Virus record (IMG/VR): IMGVR_UViG_3300044612_001159
Coordinates: 32,001-96,000 of that record
Reading direction: 5' to 3' (one strand)
From: a virus
DNA: 64,000 nucleotides
The notes beneath the pieces are model-generated. The model saw nothing but the letters and a program-made list of their open reading frames with translations, made no database searches and was not told where the DNA came from. Of the stretch, positions 1-64,000 are shown piece by piece (position 1 is the stretch's first letter; each line of letters opens with the position of its first letter). The position numbers were made by a program, and so were the translations under genes.

Positions 1-37
1 AAATCAGTTAGAGAATCAACTTGCTAACTATCTTGAA

Positions 38-265
38 ATGGATTCAGAAGAAATTGTTTCAGATATTTGTAGCATCTTTGGATTCAATCCAACTAAGGAA
101 ATTGAATTTGAAGCAACTGCAACAATTACTGGTCGTGTATTAGTTGCACTATCAGACCTTGCAAACTTTGATATTGATGACATTGATTTGACTGTTTATG
201 CAGATTCACACTCACATGATGTTGAAGTTGATGTGGAGGTTGACCACATTAGTCGCATAGACTAA
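38..265 (+). CDS. hypothetical acidic protein (may begin upstream of the window)
   Basis: ORF track; followed by pseudoknot element. Confidence 0.6.
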   Translation: MDSEEIVSDICSIFGFNPTKEIEFEATATITGRVLVALSDLANFDIDDIDLTVYADSHSHDVEVDVEVDHISRID

Positions 266-270
266 AAAAA

Positions 271-297
271 AGACCTGAGCAAGTCTATAAACTGCTC
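271..297 (+). ncRNA. pseudoknot motif copy 1
   Basis: AGAC CUGAGCAA GUCU AUAAAC UGCUC; S1 AGAC/GUCU, S2 GAGCA/UGCUC. Confidence 0.75.
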
Positions 298-311
298 CTG
301 CCCACGGGCGG

Positions 312-327
312 TGTGATCTTTATCACA
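312..327. promoter_or_regulatory. CRP/GlxR-type site
   Basis: perfect TGTGA-N6-TCACA upstream of a TTGACA-17-TAAGAT promoter (337-365). Confidence 0.6.
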
Positions 328-371
328 TTTGAGATTTTGACATTTTTTTGTGTTTATGATAAGATTATTTT

Positions 372-521
372 ATGAAGAAAACACCAGAGGAATTACGCAG
401 GCTTATGGAATTACGCCGTAGCAATGCTGCCTCTGCCGTACCCTCAAAAAAGAAATACAATAGAAAGAAAAGTCAGTCCTCGCTGATACAATTGAGGAAA
501 GAAAGGGCCCCCCATGACTAA
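372..521 (+). CDS. small basic protein (49 aa), leaderless
   Basis: read by eye: MKKTPEELRRLMELRRSNAASAVPSKKKYNRK...; ATG 6 nt after the -10. Confidence 0.55.
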   Translation: MKKTPEELRRLMELRRSNAASAVPSKKKYNRKKSQSSLIQLRKERAPHD

Positions 522-1236
522 ACTAAAACGCTCTAATGATAGGAAAGTGGCTAATGCTGTATCAAAAAACGGAAAGACCCCAACAATTGCCAACACTTTT
601 GGATTGCCTAGTGGTAAGGCTTACTCATGTCCTGGTGAAACCTCTGTATGCAGCAAAGTATGCTACGCAGGAAAACTCGAAAAGATCTACAAAGGTGTAA
701 GAGATAATCTATTACACAATTGGAATTTACTAAAAGACGCTAACTATGAAGAGATGTATGACTTACTTTCTGCAATGATAAAAGAGTTTATTGTTGATTG
801 TGAAAAGAAAGACGCTCCTAAACTATTCCGCATTCACTGGGACGGAGATTTCTTCAATGATGAATACGCAAGGGCCTGGAAGCATGTCATTCTAAATAAT
901 CCTGATGTTCAATTCTGGGTATACACTAGAGTGAAATCTGCTGCCCTAATTCTCAAGGGTATGGATAATTTGTCTCTATACTACTCTGCAGATAGCGAAA
1001 ATGTCAAAACTGCTGTAGACCTAAAACTAAATCATGGTGTACGCATGGCATACCTTGCACAAAACTTTGCAACTGGTAAAGCAGATGTAAAAGAAATGAT
1101 TGGAAGACCTGCTGCTAAGTGTCCTGAAAATGCAAAACAAATTCCACTAATCTCAACTAAGGGCTCGGCTTGCGTTTCTTGCTCACTTTGTGTATACTCT
1201 AAGAGCGACATAATTTTCTCTGCGAGTAAGAAATGA
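514..1236 (+). CDS. GP88-like protein (radical-SAM-related, Cys-rich)
   Basis: CPG..C..VCYA and RIHWDGDF, W.YTR motifs; C-terminal CxxCxxC. Confidence 0.75.
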   Translation: MTKLKRSNDRKVANAVSKNGKTPTIANTFGLPSGKAYSCPGETSVCSKVCYAGKLEKIYKGVRDNLLHNWNLLKDANYEEMYDLLSAMIKEFIVDCEKKDAPKLFRIHWDGDFFNDEYARAWKHVILNNPDVQFWVYTRVKSAALILKGMDNLSLYYSADSENVKTAVDLKLNHGVRMAYLAQNFATGKADVKEMIGRPAAKCPENAKQIPLISTKGSACVSCSLCVYSKSDIIFSASKK

Positions 1237-1241
1237 GATAA

Positions 1242-1304
1242 ATGGATACCAAACAAGTTATTTTATTATTGATGTTTTTATTTATTTTCTTTTTATATCA
1301 GTGA
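1242..1304 (+). CDS. putative 20-aa membrane microprotein
   Basis: MDTKQVILLLMFLFIFFLYQ, directly after the GP88-like stop. Confidence 0.35.
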   Translation: MDTKQVILLLMFLFIFFLYQ

Positions 1305-1464
1305 AAGGGCGGCACGTCCGCAAAATCTTTGGTTTGTCAAGTCATTATAATGTGATTATAAACACTTTATAAATCCCCCCGCAGATCCCCGCTGAATTGT
1401 ATTTTTGACATTTTTCTGCTAGACTTATACTATAAGAAATAACCCCACAACGAAAGGAAACACA

Positions 1465-1635
1465 ATGACCCTCGGAGGATACACTTATCAGATTGGTGAC
1501 CTATTCACCACCAGCAAGACAGGCGTTACAGGTCGTATCGCAAGTTTCGCACCAATGTCTAACAGTGTTACTAGAGTTAGTCTTGTCTTGGCAAATGGCT
1601 CTCGCCGTTTGGCTATGGTAAAGACCAGCAAGTAA
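1465..1635 (+). CDS. small beta-rich protein (56 aa), paralog of 1735-1899
   Basis: own promoter (TTGTAT-17-TAGACT), GAAAGG RBS; MTLGGYTYQIGDLFTTSKTGVTGRI... Confidence 0.8.
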   Translation: MTLGGYTYQIGDLFTTSKTGVTGRIASFAPMSNSVTRVSLVLANGSRRLAMVKTSK

Positions 1636-1734
1636 TCTCAAAATGTGAGAAATGTCAGACCTAGATTTGACATTTTTCTACAATAATGTCATAATTATAC
1701 AATAAGCAATAACCCCTAACAGAAAGGCAACACA

Positions 1735-1899
1735 ATGTCAGTAGCAACAGCAACATACAAGGTAGGCGACACCTACACCACACAGAAGTCAAAGGTCACA
1801 GGAGTAATCACAGAGATTACACCACAAGCCAATGGTAATGTTCGTGTGAAACTTGATGTCAATGGTAAGTCACGCTATACCACTTGGACAGCAAAGTAA
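1735..1899 (+). CDS. small beta-rich protein (54 aa), paralog of 1465-1635
   Basis: TTGACA promoter, GAAAGG RBS; MSVATATYKVGDTYTTQKSKVTGVI... Confidence 0.8.
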   Translation: MSVATATYKVGDTYTTQKSKVTGVITEITPQANGNVRVKLDVNGKSRYTTWTAK

Positions 1900-1915
1900 T
1901 TCCTAATACAGGAAA

Positions 1916-1944
1916 AGTCCTGAGCACGACTACTAAAACTGCTC
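1916..1944 (+). ncRNA. pseudoknot motif copy 2
   Basis: AGUC CUGAGCAC GACU ACUAAAAC UGCUC. Confidence 0.75.
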
Positions 1945-2004
1945 AACAAGATTGTCAGCGCAAAGTGCTAGACTAAATACCCCACAAACGAAAGGACAGA
2001 CCCA

Positions 2005-2430
2005 ATGGCAAGAGGACAAAAAGCCATTAGTGTAAAGATTGCTACAACCAAAGTAATCAAGGCACTAGAAACTAAGTTAGACCAAATCAAGAAAGATAAG
2101 GCTAACCAAAAAACTAACGAGGAGAAGTATCAGAAGGCTTACGAAAAGTGGCTAAAAGATGTTGCTAAACTTTCTCTCGCTCAAATCTCAAAGGCAGAAA
2201 ACCTACGAGCAAGTGTTCGCTATAATGGCAACATAAATGTAGATTTTGATTTGCCTAAGTCTGCGGTAGCAGATTTCCCTGCTGAACCTGAAAAGGATTT
2301 TGAGACTTTTCACGATTGGCAATACAAGGAAATGGTAGAAGAAATTGAGAACGCAATTCGTATTCTCAAGATGACAGATGAGGAAGTAGTTTCCACATCT
2401 ACTTACAACGCTATCGCAAGATACTTGTAA
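2005..2430 (+). CDS. hypothetical coiled-coil protein
   Basis: GAAAGGA RBS, own promoter. Confidence 0.8.
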   Translation: MARGQKAISVKIATTKVIKALETKLDQIKKDKANQKTNEEKYQKAYEKWLKDVAKLSLAQISKAENLRASVRYNGNINVDFDLPKSAVADFPAEPEKDFETFHDWQYKEMVEEIENAIRILKMTDEEVVSTSTYNAIARYL

Positions 2431-2436
2431 TAAAAC

Positions 2437-2463
2437 TTTCCTGAGCAAGAAATAAAACTGCTC
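2437..2463 (+). ncRNA. pseudoknot motif copy 3
   Basis: UUUC CUGAGCAA GAAA UAAAAC UGCUC. Confidence 0.75.
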
Positions 2464-2542
2464 ACCAATAAAACTAAATAAAATTGGGTGACAGCCTGCG
2501 TTCAAGGCAGATCTATCTGCGAAAGTCCCCTGGCACTCCCTA

Positions 2543-2584
2543 ACACCTGAGTATGGAGGAAATCCTTTAGTGTCTAAACTGCTC
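2543..2584 (+). ncRNA. pseudoknot motif copy 4, with a hairpin inserted in loop 2
   Basis: ACAC CUGAGUA [UGGAGG AAAU CCUUUA] GUGU CUAAAC UGCUC. Confidence 0.7.
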
Positions 2585-2607
2585 CACCTCAAAATCCCCC
2601 CGTGCCG

Positions 2608-2645
2608 TTATCCACAGGTTATCCACAGGTGTGAATTTGATCACA
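2608..2645. promoter_or_regulatory. two tandem DnaA boxes plus a CRP-type site
   Basis: TTATCCACA at 2608 and 2619; TGTGA-ATTTGA-TCACA at 2630-2645. Confidence 0.7.
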
Positions 2646-2748
2646 TTTACGATATGTCCGATTTATCCCTTATCTAACTATCCAGATTTGCATTTGTCAG
2701 ACTAGACTGCTATACTTGAAATTCAACAAACAATAAGGAGAAAAACTC

Positions 2749-3765
2749 ATGGCACATGACCTAGAAACACAAAACGGCAAGACATCTTTCGCATCTTTCC
2801 GTGAACCCGCATGGCATGGATTGGGTACTGTCTTTACAGAAGAAAAAACAACTGCAGAAATGCTAGAGGCTGCAAACCTCAATGGTTGGAATGTTCGTCT
2901 TGAAGATATGTCTATTCCATCTCATCTAACAAGCGACAAGCAATACCAATATGTTGTTCGCACTAACCCTACCGATAACACACAAACCGACATTCTTGGT
3001 GTCGTTGGTGAGCGTTATCATGTTCTGCAGAATGAAGACCTATTTTCATTCGGTGATAATATTCTTGACGGCGGAGGTCGTTGGGAAACTGCTGGTGCAA
3101 TCAAGGGTGGTCGTGTTGTATTCGGCTCACTTGCACTAGAGCGTGAAACCGTATTAGACCCTAGCGGTGTTGCAGATAAGGTAAAGACTTATCTTCTCAT
3201 CAATACCTCACATGACGGCTCAATCGCTATTCAAGCATCAATCACACCTGTTCGTGTTGTATGCGCTAATACTCTCAATCTTGCACTAGGTGGCAAGAAA
3301 AAGAAGAATGGCATCAAGCAATCATTCAAGATTCGCCACACACAAACTGCCAATGGTAAAGTGCAGATTGCTCGTGAAACTCTTGGTCTTGCTAATGCAT
3401 ACATGGACGAATTCGACATCATGGCTAAGGCTATGTTCGAGAAGGAAGTCAATGCTCAACAATTCAATGACATCATTCTTGCTGCGTATCCAAAGCCTGA
3501 TAAAGATGCTAAGGGTTCAATCAAGAAGTGGGAAAACAAGGTTGATGTTATCAATGACATCTATACTGGCGAATTCAATGGTATGATTGCTGGTAATGCT
3601 TGGGGTGCTTTCAATGCACTAACCGAACGCCTTGATTGGTATCGTACCGCAAGAGGTGGTTCTAACGAATCAATTCTTGCATCTGCGAGTGGATTTGACC
3701 CTGCTATCAATGCAGAAAAAAATCGTTTGCTAAAAGTTGTGCAAAATGTAATGCAGATTGCATAA
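2749..3765 (+). CDS. DUF932 family phage/plasmid protein (TIGR03299-like)
   Basis: AWHGLG, ETAG...GGRVVF, SHDGS, RVVCANTL, IRHT motifs. Confidence 0.85.
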   Translation: MAHDLETQNGKTSFASFREPAWHGLGTVFTEEKTTAEMLEAANLNGWNVRLEDMSIPSHLTSDKQYQYVVRTNPTDNTQTDILGVVGERYHVLQNEDLFSFGDNILDGGGRWETAGAIKGGRVVFGSLALERETVLDPSGVADKVKTYLLINTSHDGSIAIQASITPVRVVCANTLNLALGGKKKKNGIKQSFKIRHTQTANGKVQIARETLGLANAYMDEFDIMAKAMFEKEVNAQQFNDIILAAYPKPDKDAKGSIKKWENKVDVINDIYTGEFNGMIAGNAWGAFNALTERLDWYRTARGGSNESILASASGFDPAINAEKNRLLKVVQNVMQIA

Positions 3766-3773
3766 ATAAAAAA

Positions 3774-3800
3774 ATTCCTGAGCAAGAATAAAAACTGCTC
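3774..3800 (+). ncRNA. pseudoknot motif copy 5
   Basis: AUUC CUGAGCAA GAAU AAAAAC UGCUC; 7 nt before tRNA-Asp. Confidence 0.75.
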
Positions 3801-3807
3801 ACCAATT

Positions 3808-3883
3808 GGTTCCGTAGATTAGTCTGGTTTAAATCGCTACACTGTCACTGTAGAGATCGTGGGTTCAAATCCCATCGGAATCG
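3808..3883 (+). tRNA. tRNA-Asp(GTC)
   Basis: cloverleaf; anticodon arm CTACA-CTGTCAC-TGTAG; T-loop TTCAAAT. Confidence 0.9.
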
Positions 3884-4040
3884 CAAAGAAAATCGGGACG
3901 TGGGGATTCGGACATTTCGGACATAAAAATATCAATCTTAAATTAAATTACGAAGAACGAAATAAATCCCCAAAAATATCAAAACCAAAAACAATTACGA
4001 TAGAGTTGACATTTCCCTGATTTTCTGCCATAATTTATAC

Positions 4041-4202
4041 ATGACCCAAACATACAAACCATACACCATAGATGAACTGGTGACAGAAATCTATGAGGAC
4101 AACCTGTCACACTTTGAATTTGAGGAAAACATGGGTGGAGAGCCCTGTGACTGCTATCTACATAACACTATGAATACTATCATGAAATACTGGGGGGAAT
4201 AA
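4041..4202 (+). CDS. hypothetical protein (53 aa), leaderless
   Basis: TTGACA...CATAAT then ATG; stop overlaps the next start. Confidence 0.65.
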   Translation: MTQTYKPYTIDELVTEIYEDNLSHFEFEENMGGEPCDCYLHNTMNTIMKYWGE

Positions 4203-4402
4203 TGAACCAACTAATTGAATATATAAAGATACATATCATTAGCCTAGAGCAAGACCTAGAGCAAATCTCTAATGAAATGGAAGCACTTGACCCTGCCTCT
4301 AAGGATTATACTGAGTTAGATTTTGAATATAATCATATGAGTGGACAACTTCTTTCTGCCCGCCATATTTTGTCAGTGGCCGACGGTATACTAGAGGTAT
4401 GA
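4202..4402 (+). CDS. hypothetical protein
   Basis: ORF track, coupled to neighbours. Confidence 0.7.
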   Translation: MNQLIEYIKIHIISLEQDLEQISNEMEALDPASKDYTELDFEYNHMSGQLLSARHILSVADGILEV

Positions 4403-4686
4403 TGAACACTACACAACTAGAACCAAGACTGCAGAAACTAATAGACCTAGGGGAATCAGGCACTGACATCCTCCATGGTGAACTCAAAAACCTTATGTAT
4501 GAGGCTGAAAAGGAATTGATTGAGGCCCAACGCATTGAGGAAGACAATGACTACAGCGACGCCATGGAATCTATGGAGCGAAAGTACTGGGAGGGACAGT
4601 TAGACGCTATGTCTCATGTATATGGTTTGACCTATGCCCTGGCCTTTGCAATCTCAGAGCGAAGGAGCAAGCAATCTAATGAGTGA
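4399..4686 (+). CDS. hypothetical protein
   Basis: ORF track, ATGA overlap. Confidence 0.7.
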   Translation: MMNTTQLEPRLQKLIDLGESGTDILHGELKNLMYEAEKELIEAQRIEEDNDYSDAMESMERKYWEGQLDAMSHVYGLTYALAFAISERRSKQSNE

Positions 4687-4840
4687 TGTAATAATCTTAA
4701 CAGATAGAGATGAGATTGAGGACCTGATAGGGGATCAGATCTCTGACGAGCAATGGCTAACTATCAAAGAAAAGATTGCTAGAAATAAACATATCTGGCA
4801 AGTTATTGATGAGGCCCTCAACGATATCATCTCTGAATGA
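4679..4840 (+). CDS. hypothetical protein
   Basis: internal ATG of ORF 4634..4840 with GGAG RBS. Confidence 0.6.
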   Translation: MSDVIILTDRDEIEDLIGDQISDEQWLTIKEKIARNKHIWQVIDEALNDIISE

Positions 4841-4910
4841 CATTAAGAAGGCTTGATTTATTTTCCCGATTCTGCTAGAATTGGATTACGACCACTAGAA
4901 AGGACCCCAC

Positions 4911-5645
4911 ATGCCAAACTGGGTATATAACTCGTTAGCAATAGAAGCAATAGAGGCTGACCCTAGTCAGATTACTAAACTAGTTTCTCAAGTCAATCAA
5001 CCATTTCAACGACAGCATGACCAATGGAACTCTGATACACATCAAATGGAATTGTTAGATGTTGAGTATTCCAATCCTGTCTTTGCATTCTGGAACATTG
5101 TCAAACCTACAGACCTAGAGACTTATGCTTTGCAGAAAGACCCAAACCATGATGATTCTATTATAGATTTTCAAGGTAACAACTGGTATGACTGGAATGT
5201 GCGTAACTGGGGAACTAAATGGGATGTTGCTGTTCATGATAAGGAACAGTATCCTGAAACTACTATGGAGCATGGTGATAAGTCAGTTATTTATAGTTTC
5301 AATACTGCTTGGTCCCCTCCGATTCCTGCGGTGCTTGCCCTATCAGAGCAGTATCCTGATTTAGTCTTTCATCTGTTCTACCAAGAAGAAACAGGGTGGG
5401 GTGGAGACATGCAGATTATGGGTGGTGCCACAATCAGAGAGCAACACTATGAATCACAGTGTAGAGATTGTGATGCAACTGACTGCATGGAGTATTGCGA
5501 TAACGACTGCGGTGAGATTTGTAATGAGTGTAACTATCTAGGTGAGGCTGACCTTGATGCAGTATCAGAATGTGAGATTCACAAGGCATACCTAGACGAG
5601 GAACATGTGCCCGAATACCGCAGACTTGACAAAGCCAACGCATAA
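4911..5645 (+). CDS. DUF1281/YubB ferredoxin-like domain protein with Cys-rich C-terminus
   Basis: MPNW..N, WYDW...NWGTKWD, F.TAWSPP motifs. Confidence 0.75.
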   Translation: MPNWVYNSLAIEAIEADPSQITKLVSQVNQPFQRQHDQWNSDTHQMELLDVEYSNPVFAFWNIVKPTDLETYALQKDPNHDDSIIDFQGNNWYDWNVRNWGTKWDVAVHDKEQYPETTMEHGDKSVIYSFNTAWSPPIPAVLALSEQYPDLVFHLFYQEETGWGGDMQIMGGATIREQHYESQCRDCDATDCMEYCDNDCGEICNECNYLGEADLDAVSECEIHKAYLDEEHVPEYRRLDKANA

Positions 5646-5679
5646 TGAGATAATTGAACAAACGACCCAAGGAGATAAT

Positions 5680-6006
5680 ATGGCAAAAATAGATATGGAT
5701 AAACTAGAACTAATCGGCAGTTTCGGTGTCGACAGTGGACAAGCAATGGTAGGTGACCCCTGCTATCTTGATGAGTGGAAAACTAATCGTGATGAGGAGT
5801 GGGACTTGGCAGGCAAGATAGGCCAATACTCCTATCAAGGTGCTAGTGCCACCACTATTGATAGTTCTGCTGGAGTATTAGGCAACGGTAGGTCAGTAGT
5901 ATTCAACACAGGCTACGGCGACGGCGTCTACCCTGTTTATGCTGAATTCAATGATGACGGCAGAGTTGCTCGTATTGTTATTGAATTTGTTAGTGATGAG
6001 GAGTAA
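5680..6006 (+). CDS. DUF4241-like protein
   Basis: GVDSGQ...DPCY and GYGDG.YPVY motifs; GGAG RBS. Confidence 0.65.
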   Translation: MAKIDMDKLELIGSFGVDSGQAMVGDPCYLDEWKTNRDEEWDLAGKIGQYSYQGASATTIDSSAGVLGNGRSVVFNTGYGDGVYPVYAEFNDDGRVARIVIEFVSDEE

Positions 6007-6009
6007 TTA

Positions 6010-6102
6010 ATGGAAATCATTCTAGTAGTACTATTTGTAATCTGGTGCCTAGGTGCACTATCAGGTGGCCTAACTGGATACACAGGAGAGGTAAAGAAAT
6101 AA
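6010..6102 (+). CDS. 30-aa membrane microprotein
   Basis: MEIILVVLFVIWCLGALSGG...; GAGGAG RBS. Confidence 0.5.
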   Translation: MEIILVVLFVIWCLGALSGGLTGYTGEVKK

Positions 6103-6461
6103 TGGGAGCCCGCTGTAATTTCGTTTTTAAACAATCAGAGGACCTAGCAGTTACGTTGTACAGCCACTGGGACGAAGACCATATGCATGAACTCCTGGCA
6201 GCAGCCCTGCAGCATGCAATGCCACGCATTCAAATGGGTGACACAGCCTATGCGACTCGTATGGCCATTAGTTACATCATCAAGGATTCCATTCTGGATG
6301 AGACAGGTTATGGTATTACAGCCATGGACCCCTCAGACCAGGGATTCTTGGACCATCCAATCACAATTGATTTAACTGATATGACAGTAGGCAGCGGTGA
6401 AGACTGGCACAATATCGAGGACTTCATTCACTACCACACAGGTTTAATTGCGAAGGTCTAG
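6102..6461 (+). CDS. hypothetical phage protein
   Basis: MGARC...LYSHWD; GGAGAGG RBS. Confidence 0.7.
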   Translation: MGARCNFVFKQSEDLAVTLYSHWDEDHMHELLAAALQHAMPRIQMGDTAYATRMAISYIIKDSILDETGYGITAMDPSDQGFLDHPITIDLTDMTVGSGEDWHNIEDFIHYHTGLIAKV

Positions 6462-6481
6462 GTTGGGTCACCTGGATCTTG

Positions 6482-6523
6482 GGTGGAGGGGGCAGCGTGG
6501 GGTTGCCCTTTCCACCAACTTTT
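6482..6523 (+). terminator. intrinsic terminator
   Basis: GGTGGAGGGGGCAGC/GTTGCCCTTTCCACC hairpin plus T-run. Confidence 0.65.
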
Positions 6524-6548
6524 GGTACAATGATAATGGAGGAGGACT

Positions 6549-6755
6549 ATGCGTATCAGACGAATACTAACTGAAGAAGAAAAAGTTGCTAAGAAGATTG
6601 GCAATGAGATTGCTGACCTCAGAGTAGACTTAGAACTAGTAGGTCAGTATATGGCACAGTCACAGCCTTATGTGGTGTATAATCGTTTACAGGTAATAGC
6701 AGAAGCAGCCAAGGAAACCAAGGAGGGCACCAACTATGCCAGAAACAACTTTTGA
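6549..6755 (+). CDS. hypothetical protein
   Basis: GGAGG RBS. Confidence 0.7.
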   Translation: MRIRRILTEEEKVAKKIGNEIADLRVDLELVGQYMAQSQPYVVYNRLQVIAEAAKETKEGTNYARNNF

Positions 6756-6999
6756 GAACAAGGCCCTTATATTGGGACAACTCTGGTTAAACTATAAATC
6801 AGATGATGAGTTAGCAGATTTCTTTGAGTACAACGACTTGGGGCTGCCGCTTGCCTTTGCATTTGCCGAGGGGATAATTAATAGTACTCCTACACTAGAG
6901 CAGTATATCAACGAGTCCTGGTTCTTATTGCTAGAGGGACTGGGTGTTGAGGATACAGGGTTTGAAGACATCACCGATCTTCTGGAGGAGGAGGCGTAA
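6736..6999 (+). CDS. hypothetical acidic protein
   Basis: AGGAGG RBS. Confidence 0.7.
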   Translation: MPETTFENKALILGQLWLNYKSDDELADFFEYNDLGLPLAFAFAEGIINSTPTLEQYINESWFLLLEGLGVEDTGFEDITDLLEEEA

Positions 7000-7030
7000 A
7001 ATCGCCCGTGCCATACTTTTATCTGTTTGT

Positions 7031-7791
7031 CAAACCTTCAAACCTTATTACGAAAAGGCATTACGAACCCCTAAACCGTAGCCCCCACTGAAAGATTACG
7101 ATCCAAACCTTTATATCCCCAAACCTTATACCATGGATATCCTGGTTTGTCAAATAGGTGTATAATTGTATTATGCCAAGACACTTTGCAAACCTTTATA
7201 GCCAGAGATCTCATAGGCATGACTCTAAAAGAGATTACGATCAATTCACTGAAGACATGAATACTCTAACAGGTATGTTGTATTCTATTGTTACCCTTAA
7301 GGGTTTCTTTCCTTTCTTTAGATCCCCCGCCAAAAACGCAGATCTTGCGGGCGGGCCCGCTCCCTATCCTACCCCGCTCGAAAATGCGGGGGATAAAGAG
7401 TAACCAAACTACCCCCTATAGAATAACAAACCTTTTCTCCTGGTTTCCTATATATTTTATAAAGTTTTGTTAAAAAACATTACGATATTGGCAAATTTTC
7501 CCCTGGTTTTGGTAGATTTTTATGGGCAATTTCATGCATATAAGACACTTGACAAACCACTATTTTGCATGTATAATGCCCAAACCTTATATCAGGATAT
7601 GATGGTTTGACAATATCGGGCATATGTGGTACAAAGGTTTGAAGGTTTGGGATATGAAGGTTTTTCGATTTGACATTACGAACGCCATATGGTAAAGGGT
7701 TCCCTACTCCACTATCCTCCACAATCCTCCACTTTAACCCTATCTAATAATATCATCAGTAACATTTTTCTGTGGATAAACCTGTGGATAA
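7031..7791. repeat. repeat-rich intergenic region (candidate origin or genome-end/packaging region)
   Basis: ATTACGA x6, many AAACC/GGTTT, 16-bp inverted repeat 7031-7046/7634-7649, CTCCAC x3 with 10-bp period, DnaA-box pair 7771-7791. Confidence 0.55.
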
Positions 7792-7830
7792 CATACTTGA
7801 CAAACCATCCAAACCAGATATAATTGATAT

Positions 7831-8274
7831 ATGAACAAACCATTCAGTCCTAAACTATACGCCGATAACGATGATGCCAAGATACTTGTAATAGATTATC
7901 TAGAGGCTAATGGATTTTCGGCGGGGATCAATTCAGATGACTACGGCATAGACCTATTGGCCAAACACCTTAAAACCAACAAAGACTATGAACTTGAAGT
8001 TGAGGTTAAGCATAACTGGAAAGGCCATATGTTCCAATATAAAACCTTACACTTTCCTGGCCGTAAACTTAAATTTGTCAAGGATTCCGACCAAACCGTA
8101 TTCTTCATTCTAAACCATGAGAGAACCCATGCCTATTGGGTAAAAGGCAGTGTATTGGCCAAATGCCCTATAGTGGTAAAGGACACCATCTATACCAGAA
8201 ATGAAAGGTTTATAGAGGTGGCCATAGATAACTGCCATCTCCTAGACCTTAGCAAACCCCTATCCCTGATATAG
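7831..8274 (+). CDS. PD-(D/E)XK nuclease-fold protein
   Basis: GIDL...EVEVK motif; leaderless TTGACA/TATAAT promoter. Confidence 0.6.
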   Translation: MNKPFSPKLYADNDDAKILVIDYLEANGFSAGINSDDYGIDLLAKHLKTNKDYELEVEVKHNWKGHMFQYKTLHFPGRKLKFVKDSDQTVFFILNHERTHAYWVKGSVLAKCPIVVKDTIYTRNERFIEVAIDNCHLLDLSKPLSLI

Positions 8275-8290
8275 GCACTATAGACGATAC

Positions 8291-8352
8291 TAACCGATAG
8301 TGCTCTTATAGAGCATATGAAAGTTTGTTATTCTATTTTCCGCCGAACTTTA
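8291..8352 (+). repeat. ~60-bp element, copy 1 (copy 2 at 12306-12364)
   Basis: TAACCGATAGTGC-hairpin-AAGTTT...TATTTTCCGCC.AA.TTTA. Confidence 0.6.
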
Positions 8353-8373
8353 CATACCGCCGAAATTTGAACC

Positions 8374-8394
8374 TGTGGATAAACCTGTGGATAA
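8374..8394 (-). promoter_or_regulatory. two tandem DnaA boxes
   Basis: TGTGGATAA-ACC-TGTGGATAA, abutting the extended -10 TGATACAAT. Confidence 0.65.
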
Positions 8395-8415
8395 CTATGA
8401 TACAATGGGATTATT

Positions 8416-8535
8416 ATGATTAGAATACTATGCTACAAGTGCGGAGTCGTATTTGAAAAAGATTACGATACCAAGACTTTATGCCCGAACTGCGAAGATA
8501 AACTATTCGAGCAACAATCCTCTTTTGAAGAATAA
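8416..8535 (+). CDS. 39-aa zinc-ribbon protein
   Basis: CYKC...CPNC. Confidence 0.55.
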   Translation: MIRILCYKCGVVFEKDYDTKTLCPNCEDKLFEQQSSFEE

Positions 8536-8680
8536 TACAGTGCTATAATATTTTTGTATATGGATCAAGAAATGCTAGACAAGATAGCCAAGATCATATC
8601 TCCCTATCTTAAGACAAAGCACAAAGAAAAAGAGTCTCACGACTTGGCAAAACGAATATTTGAGGAGTTGAAAGAAAATT

Positions 8681-9235
8681 ATGACAACATTAGAAGTTTT
8701 CAATGAATCTCCATACAAACTTGTAAAAAACTATTTTAAGATAAATACAGATTGGGAGACAGCGCTTACTCTTTTGTATAAAAATTCTGACAAATCTCAG
8801 CATAGTCCTGGCGTTCTGTGGTTTAAGATTAAAAACCGTAAAATATTTAAAGAAATACCAGACCTAAAAACTTTTTGTGAAAATATAAATAAAGATTCTA
8901 ACTCAGAGTTTTTTGAAAATTGTTCGTTCAATGACGATTGGTATTCAGGATATTGTGATTGCTCTGGTTTATGGCATCTAGATGGACCTGTTTTATCTTT
9001 AGACTATCAAGGCATGCAATCTCACAAAGATGTATTCGATACAGCATATATTCAAATTTTGGGAAATTCTTTTTGGACACTTGGAGGAGAAATAGAGGTA
9101 ACACTAAACCCAGGAGATCTTCTATATGTATCTAAAAAAATAACTCACGCAGTAAAAGGCGAAGGACCAAGATTTGGTGCGCTAATTGTTGCCCCCAGAT
9201 ATAAGGGCAGTACAAACCTCAAAAACTCCATGTGA
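8681..9235 (+). CDS. cupin/JmjC-like oxygenase
   Basis: H.D...Q..G...W...L.PGDLLYV....H motif. Confidence 0.7.
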   Translation: MTTLEVFNESPYKLVKNYFKINTDWETALTLLYKNSDKSQHSPGVLWFKIKNRKIFKEIPDLKTFCENINKDSNSEFFENCSFNDDWYSGYCDCSGLWHLDGPVLSLDYQGMQSHKDVFDTAYIQILGNSFWTLGGEIEVTLNPGDLLYVSKKITHAVKGEGPRFGALIVAPRYKGSTNLKNSM

Positions 9236-9514
9236 CACAAAATGACCGCAAGGGCACGGCTCTGTTTTGCATGTGCAATCTTCTGGTTTAGGCAAATACT
9301 GTTTGTCGTTAGCAGTTTCAATAACATTGCAAGGCTTATTTGATTGATGTGCAACATATTCACCGCATGGACAAAACCCTATTTTACCCCATTGGCCTGT
9401 ATGACCACCACCACCAACCTGAACTACCTGACCATCATCACCAACATTGGCACTTCCAGAACATGTTCTAATATCTGTGCTATATTGCTGATTGGGGTGC
9501 TTATTTCGTTTCAT
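9182..9514 (-). CDS. Cys/Gly-rich hypothetical protein, leaderless
   Basis: TGGTAGACT extended -10 6 nt before ATG; two CPCG motifs. Confidence 0.5.
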   Translation of the reverse strand: MKRNKHPNQQYSTDIRTCSGSANVGDDGQVVQVGGGGHTGQWGKIGFCPCGEYVAHQSNKPCNVIETANDKQYLPKPEDCTCKTEPCPCGHFVSHGVFEVCTALISGGNN

Positions 9515-9561
9515 AATCATAGTCTACCATACAGACCAAATGATGGTATAATTAAATCAAC

Positions 9562-10143
9562 ATGGAAAATTTCAACAAAATCTACTTAGAAGAAAATATC
9601 TTTTACATAGAAAATTTTATATCAGATACTGACATAGAAGAGGTTCTTGCTAATGTCGGATCTTGGACTCTCAGAAGACAAGATCATCATGAAAAGATAT
9701 CATTTTCTATATTTGAGTCAGAAGAGGCGATTAATAAATTTAAAAAACTCGTCGAGGATAAAGTTTCTATTGTAACAAACAATAAAGATCAAAAACTAAG
9801 AAAGATATCCATGTTGCAAAAATATAGCCCTACCGACTCATCTCCATTGGCTTTAGGGTATCACTACGAAAACCACCCAGAATGTGATTACGAATCTAGA
9901 TGGATCACCCTTGGTGTTGTACTATACCTAAATGATGGATACGCAGGTGGAGAGTTAATATTTGAACACAAACCTATTGAGTTTGCCCCTAAGAAGGGAA
10001 CACTAATAGTGTTTCCAGCAAGTGAAGAATATAGTCATGCTGTAAAACAGGTCACAGGCAAGGATCGTATTGTATATTCTGCATTCGTATATGCTAAACA
10101 ATATTGGGACATATTAAATAGAGCAGGGTTTACTGACTTTTAA
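9562..10143 (+). CDS. 2OG-Fe(II) oxygenase (P4H-like, HxE)
   Basis: HYE...YLNDGYAGGEL...H.V..V....R. Confidence 0.85.
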   Translation: MENFNKIYLEENIFYIENFISDTDIEEVLANVGSWTLRRQDHHEKISFSIFESEEAINKFKKLVEDKVSIVTNNKDQKLRKISMLQKYSPTDSSPLALGYHYENHPECDYESRWITLGVVLYLNDGYAGGELIFEHKPIEFAPKKGTLIVFPASEEYSHAVKQVTGKDRIVYSAFVYAKQYWDILNRAGFTDF

Positions 10144-10684
10144 TAGCATTATCAAGAAACATCTGCAAAGTAACTCTTAGGTTATTACCTAAAACTGGGG
10201 TTGTATAGTGCAATTCAAACTTATCGTTGTAGACCAATAGCCCACGCTTAGGGGTTATTATGTTCCACTCTTGAGTCTGTTCATCCTTGTAGTGAAACAT
10301 ACCACCGTTATTAATACTCCACTCTTGGTTAAGATATACTGTTATTGGCTTTCTGCTATCTCCTACTTTGCCATCCTTATGAGGAGGTATATAGGATCCA
10401 GGGGTAAATAGGGTTACCTGTGCACCCACAGCATCACCTTTCTTTATAATTCCAAGGTCAATCAACTCATCTGATATTAAATCACACAACAAATCAGGGA
10501 CTATGTAGAGTATGGCTATGTGACTGTGCTCTCTTACATTTTCAGGCCAAGACATATTCGTAGTGGTTACAACTGGATTGGGGTATCCAAACTTAGATAT
10601 TTCTGAGGCATTATAGTAACTCATAGCAAAATTGTATAGTTCCTCACACAGGCTATCGCTAAGGCCTTTATCGTATATCTTCAC
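10130..10684 (-). CDS. 2OG-Fe(II) oxygenase
   Basis: HKD...YLN..W...GG...H.TTPV....R. Confidence 0.85.
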   Translation of the reverse strand: MKIYDKGLSDSLCEELYNFAMSYYNASEISKFGYPNPVVTTTNMSWPENVREHSHIAILYIVPDLLCDLISDELIDLGIIKKGDAVGAQVTLFTPGSYIPPHKDGKVGDSRKPITVYLNQEWSINNGGMFHYKDEQTQEWNIITPKRGLLVYNDKFELHYTTPVLGNNLRVTLQMFLDNAIKSQ

Positions 10685-10687
10685 GCC

Positions 10688-11002
10688 TTATTGTACCATT
10701 TTGATCGCTTTATTAATCATGCGTATCAAACCTCGTCTGGTTATCTTTGAGGCATCAAAGGTCTCTGTATAGCCTCCCTGTGGCATATATTCCTTGTCTA
10801 GGAAAGAACCATGTTTTTCCCTTAGTGTTCTTAGTACTAGTGTTTCTACGGCTCTTGCCTTATCCCGTTCGGAAAACCACCAATACTTAATCAATACCCA
10901 ACCCTTAGTCCTATGGCTTGCAAACCTTCTTCCGCTTACATCTGATATACCTATCTTGACAGCCTTATATACAGGGCTATAAAGTATATAAAGTAAAGTC
11001 AT
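10688..11002 (-). CDS. GIY-YIG/T5orf172-like nuclease
   Basis: LYILY...VKIGIS...R, E, GYTETF motifs. Confidence 0.6.
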   Translation of the reverse strand: MTLLYILYSPVYKAVKIGISDVSGRRFASHRTKGWVLIKYWWFSERDKARAVETLVLRTLREKHGSFLDKEYMPQGGYTETFDASKITRRGLIRMINKAIKMVQ

Positions 11003-11029
11003 GTCTTTATTATACCCCGTCGAAAATGA

Positions 11030-11659
11030 CTATTTAAAAAGCACTTCTCTTGTTGAGTCTTTGGTAAACCACATGGGGATAGTATATCTGTCTTCGTTTG
11101 TAATATTTATTTGATGAACCATATCAACATTGTGCGATGGAAAAATTACTAAATTCCCTAAACTTGGCTTGATTGACAAATTCATAGTTGGAAAATAAAG
11201 TTCTCCACCATCATTTACTGTATTTAAATATAAAATAGAACTATAAGCAAAATGTTGTTGATACCCACTTCCCACATCAGAATGAACCCTTAGCCAATCA
11301 CCCTTTAAATGTTTAGCCAACCACAAAGAGGTCAGATACTGGGTCTCTTTTTCCTCATATAATTCTTTTATATTTGTTTTTGCTTTTTCAACTATACTTT
11401 TGATTAAATCCTCTATGTCTTCAAGCCTTGTTATAAATTTTTCTGGTTTATACGTTTTCATTTCGTCGTCTTGTCCAAACCTTCTTTTATAAAATCTATT
11501 TTCAAGATAAACAAAGTTTGGACTTGATCCATCGCTCATCCAAGGTTCGGCATTAATAATATTACGATTTATATAATTAATTATTTTATTTGATTCTTCC
11601 GTGTTTATAAAATTTTCAACGATTTTTACTTTTTCTTCTGGATCTTGAAATGCTGTCAT
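11030..11659 (-). CDS. 2OG-Fe(II) oxygenase
   Basis: HSD...YLN...GGELYFP...H......R. Confidence 0.85.
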   Translation of the reverse strand: MTAFQDPEEKVKIVENFINTEESNKIINYINRNIINAEPWMSDGSSPNFVYLENRFYKRRFGQDDEMKTYKPEKFITRLEDIEDLIKSIVEKAKTNIKELYEEKETQYLTSLWLAKHLKGDWLRVHSDVGSGYQQHFAYSSILYLNTVNDGGELYFPTMNLSIKPSLGNLVIFPSHNVDMVHQINITNEDRYTIPMWFTKDSTREVLFK

Positions 11660-11818
11660 TTATCTATTGTATCATAGGGTATAATTAATATATGAATGAA
11701 CAAAAAATAAAACAAAGCGTTAGGGCTTTAACAGTCCTATTTGGAATATTTATTGCCGTAACCATAATTGCAGCCATATTTGCTTGACATATAGCCATAA
11801 ACCTGTCATACTAGTAGT

Positions 11819-12334
11819 ATGCAAACATTTCTACCATCTCAAGACTTTACCCAGTCTGCCCAAATACTAGACTCAAAGCGCCTTAACAAACAAATATTAG
11901 AGTGCTACCAGATTCTCAATGTTCTATCTGGCAAGTCGCCTACAGGTGGATGGCGTAATCATCCAGCAGTATTGATGTGGCGTGGCTTTGAGCGAGGTCT
12001 ATGGGCGTATGTGCAGGCTATGATTGTGGAAGCCAAGTATCGTGGTATCAAGACAGAAAACAATGAGACAAACCTGAACAGACTTAAAGACCAGTGTTGG
12101 GATGATTGGGGTAGCGATGCTCCAGCATTTTGGTTTGACAACAACAAATTGTCTAGGGTTACTACTACACACAAGGTAAGTTTGTTTAACAAAGATCCTT
12201 TGTATTATGCAAGGTTTCAGCCACATGTTAATAGTTTCTTTAACTCCCCTTGCTGTCCTGAGCGTAAGTTGCCGTGTAAGTATTATTGGCCAACACACGA
12301 AAAAGTAACCGATAGTGCCCTTGTAGGGAATTGA
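11819..12334 (+). CDS. pyrimidine-dimer DNA glycosylase/endonuclease V family
   Basis: MQTFLP...LD.KRLNKQ.LE..Q, GWRNHPAVLMW. Confidence 0.85.
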   Translation: MQTFLPSQDFTQSAQILDSKRLNKQILECYQILNVLSGKSPTGGWRNHPAVLMWRGFERGLWAYVQAMIVEAKYRGIKTENNETNLNRLKDQCWDDWGSDAPAFWFDNNKLSRVTTTHKVSLFNKDPLYYARFQPHVNSFFNSPCCPERKLPCKYYWPTHEKVTDSALVGN

Positions 12335-12364
12335 TAAGTTTTTTTTATTTTCCGCCAAAATTTA
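12306..12364 (+). repeat. ~60-bp element, copy 2
   Basis: matches 8291-8352 with a compensatory change in the hairpin. Confidence 0.6.
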
Positions 12365-12533
12365 AAACATGATATAATCTAGATATGGAAAAATCAAGGT
12401 GTCATTTTTGCGATAAAGAAGCACAATACTACGATGTTGTGCTAAAAAACGCCGAATACATTGTGGGCGATGTTTGCGTAGATCACCTTTCCGTAGAATT
12501 TGTATCCTAGAAACTGGATGGTATAATAAAAAA

Positions 12534-13304
12534 ATGACATATAGTGCTGAAGACTACAAAGAAAGAAATGTAACTAAACTGGTAGAGATTTGGGAGCCAA
12601 GAAAAGAATACATTGAAAAAGACCTGTGGGTAATAAGAAACTTTCTTTCAGATGAAGAATTGGTTTGGTTAAATAAAGAAGCAAATAATCCAGTTGGGTG
12701 GTACACCACAATGAGATCACCTTATGGGGGTAATACTAAAAACAAATTTTTAGGTTATATACCAGATTACGATCCCGTCAGTGGGGCTATGCTTGTTCCT
12801 AAAGACAACTCTAGGTGGGGATACAAAGATCCCGTAGGATATTTTGAGCCTAGATTAGAGGCTGTAATGCCTAAGTATTTTGCTGGTGCTGGTGCACTTC
12901 AATCTTTTTTTGAAGTTCCTGAAGAGCAGATTATTGCAGAACTTGGCAGTACTGTTGACTATGCTATGGACTGGCACTGGGAAAGAGACGATAATGACGA
13001 TGAAGAGCAGCAAAGAACAATTGTAGTAAATTCAAAAACTCAAGGGAAAAGAATATTAAGTGAAGCAAAGATTTCTGCATCTTTGAGCATTTATATAAAT
13101 GATAACTTTGATGGTGGAGTTCTTGAGTTTAAGAATAAAGATTATGTAATCAATCCAGAGCCAGGCATGCTAGTTAATGTTCCTTTATATAAAGAGTTTG
13201 AGCATAGAGTTACAAAAGTTACTAATGGAAATCGACACACTATATATGGAAGATGTTGGGATAGTTTAGAAGGAATCTACAAGTCAACAGATGAAGACTG
13301 CTAA
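12534..13304 (+). CDS. 2OG-Fe(II) oxygenase (WYxTMRSPY / C-terminal Cys subfamily)
   Basis: HWE, YINDNFDGG.LEF, HRV..V..G.R; leaderless start. Confidence 0.85.
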   Translation: MTYSAEDYKERNVTKLVEIWEPRKEYIEKDLWVIRNFLSDEELVWLNKEANNPVGWYTTMRSPYGGNTKNKFLGYIPDYDPVSGAMLVPKDNSRWGYKDPVGYFEPRLEAVMPKYFAGAGALQSFFEVPEEQIIAELGSTVDYAMDWHWERDDNDDEEQQRTIVVNSKTQGKRILSEAKISASLSIYINDNFDGGVLEFKNKDYVINPEPGMLVNVPLYKEFEHRVTKVTNGNRHTIYGRCWDSLEGIYKSTDEDC

Positions 13305-13535
13305 ATGAATAAAAGAATATTAAAAGATGGATCAGAAGTAGATTCATATGATAAGCCAGTTGATTTAATTATTCATACAAAAGCACCTGGAAAATGGAAA
13401 TTAATAGATTTAGAAACTGGTCAAGAATATCTTGGATCAGAAATACCGCATGGTACATTTTCAGAAGTTTTAAGAAACAAAGTTTTAAATGGTATCATCG
13501 GCTCTTGGTTCAAAACCAAGGGTAGAGATATTTGA
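13305..13535 (+). CDS. hypothetical protein
   Basis: ORF track. Confidence 0.65.
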   Translation: MNKRILKDGSEVDSYDKPVDLIIHTKAPGKWKLIDLETGQEYLGSEIPHGTFSEVLRNKVLNGIIGSWFKTKGRDI

Positions 13536-13566
13536 CAAACCAATCACAGTAAGGTATACTTAAAAT

Positions 13567-13818
13567 ATGGAACAATGGGTAAACGACTACGCATCATATG
13601 TGCTTGTTTTAAGCGGTGCTGCTGCTATGTTTGTAATTGGCAGAAAGAAAAGATTTGGCTGGCTTTGGTTTATATTTAATGAATTTATGTGGACTGCATA
13701 TGCTCTAATTACAAAGCAGTATGGGTTTATACTTGGTGCTATCCTGTATGGTGTAGTGGGAGTTAAGTCTTTCATTCATTGGAAAGAAAAAGATAAAACA
13801 GAAAGGTTAATGCATTAA
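13567..13818 (+). CDS. PnuC-like small membrane protein
   Basis: 3 TM segments, GRKKRFGWL.....E..W. Confidence 0.55.
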   Translation: MEQWVNDYASYVLVLSGAAAMFVIGRKKRFGWLWFIFNEFMWTAYALITKQYGFILGAILYGVVGVKSFIHWKEKDKTERLMH

Positions 13819-13914
13819 TTATGATTAGTTTATTTTTTTTAATTCCAGCATTTGTTGCTGGATATATAGTTTGTTACCTAGTTATGACCTGGGGAGTTGA
13901 TCAAAACTAAGTTT

Positions 13915-14556
13915 TTAAGAAAGGCTATTTCTAAATTCACAAATATTTTTAAAAACTTCATCATTTGGCCATAATTTTTGTAAATCAGAATAGTCAGTCG
14001 GATTTTCTTTTTTTGCAAATCTAAAAAAAATCATTTTTACAAAATCTCCATCATTAAATATTTTGTTGGGTCGCCAGTGTGCAGTTTTATTTGGATTAAA
14101 AACTAGGGCAGAGTTGTTTTTAATTTCATAAGTTTCAAAATTTACACCAATATCCCATCTTGTGTTTGAGTCAAATTGATAGTTAACTATTAAGTCGTTA
14201 TTGTCACCATCATAATGCGGAGGCAGACTTGGTGTTCCATACCTAGAACTATATTCTACATATGTGATAGAGGATAGCGTTAGATCAAGGCCAGAGATAT
14301 AGTTTGCAAGTTTTGTCAATCTTATAGTGAGTGATTTGTCCGCAAGTTCTAAGTTTTTAACAGGAAATAAATCTGAAATATTATTGATATTAAATTGTAT
14401 TCTTCCGAGATACTTTGAAACAGAAATATATGAATCTTGATCATCAAATATAAAATTTCCATATTCGTCTTTTGGTGCTTCAAGATCTTTTGTTATATTA
14501 TTAAATATTGAAATTTCTTTTTCAGAAAGTAAATTATCAATAATTTTTGTATCCAT
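13915..14556 (-). CDS. 2OG-Fe(II) oxygenase-like
   Basis: PPHYD...HWRP; paralog of the 15811 N-domain. Confidence 0.75.
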   Translation of the reverse strand: MDTKIIDNLLSEKEISIFNNITKDLEAPKDEYGNFIFDDQDSYISVSKYLGRIQFNINNISDLFPVKNLELADKSLTIRLTKLANYISGLDLTLSSITYVEYSSRYGTPSLPPHYDGDNNDLIVNYQFDSNTRWDIGVNFETYEIKNNSALVFNPNKTAHWRPNKIFNDGDFVKMIFFRFAKKENPTDYSDLQKLWPNDEVFKNICEFRNSLS

Positions 14557-14614
14557 TCTGTAATTATATCATGCAGAATTTGACAAAACTGCTATTTTAC
14601 GATAAAATTATATT

Positions 14615-14719
14615 ATGAGTAGACATATAACATGCCCAATTTGCAAAAAAGAGTGGGAACTAAGGTGGGGAATTATGGCAAATGAGTCCTTATCCAGACA
14701 TATGAAGGAGCATAAGTGA
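14615..14719 (+). CDS. 34-aa C2H2-like zinc-binding microprotein
   Basis: CPIC...RHMKEH; leaderless promoter. Confidence 0.5.
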   Translation: MSRHITCPICKKEWELRWGIMANESLSRHMKEHK

Positions 14720-15165
14720 AACCACTAGCACACATATACGATGTTGACGGAACTCTTGCGAATGTAGATCCATTTTTACACCATGTTCGTGGTGGCAACA
14801 AAGATTACGATGCTTTTCACTATTCTTCCATTGATGCCCTGCCAAATTTTGATGTAATTGAAATGTTAAATAATTCTTATAATGATAAATATTCAGTCAT
14901 CATTGTTACATCAAGAAAAGAAAAGTATCGTGGAATCACATCTCTATGGTTGCAAAAAAACAATGTAAGAAGCCATGCCCTGTTTATGAGAGCGGACAAT
15001 GACAACAGACCAGACTATGAAGTTAAAAAAGACATACTAGATAAAATAAATGAACTATGGAACGTAACACATGCAGTTGATGATAACCCACATGTAATAA
15101 AACTATGGGAAGAAAATAATATCCCTACCACAAAAATAGGCACATGGGACGGAGATCGTAGTTGA
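14716..15165 (+). CDS. HAD-family phosphatase (PNK/PseT phosphatase-like)
   Basis: DVDGTL, TSR, LFMR...RPD..VK, DD. Confidence 0.85.
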   Translation: MKPLAHIYDVDGTLANVDPFLHHVRGGNKDYDAFHYSSIDALPNFDVIEMLNNSYNDKYSVIIVTSRKEKYRGITSLWLQKNNVRSHALFMRADNDNRPDYEVKKDILDKINELWNVTHAVDDNPHVIKLWEENNIPTTKIGTWDGDRS

Positions 15166-15356
15166 CCTCAAGAGTTGGCTATGGTATGATTACTATATGA
15201 AAAAAACTAACAACAAAGTATCACAACATAAGGCAAAGCGTTACGCTAAAAATAAAAAGAGGCTTAAAGATAAACCACATCTTTCTAAGTTTGAGCGCCA
15301 ACAAATTGCAAAAAGGGCAGAAATTTTAGGCGCATCGTTGCAAAGCATGACTAACC

Positions 15357-15620
15357 ATGCTAGATAATATAATCAAACTTATATTTTCTTGGGAAAAACT
15401 TAGGCTTGCAGTTTTTGCTGAAGTAGATTGGTATAATTCAATTACCAGAACACTAAACGATCCAGACTCTATGAAAACTGCTTCCGCTTTTTGGTGTGAA
15501 GAAGATGGATGGCGTGGCTGGGGCATTAAAGATGATGGCTCATATTATTTTCACGATGTACCAGAAAAACACCTTAGTGATATATTTGATATAATAATAG
15601 ATAAAGAAACAGTATACTAA
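15357..15620 (+). CDS. hypothetical protein
   Basis: ORF track. Confidence 0.6.
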   Translation: MLDNIIKLIFSWEKLRLAVFAEVDWYNSITRTLNDPDSMKTASAFWCEEDGWRGWGIKDDGSYYFHDVPEKHLSDIFDIIIDKETVY

Positions 15621-15632
15621 AGGAGATGCAGT

Positions 15633-15818
15633 ATGGCATGTGGATGTGGATTTTCAACTGAGTACCCAGCCTGTAACGGAACTCATAAAGTTGTAAAGGC
15701 TGTAAAAGATAAAATTATTGCTGACATTGAGGCAATCGATATATCTGATGGAAAGTTAAACGGCTTGGGCATGAAAATGCTTGTGATTGAAGCGGTTAAA
15801 AAGGTAAAGGGTGTATGA
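15633..15818 (+). CDS. CDGSH iron-sulfur domain protein
   Basis: CGCG.S..YPACNGTH. Confidence 0.75.
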   Translation: MACGCGFSTEYPACNGTHKVVKAVKDKIIADIEAIDISDGKLNGLGMKMLVIEAVKKVKGV

Positions 15819-16764
15819 CTTGACTATTTTTTACAACGAATGCGTAAAAAATAAAAATGTTTGGAAAATAGAAAATGTTTTTTCAGATACAGAATTAAAA
15901 AACATTTATGAAAAAGTTAATCAAAAAAGAAACGAGTTTGATGAAAATTTTGTTTTTCATGGAGACTCTAGCCTAGAAGATGTAAGCGGAATAGGACCAG
16001 ATCCAGACCTTGGCAGGTTTAGAATTGGAAGAATAGAAATAACACAAGAAGTTTTTAAAAAAATAAACGATTTATTAAAAGATAAAACAAATAAAAATTT
16101 AAAACTAAGCGGTATAAGTTGTGTTGAATACAGCAATGAATACGGGGATCCAAATTTACCACCACACTTCGATTCTTGCGAAACAGATTTAATTATAAAC
16201 TTTCAATTACAATCTAATACCGAATGGGAGTTAGGATTAAATTTAGAAGTTTATAAACTCGAAGACAATTCAGCATTAATTTTTAATCCTAATGAAATAA
16301 TTCACTGGAGGCCTTTTAAAAAATTTAAAGATCAAGAGTTTGTCAAGATGATTTTTTTTAGATTTACAGATTACAAAACAGACAATAGTCATTTAATGCT
16401 AAGTCAAGACGACGAAATTTTTAGCGAAGTTCTTAAATATAGAATGAGTTTGTGTCATAACTTACAAGACTGTGACTGCTTTTGTGATGATTGCAAAAAG
16501 GCACAAAAAAATATTATAGATAAAATTATTGAAGAGTATAGAACTTGTCCAAATATAGTTCAATCAGAAGACAGACTATTTTGTTATACATGGTGGAGAC
16601 ATGACGATTGTGAAAGAATTAGAGAGTTGTTGTATAGGATTACTAAAAATCGTTTATATACCCTGCCAGAAATAAGACCATCAGTTAGTACTGCCATAGA
16701 AGAAATGATTAATGATCCAGATACCGCAGAAATATTACGAAGACTTGAAGACAGCGGTATTTGA
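15811..16764 (+). CDS. 2OG-Fe(II) oxygenase-like domain fused to a Cys-containing C-terminal domain
   Basis: PPHFD...HWRP, then ~100 extra aa. Confidence 0.7.
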   Translation: MYDLTIFYNECVKNKNVWKIENVFSDTELKNIYEKVNQKRNEFDENFVFHGDSSLEDVSGIGPDPDLGRFRIGRIEITQEVFKKINDLLKDKTNKNLKLSGISCVEYSNEYGDPNLPPHFDSCETDLIINFQLQSNTEWELGLNLEVYKLEDNSALIFNPNEIIHWRPFKKFKDQEFVKMIFFRFTDYKTDNSHLMLSQDDEIFSEVLKYRMSLCHNLQDCDCFCDDCKKAQKNIIDKIIEEYRTCPNIVQSEDRLFCYTWWRHDDCERIRELLYRITKNRLYTLPEIRPSVSTAIEEMINDPDTAEILRRLEDSGI

Positions 16765-16797
16765 CAAGCAGTACAATACAAACTATAATTAAATAAT

Positions 16798-16874
16798 GGA
16801 GCAGTAGCCAAGTTGGTCAAGGCCCCGAACTCATAATTCGGCTATCGTAGGTTCAAGTCCTACCTGCTCTACCA
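16798..16874 (+). tRNA. tRNA-Met/Ile2(CAT), elongator type
   Basis: CCGAA-CTCATAA-TTCGG arm; encoded CCA. Confidence 0.9.
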
Positions 16875-16875
16875 T

Positions 16876-16948
16876 GTCTCCATCGTCTAGTGGCCTAGGA
16901 CTCTGCCCTTTCACGGCAGCAACACGGATTCGAATTCCGTTGGAGATA
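16876..16948 (+). tRNA. tRNA-Glu(TTC)
   Basis: CTGCC-CTTTCAC-GGCAG arm; cloverleaf. Confidence 0.9.
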
Positions 16949-16952
16949 CAAT

Positions 16953-17024
16953 ACCTCTGTAACTCAGCGGAAGAGTAGCGGACTTCTAATCCGTTTGTCG
17001 CAGGTTCGATTCCTGCCAGGGGTG
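16953..17024 (+). tRNA. tRNA-Arg(TCT)
   Basis: GCGGA-CTTCTAA-TCCGT arm; cloverleaf. Confidence 0.9.
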
Positions 17025-17046
17025 CTATAATAGTTTTGGAGGAATA

Positions 17047-17805
17047 ATGATTATACAAATTATAGGTTTGCCTGGATCTGGCAAGACTGCATTAGCGACG
17101 GCACTTAAAGAAAGAATTAATGCCATACATCTTAATGCTGATGAGGTAAGGTCTACAGTTAATTCTGATCTTGGTTTTACCGCCGAAGATAGGATTGAGC
17201 AGGCTCGTCGCATGGGAGAGATGGCAAGGTTAATTGCAAATCAAGGTGTTGCTCCTGTCATTGTTGACTTTGTTTGTCCTACTAATGAAACTAGAGAAGC
17301 CTTTGGTCCAGCAGATGTTGTTGTTTGGGTAGATAGAGTTAAGCAGGGCAGGTTTGAAGATACAAACAAAATGTGGCAAGACCCAGAAAGATTTGATATC
17401 AGAATTCTAGACGGATACACATTAGATCAGGAAGTAGACACTGTAATACAGGCTGGTGCCTTGTTTGATTGGTCTGCCCCAACAACTCTTCAGTTAGGAA
17501 GATATCAGCCTTGGCATGAAGGGCATCAGGCTCTCAAAGAAGAGGCTCACAAAAGAACTAAGCAGGTATTAGTAGGTGTTCGCAATACATACAAGACATC
17601 AGAAAAGGATCCATTGAAGTATGATGAGGTTGCAACATATATTCAGCAAGATAATCCATTTAAGGATACATTAGTATTACGACTGCCAAATATTACAAAT
17701 ATTGTTTATGGTCGTGATGTAGGCTATAAGATTGAACAAGTAGATTTGGGAGCAAACATTCATGCTATATCGGCTACGCAAAAGCGTAAAGAAATGGGCA
17801 TCTAA
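17047..17805 (+). CDS. cysC: adenylylsulfate kinase fused to an HxGH nucleotidyltransferase
   Basis: GLPGSGKT, D.VR, DLGF...DR; C-domain GRYQPWHEGH and IVYGRD. Confidence 0.75.
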   Translation: MIIQIIGLPGSGKTALATALKERINAIHLNADEVRSTVNSDLGFTAEDRIEQARRMGEMARLIANQGVAPVIVDFVCPTNETREAFGPADVVVWVDRVKQGRFEDTNKMWQDPERFDIRILDGYTLDQEVDTVIQAGALFDWSAPTTLQLGRYQPWHEGHQALKEEAHKRTKQVLVGVRNTYKTSEKDPLKYDEVATYIQQDNPFKDTLVLRLPNITNIVYGRDVGYKIEQVDLGANIHAISATQKRKEMGI

Positions 17806-17838
17806 AATATTAGATAAAATAGGCAATGATAAAATTGA

Positions 17839-18051
17839 GTGGCCTTCGTGAAAGTAACTAGGGCAAGATCATTTGTTAAGGCACTAAGTTACCGCATATG
17901 GGGAACTCTTTCTTCATTTGTTGTTGCCTTTGTGATTACAAAAAATGCTACAATATCAGGAGCAATCGCTTTTTGGGAAACAGTAATTAAAGTATTTATC
18001 TACTATGCCCATGAGCGTGGCTGGAACTATATACAGTGGGGGAGAAGGTAG
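17839..18051 (+). CDS. DUF2061 membrane protein
   Basis: RS..KA.SYR...YYAHER.W...WG. Confidence 0.8.
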   Translation: MAFVKVTRARSFVKALSYRIWGTLSSFVVAFVITKNATISGAIAFWETVIKVFIYYAHERGWNYIQWGRR

Positions 18052-18095
18052 TTTTTCTGATCTAATCAGAAACAAAACTATGGTATCATATCCAT

Positions 18096-18779
18096 ATGGA
18101 AAAAATATATCTAGATGAAGATAAACAGGTTTGGGTCATTGAAGACTTTTTAACAAAAGAAGAACTAGAATGGTTCAAAACACAAACAGACGATGAACTT
18201 GGCTGGTATCCAACAATGAGGTCGCCTTATAAAAATATACTAAATAAATTTTTAAATGTTGTTCCTAAATATGATGAAAACGGAAATATAGAATTTCCAA
18301 ATGAAGCATCTGAGGTTATAGACCTTCCAGTATTTACAAGACCAAATGGCGTATGGCAAAGACTTGAGTCTGTTCTTCCTCCATCATACCGCAGACATGC
18401 CACACTTCAAAGTTTTAAATATATGACAGATGATCAAATAAAAGAAAATTTAAATATGGATATAATAAATTCATATAACATAGATGATAAAAATATAGAC
18501 TTTGCTATGTATTGGCATGAAGATCCAGGCCATGAGCAAAATATTGTATGCTCCTTTAGTTTGTATCTTAATGATGATTACGAGGGCGGAGAATTAGAGT
18601 TTGCTGAAGTTCCGATTAAGTTAAAGCCAAAGGCTGGAACGCTTGCCGTAATTCCTGGAGGACATAAATATAGGCACAGAGTTAATAAAGTGTTAGGCCC
18701 AAATTCAAGACATACTCTTTACGGAAACTCTTATATAGACCCCTCAATAGTTGTTGCAAGCACAAAGGATGACTGTTAA
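18096..18779 (+). CDS. 2OG-Fe(II) oxygenase (WYxTMRSPY subfamily)
   Basis: HED, YLNDDYEGGELEF, HRV; ends STKDDC. Confidence 0.85.
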   Translation: MEKIYLDEDKQVWVIEDFLTKEELEWFKTQTDDELGWYPTMRSPYKNILNKFLNVVPKYDENGNIEFPNEASEVIDLPVFTRPNGVWQRLESVLPPSYRRHATLQSFKYMTDDQIKENLNMDIINSYNIDDKNIDFAMYWHEDPGHEQNIVCSFSLYLNDDYEGGELEFAEVPIKLKPKAGTLAVIPGGHKYRHRVNKVLGPNSRHTLYGNSYIDPSIVVASTKDDC

Positions 18780-18782
18780 ATT

Positions 18783-19490
18783 ATGGAAAAAGTATATTTA
18801 GATGAAGGCCTATGGTATATAGAAAACTTTTTAAAAGAAAATGAATTGTTTTTGTTAAAAAAATATTGTGATGATCCAAACCATTGGTACACGACTATGC
18901 GTTCTCCATATAAGAACATATTAAACAAATGGCCTATGAGTGAACCTAGATATGATGAAGATGGCACACTTGCAATTCCAAACCAAGATGATCCAGTTAT
19001 AGAAGAAGTTTTTAATATTTTTAGCGGCCCAGAAGGGATATTTGAAAGACTGAGATCTGTGCTTCCAGAAGGATACGCACCAAACAGCGGGATTCAAACA
19101 TTCAAATATTGTACAGACGAAGAAATAAAAAGAGATAGAGACGAAAGTATGTCTCTTGGCAATGCAGAAATGTTTGCAGTTAGATCTAATCCCGATAGCG
19201 CAGAAGATATTGACTATGCTATGGATTGGCACTGGGAAGATACAGGTGCTACTGGTAGTAGGATTGCATCACACTCAATATACTTGAATGATGACTTTGA
19301 AGGTGGCTACATAGAATTTAAAAAAGGCTATATAGTAAAGCCAAAGGCTGGCATGTTAATAAATATTCCGATTGGCAAAGAATTTACCCACAGAGTAACA
19401 AAAGTTCTTGGACCAAACTCAAGGCACACGCTATACGGTCAGTGCTGGTCTGATAATAATATAGTACTTAGTACAAAAGACGATTGCTAA
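18783..19490 (+). CDS. 2OG-Fe(II) oxygenase (WYxTMRSPY subfamily)
   Basis: HWE, YLNDDFEGG, HRV; ends STKDDC. Confidence 0.85.
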   Translation: MEKVYLDEGLWYIENFLKENELFLLKKYCDDPNHWYTTMRSPYKNILNKWPMSEPRYDEDGTLAIPNQDDPVIEEVFNIFSGPEGIFERLRSVLPEGYAPNSGIQTFKYCTDEEIKRDRDESMSLGNAEMFAVRSNPDSAEDIDYAMDWHWEDTGATGSRIASHSIYLNDDFEGGYIEFKKGYIVKPKAGMLINIPIGKEFTHRVTKVLGPNSRHTLYGQCWSDNNIVLSTKDDC

Positions 19491-19531
19491 AAGGGTGCTA
19501 TAATAATCTCATAACCTATAGGAGGTAATCG

Positions 19532-20335
19532 ATGAAATCTATATATGATATCGAATTGGAGTCTGCTGAAGGAGAATCACACTTCTTGCAGCAATTTAAA
19601 GGCAAAGCAGTATTGCTTATCAACACAACAGTTGGTTGTGGAAACGCTGGTCAAATGGAGTCTATTCAGTGGATTCAAGAAGATCTTGCTGGAGATGACT
19701 TTACTGTTGTTGCAATTCCAACAAATGACTTCTGTGGTCCTAGCATTACAAAAGGAAAGTGGTCAAAAGGTATCACTTGTGGTTTAGACTCAAAGAATTA
19801 CGGAATAGATGTGTATGGTGTTACATTCCCATTCTCAGAAATGATTACATCTAATCCCGCAGATATTCCACTAGAAGCCCCTTGGCTTGGTAAAGGTCCA
19901 GGACTTAACGGAAATGGTCAACCATTTGGAGAAAGACATGAACTTTATCTAGAAGTTTCAAGACAAATTTTGGAAATAATGAATAAGAAAAAAGAACTTG
20001 GTATAGTTGAAAAAACAGATTATGAGTCAAGATATTTAAACGAACATAATGGCGGATTCATGATGAATGCTAACTTTGAAAAATATCTAATTGATAAAGA
20101 TGGATATGTGGTTAAGCATTATCCTGCTACAACATTGAACTGGGATGTTGAGCGCACACTCAAAGAAGATCTAATAGCAAAAGGACAAGATCCAAAAATG
20201 GGTCCAGATAGATCTGAATACATTTTCAATGAGGAAAATGCTGTTATCCGTGACCATATCGAAAGATTGATGGCTGGAGAAAAATCAATCATTAATCCAG
20301 CATATGTCGATGCAGACGAACTAGTTGCTGTTTAA
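19532..20335 (+). CDS. glutathione peroxidase-like protein, extended
   Basis: N...GCG, P.NDF, NFEKYLIDKDG. Confidence 0.8.
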   Translation: MKSIYDIELESAEGESHFLQQFKGKAVLLINTTVGCGNAGQMESIQWIQEDLAGDDFTVVAIPTNDFCGPSITKGKWSKGITCGLDSKNYGIDVYGVTFPFSEMITSNPADIPLEAPWLGKGPGLNGNGQPFGERHELYLEVSRQILEIMNKKKELGIVEKTDYESRYLNEHNGGFMMNANFEKYLIDKDGYVVKHYPATTLNWDVERTLKEDLIAKGQDPKMGPDRSEYIFNEENAVIRDHIERLMAGEKSIINPAYVDADELVAV

Positions 20336-20358
20336 TAAATTAGTTATTAATAAAAACT

Positions 20359-20401
20359 ATTCTCTCCTATGATATACTTAGTATAGAACATAGGAGAGAA
20401 T
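20359..20401 (+). promoter_or_regulatory. 13-bp inverted repeat enclosing the -10 box and sequestering the RBS
   Basis: ATTCTCTCCTATG/CATAGGAGAGAAT. Confidence 0.6.
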
Positions 20402-20405
20402 TTTT

Positions 20406-20840
20406 ATGAACATATATGATTTATCATTTATAGACAACAATAAAAATGTTGTAGAATTAAAAAACTTTAAGGATAAAAATATTCTTATTGTAAACACAGC
20501 AAGCAAATGTGGATACACCTCACAATATGCAGACTTGCAAAAGGCACAAAGTGATTCGCTAGTCGTTATTGGATTTCCTTGTAATCAGTTTGGCAACCAA
20601 GAGCCAGACTCCAATGAAGTTATTAAACAATTTTGTACAACTAACTTCGGAGTAACATTTCCCATCTCTGAAAAAATAGAAGTAAATGGTCCAAATGCAC
20701 ACCCAATATATAAATACTGTAAAGATCAGGCTACTGAAGGTAGGGACATTGGCTGGAATTTTGAAAAATTTTTAGTGTCTACTGATGGGTCTATTAGACA
20801 TTATCCTAGTTCATATAAAGTATCCGATATTGCAGTATAG
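20406..20840 (+). CDS. glutathione peroxidase (Cys-type, BtuE-like)
   Basis: NTASKCGYTSQY, GFPCNQFGNQEP, WNFEKFLV. Confidence 0.92.
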   Translation: MNIYDLSFIDNNKNVVELKNFKDKNILIVNTASKCGYTSQYADLQKAQSDSLVVIGFPCNQFGNQEPDSNEVIKQFCTTNFGVTFPISEKIEVNGPNAHPIYKYCKDQATEGRDIGWNFEKFLVSTDGSIRHYPSSYKVSDIAV

Positions 20841-20866
20841 CCCCTATAATGCTATAATAGTAGTAA

Positions 20867-20927
20867 GGGTGTAGTTAGCCTATATTTGTCGGGAAACACT
20901 TATAGCCTATGTTGCAACACTACACCC
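20867..20927 (+). ncRNA. structured 5' leader of ahpC
   Basis: 9-bp outer stem, inner stem with a C-C mismatch; starts ~8 nt after TATAAT. Confidence 0.45.
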
Positions 20928-20962
20928 CCTATTTTTGATCAAACATAAAAGAAAGAGATATA

Positions 20963-21535
20963 ATGAAAACAATTGGATATAAATTAAATCCGTTTCGCAT
21001 TGTTGGTGTAAAGCCAGGAAGACTAGATGGTGCTGATGATGTTTTTGAAACATTAAACGAGAAATGGTTTCCAGGAAAATGGAAAGTTCTTGTGTATTAC
21101 CCTAAAGATTTTACCTTTGTGTGTCCCACAGAAATTGTTGCTTATGACAAACTTGTAAATGATTTTAATGATCGTGATGCAGTATTACTGACAGGATCAA
21201 CAGATAATGAATTCTGTAAGGTTGCGTGGCGCAATGCCCATGAAGATCTGAAGAAAACCAACTCGTGGTCTTTTGCTGACCAGGTTCGCAATTGGCAATA
21301 TAATGGAGATGATGAAGGGTACACTGGTTTAGCAGAACAACTTGGAGTTCTCAATGAAGACGGAGTTGCCCTTCGTGCAACCTTTATTATTGATCCAGAC
21401 AATATTATTCAGCATGTTACAGTCAACAATCTAAATGTTGGTCGTAGTCCTGAAGAAACATTGCGTATTCTTGATGCTCTTCAAACAGGAGAACTCTGTG
21501 CTTGCAATAGAAGTCTCGGTGGAGAAACCTTGTGA
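20963..21535 (+). CDS. ahpC: peroxiredoxin AhpC
   Basis: YPKDFTFVCPTE, GR...E.LR..DALQ..ELCAC. Confidence 0.95.
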   Translation: MKTIGYKLNPFRIVGVKPGRLDGADDVFETLNEKWFPGKWKVLVYYPKDFTFVCPTEIVAYDKLVNDFNDRDAVLLTGSTDNEFCKVAWRNAHEDLKKTNSWSFADQVRNWQYNGDDEGYTGLAEQLGVLNEDGVALRATFIIDPDNIIQHVTVNNLNVGRSPEETLRILDALQTGELCACNRSLGGETL

Positions 21536-22044
21536 GTTGGGTAGACGAAGTAAAGGAAATTGTTCCTGAGTATGCTAAAGATATTAAATTAAATCTTGAT
21601 GCTGTAATCAACAGAAGTGCTTTTGATTACGATTATTCTTCATCTCTCGCACTTGCAGCAGCCCTTGCAACAGGTAATCAGGACATTGTCGCTATGGTTT
21701 CTGCTGGTGTTACAGATGAGGTAGAAAAAAATGCAGCCTTTACTGCAGCAGCATTGATGGCACAGAATAATGTTTGGTATCCATATACAGAGATGGCAGA
21801 TGATCCTAATTTAACTGGATTGCCTGCACAACTTAGAATGAATGCCATAGCGTCTCACGGTGGTACAACAAAAGATAAGTTTGAAGCATATGCATTAATA
21901 GCATCAATTATTGGTAAGTGTCATTTTTGTGTTAAGGCTCACTACGAGACCTTAAAGAAAGAAGGATACACAACTGAACAACTTCGTGATATTGGGAGAA
22001 TTGCTGCAACGATTAATGCTATTGCTAAAGTCGTAGTAGCGTAA
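21532..22044 (+). CDS. ahpD: alkyl hydroperoxide reductase AhpD
   Basis: PEYAKDIKLNL, M.QNNVWY, CHFCVKAH. Confidence 0.92.
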   Translation: MSWVDEVKEIVPEYAKDIKLNLDAVINRSAFDYDYSSSLALAAALATGNQDIVAMVSAGVTDEVEKNAAFTAAALMAQNNVWYPYTEMADDPNLTGLPAQLRMNAIASHGGTTKDKFEAYALIASIIGKCHFCVKAHYETLKKEGYTTEQLRDIGRIAATINAIAKVVVA

Positions 22045-22050
22045 TGGATT

Positions 22051-22122
22051 GCCTCCTTAACTCAGGGGTAGAGTACCCGCCTTGTAAGCGGGTTGTCGTA
22101 GGTTCAAATCCTACAGGAGGCT
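22051..22122 (+). tRNA. tRNA-Thr(TGT)
   Basis: CCCGC-CTTGTAA-GCGGG arm. Confidence 0.9.
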
Positions 22123-22269
22123 CAAATGAATTTAGAAAATGAAATAAAAGACATATTATTTGAAATTGGCAAGGAAATAAAAGTTCACAAACTAATAGAT
22201 GGTAATCTTATTATTGAAATAGATTATGATAAATACACAATTCAAATTATGGAACTAATAAAAGATTAT

Positions 22270-22521
22270 TTAACCAAACATTGATTTTAATTTAAATTCA
22301 GATACAACACCAGAAACACGATCATAGATTTTGCCGTCAATTTTTGATATTAAAGTTGGAACTGACTGGACATTATATTGCTCGGCCTTATAAAATTCTG
22401 TATCAACATCAACCTTATCGTAATGAATATCTGTATTATTTTTTAAAAACTCATCTATAACTGGTGCCATTCTTTTGCATGGATTACACCATTCTGCTGT
22501 AAAATGTATTAGTTCTTTCAT
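22270..22521 (-). CDS. trxA: thioredoxin
   Basis: FTAEWCNPCK, VQSVPT. Confidence 0.9.
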   Translation of the reverse strand: MKELIHFTAEWCNPCKRMAPVIDEFLKNNTDIHYDKVDVDTEFYKAEQYNVQSVPTLISKIDGKIYDRVSGVVSEFKLKSMFG

Positions 22522-22660
22522 TACTTATCTTTCTTGTTATACTCGCCGTACTTACCAAGAACTGCTTTAACTGTCCCGTCTTTTCTCAAACGCACTATCA
22601 TGCCATCTTTAATCTGTATTGGATTAAAGGGGTGCTTTGTTTTATATTTACCAGATGACA

Positions 22661-23323
22661 TTATTTTCTCTTTCTATCAAAAGCAGATCCTTCCCAAATT
22701 GTTTTCTCAACTGGAATACAATTAGGAACCATTTTGCCATTTTGTTCTTTCATACCACGCTGAACATATCCATCCCAACATGGTGCTTGTTTGTTTACAC
22801 TAGCACAGCAATCTGATTTCATTTCTCCAGATTGACATTGAGGACATTGCTCACATGTTACATTTAATTCTTTACACATTGGACATCCACATCCTTCATA
22901 TGCTTTGTCCATTCCCACATTTGACTCTAATGAAGGCATAGCCATTACTTCTGATGCTTTTGCTCCAACAAAATATTCAGTCTCTTCAAGACCGCCCTCT
23001 TCCATTTCAAATAATTGTATTAGTATGGCAGGATCTTCTGCACTTGCTTCTAGAGCATACTCTGATCCTGGGGTTCCAAGCATACCTTCTGTCATTACAT
23101 GAACAACACGACCAACATACATTTCTTCTTCATGTGGGGCCATTACCATGTCGCCCTCTTTGACCATAGCCTTGCCTATATTGCCCTCAGAACGGTTTAT
23201 AGCGTAGATCTGTGCTGCAGCCTCAGAACGAGTCTTATGGCACCCCATAACCTCTCCTGTGTCCTTTAAAGCAGGGTATCCAGAACAACCATTAGACCCC
23301 TTAGAACCTATACGATACGGCAT
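22661..23323 (-). CDS. hypothetical protein with Cys-rich segment
   Basis: GCH.T...A..Q..AI N-terminus; PCWDGY...GMK...VPNC C-terminus. Confidence 0.7.
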   Translation of the reverse strand: MPYRIGSKGSNGCSGYPALKDTGEVMGCHKTRSEAAAQIYAINRSEGNIGKAMVKEGDMVMAPHEEEMYVGRVVHVMTEGMLGTPGSEYALEASAEDPAILIQLFEMEEGGLEETEYFVGAKASEVMAMPSLESNVGMDKAYEGCGCPMCKELNVTCEQCPQCQSGEMKSDCCASVNKQAPCWDGYVQRGMKEQNGKMVPNCIPVEKTIWEGSAFDRKRK

Positions 23324-23346
23324 AAAACTATTATAGCATAGAGTAT

Positions 23347-23373
23347 GAGCAGTTTATACACATGCTCAGGTGT
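23347..23373 (-). ncRNA. pseudoknot motif copy 6
   Basis: ACAC CUGAGCAU GUGU AUAAAC UGCUC, downstream of hsp20. Confidence 0.75.
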
Positions 23374-23389
23374 TTGATAGTATTATTAC

Positions 23390-23809
23390 TTACTTGATTT
23401 TGATTGTTTTTGGTTTCTTTTCTTCGGGGATGTTTCTCTCCACAAAGACGCTAAGAATACCGTCTGCCATTTCAGCACGATCTACCTCCATATACTCTCC
23501 AAGAGCAAAGGTGCGTGTGAACTTTCTGGTTGCGATACCCTTATGCAGGACATTACTTGCGTCCTCTTCGGCTTTCTCACCCTTTACAATAAGACTTCCA
23601 TTATCCACAGAAACCTCTACCTCATCTTTGCTGAAGCCAGCAATAGCCAGAGATAGTTTGTAAGTATCTTCATCAATCTTCACCACATCATATGGTGGAT
23701 ACGATTGACGAGTTGCCTCACGATGGATATTATAGAAGCGGTCCAACTCTCTGTTGAAACCAATAAAAAATGGATCCTTAAAAAGATCCAATGACCATGA
23801 ACTTACCAT
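23390..23809 (-). CDS. hsp20: small heat shock protein Hsp20 (IbpA-like)
   Basis: YPPYD, LAIAGF, HKGIATRKF.R.F.L, DGIL. Confidence 0.93.
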   Translation of the reverse strand: MVSSWSLDLFKDPFFIGFNRELDRFYNIHREATRQSYPPYDVVKIDEDTYKLSLAIAGFSKDEVEVSVDNGSLIVKGEKAEEDASNVLHKGIATRKFTRTFALGEYMEVDRAEMADGILSVFVERNIPEEKKPKTIKIK

Positions 23810-23864
23810 TATTTCCTCCTTGTTAAGCGAGTTCAATTTGTACCCCCCTTTGGGCAGGCACAAC
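23810..23864 (-). promoter_or_regulatory. ROSE-like RNA thermometer in the hsp20 5'UTR
   Basis: CUCGCUU-AAC-AAGGAG: UCGCU with bulged G pairs with the SD; upstream hairpin. Confidence 0.6.
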
Positions 23865-23879
23865 TAAATTATAGCATAA

Positions 23880-23910
23880 TAAAACAGGGATGTCAAGTAC
23901 CCATCCCTGT
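23880..23910 (-). terminator. intrinsic terminator overlapping the hsp20 -35
   Basis: ACAGGGATG/CATCCCTGT plus T-run. Confidence 0.6.
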
Positions 23911-23927
23911 CCTATAAACAAATACTA

Positions 23928-24227
23928 TTAAAGCATTTGCTGTGGCTTTCCGCCACCGCCAGACTTCTTCTTTGCTGGAGCCTTCTTTGCAGGCTTCTTT
24001 ACAACCTTTGCAGACTTAACTGCAGCGTCTACATCTTCTACAGATGGTAGGCGACCAAACGCTGTGTCGTTTGGATTTGCTGCTCTCAATACTACTGGCA
24101 CAATTGCACCAAGCAATGAGTATGCTAGTGTCTGTGGATCAGTTACTCCAGAAGCATACATTGCTGTTGCTGCTCCAAGAACTGATCGACCATAAGACGC
24201 TAGTGCTGCCTTAATTTGTTCATTCAT
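23928..24227 (-). CDS. membrane protein, holin-like
   Basis: 2 hydrophobic segments, NP.D.AFG, Lys-rich tail. Confidence 0.55.
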   Translation of the reverse strand: MNEQIKAALASYGRSVLGAATAMYASGVTDPQTLAYSLLGAIVPVVLRAANPNDTAFGRLPSVEDVDAAVKSAKVVKKPAKKAPAKKKSGGGGKPQQML

Positions 24228-24237
24228 TTTTTTCCTC

Positions 24238-24423
24238 CTAGGATATGAACTTCGATATGGCTACCCAAACTGGTTGAGCAAGCCATAATCCAATTATACC
24301 AGCAACGCCAGCGAATACTGGAGGGGCTGGAATTGGAATCTTAACTGGGGATATTGCGCTTATTGATAGGATTATTAAGCCTAAAGTAAGGCCTACTGAT
24401 AGTGATAACAAGATTTCTTTCAT
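24238..24423 (-). CDS. XapX/DUF1427-like membrane protein
   Basis: PIPAPPVFAGVAGIIG. Confidence 0.7.
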   Translation of the reverse strand: MKEILLSLSVGLTLGLIILSISAISPVKIPIPAPPVFAGVAGIIGLWLAQPVWVAISKFIS

Positions 24424-24581
24424 TTATTCCCTCACATTTTGTAGTTGTGTATAATGGTTTAAACAAACATCTAGCACCCTTGTTTCTGTGCCAAACAGTT
24501 TTTCTCCGTCTTCTTTACAATTAAGAACATTACAGTGTCCAACTGGATCCAAAAATATTTGATCATAGGTTTTAAATTCTA

Positions 24582-25457
24582 TCATTTTTGTGACTCGACA
24601 TACTGATTAATAAAAGATATAATAATTTCTGATTCAGATCTTGGAACAGCATTAATTAAAAGATGATGTATATTGTCTTCTTCAAGAGTCTGGACAAATT
24701 CATGAAAACTATCATATGTGAAATATTCCACATCGCTTACTACCGCTGGTATCTCTCCCTTTTTCCAGACTGGCCTCATTGCATGTTTTGCCAGTGGCTC
24801 TAACTCTTCTTTTGTTTTTCTAATAATTGGTGTCATTGCCAGCATAACTTCTGTATTTTTAATATCAAGATTAATCATCATTGATGGATCTTTTAAAACA
24901 TCTGACCAAAATCCACGTTTATAAATATGGTAAGGCAAAATTATTTTATTTTTGTATTTTTTAACAGTATCAAAAACATAACTGTTTGTAGTTGATATAT
25001 AAACATCTAAAGTGTTCTCTAATTGCTTTCCTTCTGCAGTTTGAGTAGCCATTATGCCATTATTTATTTCATCAAGTTTTTTAATAAATTCAATTGTGTA
25101 TTTTGATCTTTCTAAAGATTCTGATAAATCATTTACCTCCCCCAAAATACCACCAATATTTTTTTCATGATCTTTGATATATCCAGGAACAACATTTATT
25201 TGAAGCCTATTTGGAGCAATCTCATTTATTGATTGAGTTATTGTATATAGATATTGTGGAGATATCGTGTATGGCCTAATTGCAACAAGATATTTAATCT
25301 TACCGTCTGTTTTGATTTCTCTTGCAACTCTTGTAAACATGTCTCCTTCTGTAGGATCATATGTATACATTACCCCAGAAAAATTATTTTTTTCAAGAAT
25401 AGGTGCTGTCTCCATGCTGTTTTCATGAAACACACCGCCAAAATAATAAAAATTCAT
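24582..25457 (-). CDS. luciferase-like (LLM/SsuD-like) monooxygenase
   Basis: KYLVAIRP..ISP, RLQINVVPG. Confidence 0.65.
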   Translation of the reverse strand: MNFYYFGGVFHENSMETAPILEKNNFSGVMYTYDPTEGDMFTRVAREIKTDGKIKYLVAIRPYTISPQYLYTITQSINEIAPNRLQINVVPGYIKDHEKNIGGILGEVNDLSESLERSKYTIEFIKKLDEINNGIMATQTAEGKQLENTLDVYISTTNSYVFDTVKKYKNKIILPYHIYKRGFWSDVLKDPSMMINLDIKNTEVMLAMTPIIRKTKEELEPLAKHAMRPVWKKGEIPAVVSDVEYFTYDSFHEFVQTLEEDNIHHLLINAVPRSESEIIISFINQYVESQK

Positions 25458-25867
25458 TATAACATTTTACCATAATCTTCGGGAAGTAATTTTTTTAATT
25501 GTTTAAATTCTGAAGATATTTTCTTCAGAGCAAAATCATGGGGAGAAACCATCCCCTCAATAGCAGCCCCATACTTGTCATAATAGTCAATCTGTGGCTC
25601 AATCTCATCGATAAACTTTTGTAGTCCAGCCTGAACAGACTCTATATACTCATATGCTAAATCACGAGAATCTGAAACAAATTTTAAAAAATCTTCATTT
25701 GCTTTTTCTTTATCTGTTTTGTTTTCTTTGTGCTGAATTTCTTGCTCTAACAAAGTCTTTAAAGTATTTGCAAGAATAGAAATGTTAATTCTTTTTTGCA
25801 CAATATATAAATAAATAAATAATAATGAAGTGATAGACAAAGCAACTATAGCAAACATTTCTATCAT
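25457..25867 (-). CDS. hypothetical protein with N-terminal TM
   Basis: ORF track. Confidence 0.7.
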   Translation of the reverse strand: MIEMFAIVALSITSLLFIYLYIVQKRINISILANTLKTLLEQEIQHKENKTDKEKANEDFLKFVSDSRDLAYEYIESVQAGLQKFIDEIEPQIDYYDKYGAAIEGMVSPHDFALKKISSEFKQLKKLLPEDYGKML

Positions 25868-26145
25868 AATTCTTTTCCTCCCTCTCTAACTAACTGAACA
25901 ATTGCCCCATTCTGCTCAAGAGCCTTCTTTGTTTTAATCATATAGTTTGCAGCACGAATCTTGTCATCATGACTTAAAAGCATAAAAGATTTTTCAGACG
26001 CACGAACAGTTAAAAATCCTTCTTGATGCTCAACTATCTGTAATGAAAAACCTTTAGGCGCTAAATGATCTAGTGACCTAAACGCCCTTCTCATTGCATC
26101 TGTATATACTAGTCCATTGTTAGAGACTGCCATGTTACACCCCAA
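25864..26145 (-). CDS. hypothetical protein (start uncertain)
   Basis: ORF track. Confidence 0.6.
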   Translation of the reverse strand: MGCNMAVSNNGLVYTDAMRRAFRSLDHLAPKGFSLQIVEHQEGFLTVRASEKSFMLLSHDDKIRAANYMIKTKKALEQNGAIVQLVREGGKEL

Positions 26146-26390
26146 TCAGCCTTTGTTTTATGATTAGAGAACTCTTTTGATATTTCGCCGTTTTCTAAGT
26201 ATACCCCGCCCCAAACTCCCCACTCTTTGCCAGAAATGCCCACAGAAAAACACTCTTTTCTTACTGGACATTCAGAACATAACAGGTCTACAGCAGGCCT
26301 TAACAACTCATCTTCTTCGTATTTATCAAAAAAAACATTAGTATCATAATCTAGGCATGCAGCATTATCTTTCCATTCATACCTATTCAT
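26109..26390 (-). CDS. whiB: WhiB family Fe-S transcription factor
   Basis: W...AAC...C..CPV...C...GVWGG. Confidence 0.92.
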   Translation of the reverse strand: MNRYEWKDNAACLDYDTNVFFDKYEEDELLRPAVDLLCSECPVRKECFSVGISGKEWGVWGGVYLENGEISKEFSNHKTKADWGVTWQSLTMD

Positions 26391-26392
26391 AG

Positions 26393-26605
26393 TTATGCTA
26401 CATACTTGTCAGGTATTTCCCATCCGTTTCTAGAGACGACAAAAATCTTTTTTAGGTACCAAGCACCGTTTTTAAGTGCTCCGTACTTTGATGTCATTGC
26501 CTTATCTGACCTTGACATTTCAACAACATTCCAACCGTCCCAAGACAAGTTTTTGTTCTTGGAAACAATTGTCTCCATTTGTTCAAGAGAATCTATTGTT
26601 TTCAT
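26393..26605 (-). CDS. hypothetical protein
   Basis: ORF track. Confidence 0.7.
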   Translation of the reverse strand: MKTIDSLEQMETIVSKNKNLSWDGWNVVEMSRSDKAMTSKYGALKNGAWYLKKIFVVSRNGWEIPDKYVA

Positions 26606-26615
26606 TTTATACTCC

Positions 26616-26969
26616 TTAAAAGTTGTATACGTTTGTATTAATATTTTTTGACTTTGACAAACTAACTAGATTCGACACTCTTTCTTTTGGATTTGCAACA
26701 AAAGCAAAGTGATCAAAACTATCAATATTTTCTTCAAGCCATTGAGGAGTAACCCTAAATAGTTTGATAGACTTTCCTCTAGACTTCATACCTCTTTCAG
26801 AAAGATTTACAAACTCCATCGCCATATCATTAACATTTCCTGGACCAACAGAGTACAAGTAAAACTCTTTTTCATTATCTTTTAATTCAGACAAAGCAAC
26901 AGCCATTGCTCTAAGGAAAATATTATAGTTGTTGAAATTAGGCGTTCCCTGAACCCCTACTATCATCAC
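26616..26969 (-). CDS. SLOG/DUF2493-like protein
   Basis: IVGVQG..NFNNY N-terminus. Confidence 0.45.
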   Translation of the reverse strand: MMIVGVQGTPNFNNYNIFLRAMAVALSELKDNEKEFYLYSVGPGNVNDMAMEFVNLSERGMKSRGKSIKLFRVTPQWLEENIDSFDHFAFVANPKERVSNLVSLSKSKNINTNVYNF

Positions 26970-27354
26970 TTGTCCCTTCTGTTAGTTTGTCTACTATGAA
27001 CAACATCTTATCTAATTGTACCTTATCCATGTTGGTTGTGTCAACTTTTTCTGCAGAATCTTTGTCAATTTTTTCATTTACTAAAGGGGCTTTATAAAAT
27101 GTATTATTTTTAATCCAATACGCTACATCATCTACAACTATTACCTTGGTTGTAGATTCATCTTGATGCTTACTAGACTGGGTTTTTGGCTTAAGCCTTC
27201 TCTTATGCTTTTTAGACCCTGAATATCTGTGATGAAGTCTAGCCTGACTTACAATCTGCACACTTTTTTTATGCCTACGAGCCTTGAATAGATAAAAGAA
27301 AATAGAGAGCAGCATTACTGCCGTCAAAAGGATTGCTCCAAAAATATCGTTCAC
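26938..27354 (-). CDS. hypothetical protein with N-terminal TM
   Basis: ORF track. Confidence 0.7.
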   Translation of the reverse strand: MNDIFGAILLTAVMLLSIFFYLFKARRHKKSVQIVSQARLHHRYSGSKKHKRRLKPKTQSSKHQDESTTKVIVVDDVAYWIKNNTFYKAPLVNEKIDKDSAEKVDTTNMDKVQLDKMLFIVDKLTEGTSDDSRGSGNA

Positions 27355-27377
27355 TGATGCCCCCTAAACTTATTTTA

Positions 27378-27710
27378 TCACTTTTTGTTAAAAAGAAGTT
27401 TGATCAACTGTTTTAGGGCTGACCTTTCATTTGCATCCAATTTTTTTACCTGCTCTGGATCAAGAGATTTTTTATTAAGACTAACAATGGGGTTGGCATC
27501 TGTCACATCCATATCAATAAAACCTTTTTCCCACAACCTCATTGACATTTCTGAAAAATATTTTCCCAATGCTACATCAAGTTTTGGATCTATGTCTTTC
27601 AACATTTCTGTTTTAACATACATGTTTTCCCCTGTTTCTGGATCCTTGCCAGCAAACCTTAGACCACCAGTTAAAACTAACTTATTGAATATTTCATTCG
27701 ATTCGTTCAT
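27378..27710 (-). CDS. hypothetical protein
   Basis: ORF track. Confidence 0.7.
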   Translation of the reverse strand: MNESNEIFNKLVLTGGLRFAGKDPETGENMYVKTEMLKDIDPKLDVALGKYFSEMSMRLWEKGFIDMDVTDANPIVSLNKKSLDPEQVKKLDANERSALKQLIKLLFNKK

Positions 27711-28114
27711 TTTCCAGATTTCTTTCTAGCCTTTGCCAAAGCATCAAAATCTTTTACCTTAGTATCTCCAAGGTAGCCCCATGCATAACCATTATTAATC
27801 ATGTGATCGTTTACAGAAACGGTGTCTTCGTCTACATAAAGCCAGCCAAGAATTCGACCATACTTTTCAGAAGAGTCCATCTTCTCTGTCTTAATTACTA
27901 CAGACTTTGCATCCTTCAAAAACTTCTTTAGGTACTCTTTGGACTCTAGGCCCAAAGCCTTTTCCTTAAGGTCTTTTGTACGAGATTCTGGGGTATCAAT
28001 GCCAGCCAGCCTTACACGAGATGCAAACAAAATATCAAACCCTAAATCAATTAGAACGTCAATGGTATCCCCATCTACTACGTTCTCTACTTTTCTTACA
28101 TAGTATGTATACAT
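27707..28114 (-). CDS. thermonuclease (SNase-like)
   Basis: VVDGDT, RLAGIDTPE, KYGRIL. Confidence 0.9.
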   Translation of the reverse strand: MYTYYVRKVENVVDGDTIDVLIDLGFDILFASRVRLAGIDTPESRTKDLKEKALGLESKEYLKKFLKDAKSVVIKTEKMDSSEKYGRILGWLYVDEDTVSVNDHMINNGYAWGYLGDTKVKDFDALAKARKKSGK

Positions 28115-28365
28115 TAGTAATCTTGCCCCTTTGCTTTATTTTCAATCAGTTTATTTCTTTCATCAAGAATGGTAATTGCAAACTTCATCATTTTGTCGTA
28201 ACCAACAGCATTGTCCATAACCTTGTTATAGTGATGACCACAAAACAACAAGTCTCCGTTTAAGCCAGTTACTCTCACTAGGGCCTCAGCACCACATCTA
28301 TCACACCTGTCAATTGGGGATAGTTGCCACTCTGCCTTAGCCTCATCTTTAACCATTGTAAACAT
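28114..28365 (-). CDS. small Zn-binding actinobacterial-type protein
   Basis: DRCDRCGAEA...LLFCGHH. Confidence 0.65.
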   Translation of the reverse strand: MFTMVKDEAKAEWQLSPIDRCDRCGAEALVRVTGLNGDLLFCGHHYNKVMDNAVGYDKMMKFAITILDERNKLIENKAKGQDY

Positions 28366-28366
28366 A

Positions 28367-28552
28367 TTATACCTTCCGATTGTCAGTAGAATAAAATCCA
28401 CTACCGTTGAATACTGCTCCTACATTAGAGTATACACGAATTAGATCTGAATTGCAAGCATCACATTTATACCCTGGATCGTTTTCGGACATAGACCTAA
28501 TCTTTGTATATCTTATTGCACAAGACATACAGTCATATTCATATGATGGCAT
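28367..28552 (-). CDS. FmdB family zinc-ribbon protein
   Basis: MP.YEY.C..C...C..C...F.GSGFYSTD. Confidence 0.85.
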   Translation of the reverse strand: MPSYEYDCMSCAIRYTKIRSMSENDPGYKCDACNSDLIRVYSNVGAVFNGSGFYSTDNRKV

Positions 28553-28661
28553 TATTTCTTTTTCGTTTTAGCCTTTACTTGCCAAACAGGAAGTTTAAGT
28601 TCGTCGCCAGACCATTCATAACCTAATGCTTTTACTACGAACTTGATAATTTTAATACGCA

Positions 28662-28880
28662 TTATTTAACCTTTCTGCCAAACTTGGCCCATACTCTTTC
28701 ATGCAAATAAAAGAATGTCATTTCTAGTGCTAGATATGATAGCCCATAAAGACCAACATATTCCCACTCTGCTTCTCCAGTATAATATTTAAGTACAAAA
28801 TAAATTATTCCAGAAACAAAAGTAAAATGTACAAACGGCCAACTAATAGTCTTCAACAAAGACTTCTTTTTTGATTCCAT
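28662..28880 (-). CDS. DUF2061 membrane protein (second copy)
   Basis: KS..KTISW...YLHERVW. Confidence 0.75.
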   Translation of the reverse strand: MESKKKSLLKTISWPFVHFTFVSGIIYFVLKYYTGEAEWEYVGLYGLSYLALEMTFFYLHERVWAKFGRKVK

Positions 28881-29521
28881 TATAGCGCTACCTGTGCCTT
28901 TCCTCCACCGCCACCAGCAACCTTCTTCTTCTTTTTCTTTGCAGCAGGCTCTGCAGATGTTGCAGTATCAGATGAACCAACCTTACTCAATAGCGGAAGG
29001 CTTTCTTCTCCAGCGTATACTGGTCTTCCCCATCCAACAACAGCATTAACCAACTTCTTCTTGTTGTTCTTAACATATGCACGAGTTTTCTCTACACACA
29101 TTCCACCATTGCGCTGGTCTCCCTTTGCAGTTCCAGAGGTATTGCCTTCGATGACTTGAATAGTTCCATCACCATTATTCTTAATACAAAGACCAACATG
29201 CGAAATACGATTTACGCCATCTTCTGGGAAATCAAAATAAATCCAATCACCTGGAGTTGGATCGTCGTTTCTGGCATCTGCCCAACGATCATTCTTCTTA
29301 AACCAATCAGACGCTGCAACAGTTGCTGCGGTCTTTGGATATTTCTTTGGATCTAGCCCTGCAGTAAATGCACACCAAGAAACAAATGATTGACACCATG
29401 GCAAAAAGTTTGCACCTGTCCACTTACCATACTTTGTCTCATTATCTTTTGGACCCTCAATAGTTCCGAGTTCCTTTTTTGCAACCTCAATGATTGCTTC
29501 TAAACTACCTTTAACTGCCAT
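28880..29521 (-). CDS. CHAP-domain endolysin
   Basis: PWCQSFVSW, P.PGD, SHVG, IEGNT. Confidence 0.85.
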   Translation of the reverse strand: MAVKGSLEAIIEVAKKELGTIEGPKDNETKYGKWTGANFLPWCQSFVSWCAFTAGLDPKKYPKTAATVAASDWFKKNDRWADARNDDPTPGDWIYFDFPEDGVNRISHVGLCIKNNGDGTIQVIEGNTSGTAKGDQRNGGMCVEKTRAYVKNNKKKLVNAVVGWGRPVYAGEESLPLLSKVGSSDTATSAEPAAKKKKKKVAGGGGGKAQVAL

Positions 29522-29562
29522 AATATTCCTCCTTGTTGATATGACAATATAATTATATCACG

Positions 29563-29635
29563 CTGCCCCACCTGGTCTCGATCCAGGGACATCCGAATTA
29601 ACAGTTCGGCACTCTACCATCTGAGTTATAGGGCA
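29563..29635 (-). tRNA. tRNA-Asn(GTT)
   Basis: CCGAA-CTGTTAA-TTCGG; atypical T-loop ATCGAGA. Confidence 0.85.
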
Positions 29636-29639
29636 ATGT

Positions 29640-29667
29640 GGGCAGTTTTTAGTCATACCCAGGACTA
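29640..29667 (-). ncRNA. pseudoknot motif copy 7 (compensatory S2)
   Basis: UAGUC CUGGGUAU GACUA AAAAC UGCCC. Confidence 0.75.
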
Positions 29668-29671
29668 TTAA

Positions 29672-30544
29672 TTAATTACGAATATATGATGTATTGCCAA
29701 TTAAAATCTTTGACAAAGATGAAAAATACTCTGTAAAAGTTTTAAATGTATTACGGCTTACATATGAGGCAGCAGACACTGCAGTTGCTACTGAACTTCC
29801 AGCAGTTGATGTTGGAGATCCATTATATTTAGTAATTTTAACCGAACCAGGAGCAACCATATCAAGACCAGGGCCTGTATTTGTTGCTGCCTCTAGTTGA
29901 GTTGCGCTACCAAGTGCACCAACACCTGTCACTCCACTAACGCATGACGGAAACCCAACAACGTCTCGTCGTCGGTCATTTCCTACCGCAACAAATACTG
30001 GAACATTGCTTGCGGTTAAAGATGACACAGCATTGATGGTAACTGTATCGTTTGTACATAGTGCAAGGTTTCCTGCACTTACTGAAGACTGGCTAACTGA
30101 AAGAGCATCAATACTGTACTTAGCAGCATTCTTTGATACCCAGTCAAATGCTAATGCCAAGGCTCTTGCATCTCCCCTTGAATTTCCAAGTGATGTAACA
30201 TCATTAAATCTAATAAAAACAATCTTTAGATTTGGATTAACAGTTAGGGCAGACTTTACCATTGCATCGCCGTGGTATGTAGCATTGTTGATTGATGCTG
30301 GCCATGGGGCAGACGCTGCACCCTTGCCCTCCATAAACAACTCTCCATTAGGGCAAGACATGTTTTGAGAAGCAATCTTTGACTTTACAGTTGTAAAGCA
30401 AACCTCATGAATAATTTGAGGGAAGTTATTAGAATTGATAGCAGTATCAATAATTGCCAAAACTCTTTCATCGTTTGCTTGTACTGGCTGTACTGTGCTA
30501 ATTACGAATAGTGCTGATAGTATTGCTAGTAGTGCCTTTTTCAT
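29672..30544 (-). CDS. secreted subtilisin-like (S8) peptidase
   Basis: signal peptide; IIDT, HG, VGN, AGSSVA triad motifs. Confidence 0.8.
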   Translation of the reverse strand: MKKALLAILSALFVISTVQPVQANDERVLAIIDTAINSNNFPQIIHEVCFTTVKSKIASQNMSCPNGELFMEGKGAASAPWPASINNATYHGDAMVKSALTVNPNLKIVFIRFNDVTSLGNSRGDARALALAFDWVSKNAAKYSIDALSVSQSSVSAGNLALCTNDTVTINAVSSLTASNVPVFVAVGNDRRRDVVGFPSCVSGVTGVGALGSATQLEAATNTGPGLDMVAPGSVKITKYNGSPTSTAGSSVATAVSAASYVSRNTFKTFTEYFSSLSKILIGNTSYIRN

Positions 30545-30569
30545 TTTTCTCCTTGTTATTTTTATTTGT

Positions 30570-30752
30570 TTATTCTTTTATTCTTACAACTAATTGGCAT
30601 GGGTCGCCTCCTGCTTCCCACTCTTCTTGTTCTTCTTCACTCATGTAGGGATCTCCATCATGAGTGTTACAGAATGGCTCTGTTATCCATCCTCGCTCAA
30701 TACCATTTGAAAGCCAGATACCGAACTCGTCTAGATCTTCATCTTCTATCAT
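30570..30752 (-). CDS. hypothetical protein
   Basis: ORF track; C.THDG.P. Confidence 0.7.
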   Translation of the reverse strand: MIEDEDLDEFGIWLSNGIERGWITEPFCNTHDGDPYMSEEEQEEWEAGGDPCQLVVRIKE

Positions 30753-30775
30753 ATTATAAGTATACCCAACAATAC

Positions 30776-31306
30776 CTAGTTTGTCAATTCGCCAATATAA
30801 TTTAAATTAATAATACATCTAATCTTAGAGTCTGTTTGTGATACTCCAGAATGCATTACATTTGAATCAAACATAACAAGCCTATTTTCTACACTGTCTA
30901 CTTTTGATCCGTCTTCAAAAATGGTATATCCATTATTACTATTTAAATAAAATATTGCTGTTGTATTATTAAACTCAGTATCTGAATGCATGCCACCAAC
31001 TACTGGGACGCTTGTCCTTGTGCCAAGATTCACCTTTACTCTATATATGTATGAAGGATTTATTTTTTTTATTAACGGATCTAATACATTATAAAAATCT
31101 GATTTAATTTCATTTTTTAGACATAGTGTATTAAAAAATTGAAACTTATCTAGTCCATACTCTTCGTCTGAAGACACCACAATTGGACTATAAAACCAAG
31201 GGAAATTACCACCTAGAACGGTATTCTGAATAGTTTTAAAATCATTTTCATTTAAAAAGTTATCTAAAATTTTAATTTTTTCTCCTAAAACTTTAAGCAG
31301 TAACAA
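30776..31306 (-). CDS. 2OG-Fe(II) oxygenase (start uncertain)
   Basis: HSD, TAIFYLN..NG.T.F, NR.V.FD....HSG, R..IN.NY. Confidence 0.8.
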   Translation of the reverse strand: MLLLKVLGEKIKILDNFLNENDFKTIQNTVLGGNFPWFYSPIVVSSDEEYGLDKFQFFNTLCLKNEIKSDFYNVLDPLIKKINPSYIYRVKVNLGTRTSVPVVGGMHSDTEFNNTTAIFYLNSNNGYTIFEDGSKVDSVENRLVMFDSNVMHSGVSQTDSKIRCIINLNYIGELTN

Positions 31307-31817
31307 CGTCTACTGGACCCATGCAAGATGGGCTAAACTTAATTGCTGCACTTACAGCCTGAAGCACTCTGTTTCTTGCATTTTTTTGCTTATCTGTTGC
31401 ATATAAAACACCATACGCATATTCCGCCCCAGATCCCATTGCGATATATGGGGTAGAGTATTTAGATAAAGACATGTCTACAGCACTGTGTTCATAAATC
31501 TCTCCACGAACTGCAATAATTAAACCAAGGTCTCCATCTTTTGTGGTATCAACCCAAAACTCATTATAGAACTCTCTCAGTTCTTTAATGAATTTAGTCT
31601 GCATAAATTTATCTGTATCCTTAATATTGGGTGCGGTTGGCTTAAAATTGTAACGAATTCTTTCTCCGTCTAATGCCCCAGCATATCCAATAAGGTATGG
31701 ACCTATCTTCCAAACCTTGGGTGCTTCAAGAGCAAGGATCGTTCCATCATCAGATGCACCACGATCTCCTGCCATGTAAACTTTACCTTCGTGTTTTAAT
31801 ACAGCAATACAGGTCAT
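31293..31817 (-). CDS. Ntn-hydrolase, HslV/proteasome beta-like protease
   Basis: N-terminal Thr (MTCI), GD, K, G.AG, GSG..YA.G. Confidence 0.8.
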   Translation of the reverse strand: MTCIAVLKHEGKVYMAGDRGASDDGTILALEAPKVWKIGPYLIGYAGALDGERIRYNFKPTAPNIKDTDKFMQTKFIKELREFYNEFWVDTTKDGDLGLIIAVRGEIYEHSAVDMSLSKYSTPYIAMGSGAEYAYGVLYATDKQKNARNRVLQAVSAAIKFSPSCMGPVDVVTA

Positions 31818-31824
31818 GCGAAAA

Positions 31825-31876
31825 GCCCCTCCAGATAGGTATAGTTAAGTATACCATTCCCTGAAGGGGCCGTCAA
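31825..31876 (-). promoter_or_regulatory. promoter inside an RBS-sequestering hairpin
   Basis: TTGACG...TGGTATACT; GCCCCTTCAG/CTGGAGGGGC. Confidence 0.55.
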
Positions 31877-31892
31877 GTAGGCTCAATAATGA

Positions 31893-32177
31893 CTAATTAG
31901 CCTTTTTATCTACCGTTTTAAACGCTTCATTTATTTCTGATATTGTGAGTTTTCCATCGTCCAAAAAAGCCCTTGCAAGCCTTTCAACAACAGAAGCAAC
32001 ACCAAGCAAACCAGCAAGCATTACTGCCTGAATTGTGTCAATTCCAACTACTGCCCCAGCACCAAGTACCGATAGACCAGACGCTGCAAATACTGCCACA
32101 ATTCTCATCAACACATTTGTTAATGCTTTCTGTGGATGCTCTTTCTTAGGAGCCTCTACTATTTTTTTAGTTGCCAT
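31893..32177 (-). CDS. membrane protein (holin-like)
   Basis: 2 TM, DDGKLT..E. Confidence 0.55.
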   Translation of the reverse strand: MATKKIVEAPKKEHPQKALTNVLMRIVAVFAASGLSVLGAGAVVGIDTIQAVMLAGLLGVASVVERLARAFLDDGKLTISEINEAFKTVDKKAN

Positions 32178-32178
32178 G

Positions 32179-32385
32179 TTAGTCCTCCTTTCTAAGCGGT
32201 ATTGATATTAACCAGACCACTGTTGTAATTAATACTGCAAGACCAACAATATCTCTTGCTGATCCTGTTAGGGTTAACCAAGCGATAAAGAATCCAAGGA
32301 GAGTAAATGCCTGAGCAATTATTTCTACACCAGCATCCTTAAGCCATGTAAAAAATCCCTTTACAACCTTCTTAATTATTTTCAT
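32179..32385 (-). CDS. small 2-TM membrane protein
   Basis: ORF track. Confidence 0.65.
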   Translation of the reverse strand: MKIIKKVVKGFFTWLKDAGVEIIAQAFTLLGFFIAWLTLTGSARDIVGLAVLITTVVWLISIPLRKED

Positions 32386-32386
32386 G

Positions 32387-34015
32387 TTACCTCCTCATTC
32401 CAATTACCGCAGATACTATGTTAGAAACAAGTACTACTGGGATAATTACTTCCTGTGCTTTTTCTCTCTGATCATCTGTCATATCCATACCTAACTCAGA
32501 GAAATTAGATAGGAGTTCTGTAACATCCACATTGAACACTGCTCCAAGTGGATCTGCTAAAAATGCTTCTGTTTGTACCTCAGTAATAGCATCTGCCAAT
32601 GTATATGGCATTGGGGCATCTGCGTTTTCTTCTGCTCTACCCGCAAACTCTACAAATGCCACTGCTATTTCTGGATTGTCTTTAATTGCTTCTGCAATTA
32701 TTGCTATTTCTTCTGCCTTAATTCCAAGATTTTCTGCTACTGCTTCTTCCTCTGTTGTGGATAATTCAGTTAGCATGTTTGATAATTCGGCAGCCAACTT
32801 AGCATCGTTTTGTCCAATTAGTTTATTTAACTTATTAAGTTCATCTGCTGAAATTGGATTACTATCGTCTGTGTCATTATTATCTGGTGCTGGCACTATA
32901 GGCTCTTCCTCAACAGGTTGCTCAGGTTCAGGCTCTTGACCTTGATCTGTTTCCTCTGGCTGAGATGTTGGCTCTTCTGAAGGCTCTGGAGTTGGATCAG
33001 TCTCTTCGCTGCCACCATCTGTGGTATCAGGGCTTGGAGAAGGAGTAGGATCTTCTGGTTCAGTTTGCTCATCATCAGGGAACCTTGGATCCTCTGGAGT
33101 AATAATCTCTGGGTCAACTTCAACATCAGGTTCAGGTAAATCTGGATCTTCTGTAGAATCAGGACTTGGCTCTGGATCTGGTGTAGGTTCTGGTTCATTA
33201 ACTTCTTCGCCATTAATAGAAGCAATAAGATTATTAAGGTCTGATATTTCTCCAGCCAACTGTGCTGCCTCTGCCACCTGCTCTTGCTGCTCTTCAGGCG
33301 TTATAGGGGCTTCTGTGGGCGTTGGAGAGGGTTCTGGGGATGGCTGCTGGGTAGGGGTAGGAGAAGGCTCTGGAATCGGCTCTGCTTGCAATGTAGGGGC
33401 AGGAGAATTAGGGGAAACCTGTGTAGCGCCCCAAGCCTCAAGTGATACTATAGATCCATCATGAAGCCTTACGCCCGTTCTAAGATTTTGGTATTCAGGA
33501 CCTTGATAACTATAGGACACCGCTAAACCGCCAGTATTAGTAATAGCCACTAATATATTTACTGTACTTGCCTGTGCCCCATAGTTACCGAATGGGACCA
33601 TATTGAGGTTCATTTGAAACCCACCTTCAGAATAATATATGTCCAAACCAGATGTTCCGCTTACTCCTGGGAACCAGTCCATTGAATACAAGGAGATAGA
33701 TGGTGTAGATGGATAGGTATGAAATGTACCGTCAGGTTGTCCAAATGTAATTACTGAGTTAGTTGTAGCATAAATGTTTTCATACTGTACCCCGTCAAAA
33801 GTCACGGTAGTTGCAATTGGTATTTGATAAGATATGTCGTCACCTGAGCAAGTATCCATATGATGCACTGTAGGTTCGGCATCGCCTTCATATGCTGCTG
33901 CTATGGTTTGTGATTGTATAAAGTTTACACAGGCTGCGTTAGCATTTTCTGGAATCCATAGGTTAAAGCCAAGGGCCAGTAGTGACGCTGACAATATTCT
34001 TATTAATTTTTTAAT
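32387..34015 (-). CDS. secreted/membrane-anchored protein with a long Pro/Glu/Thr linker
   Basis: signal peptide (ATT start at 34015 inferred; ORF track starts at TTG 33994), beta-rich N-domain, PEPS repeats, C-terminal TM. Confidence 0.75.
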   Translation of the reverse strand: MKKLIRILSASLLALGFNLWIPENANAACVNFIQSQTIAAAYEGDAEPTVHHMDTCSGDDISYQIPIATTVTFDGVQYENIYATTNSVITFGQPDGTFHTYPSTPSISLYSMDWFPGVSGTSGLDIYYSEGGFQMNLNMVPFGNYGAQASTVNILVAITNTGGLAVSYSYQGPEYQNLRTGVRLHDGSIVSLEAWGATQVSPNSPAPTLQAEPIPEPSPTPTQQPSPEPSPTPTEAPITPEEQQEQVAEAAQLAGEISDLNNLIASINGEEVNEPEPTPDPEPSPDSTEDPDLPEPDVEVDPEIITPEDPRFPDDEQTEPEDPTPSPSPDTTDGGSEETDPTPEPSEEPTSQPEETDQGQEPEPEQPVEEEPIVPAPDNNDTDDSNPISADELNKLNKLIGQNDAKLAAELSNMLTELSTTEEEAVAENLGIKAEEIAIIAEAIKDNPEIAVAFVEFAGRAEENADAPMPYTLADAITEVQTEAFLADPLGAVFNVDVTELLSNFSELGMDMTDDQREKAQEVIIPVVLVSNIVSAVIGMRR

Positions 34016-34077
34016 CTCCTGACCTCCGAATTAGACAATGTCTAATAAGGTTATTATAACATTTAATTTAGAATAAA

Positions 34078-34105
34078 AGAAAAAGGGGCCAGTTTCCTGA
34101 CCCCT
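34078..34105 (-). terminator. intrinsic terminator
   Basis: AGGGGTCAG-GAAA-CTGGCCCCT-TTTT. Confidence 0.8.
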
Positions 34106-34124
34106 AAATCTTTAAGTTTGTTAA

Positions 34125-35273
34125 TTACTTAACAAGTGCAACCTTTGCCTTTGGATTCTTTGCATTCCATTGACGAGCCAACTTATTAAAAGCAGCCTTT
34201 AGATCAGCAATAGCCTTGGCATTATCTGCCTTGACCTTATCAAGTTCTGCCTTAGCAGCAGCCTGTGCATCAGCAAGAGCCTTATCTGCAGCAACCTTGG
34301 CGGTTACAGCATCAGCCTTTAACTTAGCAATTTCTGCAGCAGCAGTAATAGCAGCAGCATCTGCAGCAGCCTTAGCAGCAACTGCATCAGAAGCAGCCTT
34401 TGCTACAGCAGCAGCAAGTGCAGCATCTGCAGTTACCTTATCAGCAGCACGACCAGCACGTTCTGCAGCAAGTGCAGCATTAGCAGCAGCAAGAGCAGTT
34501 GCTAGATCAGATACTGTTACGATTGCAGTCTGAGAAGTTGTTGCCAACTTAATTGTTGGAACAGAGGTTGGTGCAACAATAGATGCTCCAACAGCAACAG
34601 TTCCAGCAGCAGCAGGAAGCGAAATCTCTGATGTGTAACGACCTGTTACAAGAGCATCAGCAGTTACAGTTCCAGCAGTTGCGCCACCAAGAGTAGTAAC
34701 AGTTACTGTATCAGCAACAGCGTTGCCGAAAATATCTGCTACATCAAGAGTTGCAGTTACCTTGCCAGAAATATTTCCTGAAGCAGGGATTGACATCTTA
34801 AGTTCATATGCAGGACCTGCAACACCCTTAAGATAAATTGTTGTGCTTGCACCAGTTACAGAAACTGTAACCGCAGATGCAGCAGTAGTTGTTGTATATG
34901 CATATACAGTCGCTGTTGTTGAAGCAGGTGTGACTGTGATTGATGATGATCCAGCAGATGCATTAACTGTTGAACCAATTGCAGAGACGAGGCGTGTTCC
35001 AGCACCAACTGCAGTAAATGTTACTGGTGTTCCAGCAACAACTGTAGCGGTGATAAGAAGTGCTTCGTTGTTTGTAACAGTTGAAGTATCTGCAACGCTT
35101 ACGACGTTATCAGATGGAACCTTAACTGTAAATGGTGAGGCTGCAGTACCTGCGCCAGAAATTTCTGTTGTTACGTCCACAGAAACGGTATTGGCACTTG
35201 CAGGTGTCATTACTAGTGTGCTCATAGTCATGGCTGCAACCACGGCAAGAGCGATCTTCTTAAATGAATTCAT
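34125..35273 (-). CDS. secreted Ala/Thr-rich S-layer/Ig-like protein with coiled-coil tail
   Basis: MNSFKKIAL signal peptide, beta-rich core, Ala-rich helix. Confidence 0.75.
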   Translation of the reverse strand: MNSFKKIALAVVAAMTMSTLVMTPASANTVSVDVTTEISGAGTAASPFTVKVPSDNVVSVADTSTVTNNEALLITATVVAGTPVTFTAVGAGTRLVSAIGSTVNASAGSSSITVTPASTTATVYAYTTTTAASAVTVSVTGASTTIYLKGVAGPAYELKMSIPASGNISGKVTATLDVADIFGNAVADTVTVTTLGGATAGTVTADALVTGRYTSEISLPAAAGTVAVGASIVAPTSVPTIKLATTSQTAIVTVSDLATALAAANAALAAERAGRAADKVTADAALAAAVAKAASDAVAAKAAADAAAITAAAEIAKLKADAVTAKVAADKALADAQAAAKAELDKVKADNAKAIADLKAAFNKLARQWNAKNPKAKVALVK

Positions 35274-35299
35274 TTTTCTCCTTTTATTATTCATTTGGT

Positions 35300-37084
35300 T
35301 TATATTGTTTTTAGTCTATCCAAATAGTCTTTAATTTCTTCTATTTGACTAGGTTTATATTGTATCACGTTCTCAGGGAGCGTGTCAACTTGGCGTGGCC
35401 TATCCCTAAAAGTGTGAACCTCTACTTCAGAGTCTATATTCTTAGGAGTGTGAGATATAGCACCAAAAATAGCACCACACACAGCATCGGCCAAATCTTT
35501 AGATTTTTTCCTGGGGTGATCAACTTTATCATTTTTCATAATTTTTAACTGGGTTAATTCTTCAAACAATAATTCTATTGCTGGCATAACAAGTCTTTCT
35601 TCATATACCAACATAGCCATATCCTCATAATGTTTTTTAGCAACAGAAACAGTATCAGTTTTCATTCCTACCTGATTTAACTCATTCTGAATATCAAATG
35701 ACTGCCAACGGTCAAAAGAAACCATGCCAATATCAAACCCTATTCTTCTTAGGTTTTGGATCCACTGCTTAACCTCAGATAAATTAACTGGACCCTCTAC
35801 CTTTGGTTCCCACCAAGCAACGGCATCTACTACAACTATCGGAGCGACCTGTTCGTAATTATTGATTACCTGTATGTTTACCCATTTTTCTACATGGGCA
35901 ATTGCAACTGCACACTTGTCATGCTTTTGTGCAAGGTCAGCGTGTACATAATATTTTTTATTTGGATCTGGCTTAAATGATTCATCAAACCTTTTAAAAT
36001 CATCTATTGGGTTTCTAGTTGTCATGCAGGATCTTAACTTTTCTGCCTGCTTAAAAAATGCGTCAGAAGCAAATGTTGGAACACAAGCAAAGCGCATCAT
36101 TGCATCTCCAAGGTCTGTCATAAATGCAATCTTAAAATCATCAATCTTTCTTGTAGGGTTTACTTCCCATGTAGGTCTTTTAAGTGCAAAAACTCCAGGG
36201 TATTTGTATGAAAGTATTTGATCTTCATCCCATGATATTTCAAACCTATTGTCTTTATCATCTTCTGGCAATAGCGGATTAATTATAAACTCATGCCTTT
36301 TTTCTACTACTTCTTTATCTGCAATAACAGAGTCGTACCTTTCGGAAATAAAGTCTCCTGGGTATCTTGGGAACGAAAGCAAAACAACTTTGCCTAAGTC
36401 TGGAAAACGAGAGTCTACGGATCCACGGAATGCTTTGTATATGTTTTCTGCAGTCTTGCCTTGTTCATTTCCTGTGCCAACTTCAGATGCAAAGCCAGAA
36501 ATCTCATCAAGAACAGCAAGCAAAAGATTCAGACCCTCATGCGATTCACGCTCTGAGTGTCCAGAGTAAACCGTAATTGACTTATCAAATTCAATTGAAT
36601 CTGCTTTAGGATTATACTTGCCTGCAAACCAAGGAGACTTTTCAATCTTTGTTTTAAAACCTTTAAAGAAAACATTTTTTGCTTGTTGTGCGTTAATAGC
36701 AACATTGATTAGGTCTATGGCATCCCCAGTGGGTTTGCCGAAATATCTGGCTGGATCCTTAAGGCATAGTAACTTATAAACGATGTAAGCACAAGCAACA
36801 GTAGAAGTAAAATCTTTACCGCTACCCTTTCCAAGTTGGAGGATAATTTCATTCTTAGTATATTTTTCATAGTATCTTGCACCTTCTTCATGCCCCATCA
36901 AATTTTCTAAATCTTCTTTACGATATATTTGGCTCATTGCCTCGACAATGTCATATTGAATATCCGATAGGCCTGGCTGACCAAGGTAATCTGGTGACTC
37001 AACAAATGTCTTTGCGTCGACTGGTGTCTCTTCAAAATGATTATCTTTAAGCGCTTCTAAGAAATCATCAAACATCATGGACAA
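35300..37084 (-). CDS. terL: terminase large subunit
   Basis: GKGSGKD Walker A, VLDE Walker B, HADL and DLADA nuclease motifs. Confidence 0.92.
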   Translation of the reverse strand: MSMMFDDFLEALKDNHFEETPVDAKTFVESPDYLGQPGLSDIQYDIVEAMSQIYRKEDLENLMGHEEGARYYEKYTKNEIILQLGKGSGKDFTSTVACAYIVYKLLCLKDPARYFGKPTGDAIDLINVAINAQQAKNVFFKGFKTKIEKSPWFAGKYNPKADSIEFDKSITVYSGHSERESHEGLNLLLAVLDEISGFASEVGTGNEQGKTAENIYKAFRGSVDSRFPDLGKVVLLSFPRYPGDFISERYDSVIADKEVVEKRHEFIINPLLPEDDKDNRFEISWDEDQILSYKYPGVFALKRPTWEVNPTRKIDDFKIAFMTDLGDAMMRFACVPTFASDAFFKQAEKLRSCMTTRNPIDDFKRFDESFKPDPNKKYYVHADLAQKHDKCAVAIAHVEKWVNIQVINNYEQVAPIVVVDAVAWWEPKVEGPVNLSEVKQWIQNLRRIGFDIGMVSFDRWQSFDIQNELNQVGMKTDTVSVAKKHYEDMAMLVYEERLVMPAIELLFEELTQLKIMKNDKVDHPRKKSKDLADAVCGAIFGAISHTPKNIDSEVEVHTFRDRPRQVDTLPENVIQYKPSQIEEIKDYLDRLKTI

Positions 37085-37601
37085 TTGTAATCACTTCATC
37101 TTTCTTGGCAATATCAGAAAGCCTACGCATAATTTCATCTCGTATCTGCGGATACTCAGACGCTATGTCACGAAGAATTCCCATCAAAACTTCTTGCCGT
37201 CTTTCTATCTGAATCATCTCTTCCGCCAACTCCTTATTCTCAAGAAGTCCAGCCTTTTGTAGCATATCAATTCTTTTAGACTCAATGTCCATTACAAGTT
37301 TAATTGCAGCAGTCTTTGCACTAAGATTGTTTGTCATTGATGCTTCATCAATAACTTCGTATGTACGAGACACCAGTTTACTATAGTGGGTGTCTGCTGC
37401 AGCAAGTGCCTCTTTAGCACGAGCACGAATAGCATCATTAGCAGATGCCATGACTTTCCACTCGTTGATAAGTGTTACTACTTTTTGTCTTGGTATAGCA
37501 AGTTGTTTTGAAATTGCAGTTGGGTCATTACCTTTTAAGTATTCTTCTACTACTTGATTAACCTGATCAAGGTGCTTAACTAAATCATCTTCAGTTGACA
37601 C
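37068..37601 (-). CDS. probable terminase small subunit
   Basis: N-terminal HTH, helical, directly upstream of terL. Confidence 0.6.
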   Translation of the reverse strand: MSTEDDLVKHLDQVNQVVEEYLKGNDPTAISKQLAIPRQKVVTLINEWKVMASANDAIRARAKEALAAADTHYSKLVSRTYEVIDEASMTNNLSAKTAAIKLVMDIESKRIDMLQKAGLLENKELAEEMIQIERRQEVLMGILRDIASEYPQIRDEIMRRLSDIAKKDEVITIVHDV

Positions 37602-37869
37602 CGTTTAACTCCCTTGCTATTTTTAGCAATATCAAGTATCCAATAAGGTCGTCTATATCATTGTCGCCAACATAAGATCCACCCCTAGTTATTCTAGATA
37701 ACTTGTCATCAATACGAACATGCAACTGCTCTACACTATCAGAGGTAGCAAAAATTCTAACTGGATTTAAAGCAGAGTCTCCATAGGACTTATTCTTAGC
37801 AATAAGCATTTCCTTAATTTCATCACAAACCTGAGCAATTGTAAACTGTGTCTCAGAACTCATCTTCAT
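37591..37869 (-). CDS. DUF1599/nucleotide-modification-associated domain
   Basis: KN..YGDS, RIDDKLSR, DLIGY. Confidence 0.65.
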   Translation of the reverse strand: MKMSSETQFTIAQVCDEIKEMLIAKNKSYGDSALNPVRIFATSDSVEQLHVRIDDKLSRITRGGSYVGDNDIDDLIGYLILLKIARELNGVN

Positions 37870-37986
37870 CCTCTTCTTCCCACGATGCTTCCCAATCTTC
37901 CATACTCTTAGATAGCCTAATTAATGTTATTCCCGCTAAAGCAGAAAAAACTCCAATAAATACAACAATAGGTAGCAATATTTTTT

Positions 37987-38142
37987 TCATCGTCTCGACT
38001 TCCTTAATTTAAATTTAGCAAGATATACATAGATTGTCTCCACGCTAACCCCACATTCTTTTGCTATTTCTTCTGGAGTCTTTTTATCCATAAGATACCT
38101 CTTACGCATATAAGTCTCGCTTGTATATAGTTTAGCAGCCAT
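37987..38142 (-). CDS. small HTH protein (51 aa)
   Basis: KTPEEIAKECGVSVETIYVYL. Confidence 0.7.
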   Translation of the reverse strand: MAAKLYTSETYMRKRYLMDKKTPEEIAKECGVSVETIYVYLAKFKLRKSRR

Positions 38143-38146
38143 GATG

Positions 38147-38737
38147 TTATTTGTCAACCCCCAAAGCCTTACCCCAATTATTTATTGCCCAATGACCTAT
38201 ACCGCAGGCATCTGCAGCATCATTATCTTCAATATTTCTATCATATATAGTGTTAATAAATCTAATTGTTCTTTCTTTTCTTAAATTACGCTCATATGTT
38301 TTGTACCAAGACTCAGACTTGCCTGGGTTTTGTGACCTAATATATAGTTGTTCATCTTTAGAAATTTTTTTGTTTCCTATATAATTTTGCCATGTAATAG
38401 GAGCAACCTTACCTATGGTTTGGATGCCAGACTGTCCAGCAGCACCAAGAAGAGCACCCTGAACTAAGGCCAAGTCTGCAGCAGTTTTAGGGCTGTTCAT
38501 GAATACCGTATGCTCAATAACAATTGCATCAACATTTATAATATGGTCAAACAATGCCTTTGATTTTTTTCCAGCATCAATAACTTTTTCGTATATGTCT
38601 TTACCCTCAAAAGTTATTTTTCCAACTTCTTTTAACTGATCATTATGAAATGTAGCATATGCAAGACTATTAGTGCTGGCATCAATAGCGCAAATTCTTT
38701 CTGGCTTAACTTCGATGCCCCATTTATTTTTTACCAT
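38147..38737 (-). CDS. ruvC: RuvC-like Holliday junction resolvase
   Basis: AIDAST, VIE, D.ADA..IG. Confidence 0.85.
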   Translation of the reverse strand: MVKNKWGIEVKPERICAIDASTNSLAYATFHNDQLKEVGKITFEGKDIYEKVIDAGKKSKALFDHIINVDAIVIEHTVFMNSPKTAADLALVQGALLGAAGQSGIQTIGKVAPITWQNYIGNKKISKDEQLYIRSQNPGKSESWYKTYERNLRKERTIRFINTIYDRNIEDNDAADACGIGHWAINNWGKALGVDK

Positions 38738-39008
38738 TAGTCCTATCCTTAATCTTTTTTAGTGCTTTAGCAACTGCATCTGGGTTGACAGAGCATGTAT
38801 TACAAATTTGGTGGTCATTGTATATTGATAATGGCATTGAACAAGATTTGCAAGGCCTTATCTTTCCTTTTCTTTTTGCTCTTTTTGATTGCAAATACCT
38901 TGCAGCAATTTTTTCTTTTGTTGCAAGGTCTCTGCATTCTACTGAACAATATATCTGATACGATACTGATTGATCAAATTGTTTATCGCAAAAGTTACAA
39001 TGTCTCAC
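38724..39008 (-). CDS. Cys-rich zinc-finger protein
   Basis: four CxxC/CxxxC pairs. Confidence 0.7.
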   Translation of the reverse strand: MRHCNFCDKQFDQSVSYQIYCSVECRDLATKEKIAARYLQSKRAKRKGKIRPCKSCSMPLSIYNDHQICNTCSVNPDAVAKALKKIKDRTNGKK

Positions 39009-39810
39009 CGAGAATCTCCAGGGGCGTTATTTTAATTACGCCTGTCCCTGCAGACTCGCATGCCTTTTTGATTGGGCATGACTTGCATATCTTGGAATTA
39101 GATCTATAGTTCTTGACTGGTAAAGTTTTATCTTCCCATGCCTTTCGAACTGTCCTCATCCAATCAAATGCCTGGTCTACCCACCGACGGTAATGATCGT
39201 TTACTTCTACGGGAATCAAAAGAAGTTCATGATTGTTTTTATTTTCATAAATCATAACACCCTTTGGCCGTTTTAAAATCTTCATATATATAAGTAGTTG
39301 CATAAGGTGTCCATTCTTGGCTTTACCAGATGCCTTTCTATATTCAAAACCCTCATTCATCATTGTTTTAATTTCACCAATGAGTTCTTCACCTTGCCAA
39401 TCAAGCATAACATCTCCGTATCCAAAGATAGGAGGATCGCTGTGGGTGATCTTAAACTCTGTTGTAGTCTCATTGTCATCATTGCGATATATTTTTGCTA
39501 CCCCTGAATTCATCATTGCTGCCTGAATTCTGGCGTGTGATAGTGTTCCAGCAGTCATATTTGCTGCTGCATATGCATCTGCATTATCTTCAAACATTTG
39601 ACCATCAAAAGCAAGATACCAATATCTCGCACACTCTCCGTGCCCATATGCAATGGTTGAAGGGGCAAAAGTCTTTTTGACAGTGTGCTTATCTACACGA
39701 TTAATCGTATATCCTTCTTTAATCTTTGCTTCTAGGGCAGCAATATCCATAGAGTGAACTGGCTTTTCTTCTTGTTTTATCATAACTGTATGTAGTAAAT
39801 TTTTTGTCAT
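38995..39810 (-). CDS. Cas4-like/PD-(D/E)XK exonuclease
   Basis: C.R, H, GD...EIKT, Q..IY, C..CP....C. Confidence 0.85.
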   Translation of the reverse strand: MTKNLLHTVMIKQEEKPVHSMDIAALEAKIKEGYTINRVDKHTVKKTFAPSTIAYGHGECARYWYLAFDGQMFEDNADAYAAANMTAGTLSHARIQAAMMNSGVAKIYRNDDNETTTEFKITHSDPPIFGYGDVMLDWQGEELIGEIKTMMNEGFEYRKASGKAKNGHLMQLLIYMKILKRPKGVMIYENKNNHELLLIPVEVNDHYRRWVDQAFDWMRTVRKAWEDKTLPVKNYRSNSKICKSCPIKKACESAGTGVIKITPLEILGETL

Positions 39811-39844
39811 TTTAACTCGTTTCTGTTAGTATAAGTATAGCAGA

Positions 39845-40150
39845 TTATCGGATTATGTACTTTAAAGCAGAAACAAGATTGTTGATTGACTCTGCTGCAG
39901 TGTAATAAAGATTCTTTTTACCTCTATCAGACTTGTCTACATTTGCCATCCAAGTGGCCTTGAGAGACATTTTTGCTGCAATTGCCTGTAGCCTAACTAT
40001 CTCTACCGTCGCTACATTAAGTGGTATGTCTGGCTTTATAATAATCTTAGCAATGAAAGTAAGAGCCGTTGTCAACTCCTGATCATCCATATAGTCTGCA
40101 ATCTCTGCCAAACCATTTACCATATCTATTGTTGTTTGTTGTTGCTCCAT
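39845..40150 (-). CDS. hypothetical protein
   Basis: ORF track. Confidence 0.75.
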   Translation of the reverse strand: MEQQQTTIDMVNGLAEIADYMDDQELTTALTFIAKIIIKPDIPLNVATVEIVRLQAIAAKMSLKATWMANVDKSDRGKKNLYYTAAESINNLVSALKYIIR

Positions 40151-40431
40151 TATTCCTCCGTTAGTTGTTCTAAAATACTCATCTCAATTATAGCAAGCCT
40201 GACCTTGGCGTTACCCTCGCCAATAACCACAACTATGGCTGGGTCTTTTCCATTCTTTATAGCATCAGTGGTAGCCTTTGCCCACACCTCTTTATTTAAT
40301 GTAAAAGATTTTCCAACCTCTTTAAAATCTACAACAAAATTTTTCCAGGAAGCGTCACCTTTTTTAGTATTGCGACCAGAGTTTTTGTGCTGCTTGGCAC
40401 CTATTCTTTTACTTTCACTCTTCTCGCTCAT
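40150..40431 (-). CDS. Hjc-like resolvase/PD-(D/E)XK nuclease
   Basis: NSG...KGD.....VDFK. Confidence 0.65.
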   Translation of the reverse strand: MSEKSESKRIGAKQHKNSGRNTKKGDASWKNFVVDFKEVGKSFTLNKEVWAKATTDAIKNGKDPAIVVVIGEGNAKVRLAIIEMSILEQLTEE

Positions 40432-40600
40432 TGACCTTCCTTTTCTTATAACCAACCTTAAACAACTGAACTTCAGACAAGTGTTTATCAGAACACATCC
40501 AAGACGCCATACCAGTTGCAAGATATACTCTAATAGTTTTTACTTCTTTTTTACAAACCTTACAAGGAAACTTTCCTTCGTAAACGCTATACTTGTCCAC
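40415..40600 (-). CDS. zinc-ribbon protein
   Basis: CKVC...C...H. Confidence 0.65.
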   Translation of the reverse strand: MDKYSVYEGKFPCKVCKKEVKTIRVYLATGMASWMCSDKHLSEVQLFKVGYKKRKVNEREE

Positions 40601-41603
40601 TAATTTTATTCTTAATCATATCTTGTAGATCAAGATCCTCTCTTACCCTATTAATAAATCCTTCTCTTCCCTGAATCTTAGTTCCGTCTGGAAGAATATA
40701 CCATGCTCCTGTACGCTCTACAAAACCCATAGACTCTGCTGTGTCAACAAGATCAGCAATTGCATCTACTCCTAATACGTCTCCTCTAAAATAGAAATCG
40801 TATTCTCCTGATTGAAATCCTGGAGAGGTTTTAGAAAATTGAAGTTCCCATCTAATTTTTCTTCCAATCTTTTCTTCTATCAACTTATCTCCGACTTTAA
40901 TCTTTCCCTTAAGTGCTTGATTGTCCGACTCTGAAGAAAATAGTTTAATAACACATGAGGAATAAAACTTAGTAGCCTGACCACCAGAAGGCTGCTGGCT
41001 AGTATACATAGCATTGATATTGTTACGAGACTGAGAAATAAGAACAAGCAAAGTTGGCTTAACTTTGTTGTTTGCATAATTAAGCATTTTCCATGCGTTA
41101 CTAAAGTCACGAGACTCTGCTCCAATCTGCTTTGTATTTTCCAAAGCCTTCATCTCATCAGTGTCCTTTTCAAAATAAATTGCAGGAAGCATTGATGTAA
41201 TAGAGTCTACCACAATTAAATCAACCCCAGCATTCATTAAAGCCACACCCACATCTACCATATCGCTGATAGTTCTTGCTTGTGAGTAGATCAATTTTTC
41301 TGGATCTACCCCCATTTTACGAGCCCAGTCTTCAGAATAAGACATCTCTGAATCAATCCAAGCACACAACTTTCCTTCTGATTGTGCAAGGGCAATCATT
41401 TGCAAACACATGGAAGACTTTGCAGAAGACTTACTTCCCCAAATCAAAACCTGTCTGCCATATGGCAAGCCTCCACCCAGGGCTTTGTTCAGTCCAAAAC
41501 TAGGGGTGGGCTGATACTCAAAATTTACACCAATACCACTGCCAAGTTTCTTTCTTAACTTTGGGTCTAACTGTGCTAATGCTTCTTCGATACTAACTGA
41601 CAT
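40587..41603 (-). CDS. recA: RecA/UvsX recombinase
   Basis: LGGGLP.GR, variant Walker A GSKSSAKS, VVDS, Q.R, GG.A..F. Confidence 0.9.
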   Translation of the reverse strand: MSVSIEEALAQLDPKLRKKLGSGIGVNFEYQPTPSFGLNKALGGGLPYGRQVLIWGSKSSAKSSMCLQMIALAQSEGKLCAWIDSEMSYSEDWARKMGVDPEKLIYSQARTISDMVDVGVALMNAGVDLIVVDSITSMLPAIYFEKDTDEMKALENTKQIGAESRDFSNAWKMLNYANNKVKPTLLVLISQSRNNINAMYTSQQPSGGQATKFYSSCVIKLFSSESDNQALKGKIKVGDKLIEEKIGRKIRWELQFSKTSPGFQSGEYDFYFRGDVLGVDAIADLVDTAESMGFVERTGAWYILPDGTKIQGREGFINRVREDLDLQDMIKNKISGQV

Positions 41604-44600
41604 GTACATCCTCCAATGTTACGGTTCCGTCTTTAGTCTTGCCAAAATCAAACTTATAATACTTTCCTTCTTCAATATGCATATATGCTTTTGCAAATGA
41701 TGTTGGAAATACTGTTATTGAGTGCAGGTCTCTTTTTGTATCTGCTAAAGTCAATGATGCCATTTTCTTGCCTGCTTTGGTAACTCTAGGCTTAAAAGAA
41801 ACAACAAACATTTCATCATCTTTGTATGGCAACTGTTTATATCCTAAAAATTTAACCAGCGCATGGGACGAACTTTTTATTTCATCAGACGGTATGAAAG
41901 ATACAATCCTGTTATCGTTACAAAGGACCAAATAAGAACGACCCGTCTCAATAGCGGTATTTTCATCATCAAATATACCGACAGACCCAGTCTTATCCAA
42001 AATTTCAACTCGTGACCATCCTGTTCCCCTCTTAATAGATTTTACCATACCCATGAATATATAGGAACCCTTTTCTTCAAAATCAACAATGTCCTGAATA
42101 AAAGCGTAGTAATGAGAAGGTATAGTAATGTTAAACTCTGGAAGATTTAAATATTCATATAAGTTTTCTTTAATCTCTTGATCATTTCTAGGATTATCTG
42201 GAAATGTTGCTGCACCAATTACACGAAGTGCCTGAAGTGCACGAGAGTTTACTCCATTGCCCTTTGTGAATGTAAACTCTTCAAGTTCTTTGTAAGACTT
42301 AAAAGGTCGTGCCGATATATATCGTTCTGCAATCTTATCAGAGATAAACTTGATTGCCGAGAGTCCAAACCGAATACCCTTACCCTCAATTTTAAAATCA
42401 ATATCCGAATCATTAATGTGAGGTAGTTTAATGCTAATCCCCATTCTTTTCGCTTCAATAAGATATTCAGTTCGTGCATCTTTATCCTTTTCATTCTTTA
42501 GAAGTGCAAACATAAACTCTAGTGGATAATAATACTTTAGCCATGCTGTCCAATATGATAGCGTTGAGTACGCTACTGCATGGGACTTATTAAATGAATA
42601 CCCTGCGTGAGCCTCAAAGTCATGCCATAGATCACGAGCAAGGTTTGGGCTAATAAAACGAGAAGCACCCTCTATAAACTTATCCTTAAATATGTCAAAC
42701 TCTTTAGCATCTTTTTTCTTTCCAATGATCTTACGAACCTTGTCAGCCTCAGACATAGACATACCGCCAAGATGTACGCAAGCCTGCATAACCTGCTCTT
42801 GGTAAAGAATACAACCATAGGTTTCCTCTGTAAATTCTTTCACAACTTGATGAATATAGGATATATTCTGACGACCATGTTTACGATCAACATAATCTTT
42901 TCCAATTGTATTCATTGCGCCTGGACGAACAAGAGCATTTGAAGCAGCAAGTTCTGCTAGATTTTTTACACCCATCTTAATTAGTAGGTTTGTGTATGGT
43001 GCTGCTTCACACTGGAACACGCCCTTTGTATATCCATCTGACAGCATTTGATAAACATTTTTATCATTCATATCTATTTTAAGAAGGTCAATCTTTTTAC
43101 CGTCACGCTCTTTAATTATGTTAATGGTGTCTTTTAGAACAGACAAAGTCTTTAGTCCTAATGCATCTATTTTAATAAGGCCAACCTTTTCAGCCTCTTC
43201 CATATCAATACCGACCACTGGTATGCGATCATCAGATCCAGGAGAAGAACGAGTTTCCAACGGCGCATACCTAAAAATTGGATCCTTACTAGTAACCACA
43301 CCAGCAGCATGAATACCAGTTCCCCTAATACGGCCACGAAGTTGTTCACCATATTCTTCTACCTCTGGATATTTTTCACGAAACTCTAATGTTGATTTTG
43401 ATGTACAGTAATCATCCCACGAATCTACTGTCTTTAGAACCTTGTTTACATCTGACAAAGGAATGTTTAGAACTCTGGCAACGTCTCTAACAATTCCTTT
43501 ACCAGTAAACTGAAGGAATGTTGCAATAGATGCTACATGTCGGTACTGTCTTACAAGATAGTCTTTAACCTCTTCACGCCTAGTGTCCTGAATATCTGTG
43601 TCAATATCTGGAAAGTCATTACGGTCTGGGTTAATAAATCGGAAGAACAATAGGTTGTGCTGAATTGGATCTATATCTGTAATTCCAAGGGCATAGCAAA
43701 CTAAGGACCCAGCAGATGACCCACGACCAGGTCCAACTAGAATCTCTTCCTTCTTTGCCCAGTTAATCATGTTGCTAACAACCAAGAAGTACGGAGCAAA
43801 CTTTTTATCCTTGATAATTTCTAACTCTTCGTTAAGCCTGTCTATATACTGCTTGCTTTCAGACAACCCTCTTGCTGTCAAACCTTCCAAAGCAATCTTT
43901 GCAAGTTCCTTATCTGGACTCTTGTACTGAACTGGCAGCAAGTTTAAGCCTTCTTGAATTTCATAGTCTTCTACAGTGTCTGCAAGCGATAATGTGTTTG
44001 TGTATATATCTTCTCTATCAATACCCTGGGATTTCATGGCTGCCTTCATCTCTTCATAAGAAAGCAAATGAATATCAAACTTATTAAATGTTATCTCTCT
44101 ATCTTTACCATAAAGCAAGTCTAGCCTGTCCATCATATTAGAACACTTTGCCGACTTAGCATAAGAAACATCTTTAGAGAGTTTGGCATGGGTATTCATA
44201 ATTAGTTTAAATTCTTGAATTTCTTTTTGCCCTGGATGAGAATGGTGGCAGTCTGGAGTAACAATAGCCTTAATGTTAAACTCATCTGCTAAATCCAAAA
44301 GGTATTTATTTATGTGGGCTTCGTTGTGTGGCATAACCTCAATATAATAATCACTGCCGAAGTTATCTTTAAACCAACTAATATACTTCTTAGCGAGTGC
44401 AAATTCTTCTTCTTCTAAAGCCTTTACCAGCACACTGCTTGGGCATGCAGAAGAAACAATAATTCCTTCTTTATATTTTTCTAATATCTTAAAATCAAAC
44501 CTAGGCTTTTTAAAGAAGCCATCAGTCCATGCTATTTCGCTTATCTTATTTAGATTTTCTAAACCAATTTTATTCTTGGCTAGAAGGATAATGTGATTAT

Positions 44601-44868
44601 AGACAAGATCTTGTTGACCTTCTCTTTCATTCTTATCACGCTTATCGGATATATCAGAACACATATATCCTTCTAGCCCAAGAATAGGCTTAATGCCCTT
44701 TGCTTTTGCAACTCGGTACAGTTCCCGATGCCCAGACAATGTTCCGTGATCTGTGATAGCCAATGCTGGCATACCAAGTTCAACTGCTCGGTCTACTAAT
44801 TCTTCTGGAGTAGCAATCCCGTCAAAAAGACTAAAGTGGGTATGGACATGTAAGCCTACGTAGTTCAT
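41593..44868 (-). CDS. dnaE: DNA polymerase III alpha subunit
   Basis: PHP HVHT..S..DG, GRGS.AGS, PDIDTD, Y.FNKSH. Confidence 0.97.
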   Translation of the reverse strand: MNYVGLHVHTHFSLFDGIATPEELVDRAVELGMPALAITDHGTLSGHRELYRVAKAKGIKPILGLEGYMCSDISDKRDKNEREGQQDLVYNHIILLAKNKIGLENLNKISEIAWTDGFFKKPRFDFKILEKYKEGIIVSSACPSSVLVKALEEEEFALAKKYISWFKDNFGSDYYIEVMPHNEAHINKYLLDLADEFNIKAIVTPDCHHSHPGQKEIQEFKLIMNTHAKLSKDVSYAKSAKCSNMMDRLDLLYGKDREITFNKFDIHLLSYEEMKAAMKSQGIDREDIYTNTLSLADTVEDYEIQEGLNLLPVQYKSPDKELAKIALEGLTARGLSESKQYIDRLNEELEIIKDKKFAPYFLVVSNMINWAKKEEILVGPGRGSSAGSLVCYALGITDIDPIQHNLLFFRFINPDRNDFPDIDTDIQDTRREEVKDYLVRQYRHVASIATFLQFTGKGIVRDVARVLNIPLSDVNKVLKTVDSWDDYCTSKSTLEFREKYPEVEEYGEQLRGRIRGTGIHAAGVVTSKDPIFRYAPLETRSSPGSDDRIPVVGIDMEEAEKVGLIKIDALGLKTLSVLKDTINIIKERDGKKIDLLKIDMNDKNVYQMLSDGYTKGVFQCEAAPYTNLLIKMGVKNLAELAASNALVRPGAMNTIGKDYVDRKHGRQNISYIHQVVKEFTEETYGCILYQEQVMQACVHLGGMSMSEADKVRKIIGKKKDAKEFDIFKDKFIEGASRFISPNLARDLWHDFEAHAGYSFNKSHAVAYSTLSYWTAWLKYYYPLEFMFALLKNEKDKDARTEYLIEAKRMGISIKLPHINDSDIDFKIEGKGIRFGLSAIKFISDKIAERYISARPFKSYKELEEFTFTKGNGVNSRALQALRVIGAATFPDNPRNDQEIKENLYEYLNLPEFNITIPSHYYAFIQDIVDFEEKGSYIFMGMVKSIKRGTGWSRVEILDKTGSVGIFDDENTAIETGRSYLVLCNDNRIVSFIPSDEIKSSSHALVKFLGYKQLPYKDDEMFVVSFKPRVTKAGKKMASLTLADTKRDLHSITVFPTSFAKAYMHIEEGKYYKFDFGKTKDGTVTLEDVHVS

Positions 44869-44869
44869 C

Positions 44870-45526
44870 TTACCAATCAGTGTTGGTAGACGAAGTTACT
44901 GACGGACCATCAAAGCCCAAGTAGAACGCTTCTTGTTCTGCGTAAGGAACCTTCTTAAGTGCTGACTCCAAAGGATATGGCTCGATACCCTTCCAGTCAA
45001 ATGGTTCCTTGTCTGGTGCTGATGGAATAAGTGTATAGTTTGTTTCAGTTCCCTGGCCGTTACGCTTCAACTTCCAAACTACATTTGAGATGCTTCCTGT
45101 TTCTAGGGCATACTCACGAATTGTATTAAATGATGATTGCTTGCTGATACCCATTGACCAGATAGCAACATACGGTGCCTCAATGCCGTCGTCGACTAGG
45201 ACATTGCAATAAAAGCGAAGACGGCCACGCCATCCAGCCTTTGGATCTTTACGGTGCATTTCTTCAGCCCAGTCACGGCCTTCTGATTCCATAGTATCTA
45301 CAGCACGACGCTTATAGTCTTTTGGATTAACATGTTCTTTGACAACAAGAGCAAGTCCACGGCTATCGTTATAGTTAGCAGAGTCCTCATCTAGTTCTTC
45401 AATGAAACGGATTTTTACTGACTGACCATCAGCAAGTTTTAGCCACTTGATCTTTGGTCCGTCGTTTTCATATTTTGGCTTATCGAGCAGGGCATTGATA
45501 TTTTTTAGTCCCTTAATAACGCTCAT
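44870..45526 (-). CDS. single-stranded DNA-binding protein (gp32-like)
   Basis: position in the replication module; LKRNG.GTET.Y; acidic/aromatic tail. Confidence 0.6.
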   Translation of the reverse strand: MSVIKGLKNINALLDKPKYENDGPKIKWLKLADGQSVKIRFIEELDEDSANYNDSRGLALVVKEHVNPKDYKRRAVDTMESEGRDWAEEMHRKDPKAGWRGRLRFYCNVLVDDGIEAPYVAIWSMGISKQSSFNTIREYALETGSISNVVWKLKRNGQGTETNYTLIPSAPDKEPFDWKGIEPYPLESALKKVPYAEQEAFYLGFDGPSVTSSTNTDW

Positions 45527-45550
45527 AGTTTTCTCCTTTGTGTGTTTGTA

Positions 45551-46495
45551 TTAGTTTAGCATAGACTCTATAGATTTGTCAAATGAAAAGTCTAAATCTT
45601 TTATTTCACTGTCAGCCATATCGCCTATATCCTTGTATTGTTTATTTAGTTTAACTATAGAAACACGAGAGCCAAGTTTTTCAATTATCCTGTCTTTCAT
45701 GTTTCCACCTGCCTCATCATTATCAGCAATAACAATAATGTTATTGAAATACTTTTGAAGCAATTCTATTTGTTTGCTAGACACATTTGCACCTAGTGTT
45801 GCCACAGCAGGCATGCCTAACTGGTCTAACCTGATAGCGTCAAATGATGACTCCACAACATATACTCTATCAGATTTCTTTACACGATGCAAGTTAAAAA
45901 GGGTTTTGCTTTTTGGCAAGCCTGGAGTATTCTTAAAATCTTTACCTTCAACTGATCTACCAACAAATCCCAAGGGGATTCCTTCTGGGCTATGAACTGG
46001 AACAGTAACCATGTCTTGTTTATCAGAATATCCCAATGAGAACTTAGAAAATGATGAAGGATATATTTTTCTATATGAAAAATAGTTTTTTGGTCTTTCA
46101 GAAGCAACAAGGTTGTTGTGTAATCTTTTAATAATTAGTTCATCAAAAGACTTATACTTTTCTTCTTCAACTAATGCACGATCAATATCTATAGCAAGAT
46201 TACTCTGCTTTTCTTTGCTCTTGATAAACCTGGCAGCCTCAAAATACGATCTTCCAGATGTATGCATTACAAGTTCTATTAGGTCTGCTGATTTTTGACA
46301 TGAAAAACAAAAGAACATTCCGCTACTTTTTTGAACTTCTCCTGCTGGTGTTCTATGATTATTATGAAATGGACAAAATATTATAAAGTCTGCATCTAAC
46401 TCTGATTCAACTGTTACGCCTGATCCCGTAAGGACTCTCTTGACTTGTTCTGCGGTATATTGATTGGATTGGTTCCGTCTACTCCTGCTATCCAT
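45551..46495 (-). CDS. dnaG: DNA primase
   Basis: CPFH..CFSC zinc finger; TOPRIM VES.FD, DNDEAG. Confidence 0.92.
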   Translation of the reverse strand: MDSRSRRNQSNQYTAEQVKRVLTGSGVTVESELDADFIIFCPFHNNHRTPAGEVQKSSGMFFCFSCQKSADLIELVMHTSGRSYFEAARFIKSKEKQSNLAIDIDRALVEEEKYKSFDELIIKRLHNNLVASERPKNYFSYRKIYPSSFSKFSLGYSDKQDMVTVPVHSPEGIPLGFVGRSVEGKDFKNTPGLPKSKTLFNLHRVKKSDRVYVVESSFDAIRLDQLGMPAVATLGANVSSKQIELLQKYFNNIIVIADNDEAGGNMKDRIIEKLGSRVSIVKLNKQYKDIGDMADSEIKDLDFSFDKSIESMLN

Positions 46496-46767
46496 TCGCT
46501 CTTCCTTTTCCCTGCGTAAACTCCGTGTATAGATAATTCAAACTCAAAAAATCCTTTTATCTCATTATACCTTATTGTGAAGTCTGGGTCAATATCAAAT
46601 CTTGGAACATATCCACTCAGCCTCATTTCTGATACTAGCAATCTTATATATTCTATCTTTAATCTTCCTATTAAAGCCTCGTCCTGAATAACCCCATCAA
46701 TATAAAACTTCCTCAAAGACTTATGATGATAAAAGTCTGGTGGTATGTTTTCCTTATTTTTTGGCAT
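46414..46767 (-). CDS. hypothetical protein
   Basis: ORF track. Confidence 0.65.
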   Translation of the reverse strand: MPKNKENIPPDFYHHKSLRKFYIDGVIQDEALIGRLKIEYIRLLVSEMRLSGYVPRFDIDPDFTIRYNEIKGFFEFELSIHGVYAGKRKSEWIAGVDGTNPINIPQNKSRESLRDQA

Positions 46768-46779
46768 ACCATATTATAC

Positions 46780-48000
46780 CTACTTATCTTCAAAATCTTT
46801 GTACCTATAGTAGCCTTTGTCAAAATCACACTGAACTAGGAAATCTCCCATAAAGCCATTTCTATTCTTTCTAAAAGCACACTCAATAATATCACTGTTT
46901 GTACCTCGCCCAAGGGCTAAGACCCAGTCAGCATCATACGCAATCTGCCTAGACCACGCTGTTTGACCCAGTGTTGGGACTGTAGACAAATCGTTTACAT
47001 CGTCAGGTGTAGCAGAGGAGATAGCAATAATAGGAACCTCTTCGCCAATAGCCATGAGTTTGAGTTCTCTTGAAAGGTTCTTCATTCGTACCGTTTCATT
47101 ATCTGACTTCTGATTAGGAGCCATTAACTGAAGGTAATCAACGATTACAAAGTCTGGCTTATACTGATCGATCTTTCCACGAAGGACTGATGGATTAATT
47201 TCTCCACCCTGATCGTTTGAGATAATATGAAACTCTGGCTTACCCTGTAGATTTTTAGCATGCCAATCTTTAAGCATTTCTAACTCTACTTCTCCGTTGC
47301 TTAACTTTCTATGTGACCAACGACCCTCGCCCATAATCGTAAAGACACGATTACGGACCTCTGTCTCGCTCATCTCAAGACTTATGACTAGTGGGCTACG
47401 ACCCTGTTTCCAGGCCTGTACAGCGAAATAGAGAGCCAACCACGACTTTCCGATACCTGGATATGCTAAGAAGACTCCCAACTGCCCTGGCATGATTCCA
47501 GAGGGTAGGTAGTTATCAAATCCTGGCAGGCCAGTCTTTATACCAATATGACCTAATGCTTGTTGTTTCTTGACATTTTCAAAATATGCGATAGCAGACT
47601 CTAGGTCAGTAACATCAATATCACGGATAGCAGCAGTGTTCTTTTTTAACTCTGAGGTCTGTGTTATTAGATTTTCTAAAGCCTTGTTACCCTCACCCTG
47701 CTGAACATCACTAGCAGCAGATCTTAAAATATCTTTTAGGCTATCTCTTAAATATTCTCCCTGAAGTTCATCAAGATGGTGCTTGGTTGCACCCACCCCT
47801 GGAACTGGGTCAAAGTCTCTGAACTTTTCACTAACTAAGTCAACTGGCGGTAGCGATGAGTTGTTTTCAAAATAAAGCCTGATGAAGTTCCAAATGTCTG
47901 CATGTGTTCTAAGAAGATTTTCTACATTGGCCTGAAGAAGAACATGTATTTGTTTATCTTGCAATACAGCAGTTATTAGTTTTGACTCTGTGCTATTCAC
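46780..48000 (-). CDS. dnaB: replicative DNA helicase
   Basis: PGIGKS, SLEMS, VDYLQLM, DAD, KNRNG. Confidence 0.95.
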   Translation of the reverse strand: MNSTESKLITAVLQDKQIHVLLQANVENLLRTHADIWNFIRLYFENNSSLPPVDLVSEKFRDFDPVPGVGATKHHLDELQGEYLRDSLKDILRSAASDVQQGEGNKALENLITQTSELKKNTAAIRDIDVTDLESAIAYFENVKKQQALGHIGIKTGLPGFDNYLPSGIMPGQLGVFLAYPGIGKSWLALYFAVQAWKQGRSPLVISLEMSETEVRNRVFTIMGEGRWSHRKLSNGEVELEMLKDWHAKNLQGKPEFHIISNDQGGEINPSVLRGKIDQYKPDFVIVDYLQLMAPNQKSDNETVRMKNLSRELKLMAIGEEVPIIAISSATPDDVNDLSTVPTLGQTAWSRQIAYDADWVLALGRGTNSDIIECAFRKNRNGFMGDFLVQCDFDKGYYRYKDFEDK

Positions 48001-48301
48001 TTAACCACTCCTTTGCCATTATCCTACGCTCTGCTCTTTCTGCATCGTCCCGCTCTTTGTCTAATTTTATTTGAAGTATTTTTTCTGCGTTGTATGCAAA
48101 ATAATTCCAAGAAGGGGAATGAGCGATGCCAAAATAATAATTTAGTAAATCATAGCAACCGATCATTCCGTAAGACTCAATAAGTGCATCAGCAGCCCAC
48201 TGCTCTACATTAAGATTAAGAGACGGTTTTTGCTCATATCGCTGTGTGTGCAACTTACCATAACGACTAAGCAAAGCCATACGGTCTTTGCGTTCAGCCA
48301 T
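47993..48301 (-). CDS. hypothetical protein
   Basis: ORF track. Confidence 0.7.
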   Translation of the reverse strand: MAERKDRMALLSRYGKLHTQRYEQKPSLNLNVEQWAADALIESYGMIGCYDLLNYYFGIAHSPSWNYFAYNAEKILQIKLDKERDDAERAERRIMAKEWLSE

Positions 48302-48510
48302 TACTTTGCTTCTGCTTCAGTCTGTGCTTCTAGAATTTTTGCTGTAAGTTTATCTTCAACAAACTTATAAACACGCTCAAAAGCCTGATCTGTATTTTCG
48401 CCATCTCGCTTTGAGTCAGTTACGCCAAGGTCTAACCTTAGTGATTGAAAGTTGCCTAGATTTAAAGTGTATCCTAGAGTTACGGACACCTTAGTTGGTT
48501 CATTTTCCAT
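48301..48510 (-). CDS. hypothetical protein
   Basis: YTLNLGNFQSLRLD. Confidence 0.75.
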   Translation of the reverse strand: MENEPTKVSVTLGYTLNLGNFQSLRLDLGVTDSKRDGENTDQAFERVYKFVEDKLTAKILEAQTEAEAK

Positions 48511-48524
48511 TCTTATACCCTTCG

Positions 48525-49067
48525 CTAAATAGACTCACTCCATACAGGAATGAATCGTCCATCTTCTGTTTTCGTATATGTAAGTATACCATCGCCCATT
48601 CTTCGTGTCAACTCAGCCTTGCTGGGCGTAATATCATTTGTAATTAATCCATCTTTTCTTGGTCTACCAATATGGTATGTAGCCAGTATATCACGAATCT
48701 CTTTTACTTGCGATTCAGAGTAATATGATCTAACACGAAAACCTCTTGCTCCGCCTTTTTGAGATCCTTTTGGAAATGGAATAATTCCTCTACGCATAAG
48801 AGACGGCATATATTTTTTATGACGATTAACTAGATTAGCAGTCTCTCCAACTGTGTATGCTCGTTCTCTATTTTTTTTAAAATCATTAATTAAACAACTT
48901 TCAATCCTATCTTTATTTATATTATAAACAGACATTATCCCATTAGACTTATTTAAATGATGTATTCTAACAAGGTCCCCGTTTAAAAACCAAACCTTTT
49001 TATTCCCTGAAATTACAGGGAGGACATTGTAACCTTCGCTCTCAATTGTTCCCTTTTTAACAGCCAC
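48525..49067 (-). CDS. MerR-like HTH DNA-binding protein
   Basis: YTVGETANLVNR...G.IP.P...YYSE. Confidence 0.6.
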   Translation of the reverse strand: MAVKKGTIESEGYNVLPVISGNKKVWFLNGDLVRIHHLNKSNGIMSVYNINKDRIESCLINDFKKNRERAYTVGETANLVNRHKKYMPSLMRRGIIPFPKGSQKGGARGFRVRSYYSESQVKEIRDILATYHIGRPRKDGLITNDITPSKAELTRRMGDGILTYTKTEDGRFIPVWSESI

Positions 49068-49204
49068 ATGCCCTCCTGTGAATTACTAGGCGGATGAAAA
49101 AATGTTCTCGATCCGCAAGACATACAATATAGTTCTAAGTTATTTATTTGTGAATATTGCCTATCGACAAACATTCTTCCTTTACATCTTTTACAATAAA
49201 TCAT
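49013..49204 (-). CDS. zinc-ribbon protein
   Basis: CKRC...CMSCG. Confidence 0.7.
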   Translation of the reverse strand: MIYCKRCKGRMFVDRQYSQINNLELYCMSCGSRTFFHPPSNSQEGMWLLKREQLRAKVTMSSL

Positions 49205-49647
49205 TAATTAGGAATTCCCACTATCAATAAGTTAACACCGACAGTAGTATCTCCGCCAACATTAAACTTTACAACTCCTTCAATCTTCGATGTTGAAATA
49301 CTTAATAGGGTAACCGTAACATCTTTTCCAGCATCTGTATTTCCAATATTAATTGGAGTTGCAGTAACAACTGGAGGAAACTTAAACTCGCTTGGCAAAC
49401 TATATGAAAATGATTGGGTAGATCCTGCTGTTTGAGATGAGCCAGAAGTTACTTGAACGTAGCCCCCTATAATTCTTGCCTCAGACGTTTTTACGCTCTG
49501 CTTGCCAGAGTTTGGGGTGTCTACCGTAACATACTTATATATTGATGTAGACGCTTGACTGGAAAGATCATTGAGTGCCTTAACTATCTGATAAAGATAT
49601 GTTACATCTAAAGGCTGCCCCCGTTCGGGTAAAGGTAATATTGCCAT
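49204..49647 (-). CDS. tail fibre/minor tail protein (H-lectin-like C-terminus)
   Basis: F..PPVVTAT...IVG; tail module position. Confidence 0.55.
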   Translation of the reverse strand: MAILPLPERGQPLDVTYLYQIVKALNDLSSQASTSIYKYVTVDTPNSGKQSVKTSEARIIGGYVQVTSGSSQTAGSTQSFSYSLPSEFKFPPVVTATPINIGNTDAGKDVTVTLLSISTSKIEGVVKFNVGGDTTVGVNLLIVGIPN

Positions 49648-49654
49648 AATATAA

Positions 49655-50092
49655 TTATACCAGACTGACTATTCCAGAATCATATATTTTTAAATCAGGA
49701 TTTAAAGATGGGTTAACGGATGATGCCTGAACAACAACACGCACAGATGTAGTTCCAGTTTTAATAAACGAATAATTTGAAGATCCTGTAGAAGCCCTAA
49801 ATGTTGGAACAGAAGAGTCAAAGCCTATAAAAACATCATAGAGTATTTGAGTTGATATTTCTCCAGCAGACCAGTTAACCATTATTGTGTTTCCAACAAC
49901 ATTTATATCTCCAACACCAAGAAGAACTTCTCCAGATTCAGCAACAAATATTTGAGAATATGCAGACTTTCTATTTTTATCATCTGATATTATCCTAAAT
50001 CTTAAAACAACAGAATTGTTTTCAGTAACCTTTCCCAAAGAATCTTTTTTAATAATAACATTTTTTATTCCTTTATCTGGAGTTTTACTCAT
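49655..50092 (-). CDS. minor tail protein (FN3-like)
   Basis: beta-rich; position. Confidence 0.5.
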   Translation of the reverse strand: MSKTPDKGIKNVIIKKDSLGKVTENNSVVLRFRIISDDKNRKSAYSQIFVAESGEVLLGVGDINVVGNTIMVNWSAGEISTQILYDVFIGFDSSVPTFRASTGSSNYSFIKTGTTSVRVVVQASSVNPSLNPDLKIYDSGIVSLV

Positions 50093-50094
50093 GG

Positions 50095-51258
50095 TTAAAC
50101 ATCCAATACAAATCTAAACTCTATGTAATTGGTTGTGTTGGCTGATTTTATAATTGGTCTTGCCTGAACATTTTTAATTACAGAGTAGCCAGTTAGACCG
50201 TACAAAGAGTTTGTTGATGTAGTGTTTTCAAGCCTTATTCCGTCTAGGCATACATAAAAAGAATCCGATGGAAGATTATTTTTAGTAACACAAGCATAAA
50301 TTTTTACAGAGGATACATCTGGCCAGTTAAATCTCAAACTTTTGTCTAACTCTTGAAATGTTCTTTTTGCTACGATATATCTATTATTTGCAAAGTTGTG
50401 CTTGTCTTCTGATGTCCCTTGTGCATAATTAATATCATCAATGTCAACTACAAACTTTGCATGCTGAACAGTTGAATTAGGTCCAGTATGAGAAAACTCT
50501 ACTAAAATTTTAACATTGTCTGGAACAGTCAAAGAGTTTGCCACCTTGCTAACAACAGAAAATGCTAACCTTAATTCATCCAATGGGCTATTTTTACTAA
50601 AATCTGACGATGGATTATCTAAAACTATATAGTCTGACTCAGTAAGTCTAACCATGCTCCCCTGTTGATCATATAAAAGATTTGAAGAATCACCCCTAAG
50701 TGCTACAATATTATTTAAAAATCTACATCTTTCGTTTCTATTAACTCTATCTGTTTGGGTAAAAACTCTATTGTCTGCATTTGTAGAAAAAATCTTTGAT
50801 GTTTGATTTATCGTTCCATTATTGCTATCTCCGTCTAATGGACTATATTGTACAGGAATGTCTATTGGAGAGGCTCCATCAATGCTATACCGCCAATTAT
50901 CCGTATCTGCAAAAGAATAAACTACTCTACTATCGAATGATCCAGCCACTGGATTTGAGCCTGCAGAAAAAATGCCAACCTCAGTAATCTCATATCTTTC
51001 TTCCGTGGGCAGTTCTGCTGTCAGCACCACCTTTGATAAACCATTTTCATTTACAAATCCCCTAGAAATAATAGGGGCACGAAACATTTCAAAATCTAAA
51101 GACTCTTTATTTTTTAATATTGTCAACTCTTCAGGGGGAAACGTATAATCAGAAACAACTGGCTTGGCTCCACAGCCTACGGCAATATGGGACGCATACG
51201 ATGGCGTCTGCCCAACAAGGTATTTTGCTAAAAGATTTTTTCCTATATTAGTTATCAT
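50095..51258 (-). CDS. minor tail/baseplate protein
   Basis: MITN.GK..LA.Y, HIAVG.G, ITEVGIF. Confidence 0.6.
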   Translation of the reverse strand: MITNIGKNLLAKYLVGQTPSYASHIAVGCGAKPVVSDYTFPPEELTILKNKESLDFEMFRAPIISRGFVNENGLSKVVLTAELPTEERYEITEVGIFSAGSNPVAGSFDSRVVYSFADTDNWRYSIDGASPIDIPVQYSPLDGDSNNGTINQTSKIFSTNADNRVFTQTDRVNRNERCRFLNNIVALRGDSSNLLYDQQGSMVRLTESDYIVLDNPSSDFSKNSPLDELRLAFSVVSKVANSLTVPDNVKILVEFSHTGPNSTVQHAKFVVDIDDINYAQGTSEDKHNFANNRYIVAKRTFQELDKSLRFNWPDVSSVKIYACVTKNNLPSDSFYVCLDGIRLENTTSTNSLYGLTGYSVIKNVQARPIIKSANTTNYIEFRFVLDV

Positions 51259-51842
51259 TGGCTGCTCCCATAGTATATTGTATCATCAAAAATGTTTCCA
51301 GCGGTCAATATTTCTACTTCTACCTGCTCATTTTCTTTCATATTTATAAGATTAATTACAAGGTCTCCAGTGATTGGATCTATGTATATAGACTTACAGT
51401 TTGGCGTTTTTATCCATTTGGTCTTATCTGGCTCGTTTGGATTACTCACTGGTGGTGCTATGTCATATCCAGTACCGCATATTGGAAGACGATCAAAAAT
51501 AGAAAGTGACAGTGACTTAAAATAAGAATCTGCCGATTGAAGCCTTAAAACATTATTTGGGTTGTACTGTAAATACAAATCTGTTAAATTTTTAATTGGT
51601 GCATATATAACCTTTTGACCATTTATTAGGTCATGTCTAGAAATTGTTGCAAGTTCGTATCCACCAATATCTTCAAAAATTAAGTCAGTCATTATCTCTA
51701 TTGACATTGTTTCGTCATTTGATAATATTAAATCTGGCGTTGCAATCTTAACACCGTCATCGTTATTTTTTGGGGATGGCTCTGGTATTGCTGCTACAGC
51801 AGAAAGATAAATTGGGTCTACAGAACTAATTGGGCTTGACAT
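51255..51842 (-). CDS. minor tail protein
   Basis: position. Confidence 0.5.
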   Translation of the reverse strand: MSSPISSVDPIYLSAVAAIPEPSPKNNDDGVKIATPDLILSNDETMSIEIMTDLIFEDIGGYELATISRHDLINGQKVIYAPIKNLTDLYLQYNPNNVLRLQSADSYFKSLSLSIFDRLPICGTGYDIAPPVSNPNEPDKTKWIKTPNCKSIYIDPITGDLVINLINMKENEQVEVEILTAGNIFDDTIYYGSSQ

Positions 51843-54800
51843 TAAACCACCTCACTTAAAAATAAAGTCATTGAAGGACCGTCAGAACTTCTTGAGAATT
51901 CAATATTATAGACAACAAATCGATTATTTGGATTTGACGCCATGCTTATATCGTTCTCTTTGTAATCTACGCTAACGATGTCTCCTAGTTGTATTGTTGG
52001 AATTGCAAATATTTGAGCCCCAATAGATCTTCTAGGCTTTGCTATTTTTTCAATTAGCCATTCCATTAAACTGTTTGCTTCATCTTGAGACTGTATATAT
52101 GTTGTATCTATAGCAAAATCTTTTTTACCGTAGGTCATTCTGCTAAGTTTAATATCCTGATAGTCTTGTTTAAATTTATATGGATTTGATATAAGTTTAT
52201 CTGCAACAAACTGTGGATTAGAAACAAGACTGTTCTTGTTAAAATATTCATCAACTGTAAGATTGTTATCAGACTGTTGAGTAAATGTAATTCCCTGAAT
52301 TCTCAAATAGTTTCCGCTAGTTTCATCTAATGACAAAGGTGCATCGGTTGTATTAAAAATTAAAAACTCTGCTCCGTAGGACCCTGCTCTAAAACCAGAT
52401 ACTGCATAACCTTTCATTTTATTAAATGTTGGAGAAATTTTTGCACTAAGTGCTGGATATGCTTTATCGTATTTAAAATTAAATGCTGCCAACTCTCTCA
52501 TAATGCTTCCAAACTCTTCAAAGTAGATATCATATTTTGGTGGCTCAGAAGAACTAATACCAGTTAAATAAGTATTTTGTATTAAACCACTAATTGAATA
52601 TTTTCTAAACGACTCGTTAGCATCAATCTCCGTATCTCCAAAAACAGAATTAACAGGGGCACCAAGTTTAAATGATGTGTTCTGTGCATAGTTGTTACAT
52701 AGTGCATACACATTTTCAAACATTGCTCTTGATGATCCTCTAGTAAATAATGCCATACTTGAGTATGCTGGAAGTGGGTCTATATCGTCTACTGTCTTTA
52801 TAACTACTCCATTTAAATATAAATAAAATCTTCTAGTTGTTCCTATATCCTCATATTCTACTGCTAAGTCATATACCGTCGGATTTTCTTCAGCAAAACT
52901 TCTTGATTGGCCTGTAAACTTTCCGTCATCTACTGTGATTTGTCCCAAACCATCCCAAAGTTTAACGGGAACTGCAGATCCATTATTAGACTTTATTTTA
53001 TAAAAAAACACATTGCTAACGCCTTGTTTTTCTGTGTCTGATAGTTTGCCCAATCCTAGCGCTGCTATCTCAAAATAGTAGCCAACGTTTGTAATAGGAT
53101 TAAGCATTATGGCGATGCCTGCAGAACCCCCAGAGATATTAATATTTTTATCTGGCGTAGTTCCATTCACTACAAAATATGTTGAAGATCCGTTGGAGGT
53201 TTGTCCTCTATCTTGATTATTTTCTATCTTGCCAACAATTCTCATTCTTGTTCCAAAATGTTTATATTTTTTATTTTCTAAAGATTTGTGAACATAAGAA
53301 ATAAAGTTTCTTGGTTTTTCCTTTGTTGTAAAATTTGGACCAGTTAAGGATAAAGCAGAAGACTGAATTGATCCAGGCTGTTGCTGGGTTTGTGTTGTTA
53401 TTTCTCCAGTAAGTGTTGTAGAGAAAAAGTTTTTTATAAGACCAGTTCTTGTAGAAGTTCTTCCTATGGCATCAGCAGATACGCCTGTGTCTGTTGTTTT
53501 GCCTGCAGAAGAAACTGTTGTTGCAGGAATTGGGGTTTTGTTATCAAAAAGATATTCAGAGGACATATAGCATCCTTTAACATTGTCGTCAGACTTCCAA
53601 TAATCAGATATACCAGCAGTGTGCTCTACCACATTTGTTCCAAATTGACCACGACCATGCTTTACTACTGGACCATTTTGAAGTTTTATTACGCCACCCT
53701 GCTCAAAATACTTTGGCTCTGAGTAAATTCTTACTAGACCTGTTGGATATATTTTTCCATTAAAAGGCAGTTTAGCAAAATAGTACTGATAATCTTCAAT
53801 AGAAGTTATCCAGACATTTCCAAATCCAGTAACATTGTGCTGAACGGCATCGTACTTTATAATTTCTCCTTGAGAATAAAAGTACCCATTATATCTAGCA
53901 ATCCAAAATACTGCTTCGCCTAAACTAAAAGTATTATTTATAACAACATTATTTTTTACAACAGGAACATCTGCAGAAAGGTTTGCATTTAGCGGAATTG
54001 CTGTAAGAAGATAAGAAGATTGGGTTCCAATCTCATTATTCAAAGACTTTGTATTCTCAGTTCCAGAAACCTCCCAGAGTAGCGCTGGCTTGTATGTGTA
54101 ATATCTTTCTTCATCTAAAAGGCTGGCCTGTTTGATAGACCCTATTGATCTTTGAATATGTCTTGGAGTATAGTTAATTACTCCATCATTATATACAATG
54201 TTAGACTGAGCAGAAACAGAAATAATGTTTGCAAGTTTAGACTTTTCCAAAGTTTTATTTGTAATTTCTCTATCTTCAAATAAATCATTTGTTCCTTTAA
54301 GTGCAAAGGTTGTCGGCCTTTGCTCTTTGGTTGGCATTATGTAGTTTTTGCTCATCATAACAAAATTATTATATTCATCAAAAAACATTGCCGTTTGTGT
54401 AGAAACTGCTATGTCTTGAAGAATTTCTGCAACGCTTCTGTCTGGAGGAATGAAAAAATATGGAATTATTACTTCTTTTTCATTGGCTACTCTTTTAAAA
54501 GTATAGTTAGAAAATCCAATATAGTCAAGCAAAAGAGAAACTGCGGAACTAACAGAAACTTCAGTCATTAATATTTGTGGCGCTGTCATTGATTCTAAAT
54601 ACCAATATAGATCTCTTAGTGATATTGAAACTCTTTTGCTCACAACATCAGACTTTGGAAATGAGTCAGAGTATAGTGTTTTTATTGGAACCCAATAATC
54701 CCAACCATTGACATCAACTATAACTTCATAAAACTTAAACTGTATATGTCTATCTGTATATTTATGAACAATGCTAGAATAATTGTTTTCATTAAAGGCT

Positions 54801-56293
54801 TGATCATAATCAAATATATTTATTGATCCATTTGAAGCAACGAGTTGTCCAACTGGCAAACCGCTAACTCCAAGGTCAGATGCACTTTTATTTATTGAAT
54901 AATCCAATGTCTTATCTGATATATTCATTACAAGTCGGGGAGACATTTCTATCAGATCAAATGTTGAGTCTTTCACATTCATTGTATCAACTACAATTCT
55001 TATTCCAGAAATATATTCAAACTCCCTATATTGAACCTTACCATCTAATGTTCTTAAAAATTTACTTGGATCTGTTGCGTCTACAACAAAGTTGGTTAGC
55101 CTATCTACAGTTTCATCTTGAACATACCACCCATATTTTGGTCTAATAATTGTATAATCTTGACCGTTCCAAATGTGATATTCTCCAATGTCATTTTCAT
55201 TTTCTTTAATAAGGTACGCATATCCAATTACCGACTCTTTTGGTAAAAATAGTTCAGTTGGATATGTTTCTGCAAATACAAAATTATCTCTCCACTCATC
55301 TGGAACAATTAGTCCATAAGCAATTTCAACATATCCATCACTTTTAATAATTGAAGAGCCATCTCTTCTTCTTTTTGATGGATCAAAAGATATAAGGTCT
55401 TGCCAATTATTATCTTTTAAAACTTGAATCTTCCACTTGCTAGGAGTTTTTTGATTTAACTCTCCAAAAAATGGATCAGCAAAAGACCCTGTAGAGGATG
55501 AAAAAGGACCAAGATTTTCTGTACCCGTATGCGTTTGCATCTTAATAACAATCCTATTTGTAGGAATTTTTTCTTTATAAACAACAAATGGACAAGCGTC
55601 TTCAATGTCATACTGAGGCCCTCTTACCTTAGAAGCAATCCCATATTCTTGTCCACCCTCAGTTCTATAGGATGTCCAATATTTAAATATATCATTTTTA
55701 TCTGGCATGTAATATCTTGGTCTGTCTGCCATAAATAAATTAGGGTGGTGTAGTTTTCCATTTTCAAGAAACACTGCTTTATTAATTCCAGATCTAGGTC
55801 TGAACTGATTAAAACAATCCTCTAGAGAGTATAGCGTTTGAAGTTTTTCTTTTTTAGTTAAAAATATTGTTGGCACATCATTATTATCAAATGATCCATC
55901 GACTGCAACATCTGCATCTGTTGCCCCAGTATAAAAGTTTCCAGCATCATTAATATCAAAACTTGTAGGTAAAGAAGAGTATATAGAAGATGGTTGTTCT
56001 GTACTCACCCTCCATCGATTTCGAGTGTCCGTGTCAGAAATCTTACACTCATAAGTCGCACCTGAAGAAGATTTGCCTATTGCTCCAGCAGGGGAACAAA
56101 AAGCCCCTGGGGTAATGGTCCATACCGAACTTATTGGGTTTGGTGTTGAAGTTTGGGTTGGCCTATATCTATAATTACCAACATGTTTTATATTTGTTGG
56201 TATATTCATATTCCATTCTGCAGTAATTACCGACTTATTTCTAATAGTTGGAGATGTCTCCAGAAATGTCTGCAGGTCTTTGTCTTCAAACAT
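51842..56293 (-). CDS. large minor tail/baseplate hub protein
   Basis: 1483 aa, two genes downstream of TMP; IQLGD.V.V C-terminus. Confidence 0.7.
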   Translation of the reverse strand: MFEDKDLQTFLETSPTIRNKSVITAEWNMNIPTNIKHVGNYRYRPTQTSTPNPISSVWTITPGAFCSPAGAIGKSSSGATYECKISDTDTRNRWRVSTEQPSSIYSSLPTSFDINDAGNFYTGATDADVAVDGSFDNNDVPTIFLTKKEKLQTLYSLEDCFNQFRPRSGINKAVFLENGKLHHPNLFMADRPRYYMPDKNDIFKYWTSYRTEGGQEYGIASKVRGPQYDIEDACPFVVYKEKIPTNRIVIKMQTHTGTENLGPFSSSTGSFADPFFGELNQKTPSKWKIQVLKDNNWQDLISFDPSKRRRDGSSIIKSDGYVEIAYGLIVPDEWRDNFVFAETYPTELFLPKESVIGYAYLIKENENDIGEYHIWNGQDYTIIRPKYGWYVQDETVDRLTNFVVDATDPSKFLRTLDGKVQYREFEYISGIRIVVDTMNVKDSTFDLIEMSPRLVMNISDKTLDYSINKSASDLGVSGLPVGQLVASNGSINIFDYDQAFNENNYSSIVHKYTDRHIQFKFYEVIVDVNGWDYWVPIKTLYSDSFPKSDVVSKRVSISLRDLYWYLESMTAPQILMTEVSVSSAVSLLLDYIGFSNYTFKRVANEKEVIIPYFFIPPDRSVAEILQDIAVSTQTAMFFDEYNNFVMMSKNYIMPTKEQRPTTFALKGTNDLFEDREITNKTLEKSKLANIISVSAQSNIVYNDGVINYTPRHIQRSIGSIKQASLLDEERYYTYKPALLWEVSGTENTKSLNNEIGTQSSYLLTAIPLNANLSADVPVVKNNVVINNTFSLGEAVFWIARYNGYFYSQGEIIKYDAVQHNVTGFGNVWITSIEDYQYYFAKLPFNGKIYPTGLVRIYSEPKYFEQGGVIKLQNGPVVKHGRGQFGTNVVEHTAGISDYWKSDDNVKGCYMSSEYLFDNKTPIPATTVSSAGKTTDTGVSADAIGRTSTRTGLIKNFFSTTLTGEITTQTQQQPGSIQSSALSLTGPNFTTKEKPRNFISYVHKSLENKKYKHFGTRMRIVGKIENNQDRGQTSNGSSTYFVVNGTTPDKNINISGGSAGIAIMLNPITNVGYYFEIAALGLGKLSDTEKQGVSNVFFYKIKSNNGSAVPVKLWDGLGQITVDDGKFTGQSRSFAEENPTVYDLAVEYEDIGTTRRFYLYLNGVVIKTVDDIDPLPAYSSMALFTRGSSRAMFENVYALCNNYAQNTSFKLGAPVNSVFGDTEIDANESFRKYSISGLIQNTYLTGISSSEPPKYDIYFEEFGSIMRELAAFNFKYDKAYPALSAKISPTFNKMKGYAVSGFRAGSYGAEFLIFNTTDAPLSLDETSGNYLRIQGITFTQQSDNNLTVDEYFNKNSLVSNPQFVADKLISNPYKFKQDYQDIKLSRMTYGKKDFAIDTTYIQSQDEANSLMEWLIEKIAKPRRSIGAQIFAIPTIQLGDIVSVDYKENDISMASNPNNRFVVYNIEFSRSSDGPSMTLFLSEVV

Positions 56294-56964
56294 TATACCT
56301 CTTCCAGTGTTACAGAAACATTCCAGTAATCAAACTTGGTTCCTCTTTTTTCAACCGAATATGAAAAATCACTAATAAACATTTCAACTAGTTGATTATA
56401 TTGCTGGAGATGCTTATACGGCTCTGGCGTACCCTTGAATATTCCTTTTCTATCATATGTAAGAAATACCCAAAATGATCCCTTGTGTGAGTCATACCAC
56501 TCTAACATGTCTGCTGCTCCTGCGCCTCCGTCTGTTGTGTATGCTTTATGTGGAGACAACCCAGTTGCTGAATTAAAATTTGGAAAATCCTCATGAGACC
56601 TAGATGGAATCATGTCCCAACTAGTGCTTATTGTAATCTTGTCTGCAATGTGATATGACCTCATTCGGCCATTAATCATTCGCTCCCGCTTTTCAATTCG
56701 CTCTGTCTTAATATCAATAGGCTGTCTGTTGTCATCAGTTAAAAATAAAAACTGGTCAACAAGAGATTCATCCTCTATGCTTTCTGGATCAGTACCAACC
56801 TCAAAACCAATTGGGACATACAGTTTTTTCTTTGGGGTTGTTATGCTTGCAGGGTCTTCTACGAGTGTACCAGAATTTTCAGACCACAGCATACCGCTTG
56901 GTCTGTTATATTTTTTACGACCATTGACATACAACAGCCTTGGATCTACATCACCTTCTGCCAC
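56293..56964 (-). CDS. distal tail-like protein
   Basis: follows TMP; RMINGRMR...W.VSVTLEEV. Confidence 0.6.
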   Translation of the reverse strand: MAEGDVDPRLLYVNGRKKYNRPSGMLWSENSGTLVEDPASITTPKKKLYVPIGFEVGTDPESIEDESLVDQFLFLTDDNRQPIDIKTERIEKRERMINGRMRSYHIADKITISTSWDMIPSRSHEDFPNFNSATGLSPHKAYTTDGGAGAADMLEWYDSHKGSFWVFLTYDRKGIFKGTPEPYKHLQQYNQLVEMFISDFSYSVEKRGTKFDYWNVSVTLEEV

Positions 56965-59900
56965 CTATAGCCACCCCCCTAATTCTTCTATCATCAACCC
57001 TCTTGATTGTTGCCATTACTGCTTGTGCAATTTCATCTGGATTTGCATCAGTCTTAGCATTAACTGTTAAGGTATATGTATTATTATACACTGAACCGCT
57101 AGACAATTCTCCGTTATTTATTTTTCTCATTGTATCTAGCCCATACGAATCAACAGCATATTTACTCATAATAAACTCGCCTGGAGTTAACATTGCTGGA
57201 ACTGTATCAGTACCCCTAGCAAATCCACCCATTGCAAATCTTTGAATTAAGCCACCCATGGCTTTCCAGTTTGCAAACTGCGATGCTGCTATGGCATTGC
57301 CACCAAACTTCTTAATATCTGCTGCAGCCTTTTTCTTTGCTGCTTCTTCTGCAGCCTTTTTAGCATTTGCTGCCTTTACCTCTGCAGAAAATGCTGCTGC
57401 GGAGGCTGCTTTTTGTGCTGGAGTATTTGTTAGTTCGTCTAAATGGGCATATGGAGTGGCGCCCATCTTTTTAATATTTGCATTAACAATTTCTTTATTA
57501 AAGGCATCTGCTCTATCCTTCATATTTAATAAATCATTAACATGGCTTCCTGCAGTTTGTCCAGCATTCTTAGTAATATTTGCTACTGTAACAGCATTAG
57601 CCAATCTTTGCAAGTCTTCTAAATGAAGCGCTGCAGTTGATCCGCCAGTATTAAGACCATAGTTAAGTGCATCAGCAGTTGAAGATCCTGTACTGCCACT
57701 ATTATTATTTGTGGTCGCACCGCCAGTATTTGTCGTGTTCACACCCCTAGGCTTGATGTCTGCTTGACTTGCCACACATTCACCTGTGTAATAATTGTAA
57801 TATGGTCTTGAAGGTCCACATGGCCCTTGTGGTGTTGTAGTTGTTGTTCCCTTATCATCCTGAACACAGTTTCCATTTACCATGCTGAATCCTGTAGGAC
57901 ATGGTTTTGCACCTGTCTCATCCTTAACACAGTTTCCATTTACCATTTTGTATCCTGTAGGACATACTGTTTCGGCATCACTCTTAACGCAGTTACCATT
58001 AACTAGTTTAAATCCTGGAGGACATGTAGTAACACCTGGACCTTCATACTCTCCAGCGGGAATGATTGGATCTGTATTTACTGTTTGATTCTTATAGGCA
58101 GCAATCAAAGCATTAACAATATTAAGAGCATCTTGCATTTGCTTAACGAATTGTGCGGAACTAACTCTTGCAAGATCAACCTCATTTTTAATTCTTTCCC
58201 ACGCATCTCTTGTTTTTCCTAATACAGTAATTCCCTCAATCGCTTTTTCTAAAGCAAGTTCGTTAAGTCTTAATGTCTCTCTGTTTGGCTCAAGACTCTT
58301 TTGTTCAATATCATAAATTTCGTCTTGAAGTTCTTTAATCCTTCCCTCAATTTCAATTCTACTTCTGCCGTCTTTAGATCTTAGTTGTGACAGTTCGTAC
58401 TCTCTTGACTTTTCTAAGGCATCTCTTTGTTTTGTTACAGCATCGGCTGCAGACTGCGCTCTCATTTCTTGTGCAGCACGAGCAGCAGCAGCAATGTCTC
58501 CAGATGTCAAAGCCTCAGCAAGAGTTAGTTGACCTTTCTGTTGCTGCGATATTGAGGCATTTGCTTTTTCAACTTCATCAAGAGCCTTTAATCTTTCATC
58601 ATATTTTTCATTTACCTTGGCCTCTTGGTCTTCAATTTCTTTTAAGCCTATTTCCTGTATTCTGATCTGTTCTTGTTTTACGGCAATTAGTTCTTCAGCC
58701 TTTTTAATTTCATCTTTTAATTTTTTATTTTCATCATCAAACTTAAATCTTAGCCTTGTTTCTTCTACATCAAACGCTTCCATTGCATTGCTATATCCAG
58801 TATCAAATATATCTTGCATTCCTTCAATAGTTACTTGCTTAAGTTTTAATTCAACCCTTGCTTTATCTACTGCCTTCTGAAGCAAATCTTTAAAATCTTT
58901 ATTGTCTATACCAAAATTAATTAATAAACCTTGTAGTGCAGAACTGTCCATAACTGCCTGGAGTTGTTCTTGTGTCAAACTTTCAAATGCTCCAGTGATT
59001 TTTGTTAATAAGTTTGCTCTATCTTTCAACTCTTGCTCTTCTTGTATACCAGCCTCTACAGCGGCATATTCTCTTTTGGCCTTAGTTGATTTATTCCATG
59101 CCTTGGTTATCTTTTTTATTTGTTCATCAGACAACTTTTTATTGGCAATTGCTGCTGCAAATGTGGCATCTGCTACTGCTTCTAGAGCAACAGAACCCTC
59201 TATACCTGCTGCCTGCAATCTCTTAAGTGCTGCAGTTTGATTGCCTATTTGGTTGGCCATTTTTTGCTGCTCACTAACAAATTCTCCAAGTTTAACAGAC
59301 TGTAGTGCATCTCCAATGCTCTTTGCACCATCTTTTATTTTTATAATATTTCCTTTTTTGTCAAACTCAAACAACTTACCCTTCTGCTTTTCATATTCTT
59401 TAGGATCCATTCCGACTATGAGTTCAATCAGGTCTTCTCCTGCTCCTAGTTTTCTCATATCGTTTTCAATACCGCTAAAAATTTCAATAGTTTTCTTTCC
59501 ACCAAATAGTTTATTTAGAGACTTGAATGAGGCATCAAAACCTTCTGTAACCTTGATTTGATTTTTACGAACATCTCTTAGGCGTTTTAAAAGATCATCT
59601 AATGGAGATGACTTTGGCTTATTTCCACTTCCTTTATTTGCTCCAGGTGCTGGCGCATTTGCAGTTATAGATGCCCCCTCTGTAACAGCCTTAAAGCCTT
59701 GCTGCTCTTTATAATGTGCAATTAGTGCAGCCTGAGACAATCCTTTGTACTGTGCTCCACCGTATGTTCGTCCCTCAATTACTGTATTTTCTTTTAGCCA
59801 TGTCTGATAGTCATCTGTTGCAACAATCTGTGGGTCTGGAACATTGATGACAGAAGCAATTGTAGTTGTATACACCTTTTGCTGGTCTTCTGTTAAAGTT

Positions 59901-62900
59901 TTAAAGTAATCTTCATTAAATGCATTAGTTCCTTTAACCTGTGGAATAATTTCGTACACCATGGTTGCTGTTAAATCTTTTTTGCCTTCAATGGCGTCAA
60001 GCATTGTGTTTAGTTGTTGATAGGCTGCATCATTTTCTGTGTAGTATTTAACCAAAACATTAGACGGTATAACTGCGTTTAAATTGTTTAACTTAATCAT
60101 ATTTTTAGCAAAGTCTAGTGCGTCTGAATCTTCTTCAAATGCTGAAACTTTAGTAATAAATTGTGCCTGTACTGTTTTGTCAATATCTCCCTTAGCGTTA
60201 AGAATATTTTGAGCAGCAACACCAATTGATTCAGATGTAGCACCACTAAACTTTGTTATAATATTCATCATCTTTGGAGCAATGTCTTTGTTATCTGTTG
60301 CCATCTGAAGAAGTTGTCTAAAAACTGATGGAGGAATATCGCCACTTGCCATTTTTGCCTGAATTAAAAATTCTTGACCTTTATCTATTGCGCCATCTTT
60401 ACGAAGTTGTCCTGCCTGTGCACCAACAACATCCATGTAAGCAATTTCATTTGGGTTATCTTTATATCTAGCCTTAGCAGCCTTTTTCATTCCACTCATC
60501 ATTGACTCTTGCATTCCTCCAGCACTGTTGTACTGAGAAACAATATCTTCTTGAATAACTCTTTGTGCTGCTGTTAAATCATTTCTTTTATCAATTAACT
60601 TTTCTTGCAATTCATTTGCTTCATTAATTTTTCCTTGAAGTCTTAACTCTTCAACTTTCTTTTCCATATACAAATCAAATGAATCTAGCATTTGCTTATT
60701 TTGCTCCATTGCAATTTTAGCATCTACTGCATATGCCGCTCCAAGTTGTGCAGATTGTTGAGTAAATTTCTTTGAGGCAAAATATCCACCAATTGCTCCT
60801 GCTGCAGCACCGATACCGCCACCAATTATTGCTCCAACAGCATTTCCAAGAACTGGGACAACGCTTCCAAGAGCAGCACCAAGTGTTGCTCCTATCGCTG
60901 CGCCACCTGCAGCAGATGCGCCTATGCCTACCTTTTGCATTGTTTTTTGTCCAGCAAGTTTAGTAATCATGCCAGCATTTTCAATGTTTGACATGTTTGA
61001 CTGCATTCTCTTTTGATTTTCGGCAATCATTCTTGTTCTAACTTCAAGAGGGTTTTTATCTAAATCCTCTCCGTTTGGTCCAAGAACTTTTTCCATTTGT
61101 GCAATAACTTTAAGGCCTATAGACATATCCCCTGCTTCTTTAGCAACATTCATTGCAAGACTTTTTGCCTGATTTACATCCATTGCTCCAGACATTACTG
61201 CAGTTGAAAGTTGACTTGTTAAATCAGAAACTGCTTGACCACCCCTGCCTGCTGCATTTTGTTTTGCTATGTTTTCAGTTAAAGCCTTTCCTTCTTTTGT
61301 TTGAGTAAAAGCCTCGCCGTATGTTGTTTTGCCTGTTGCTGGACCTAGCATTGAGAATGAATTCTTTCTTCTTAGATCCATTTGTTCTGATGCAGTTACT
61401 TTACCGCCAAACTTTGCGATACTTTGAATAGCAGAAGATGATCCTCTAAACTTTTCTGCTTCTTGCAAAACCTTTTCTTGAGCACTATTAAATGCCATTC
61501 TTAATGCAATAAATGCTCCAACTGTTGCTGTAAGCCCTGCAATTACTGCCATTACTGGGCTCTTTAGCATAGGCAAAATCATTGAAAGACCCATCAAAGG
61601 CATCATTATTTTTTGAGATATCTCCCCGACTTTTCCTGGAGCCATTGATCCTAGCATTGCAATACCAGAAGCAGCCATGGCTGCGCCACCAACACCCATT
61701 CCTGGCCCCTTGCCTGCTGCGACTCTTGCGGTCCTCTTGCCTTCTCGCTTTTGAATATAAGACTTAATTCTTCCAGATGGGGTCATTTTTTCTCCATCTT
61801 GTGCCATGTTTGCAGCAACCACTGGCTGAGGAACTGGAGCCTGTGCTGCTATCTTACTTAGTCTCTTGTTATCTCTTTCTAACTTTTTTAGTTTACGACG
61901 AAGAGATTTTTGGTTAGCATCTATTGGCCCTGTTCCGTATAGAGCAGTTCTAGACGCTGCTGCAGCAGACTGTGAAATAGTTAGACCAATCTTTTGTCCT
62001 GTTGACTTAGCCTCTGCTATAGAAGATCTTGCTCCAGCAACTATTGATGAACCTATTGCACTGCTTGATTCTGGAGCATCTGCAAAACCAGGAACTCTTA
62101 CACCTCTAGGACCTTGAACGATTCTCTTGCCCTTTTTGGGCTTATTCATTTCTCTTGTATCTTTTGGACTACCTGACTTAACGCCTCTAGTTTTTCTTCT
62201 TGTTTTTGGCTTTTCTGTTTTTCCATCTTCATCTTCAACCAATTCATCTGGCTTTACTAGAATAGCGTTATGCTTTGCGTGTACGAGTCTCCAGTTAACC
62301 TTTTTGCCTTCTTCAAGCCTGTCTATCATTGCCTGATAGTATTTTTGATCTTCTGGTCCAAGATTAAATTTTGCTATTGTTTCTTTTAGTTTTGGTAATG
62401 TTCTATCAATTTCAGCAATCATTGCTTTATGGTATTCATCAGGAGTCATATTCTTTGCAATGTCTGCCGTTGCATTTCCAAACCAGAACGGAGACTTTCC
62501 TGCTGCTGGGCCTTTAACTCCACTTAAATTCTTTTCTGCCATTTCAAGCATTGATGGCATTCTTTCTGCATAACCTCTTGCTCCAGATGCTCTATCTAGT
62601 ACACCAGCCTTGCCAACATCTACCAACCTATTTCCGCCTAAGTTTCCTTTCTTTAGGTCGTCATCACCACGAAGATTTGCTGCAACTAGTTGTCTAAAAT
62701 ATTGTTCCCTGCTAAAATTGCCTGACAATTCTTTTGGAGTAAACTTTGGATCATAGGCAGACTCAAGAGCAAACATTGTTTTTCCAGTGTATGGATCCTT
62801 AATAACTCTAAGTTCTTGCTTTGGAGCCTCAAGCCCATGAACATCTCTTGCTATTATTGTTGCTCTTTGCTCTGCAAGCGCTGCTCGCAAATCAGGCATT

Positions 62901-64000
62901 GGCTTTACATAAACTTTTTTGCCGTCTTCTGTTAGGAACACTCCAGAGGCATCACGAGCAGCAACATTGCTGTATCCAGTACCCTTTTCAAGTTGCTTGC
63001 CATATGTGGTAATTGGTCTGCCATCAATGTCTTCTGCGGTTAAGCCTTGTAGTGCTGCTCTTGCTTTTTCAAGAAGTTTTTTCCCTGCAGTACCGCCAAT
63101 CTTTACTGCACCAGTGTCTCCACCAGATCTTCCAGTTTTAAATACCCAGTTTCCGTTTTTATCCTGTACTAAAGAACCATTATTTCTTTTATCTGTTAAT
63201 GTCCAGTCATTTGGATTTTTAGACTTCTTCTTTCCACTAACTTCTGGTCTTTCGTATGCAACAACCTTGTCACCATCTCGCTTAACATCAAGCATTATTC
63301 CTGGGGCTTTTTTAGCAAGATCCTCTATTGCAGAAACAACAGATGGGTTAGTGTTTGGAGCATAAGTTCTTATATTTTTGATAAGATCTTCAACAGCCAT
63401 TTTCTTTGCGTCATACTTTATAGTTGAAGCAGATGCAGCGCCGATGCCAGCAACAGAGTATATCTTTTCAATTGCTGGTGCAATTCTTGGGTCTCTTGCA
63501 AGACCACCCATTACACCTGTTTTAAGATTACCCATTCGTGAGTATATTACTCTGTCACCTATTTTTGTTCCATCTGGAAGGTTTTGCAAAGACAATATTA
63601 AGTTTTTACGAATCTTGTTTGTTACTCTTGAAGCCTCGTCTGCGGTTAAATTAGAAGGTGGCTTCATTAACTGAGAAGTCATTGTTTCTACAGCACGAGC
63701 CTTTCTTATTTCTGCCTCGTATTCTCTTACATCTAAAGCATTATTTGTAAGTTTCTTGTGAACTTCTTCTGGAATGTCAAACCCAAGTCCACGATATCCT
63801 AATGCTCTTTCAATTCCTCTTGCCCCAAGGCTTGTTCGTATATCTCCAAACTGATCAGAAATATTTCTTGTTTGCATTTGCTGTGGTTTGGTTGCATGTG
63901 CAAAAACTGTATCTGGTTTAGTTCTTTTCTTTTTAGTTTTAGGAACAGCCGTTCCATCATTAATTAAAGAAGTAATAACTGGTCTATTTGCTGGATCTTG
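56951..64000 (-). CDS. tape measure protein with accessory domains (5' end outside the window)
   Basis: frame open to 64000; Gly/Ala TM-like repeats, long coiled coil, GG...GTDTVPAMLTPGEF C-terminus. Confidence 0.88.
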   Translation of the reverse strand, partial: QDPANRPVITSLINDGTAVPKTKKKRTKPDTVFAHATKPQQMQTRNISDQFGDIRTSLGARGIERALGYRGLGFDIPEEVHKKLTNNALDVREYEAEIRKARAVETMTSQLMKPPSNLTADEASRVTNKIRKNLILSLQNLPDGTKIGDRVIYSRMGNLKTGVMGGLARDPRIAPAIEKIYSVAGIGAASASTIKYDAKKMAVEDLIKNIRTYAPNTNPSVVSAIEDLAKKAPGIMLDVKRDGDKVVAYERPEVSGKKKSKNPNDWTLTDKRNNGSLVQDKNGNWVFKTGRSGGDTGAVKIGGTAGKKLLEKARAALQGLTAEDIDGRPITTYGKQLEKGTGYSNVAARDASGVFLTEDGKKVYVKPMPDLRAALAEQRATIIARDVHGLEAPKQELRVIKDPYTGKTMFALESAYDPKFTPKELSGNFSREQYFRQLVAANLRGDDDLKKGNLGGNRLVDVGKAGVLDRASGARGYAERMPSMLEMAEKNLSGVKGPAAGKSPFWFGNATADIAKNMTPDEYHKAMIAEIDRTLPKLKETIAKFNLGPEDQKYYQAMIDRLEEGKKVNWRLVHAKHNAILVKPDELVEDEDGKTEKPKTRRKTRGVKSGSPKDTREMNKPKKGKRIVQGPRGVRVPGFADAPESSSAIGSSIVAGARSSIAEAKSTGQKIGLTISQSAAAASRTALYGTGPIDANQKSLRRKLKKLERDNKRLSKIAAQAPVPQPVVAANMAQDGEKMTPSGRIKSYIQKREGKRTARVAAGKGPGMGVGGAAMAASGIAMLGSMAPGKVGEISQKIMMPLMGLSMILPMLKSPVMAVIAGLTATVGAFIALRMAFNSAQEKVLQEAEKFRGSSSAIQSIAKFGGKVTASEQMDLRRKNSFSMLGPATGKTTYGEAFTQTKEGKALTENIAKQNAAGRGGQAVSDLTSQLSTAVMSGAMDVNQAKSLAMNVAKEAGDMSIGLKVIAQMEKVLGPNGEDLDKNPLEVRTRMIAENQKRMQSNMSNIENAGMITKLAGQKTMQKVGIGASAAGGAAIGATLGAALGSVVPVLGNAVGAIIGGGIGAAAGAIGGYFASKKFTQQSAQLGAAYAVDAKIAMEQNKQMLDSFDLYMEKKVEELRLQGKINEANELQEKLIDKRNDLTAAQRVIQEDIVSQYNSAGGMQESMMSGMKKAAKARYKDNPNEIAYMDVVGAQAGQLRKDGAIDKGQEFLIQAKMASGDIPPSVFRQLLQMATDNKDIAPKMMNIITKFSGATSESIGVAAQNILNAKGDIDKTVQAQFITKVSAFEEDSDALDFAKNMIKLNNLNAVIPSNVLVKYYTENDAAYQQLNTMLDAIEGKKDLTATMVYEIIPQVKGTNAFNEDYFKTLTEDQQKVYTTTIASVINVPDPQIVATDDYQTWLKENTVIEGRTYGGAQYKGLSQAALIAHYKEQQGFKAVTEGASITANAPAPGANKGSGNKPKSSPLDDLLKRLRDVRKNQIKVTEGFDASFKSLNKLFGGKKTIEIFSGIENDMRKLGAGEDLIELIVGMDPKEYEKQKGKLFEFDKKGNIIKIKDGAKSIGDALQSVKLGEFVSEQQKMANQIGNQTAALKRLQAAGIEGSVALEAVADATFAAAIANKKLSDEQIKKITKAWNKSTKAKREYAAVEAGIQEEQELKDRANLLTKITGAFESLTQEQLQAVMDSSALQGLLINFGIDNKDFKDLLQKAVDKARVELKLKQVTIEGMQDIFDTGYSNAMEAFDVEETRLRFKFDDENKKLKDEIKKAEELIAVKQEQIRIQEIGLKEIEDQEAKVNEKYDERLKALDEVEKANASISQQQKGQLTLAEALTSGDIAAAARAAQEMRAQSAADAVTKQRDALEKSREYELSQLRSKDGRSRIEIEGRIKELQDEIYDIEQKSLEPNRETLRLNELALEKAIEGITVLGKTRDAWERIKNEVDLARVSSAQFVKQMQDALNIVNALIAAYKNQTVNTDPIIPAGEYEGPGVTTCPPGFKLVNGNCVKSDAETVCPTGYKMVNGNCVKDETGAKPCPTGFSMVNGNCVQDDKGTTTTTPQGPCGPSRPYYNYYTGECVASQADIKPRGVNTTNTGGATTNNNSGSTGSSTADALNYGLNTGGSTAALHLEDLQRLANAVTVANITKNAGQTAGSHVNDLLNMKDRADAFNKEIVNANIKKMGATPYAHLDELTNTPAQKAASAAAFSAEVKAANAKKAAEEAAKKKAAADIKKFGGNAIAASQFANWKAMGGLIQRFAMGGFARGTDTVPAMLTPGEFIMSKYAVDSYGLDTMRKINNGELSSGSVYNNTYTLTVNAKTDANPDEIAQAVMATIKRVDDRRIRGVAIGGRR
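57862..58024 (-). repeat. three CPxGxxxVNGNCV repeats in the TMP
   Basis: 60-63-nt tandem units. Confidence 0.85.

Follow-up and report, generated by a model that had tools for sequence, protein, structure and literature searches.

The closest described relatives of the RNA element considered here are the coremin-type xrRNAs and the luteovirus frameshift pseudoknots, and by the features that define these groups it is a member of neither. Coremin (xrRNA-C) and its Watson-Crick variant, xrRNA-WCC, come from plant, fungal and picorna-like RNA viruses (Dilweg et al., PMC6546385, PMC10321173, PMC10520033). Coremin combines a 5' hairpin (3-4 bp), which has a closing C-G pair and a YGAD or YGNNAD loop (PMC6546385, PMC10520033), with a conserved 10-nt spacer, (G)UUAAACUAC, in which A15-A17, C18 and U19 are essential; both coremin and xrRNA-WCC need a second hairpin, of at least 4 bp and directly past the spacer, for Xrn1 resistance. 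The luteovirus and polerovirus pseudoknots of the BWYV type are 28 nt long (PMC10321173).

The element described here occurs seven times in the analysed window, a 64,000-nt stretch of a 115.7-kb lake phage genome, and these seven copies are also the total for the whole genome. They measure 27-42 bases and all lie on the sense strand, that is, the same strand as the flanking genes. An initial annotation of this DNA had listed the same seven at the same positions and orientation; all of them were found again and none was added genome-wide, a descriptor search with relaxed settings giving no extra copies above a reversed-sequence control. The motif AAACTGCYC is present 7 times where 1.14 would be expected, a count reached in 0 of 100 shuffles, and a covariance model run with filters off scored the seven copies at 18.9-47.8 bits, the next match reaching 13.4 bits.

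Copy 1 (271-297, plus strand; AGAC-CU-GAGCA-A-GUCU-AUAAAC-UGCUC; 41.6 bits) starts 5 nt past the TAA (263-265) of the ORF at 2-265, and on its 3' side lie a terminator-like hairpin (298-311) and then a sigma-70-like promoter (337-365). Copy 2 (1916-1944, plus strand; AGUC-CU-GAGCA-C-GACU-ACUAAAAC-UGCUC; 34.4 bits), which was left out of the training set of the covariance model, starts 16 nt past the TAA (1897-1899) of a 54-aa ORF (1735-1899) and stands 60 nt ahead of the ORF at 2005-2430. The latter ends in two in-frame TAA codons, and copy 3 (2437-2463, plus strand; UUUC-CU-GAGCA-A-GAAA-UAAAAC-UGCUC; 44.8 bits) starts 6 nt past the first of them. Copy 4 (2543-2584, plus strand; ACAC-CU-GAGUA, a 16-nt hairpin in loop 2, then GUGU-CUAAAC-UGCUC; 18.9 bits) follows 79 nt downstream of copy 3 and is preceded by no ORF of at least 60 aa; its stem 2 is GAGUA/UGCUC, with one G-U pair, and folding confirmed the inserted hairpin that had been read from the sequence. 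Copy 5 (3774-3800, plus strand; AUUC-CU-GAGCA-A-GAAU-AAAAAC-UGCUC; 47.8 bits) starts 8 nt past the TAA of a DUF932 gene (2749-3765) and is directly followed, after a gap of 7 nt, by a tRNA-Asp (3808-3884, plus strand). On the minus strand, copy 6 (23347-23373; ACAC-CU-GAGCA-U-GUGU-AUAAAC-UGCUC; 45.1 bits) starts 16 nt past the stop of an Hsp20 gene (23863-23390), with the extended -10-like box TGCTATAAT and then the ORF 23323-22661 on its 3' side. Copy 7 (29640-29666, minus strand; AGUC-CU-GGGUA-U-GACU-AAAAAC-UGCCC; 43.4 bits) starts 5 nt past the TAA of the ORF 30544-29672 and stands directly before a tRNA-Asn (29562-29635, minus strand), with a gap of 4 nt. The earlier statements that six copies closely follow stop codons and that two immediately precede tRNAs agree with these measured distances. 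The genes near the copies include GP88, DUF932, Hsp20, endolysin and similar. Two candidates of other kinds were rejected: an N4-like hairpin promoter, as the giant ORF showed no phage RNA polymerase domain, and a ToxI-type (type III) antitoxin, which is a tandem array of ~36-nt repeats beside a toxN-like gene, the copies here being dispersed over 29 kb with none in tandem.

The element is a compact H-type RNA pseudoknot under selection for RNA structure. Stem 1 (3-6 bp) is free in sequence, loop 1 is CU, stem 2 comprises 5 bp (GAGCA/UGCUC or compensated variants), loop 2 is a 1-nt junction bulge that tolerates insertions, and loop 3 is A-rich and ends in AAAC. Across the family the unpaired CU of loop 1 and AAAC of loop 3 are near-invariant and the A-U pair at the junction is invariant, whereas the loop 2 base varies freely between U, A and C. 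Both stems covary, with two-sided changes at 8 of 9 pairs and a covariation score of 0.63 versus 0.05-0.10 in slid controls, so that the selection on structure proposed from the seven copies, in which stem 1 varies yet remains paired, holds in homologs as well. When loci were chosen by the sequence of stem 2 only, stem 1 paired 4/4 in ~70%; conversely, choosing copies by stem 1, CU and AAAC only gave 47 in which stem 2 paired 5/5, with 15 distinct stem 2 sequences, against 0 in the reversed-sequence control. The compensatory change noted earlier in copy 7 (GAGCA/UGCUC to GGGUA/UGCCC) has its counterpart in IMG/VR, where compensated GGGCA/UGCCC is found at no fewer than 119 loci versus 19 for uncompensated GAGCA/UGCCC.

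These data bear on whether the element could instead work at the DNA level, for example as an origin, as a promoter of the hairpin type or as an operator for some protein, given that stem 1 doubles as a DNA inverted repeat and that intergenic copies lie near promoters. Such a site is hardly conceivable: the orientation of the copies strictly matches transcription, the 26 G-U cells of the alignment become A-C mismatches if read on the opposite strand, and pseudoknot covariation is meaningless in duplex DNA. Strand dependence also extends to the family, for which statistics were drawn from 216 non-redundant copies: a same-strand ORF stop lies within 60 nt of 172/216 copies, versus 78/216 on the antisense strand, unlike what a DNA site would give.

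The pseudoknot is a very widespread family and is not peculiar to its source phage. Hundreds of IMG/VR contigs carry it, as do MAGs from many bacterial phyla and from Methanobrevibacter, and it also occurs in cultured phages whose hosts include Staphylococcus, Mycobacterium, Vibrio and Nostoc; the copies of Vibrio phages are real, those of Erwinia phages are candidates known from BLAST matches only. This breadth had been missed by the initial annotation, as had the kinship with coremin and xrRNA-WCC of eukaryotic RNA viruses. As had been anticipated, no named family accommodates the element: in the Rfam 15 search only tRNAs reached the gathering score, no match at E up to 10 between positions 200 and 3900 overlapped any copy (preQ1-I, pistol, twister, hammerhead and HDV-like families included), and full-text literature searches found no description of it. 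The preQ1-I riboswitch (RF00522), the smallest natural aptamer, is likewise an H-type fold (~30-34 nt) whose A-rich 3' loop occupies the minor groove of stem 1; however, its ligand-reading position, loop 2, varies freely in the phage knot, which lies behind genes rather than in 5' leaders of queuosine genes.

Coremin and the phage knot share a short 5' hairpin closed by C-G (in 58 of 61 sequences of the family) and an A-rich spacer in which an AAAC-U core is essential, so that coremin GAC-GUUAAAC-UAC can be set beside GAC-GUUAAAC-UGCUC in many phage copies. In both, the hairpin loop pairs with the spacer, the GAG/CUC of xrRNA-WCC also lying within phage stem 2 (PMC6546385, PMC10321173); an indispensable base in loop 1, a location mostly in 3' UTRs or between genes and, as far as the phage knot may act in this way, a mechanical roadblock that needs no protein complete the likeness. 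The differences are the following: the phage loop is the 8-nt CUGAGCAN instead of YGAD or YGNNAD, AAAC-U is followed by GCUC paired as stem 2 and not by AC, stem 2 has 5 bp and begins past AAAC without including its C, loop 1 is the 2-nt CU, and the hosts are prokaryotes, in which Xrn1 is not known. Moreover, the obligatory second hairpin is missing, hairpins 0-3 nt past stem 2 occurring in 22/216 copies versus 29.8 in shuffles and 39 at +40 nt, and in phages the surroundings speak for the 3' ends of upstream RNAs rather than for protection of what lies downstream. A prokaryotic xrRNA, that is, a knot blocking 5'-to-3' exonucleases such as RNase J and so protecting a downstream tRNA, DUF2800 RNA or message as coremin-type knots do against Xrn1, is favoured by the likeness in sequence and architecture but is unlikely. 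RNase J occurs in Actinomycetota, Firmicutes and Archaea, which would suit such a role, but to our knowledge it is absent from Vibrio and Erwinia hosts, whose phages carry real and candidate copies, respectively.

With the BWYV type the phage knot shares its size, a stem 1 of 4-5 bp, a 2-nt loop 1 starting with C, a single bulged nucleotide at the junction and a loop 3 that is rich in A, has AAA at its end and lies in the minor groove of stem 1, with base triples predicted for the phage copies; the position, 5-9 nt behind the A-site codon, is also alike. The conserved loop letters could equally be explained as base triples by which compact knots such as these are stabilised. On the other hand, the phage knot has neither a slippery heptamer nor a -1 ORF, follows a stop codon, has tRNAs or promoters behind it, has 5 bp instead of 3 in stem 2, and occurs in several copies per genome in DNA phages.

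Knots rarely stand nearer than 5 nt to the stop codon, a hard lower limit, and the modal distance is 5-6 nt: 4 copies lie at 0-4 nt, while 25, 27, 7, 13 and 13 lie at 5, 6, 7, 8 and 9 nt, respectively. Spacing is tight towards this upstream stop and loose towards downstream ORFs, which also argues against an xrRNA role. As the same limit and mode correspond to the spacer of -1 frameshift signals, the knot might be directed at the ribosome, acting as a barrier or insulator behind an A-site stop that would keep ribosomes from reading through, sliding or re-initiating, or would tune termination, and the structured RNAs often found directly 3' of the knot would thereby fold undisturbed. Coremin and WCC knots do stall scanning ribosomes, with 22-30% frameshifting in vitro, and a screen in E. 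coli selected frameshift-positive WCC variants (PMC10321173, PMC10520033). This role is nevertheless quite unlikely: the copies in the window lack a slippery heptamer and are not followed by an extended ORF in another frame, the stop-knot spacing keeps no constant frame, two in-frame stops precede copy 3, 44/216 copies, copy 4 among them, have no ORF of at least 40 aa ending within 60 nt, and the enrichment of U-tracts is left unexplained.

Bacterial REP elements, 3' stem-loop stabilisers and intrinsic terminators are dispersed sense-strand structures past stop codons that end or protect messages. In likeness to a terminator hairpin, the knot is followed 0-3 nt on by a strong U-tract (at least 6 T in 8) in 36/216 copies (17%) versus 2/216 (1%) control positions; 0/7 copies in the window have a U-tract of their own, copy 1 being followed by its separate terminator-like hairpin. 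The phage element differs in being a pseudoknot with conserved loop nucleotides, not a G+C-rich hairpin, and it is common to phages of many phyla and not species-specific. Besides copies 5 and 7, 13 copies stand upstream of a same-strand tRNA (12 at 4-8 nt, one at 33 nt) and none downstream of one, and at six Firmicutes-type loci the Rfam DUF2800 RNA begins 1 nt past the knot. In MALAT1 and MEN-beta a triple helix precedes the tRNA-like mascRNA, and an RNase P cut makes the 3' end that the triplex protects; copies 5 and 7 and the 13 further loci share this layout, but the folds are unrelated (an ENE with an A-rich tract versus an H-type knot), the MALAT1 system is eukaryotic and nuclear, and the majority of phage copies are not followed by a tRNA.

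The base after stem 2 is A in 70% of copies and a U stands before the G-C pair that opens stem 2, which together loosely mimic the acceptor end of a pre-tRNA and would make the knot a possible RNase P substrate. More generally, a specific binding site or decoy for a host RNase, RNase P, ribosomal protein S1, RNA polymerase, a phage regulator, a defence sensor or a ligand would explain why CU, AAAC and the stem 2 letters are invariant and conserved across very distant phages. We consider this improbable to much the same degree as a ribosome barrier, since the genes upstream and downstream are diverse with no protein gene recurring beside the knot, the loop 2 base varies freely, unlike the specificity base of small riboswitches, and BWYV-type triples account for the loop letters equally well. 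A host range from Actinomycetota to a methanogen argues, in particular, against a decoy for one defence protein.

RNA data were taken from four metatranscriptome runs as assembled contigs, each of which has one flat depth, and may include some carry-over of DNA. On this measure depth falls downstream of 3 of the 4 covered copies: from 2583 to 91 and from 1375 to 24 past copy 3 (28-58-fold), from 285 to 43 past copy 5 and from 45 to 12 past copy 1, with no drop past copy 2, where the next gene follows directly. Contigs from two runs end at 2588 and 2594, 4-10 nt past copy 4. Higher depth upstream than downstream is the opposite of what xrRNA products would give, even though downstream structured RNAs abut the knot. 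Hammerhead, twister and theta ribozymes in phages are intergenic, sense-strand, multi-copy and found beside tRNAs, a distribution resembling that of the knot, and nucleotide conservation is high for an element of this size; yet a small self-cleaving ribozyme cutting polycistronic phage transcripts at gene boundaries is very improbable, as 27 nt is below any known natural self-cleaving class, Rfam gives no ribozyme family match, RNA contigs run intact across copies 2, 3 and 5, and no conserved flanking cleavage dinucleotide was seen.

Stop spacing, U-tract enrichment, adjoining tRNA or DUF2800 RNA and the drops in RNA depth together favour an RNA 3'-end module. Structure, polarity, placement and distribution are established by the data above. 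The reading we prefer, at a probability of slightly under one half (about 0.48), is that the knot acts at gene ends, where it would mark the upstream RNA's 3' end, form it and shield it, presumably through termination and exonuclease blocking. Among the roles proposed in the initial annotation, a 3' roadblock or processing signal accordingly suits the context best, while a ribozyme and a ToxI-like decoy find no support. Besides the limits of contig-based RNA depth and the absence of U-tracts at the seven copies, three points count against the gene-end reading. A plain stable hairpin would suffice against most 3' exonucleases, so that the near-invariance of CU, AAAC and stem 2 across phages of bacteria and an archaeon would be without explanation; the tight junction to tRNA or DUF2800 RNA would suit a function on the 5' side equally well; and in the coremin xrRNAs, the closest relatives on record, the enzyme that is blocked works 5'-to-3'. 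As a gene-end module, the knot would be transcribed within phage messages and placed as near the stop codon as it can be without being unwound by the terminating ribosome (at least 5 nt), so that no bare RNA separates the translated ORF from the plug. A few bases past the knot the transcript would then end, by termination at a U-tract with the knot replacing the terminator hairpin, by an RNase P cut at an adjoining tRNA or by some other processing event, and the triplex-stabilised knot would stall 3'-to-5' exonucleases. At copy 5, an RNase P cut at the 5' end of the tRNA-Asp would leave an upstream RNA ending in the knot plus 7 nt.

The pseudoknot studied here recurs seven times in the window, which comprises bases 32001-96000 of a 115,665-bp record from a tailed phage of lake water. 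The phage encodes a terminase, a DnaB-type helicase, a large DNA polymerase, an endolysin, an Hsp20, a GP88-family gene, a DUF932 gene and six tRNAs, and no close relative of it was found in the INPHARED collection. All seven copies listed in the initial annotation were recovered at their positions and strands, and in every case the knot is oriented with the coding strand of the neighbouring genes. Copies 1 (271-297, +), 2 (1916-1944, +), 3 (2437-2463, +), 5 (3774-3800, +), 6 (23373-23347, -) and 7 (29666-29640, -) start 5, 16, 6, 8, 16 and 5 nt after a stop codon, in agreement with the short distances first described for six of them, and copy 3 follows tandem stops. The reported adjacency to tRNAs also held, as copy 5 ends 7 nt before tRNA-Asp and copy 7 ends 4 nt before tRNA-Asn, while copy 4 (2543-2584, +) does carry the inserted hairpin, 16 nt long, in place of the bulged base.

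The 3' half of the knot, AAACTGCYC, occurs 7 times against 1.14 expected. A covariance model built from 61 family members, and run on the window with filters off, returned exactly these seven copies at 18.9-47.8 bits, two of them outside the training set, the next-best match scoring 13.4 bits. A relaxed descriptor scan of the whole phage genome found nothing extra above a reversed-sequence control. A structured small RNA in the 79 nt that separate copies 3 and 4 was considered and rejected, since the fold there is no better than that of shuffled sequences (z = -0.69).

The fold is compact. A 4-bp stem 1 of free sequence, closed by a C-G pair, is followed by loop 1 (CU), the 5' strand of stem 2 (GAGCA), one bulged base and the 3' strand of stem 1; an A/U-rich loop 3 of 5-11 nt, always ending in AAAC, then leads into the 3' strand of stem 2 (UGCUC). 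The structure was examined by four mutually independent tests. In IMG/VR, an exact scan by the stem 2 letters only gave at least 119 loci, and in about 70% of these stem 1 is perfectly paired between the four bases ahead of CU and four behind GAGCA-N, in dozens of sequences. In the converse test on the same loci, candidates were chosen by stem 1, CU and AAAC only, with the consensus stem 2 set aside, and 47 copies with five of five stem 2 pairs were obtained, representing 15 different stem 2 sequences (for example AAGCA/UGCUU, GGCCA/UGGCC, GGACA/UGUCC, GACCA/UGGUC and GAGUA/UACUC), against none in the reversed-sequence control. A gap-free alignment of 61 distinct copies showed two-sided changes in eight of nine pairs and a covariation score of 0.63, compared with 0.05-0.10 when partners were slid; as this alignment was pre-selected for pairing, only the variety of its pairs counts, and not the figure of 100% paired. 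CU, AAAC and the junction A-U pair are invariant in it. Lastly, the double change GGGCA...UGCCC is found at 119 or more IMG/VR loci, against 19 for the single change GAGCA...UGCCC, which leaves an A-C mismatch. The compensatory stem 2 change first noticed in the window, GGGUA/UGCCC, belongs to copy 7. The covariation is of textbook quality for a fold of only 27 nt, and the proposed selection on RNA structure is borne out in both stems.

Knots of the BWYV type contain base triples in the major and minor grooves. The conserved CU and AAAC would be compatible with triples of this kind, which would lend high mechanical stability within 27 nt; correlating the lengths of stem 1 and loop 3 was uninformative. 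That the knot is a ribozyme is very improbable.

The polarity of the motif bears on a further possibility, namely that the repeated element is a DNA site. The alignment contains 26 G-U cells which become mismatches when read on the complementary strand, and therefore the fold belongs to the sense-strand RNA. Among 216 non-redundant copies from the fetched loci, 172 have an ORF stop within 60 nt on the same strand, against 78 on the opposite strand, so that the strand-independent distribution against which the initial annotation had cautioned was not seen. A role as a DNA site is accordingly extremely improbable.

The same 216 copies reveal how closely the knot is tied to gene ends. The spacing from stop to knot has a sharp lower edge, with 4 copies at 0-4 nt, then 25, 27, 7, 13 and 13 copies at 5, 6, 7, 8 and 9 nt, and a tail beyond. 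Frameshift signals share the spacing of 5-9 nt, and luteovirus frameshift knots have the same layout, although the phage knot is accompanied by neither a slippery site nor a -1 ORF; a read-through or frameshift signal was rejected, as the spacing keeps no constant frame, copy 3 follows tandem stops and no ORF continues. A barrier or insulator acting on ribosomes is another reading of this placement, and a distinctly unlikely one. Among the 216 copies, 36 have a strong U-tract that sets in 0-3 nt past the end of the knot, compared with 2 of 216 control positions. Loci L010, L011 and L063 hold examples of a knot joined to a U-tract. A same-strand tRNA lies downstream of 13 copies, at 4-8 nt in 12 and at 33 nt in one, and none of the knots is downstream of a tRNA. 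It is decidedly improbable that the knot serves as a specific binding site or decoy, a mimic of RNase P substrates included. In six Firmicutes-type phage or MAG loci (L211:883-1071, L157:5403-5592, L245:3438-3621, L174, L215 and L236) the knot ends 1 nt before a DUF2800 RNA (Rfam RF02960, 121-157 bits), and an ORF of 64-65 aa ends 5-7 nt before the knot, in a very compact order of ORF, knot and structured RNA. Five Saccharibacteria MAG loci (L127, L150, L159, L181 and L225) carry a conserved AUUAAAACGGGAGGGCGUAGAUAUG after the knot. A ribosome-binding site and start codon therefore follow the knot at about 10 nt, and this leader-like place sets it apart from most copies.

Four metatranscriptome runs cover this region, and stretches without cover were left out as evidence; because the runs are stored as contigs, with neither true RNA ends nor strand, the RNA evidence they provide is weak. 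Summed contig depth is high over the genes at 1465-2430, and in X15 and X16, the two runs with the greatest depth, the bin that follows copy 3 is 28- to 58-fold lower. Smaller drops are seen behind copy 5 (about 7-fold) and copy 1 (4-10-fold), and contigs from two runs break off just beyond copy 4, at distances of 4 and 10 nt. No fall is seen after copy 2, where the next gene follows directly. RNA is therefore commoner upstream than downstream of copies 1, 3 and 5, which weakly suggests the pattern of a 3'-end element, the opposite of an xrRNA product. The same pattern speaks against a 5'-to-3' roadblock to RNase J, which is unlikely.

On the basis of genomic context and these weak RNA data, a role at the 3' ends of genes is plausible. 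In the reading we prefer, with a probability of roughly 0.48, the knot would be a gene-end module, the transcript ending shortly downstream and 3' exonucleases stalling at the fold. The knot would stand as near to the stop as is possible where the terminating ribosome need not unwind it, and the gap from the ORF would leave little naked RNA. The RNA would end a few bases past the knot, either by termination at a U-tract, with the knot as terminator hairpin, or through an RNase P cut before an adjoining tRNA or at another processing site, and the compact knot would then stall 3' exonucleases. Functionally, this would resemble REP-type 3' stabilisers and terminators, and the tRNA-linked copies may be likened to the MALAT1 triple-helix/mascRNA arrangement.

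As for novelty, a scan against Rfam 15, run both with the gathering cut-offs and with E values up to 10, found only tRNAs and no family at the knot, in keeping with the initial failure to recognise a named family. Full-text literature held no description of it, whether the motif letters, pseudoknots or stop-codon motifs of phages, or phage RNAs resistant to exoribonucleases were sought. The knot is a real and strongly supported structured RNA family, uncatalogued as far as can be searched. Among described RNAs, the coremin motif (xrRNA-C) and its Watson-Crick variant (xrRNA-WCC), exonuclease-resistant RNAs of eukaryotic RNA viruses, come closest. Shared with the knot are a short C-G-closed hairpin, an AAAC-U core (essential in coremin), the GAG/CUC pairing of loop to spacer and an indispensable loop 1 base, and protein-free roadblock activity may be common as well; base triples of the kind considered here have been treated for coremin (PMC10321173). 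The knot departs from coremin in its loop consensus, in the register of stem 2 and in the second hairpin, obligatory in coremin; hairpins directly behind the 216 copies are not enriched, and a coremin-type second hairpin was rejected on this ground. More tentatively, and with considerable doubt, the knot might be a protein-independent mechanical plug suited to any host, used by bacterial and archaeal phages at the boundaries of RNA units, which would stop RNA polymerase at a U-tract as a pseudoknot terminator, halt exonucleases and represent the prokaryotic counterpart of the coremin xrRNA, by convergence or relationship. If so, it would add a new class to the RNA 3'-end elements, smaller than any other known. 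The likeness also raises the question of whether viruses of all domains use the same mechanical solution.

The family is widespread far beyond this phage. In IMG/VR the knot is present on hundreds of contigs, and genomes and MAGs hold more than 119 loci, again 5-9 nt after diverse small phage-like genes, in carriers including Saccharibacteria, Anaerolineae, Bacteroidota, Firmicutes, Actinomycetota, Proteobacteria, Patescibacteria and, among Archaea, two Methanobrevibacter MAGs. The covariance model or the sequence itself confirmed four cultured phages. In the S. aureus Phietavirus phage B166 (L246:1503-1532, record positions 21042-21071; stem 2 UAGCA/UGCUU) a head-morphogenesis gene ends 9 nt before the knot, and in Mycobacterium phage Labelle gene 85 ends 6 nt before it; the knot is also carried by S. 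aureus phage phiNM4-gamma4 and by Vibrio phage D456, where loop 1 is CC. Labelle, B166 and D456 have one copy each. In the staphylococcal variant of B166 the outer pair of stem 2 is a U-U, and a U-rich run comes directly after the knot; the annotation of that record places a predicted promoter over the knot. A link to the staphylococcal cabRNA was rejected, given that cabRNA is reported to derive from the terminase genes (PMC10686824), whereas the B166 knot stands behind the head-morphogenesis gene. BLAST matches, not confirmed singly, extend to Nostoc, Synechococcus, Arthrobacter, Lactobacillus, Erwinia, crAss-like and other phages. The knot spans phages of Actinomycetota, Firmicutes, Bacteroidota, Proteobacteria, Cyanobacteria, Saccharibacteria and a methanogen, and since it is so widespread yet not found in Rfam or the searchable literature, a feature very common in the organisation of phage genes has gone undescribed. 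Its function lends itself to direct testing, as several carriers are in culture (the S. aureus Phietavirus phages, Mycobacterium phage Labelle and Arthrobacter phage Molivia). Should the knot end or shield messages, it would account for the way phages control the stability of individual cistrons within a long transcript. As a marker of gene ends, small-RNA ends and tRNA leaders it would then also help phage annotation, and it would offer synthetic biology a portable, very small RNA-stabilising or terminating part.

Other features of the window deserve mention. Strong sigma-70-like promoters (TTGACATTTTT...N...TAnnnT) are repeated at 337-365, 1405-1433, 1667-1695 and 4006-4034, and near-identical leaders (AACCCCnnACAGAAAGGnAACACAATG) precede three small early genes starting at 1465, 1735 and 2005, the first two directly behind such a promoter. 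These two are tandem paralogous mini-genes (1465-1635, 56 aa; 1735-1899, 54 aa) that carry an xYxxGDxxTTxKxxVTG motif and are each served by a separate promoter and leader; they have relatives in other knot carriers (e.g. locus L232). A direct pair of perfect DnaA-box-like nonamers (TTATCCACAGG TTATCCACAGG) lies at 2608-2629, past copy 4 and ahead of the DUF932 promoter. On the minus strand, a giant ORF of more than 2300 aa (56951-64000) runs off the window with a glycine-zipper match only and adjoins a minor tail protein of 1483 aa (51842-56293, -); it is probably a tape-measure or tail protein, and not an N4-type virion RNA polymerase. An N4-like DNA hairpin promoter, a reading prompted by the giant ORF, was rejected on these two genes and on the RNA polarity of the motif. 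Auxiliary-type genes encode the Hsp20 (23390-23863, -), a glutathione-peroxidase-like protein (19532-20335, +) and, by a weak match, a 2OG-Fe(II) oxygenase (12474-13304, +).
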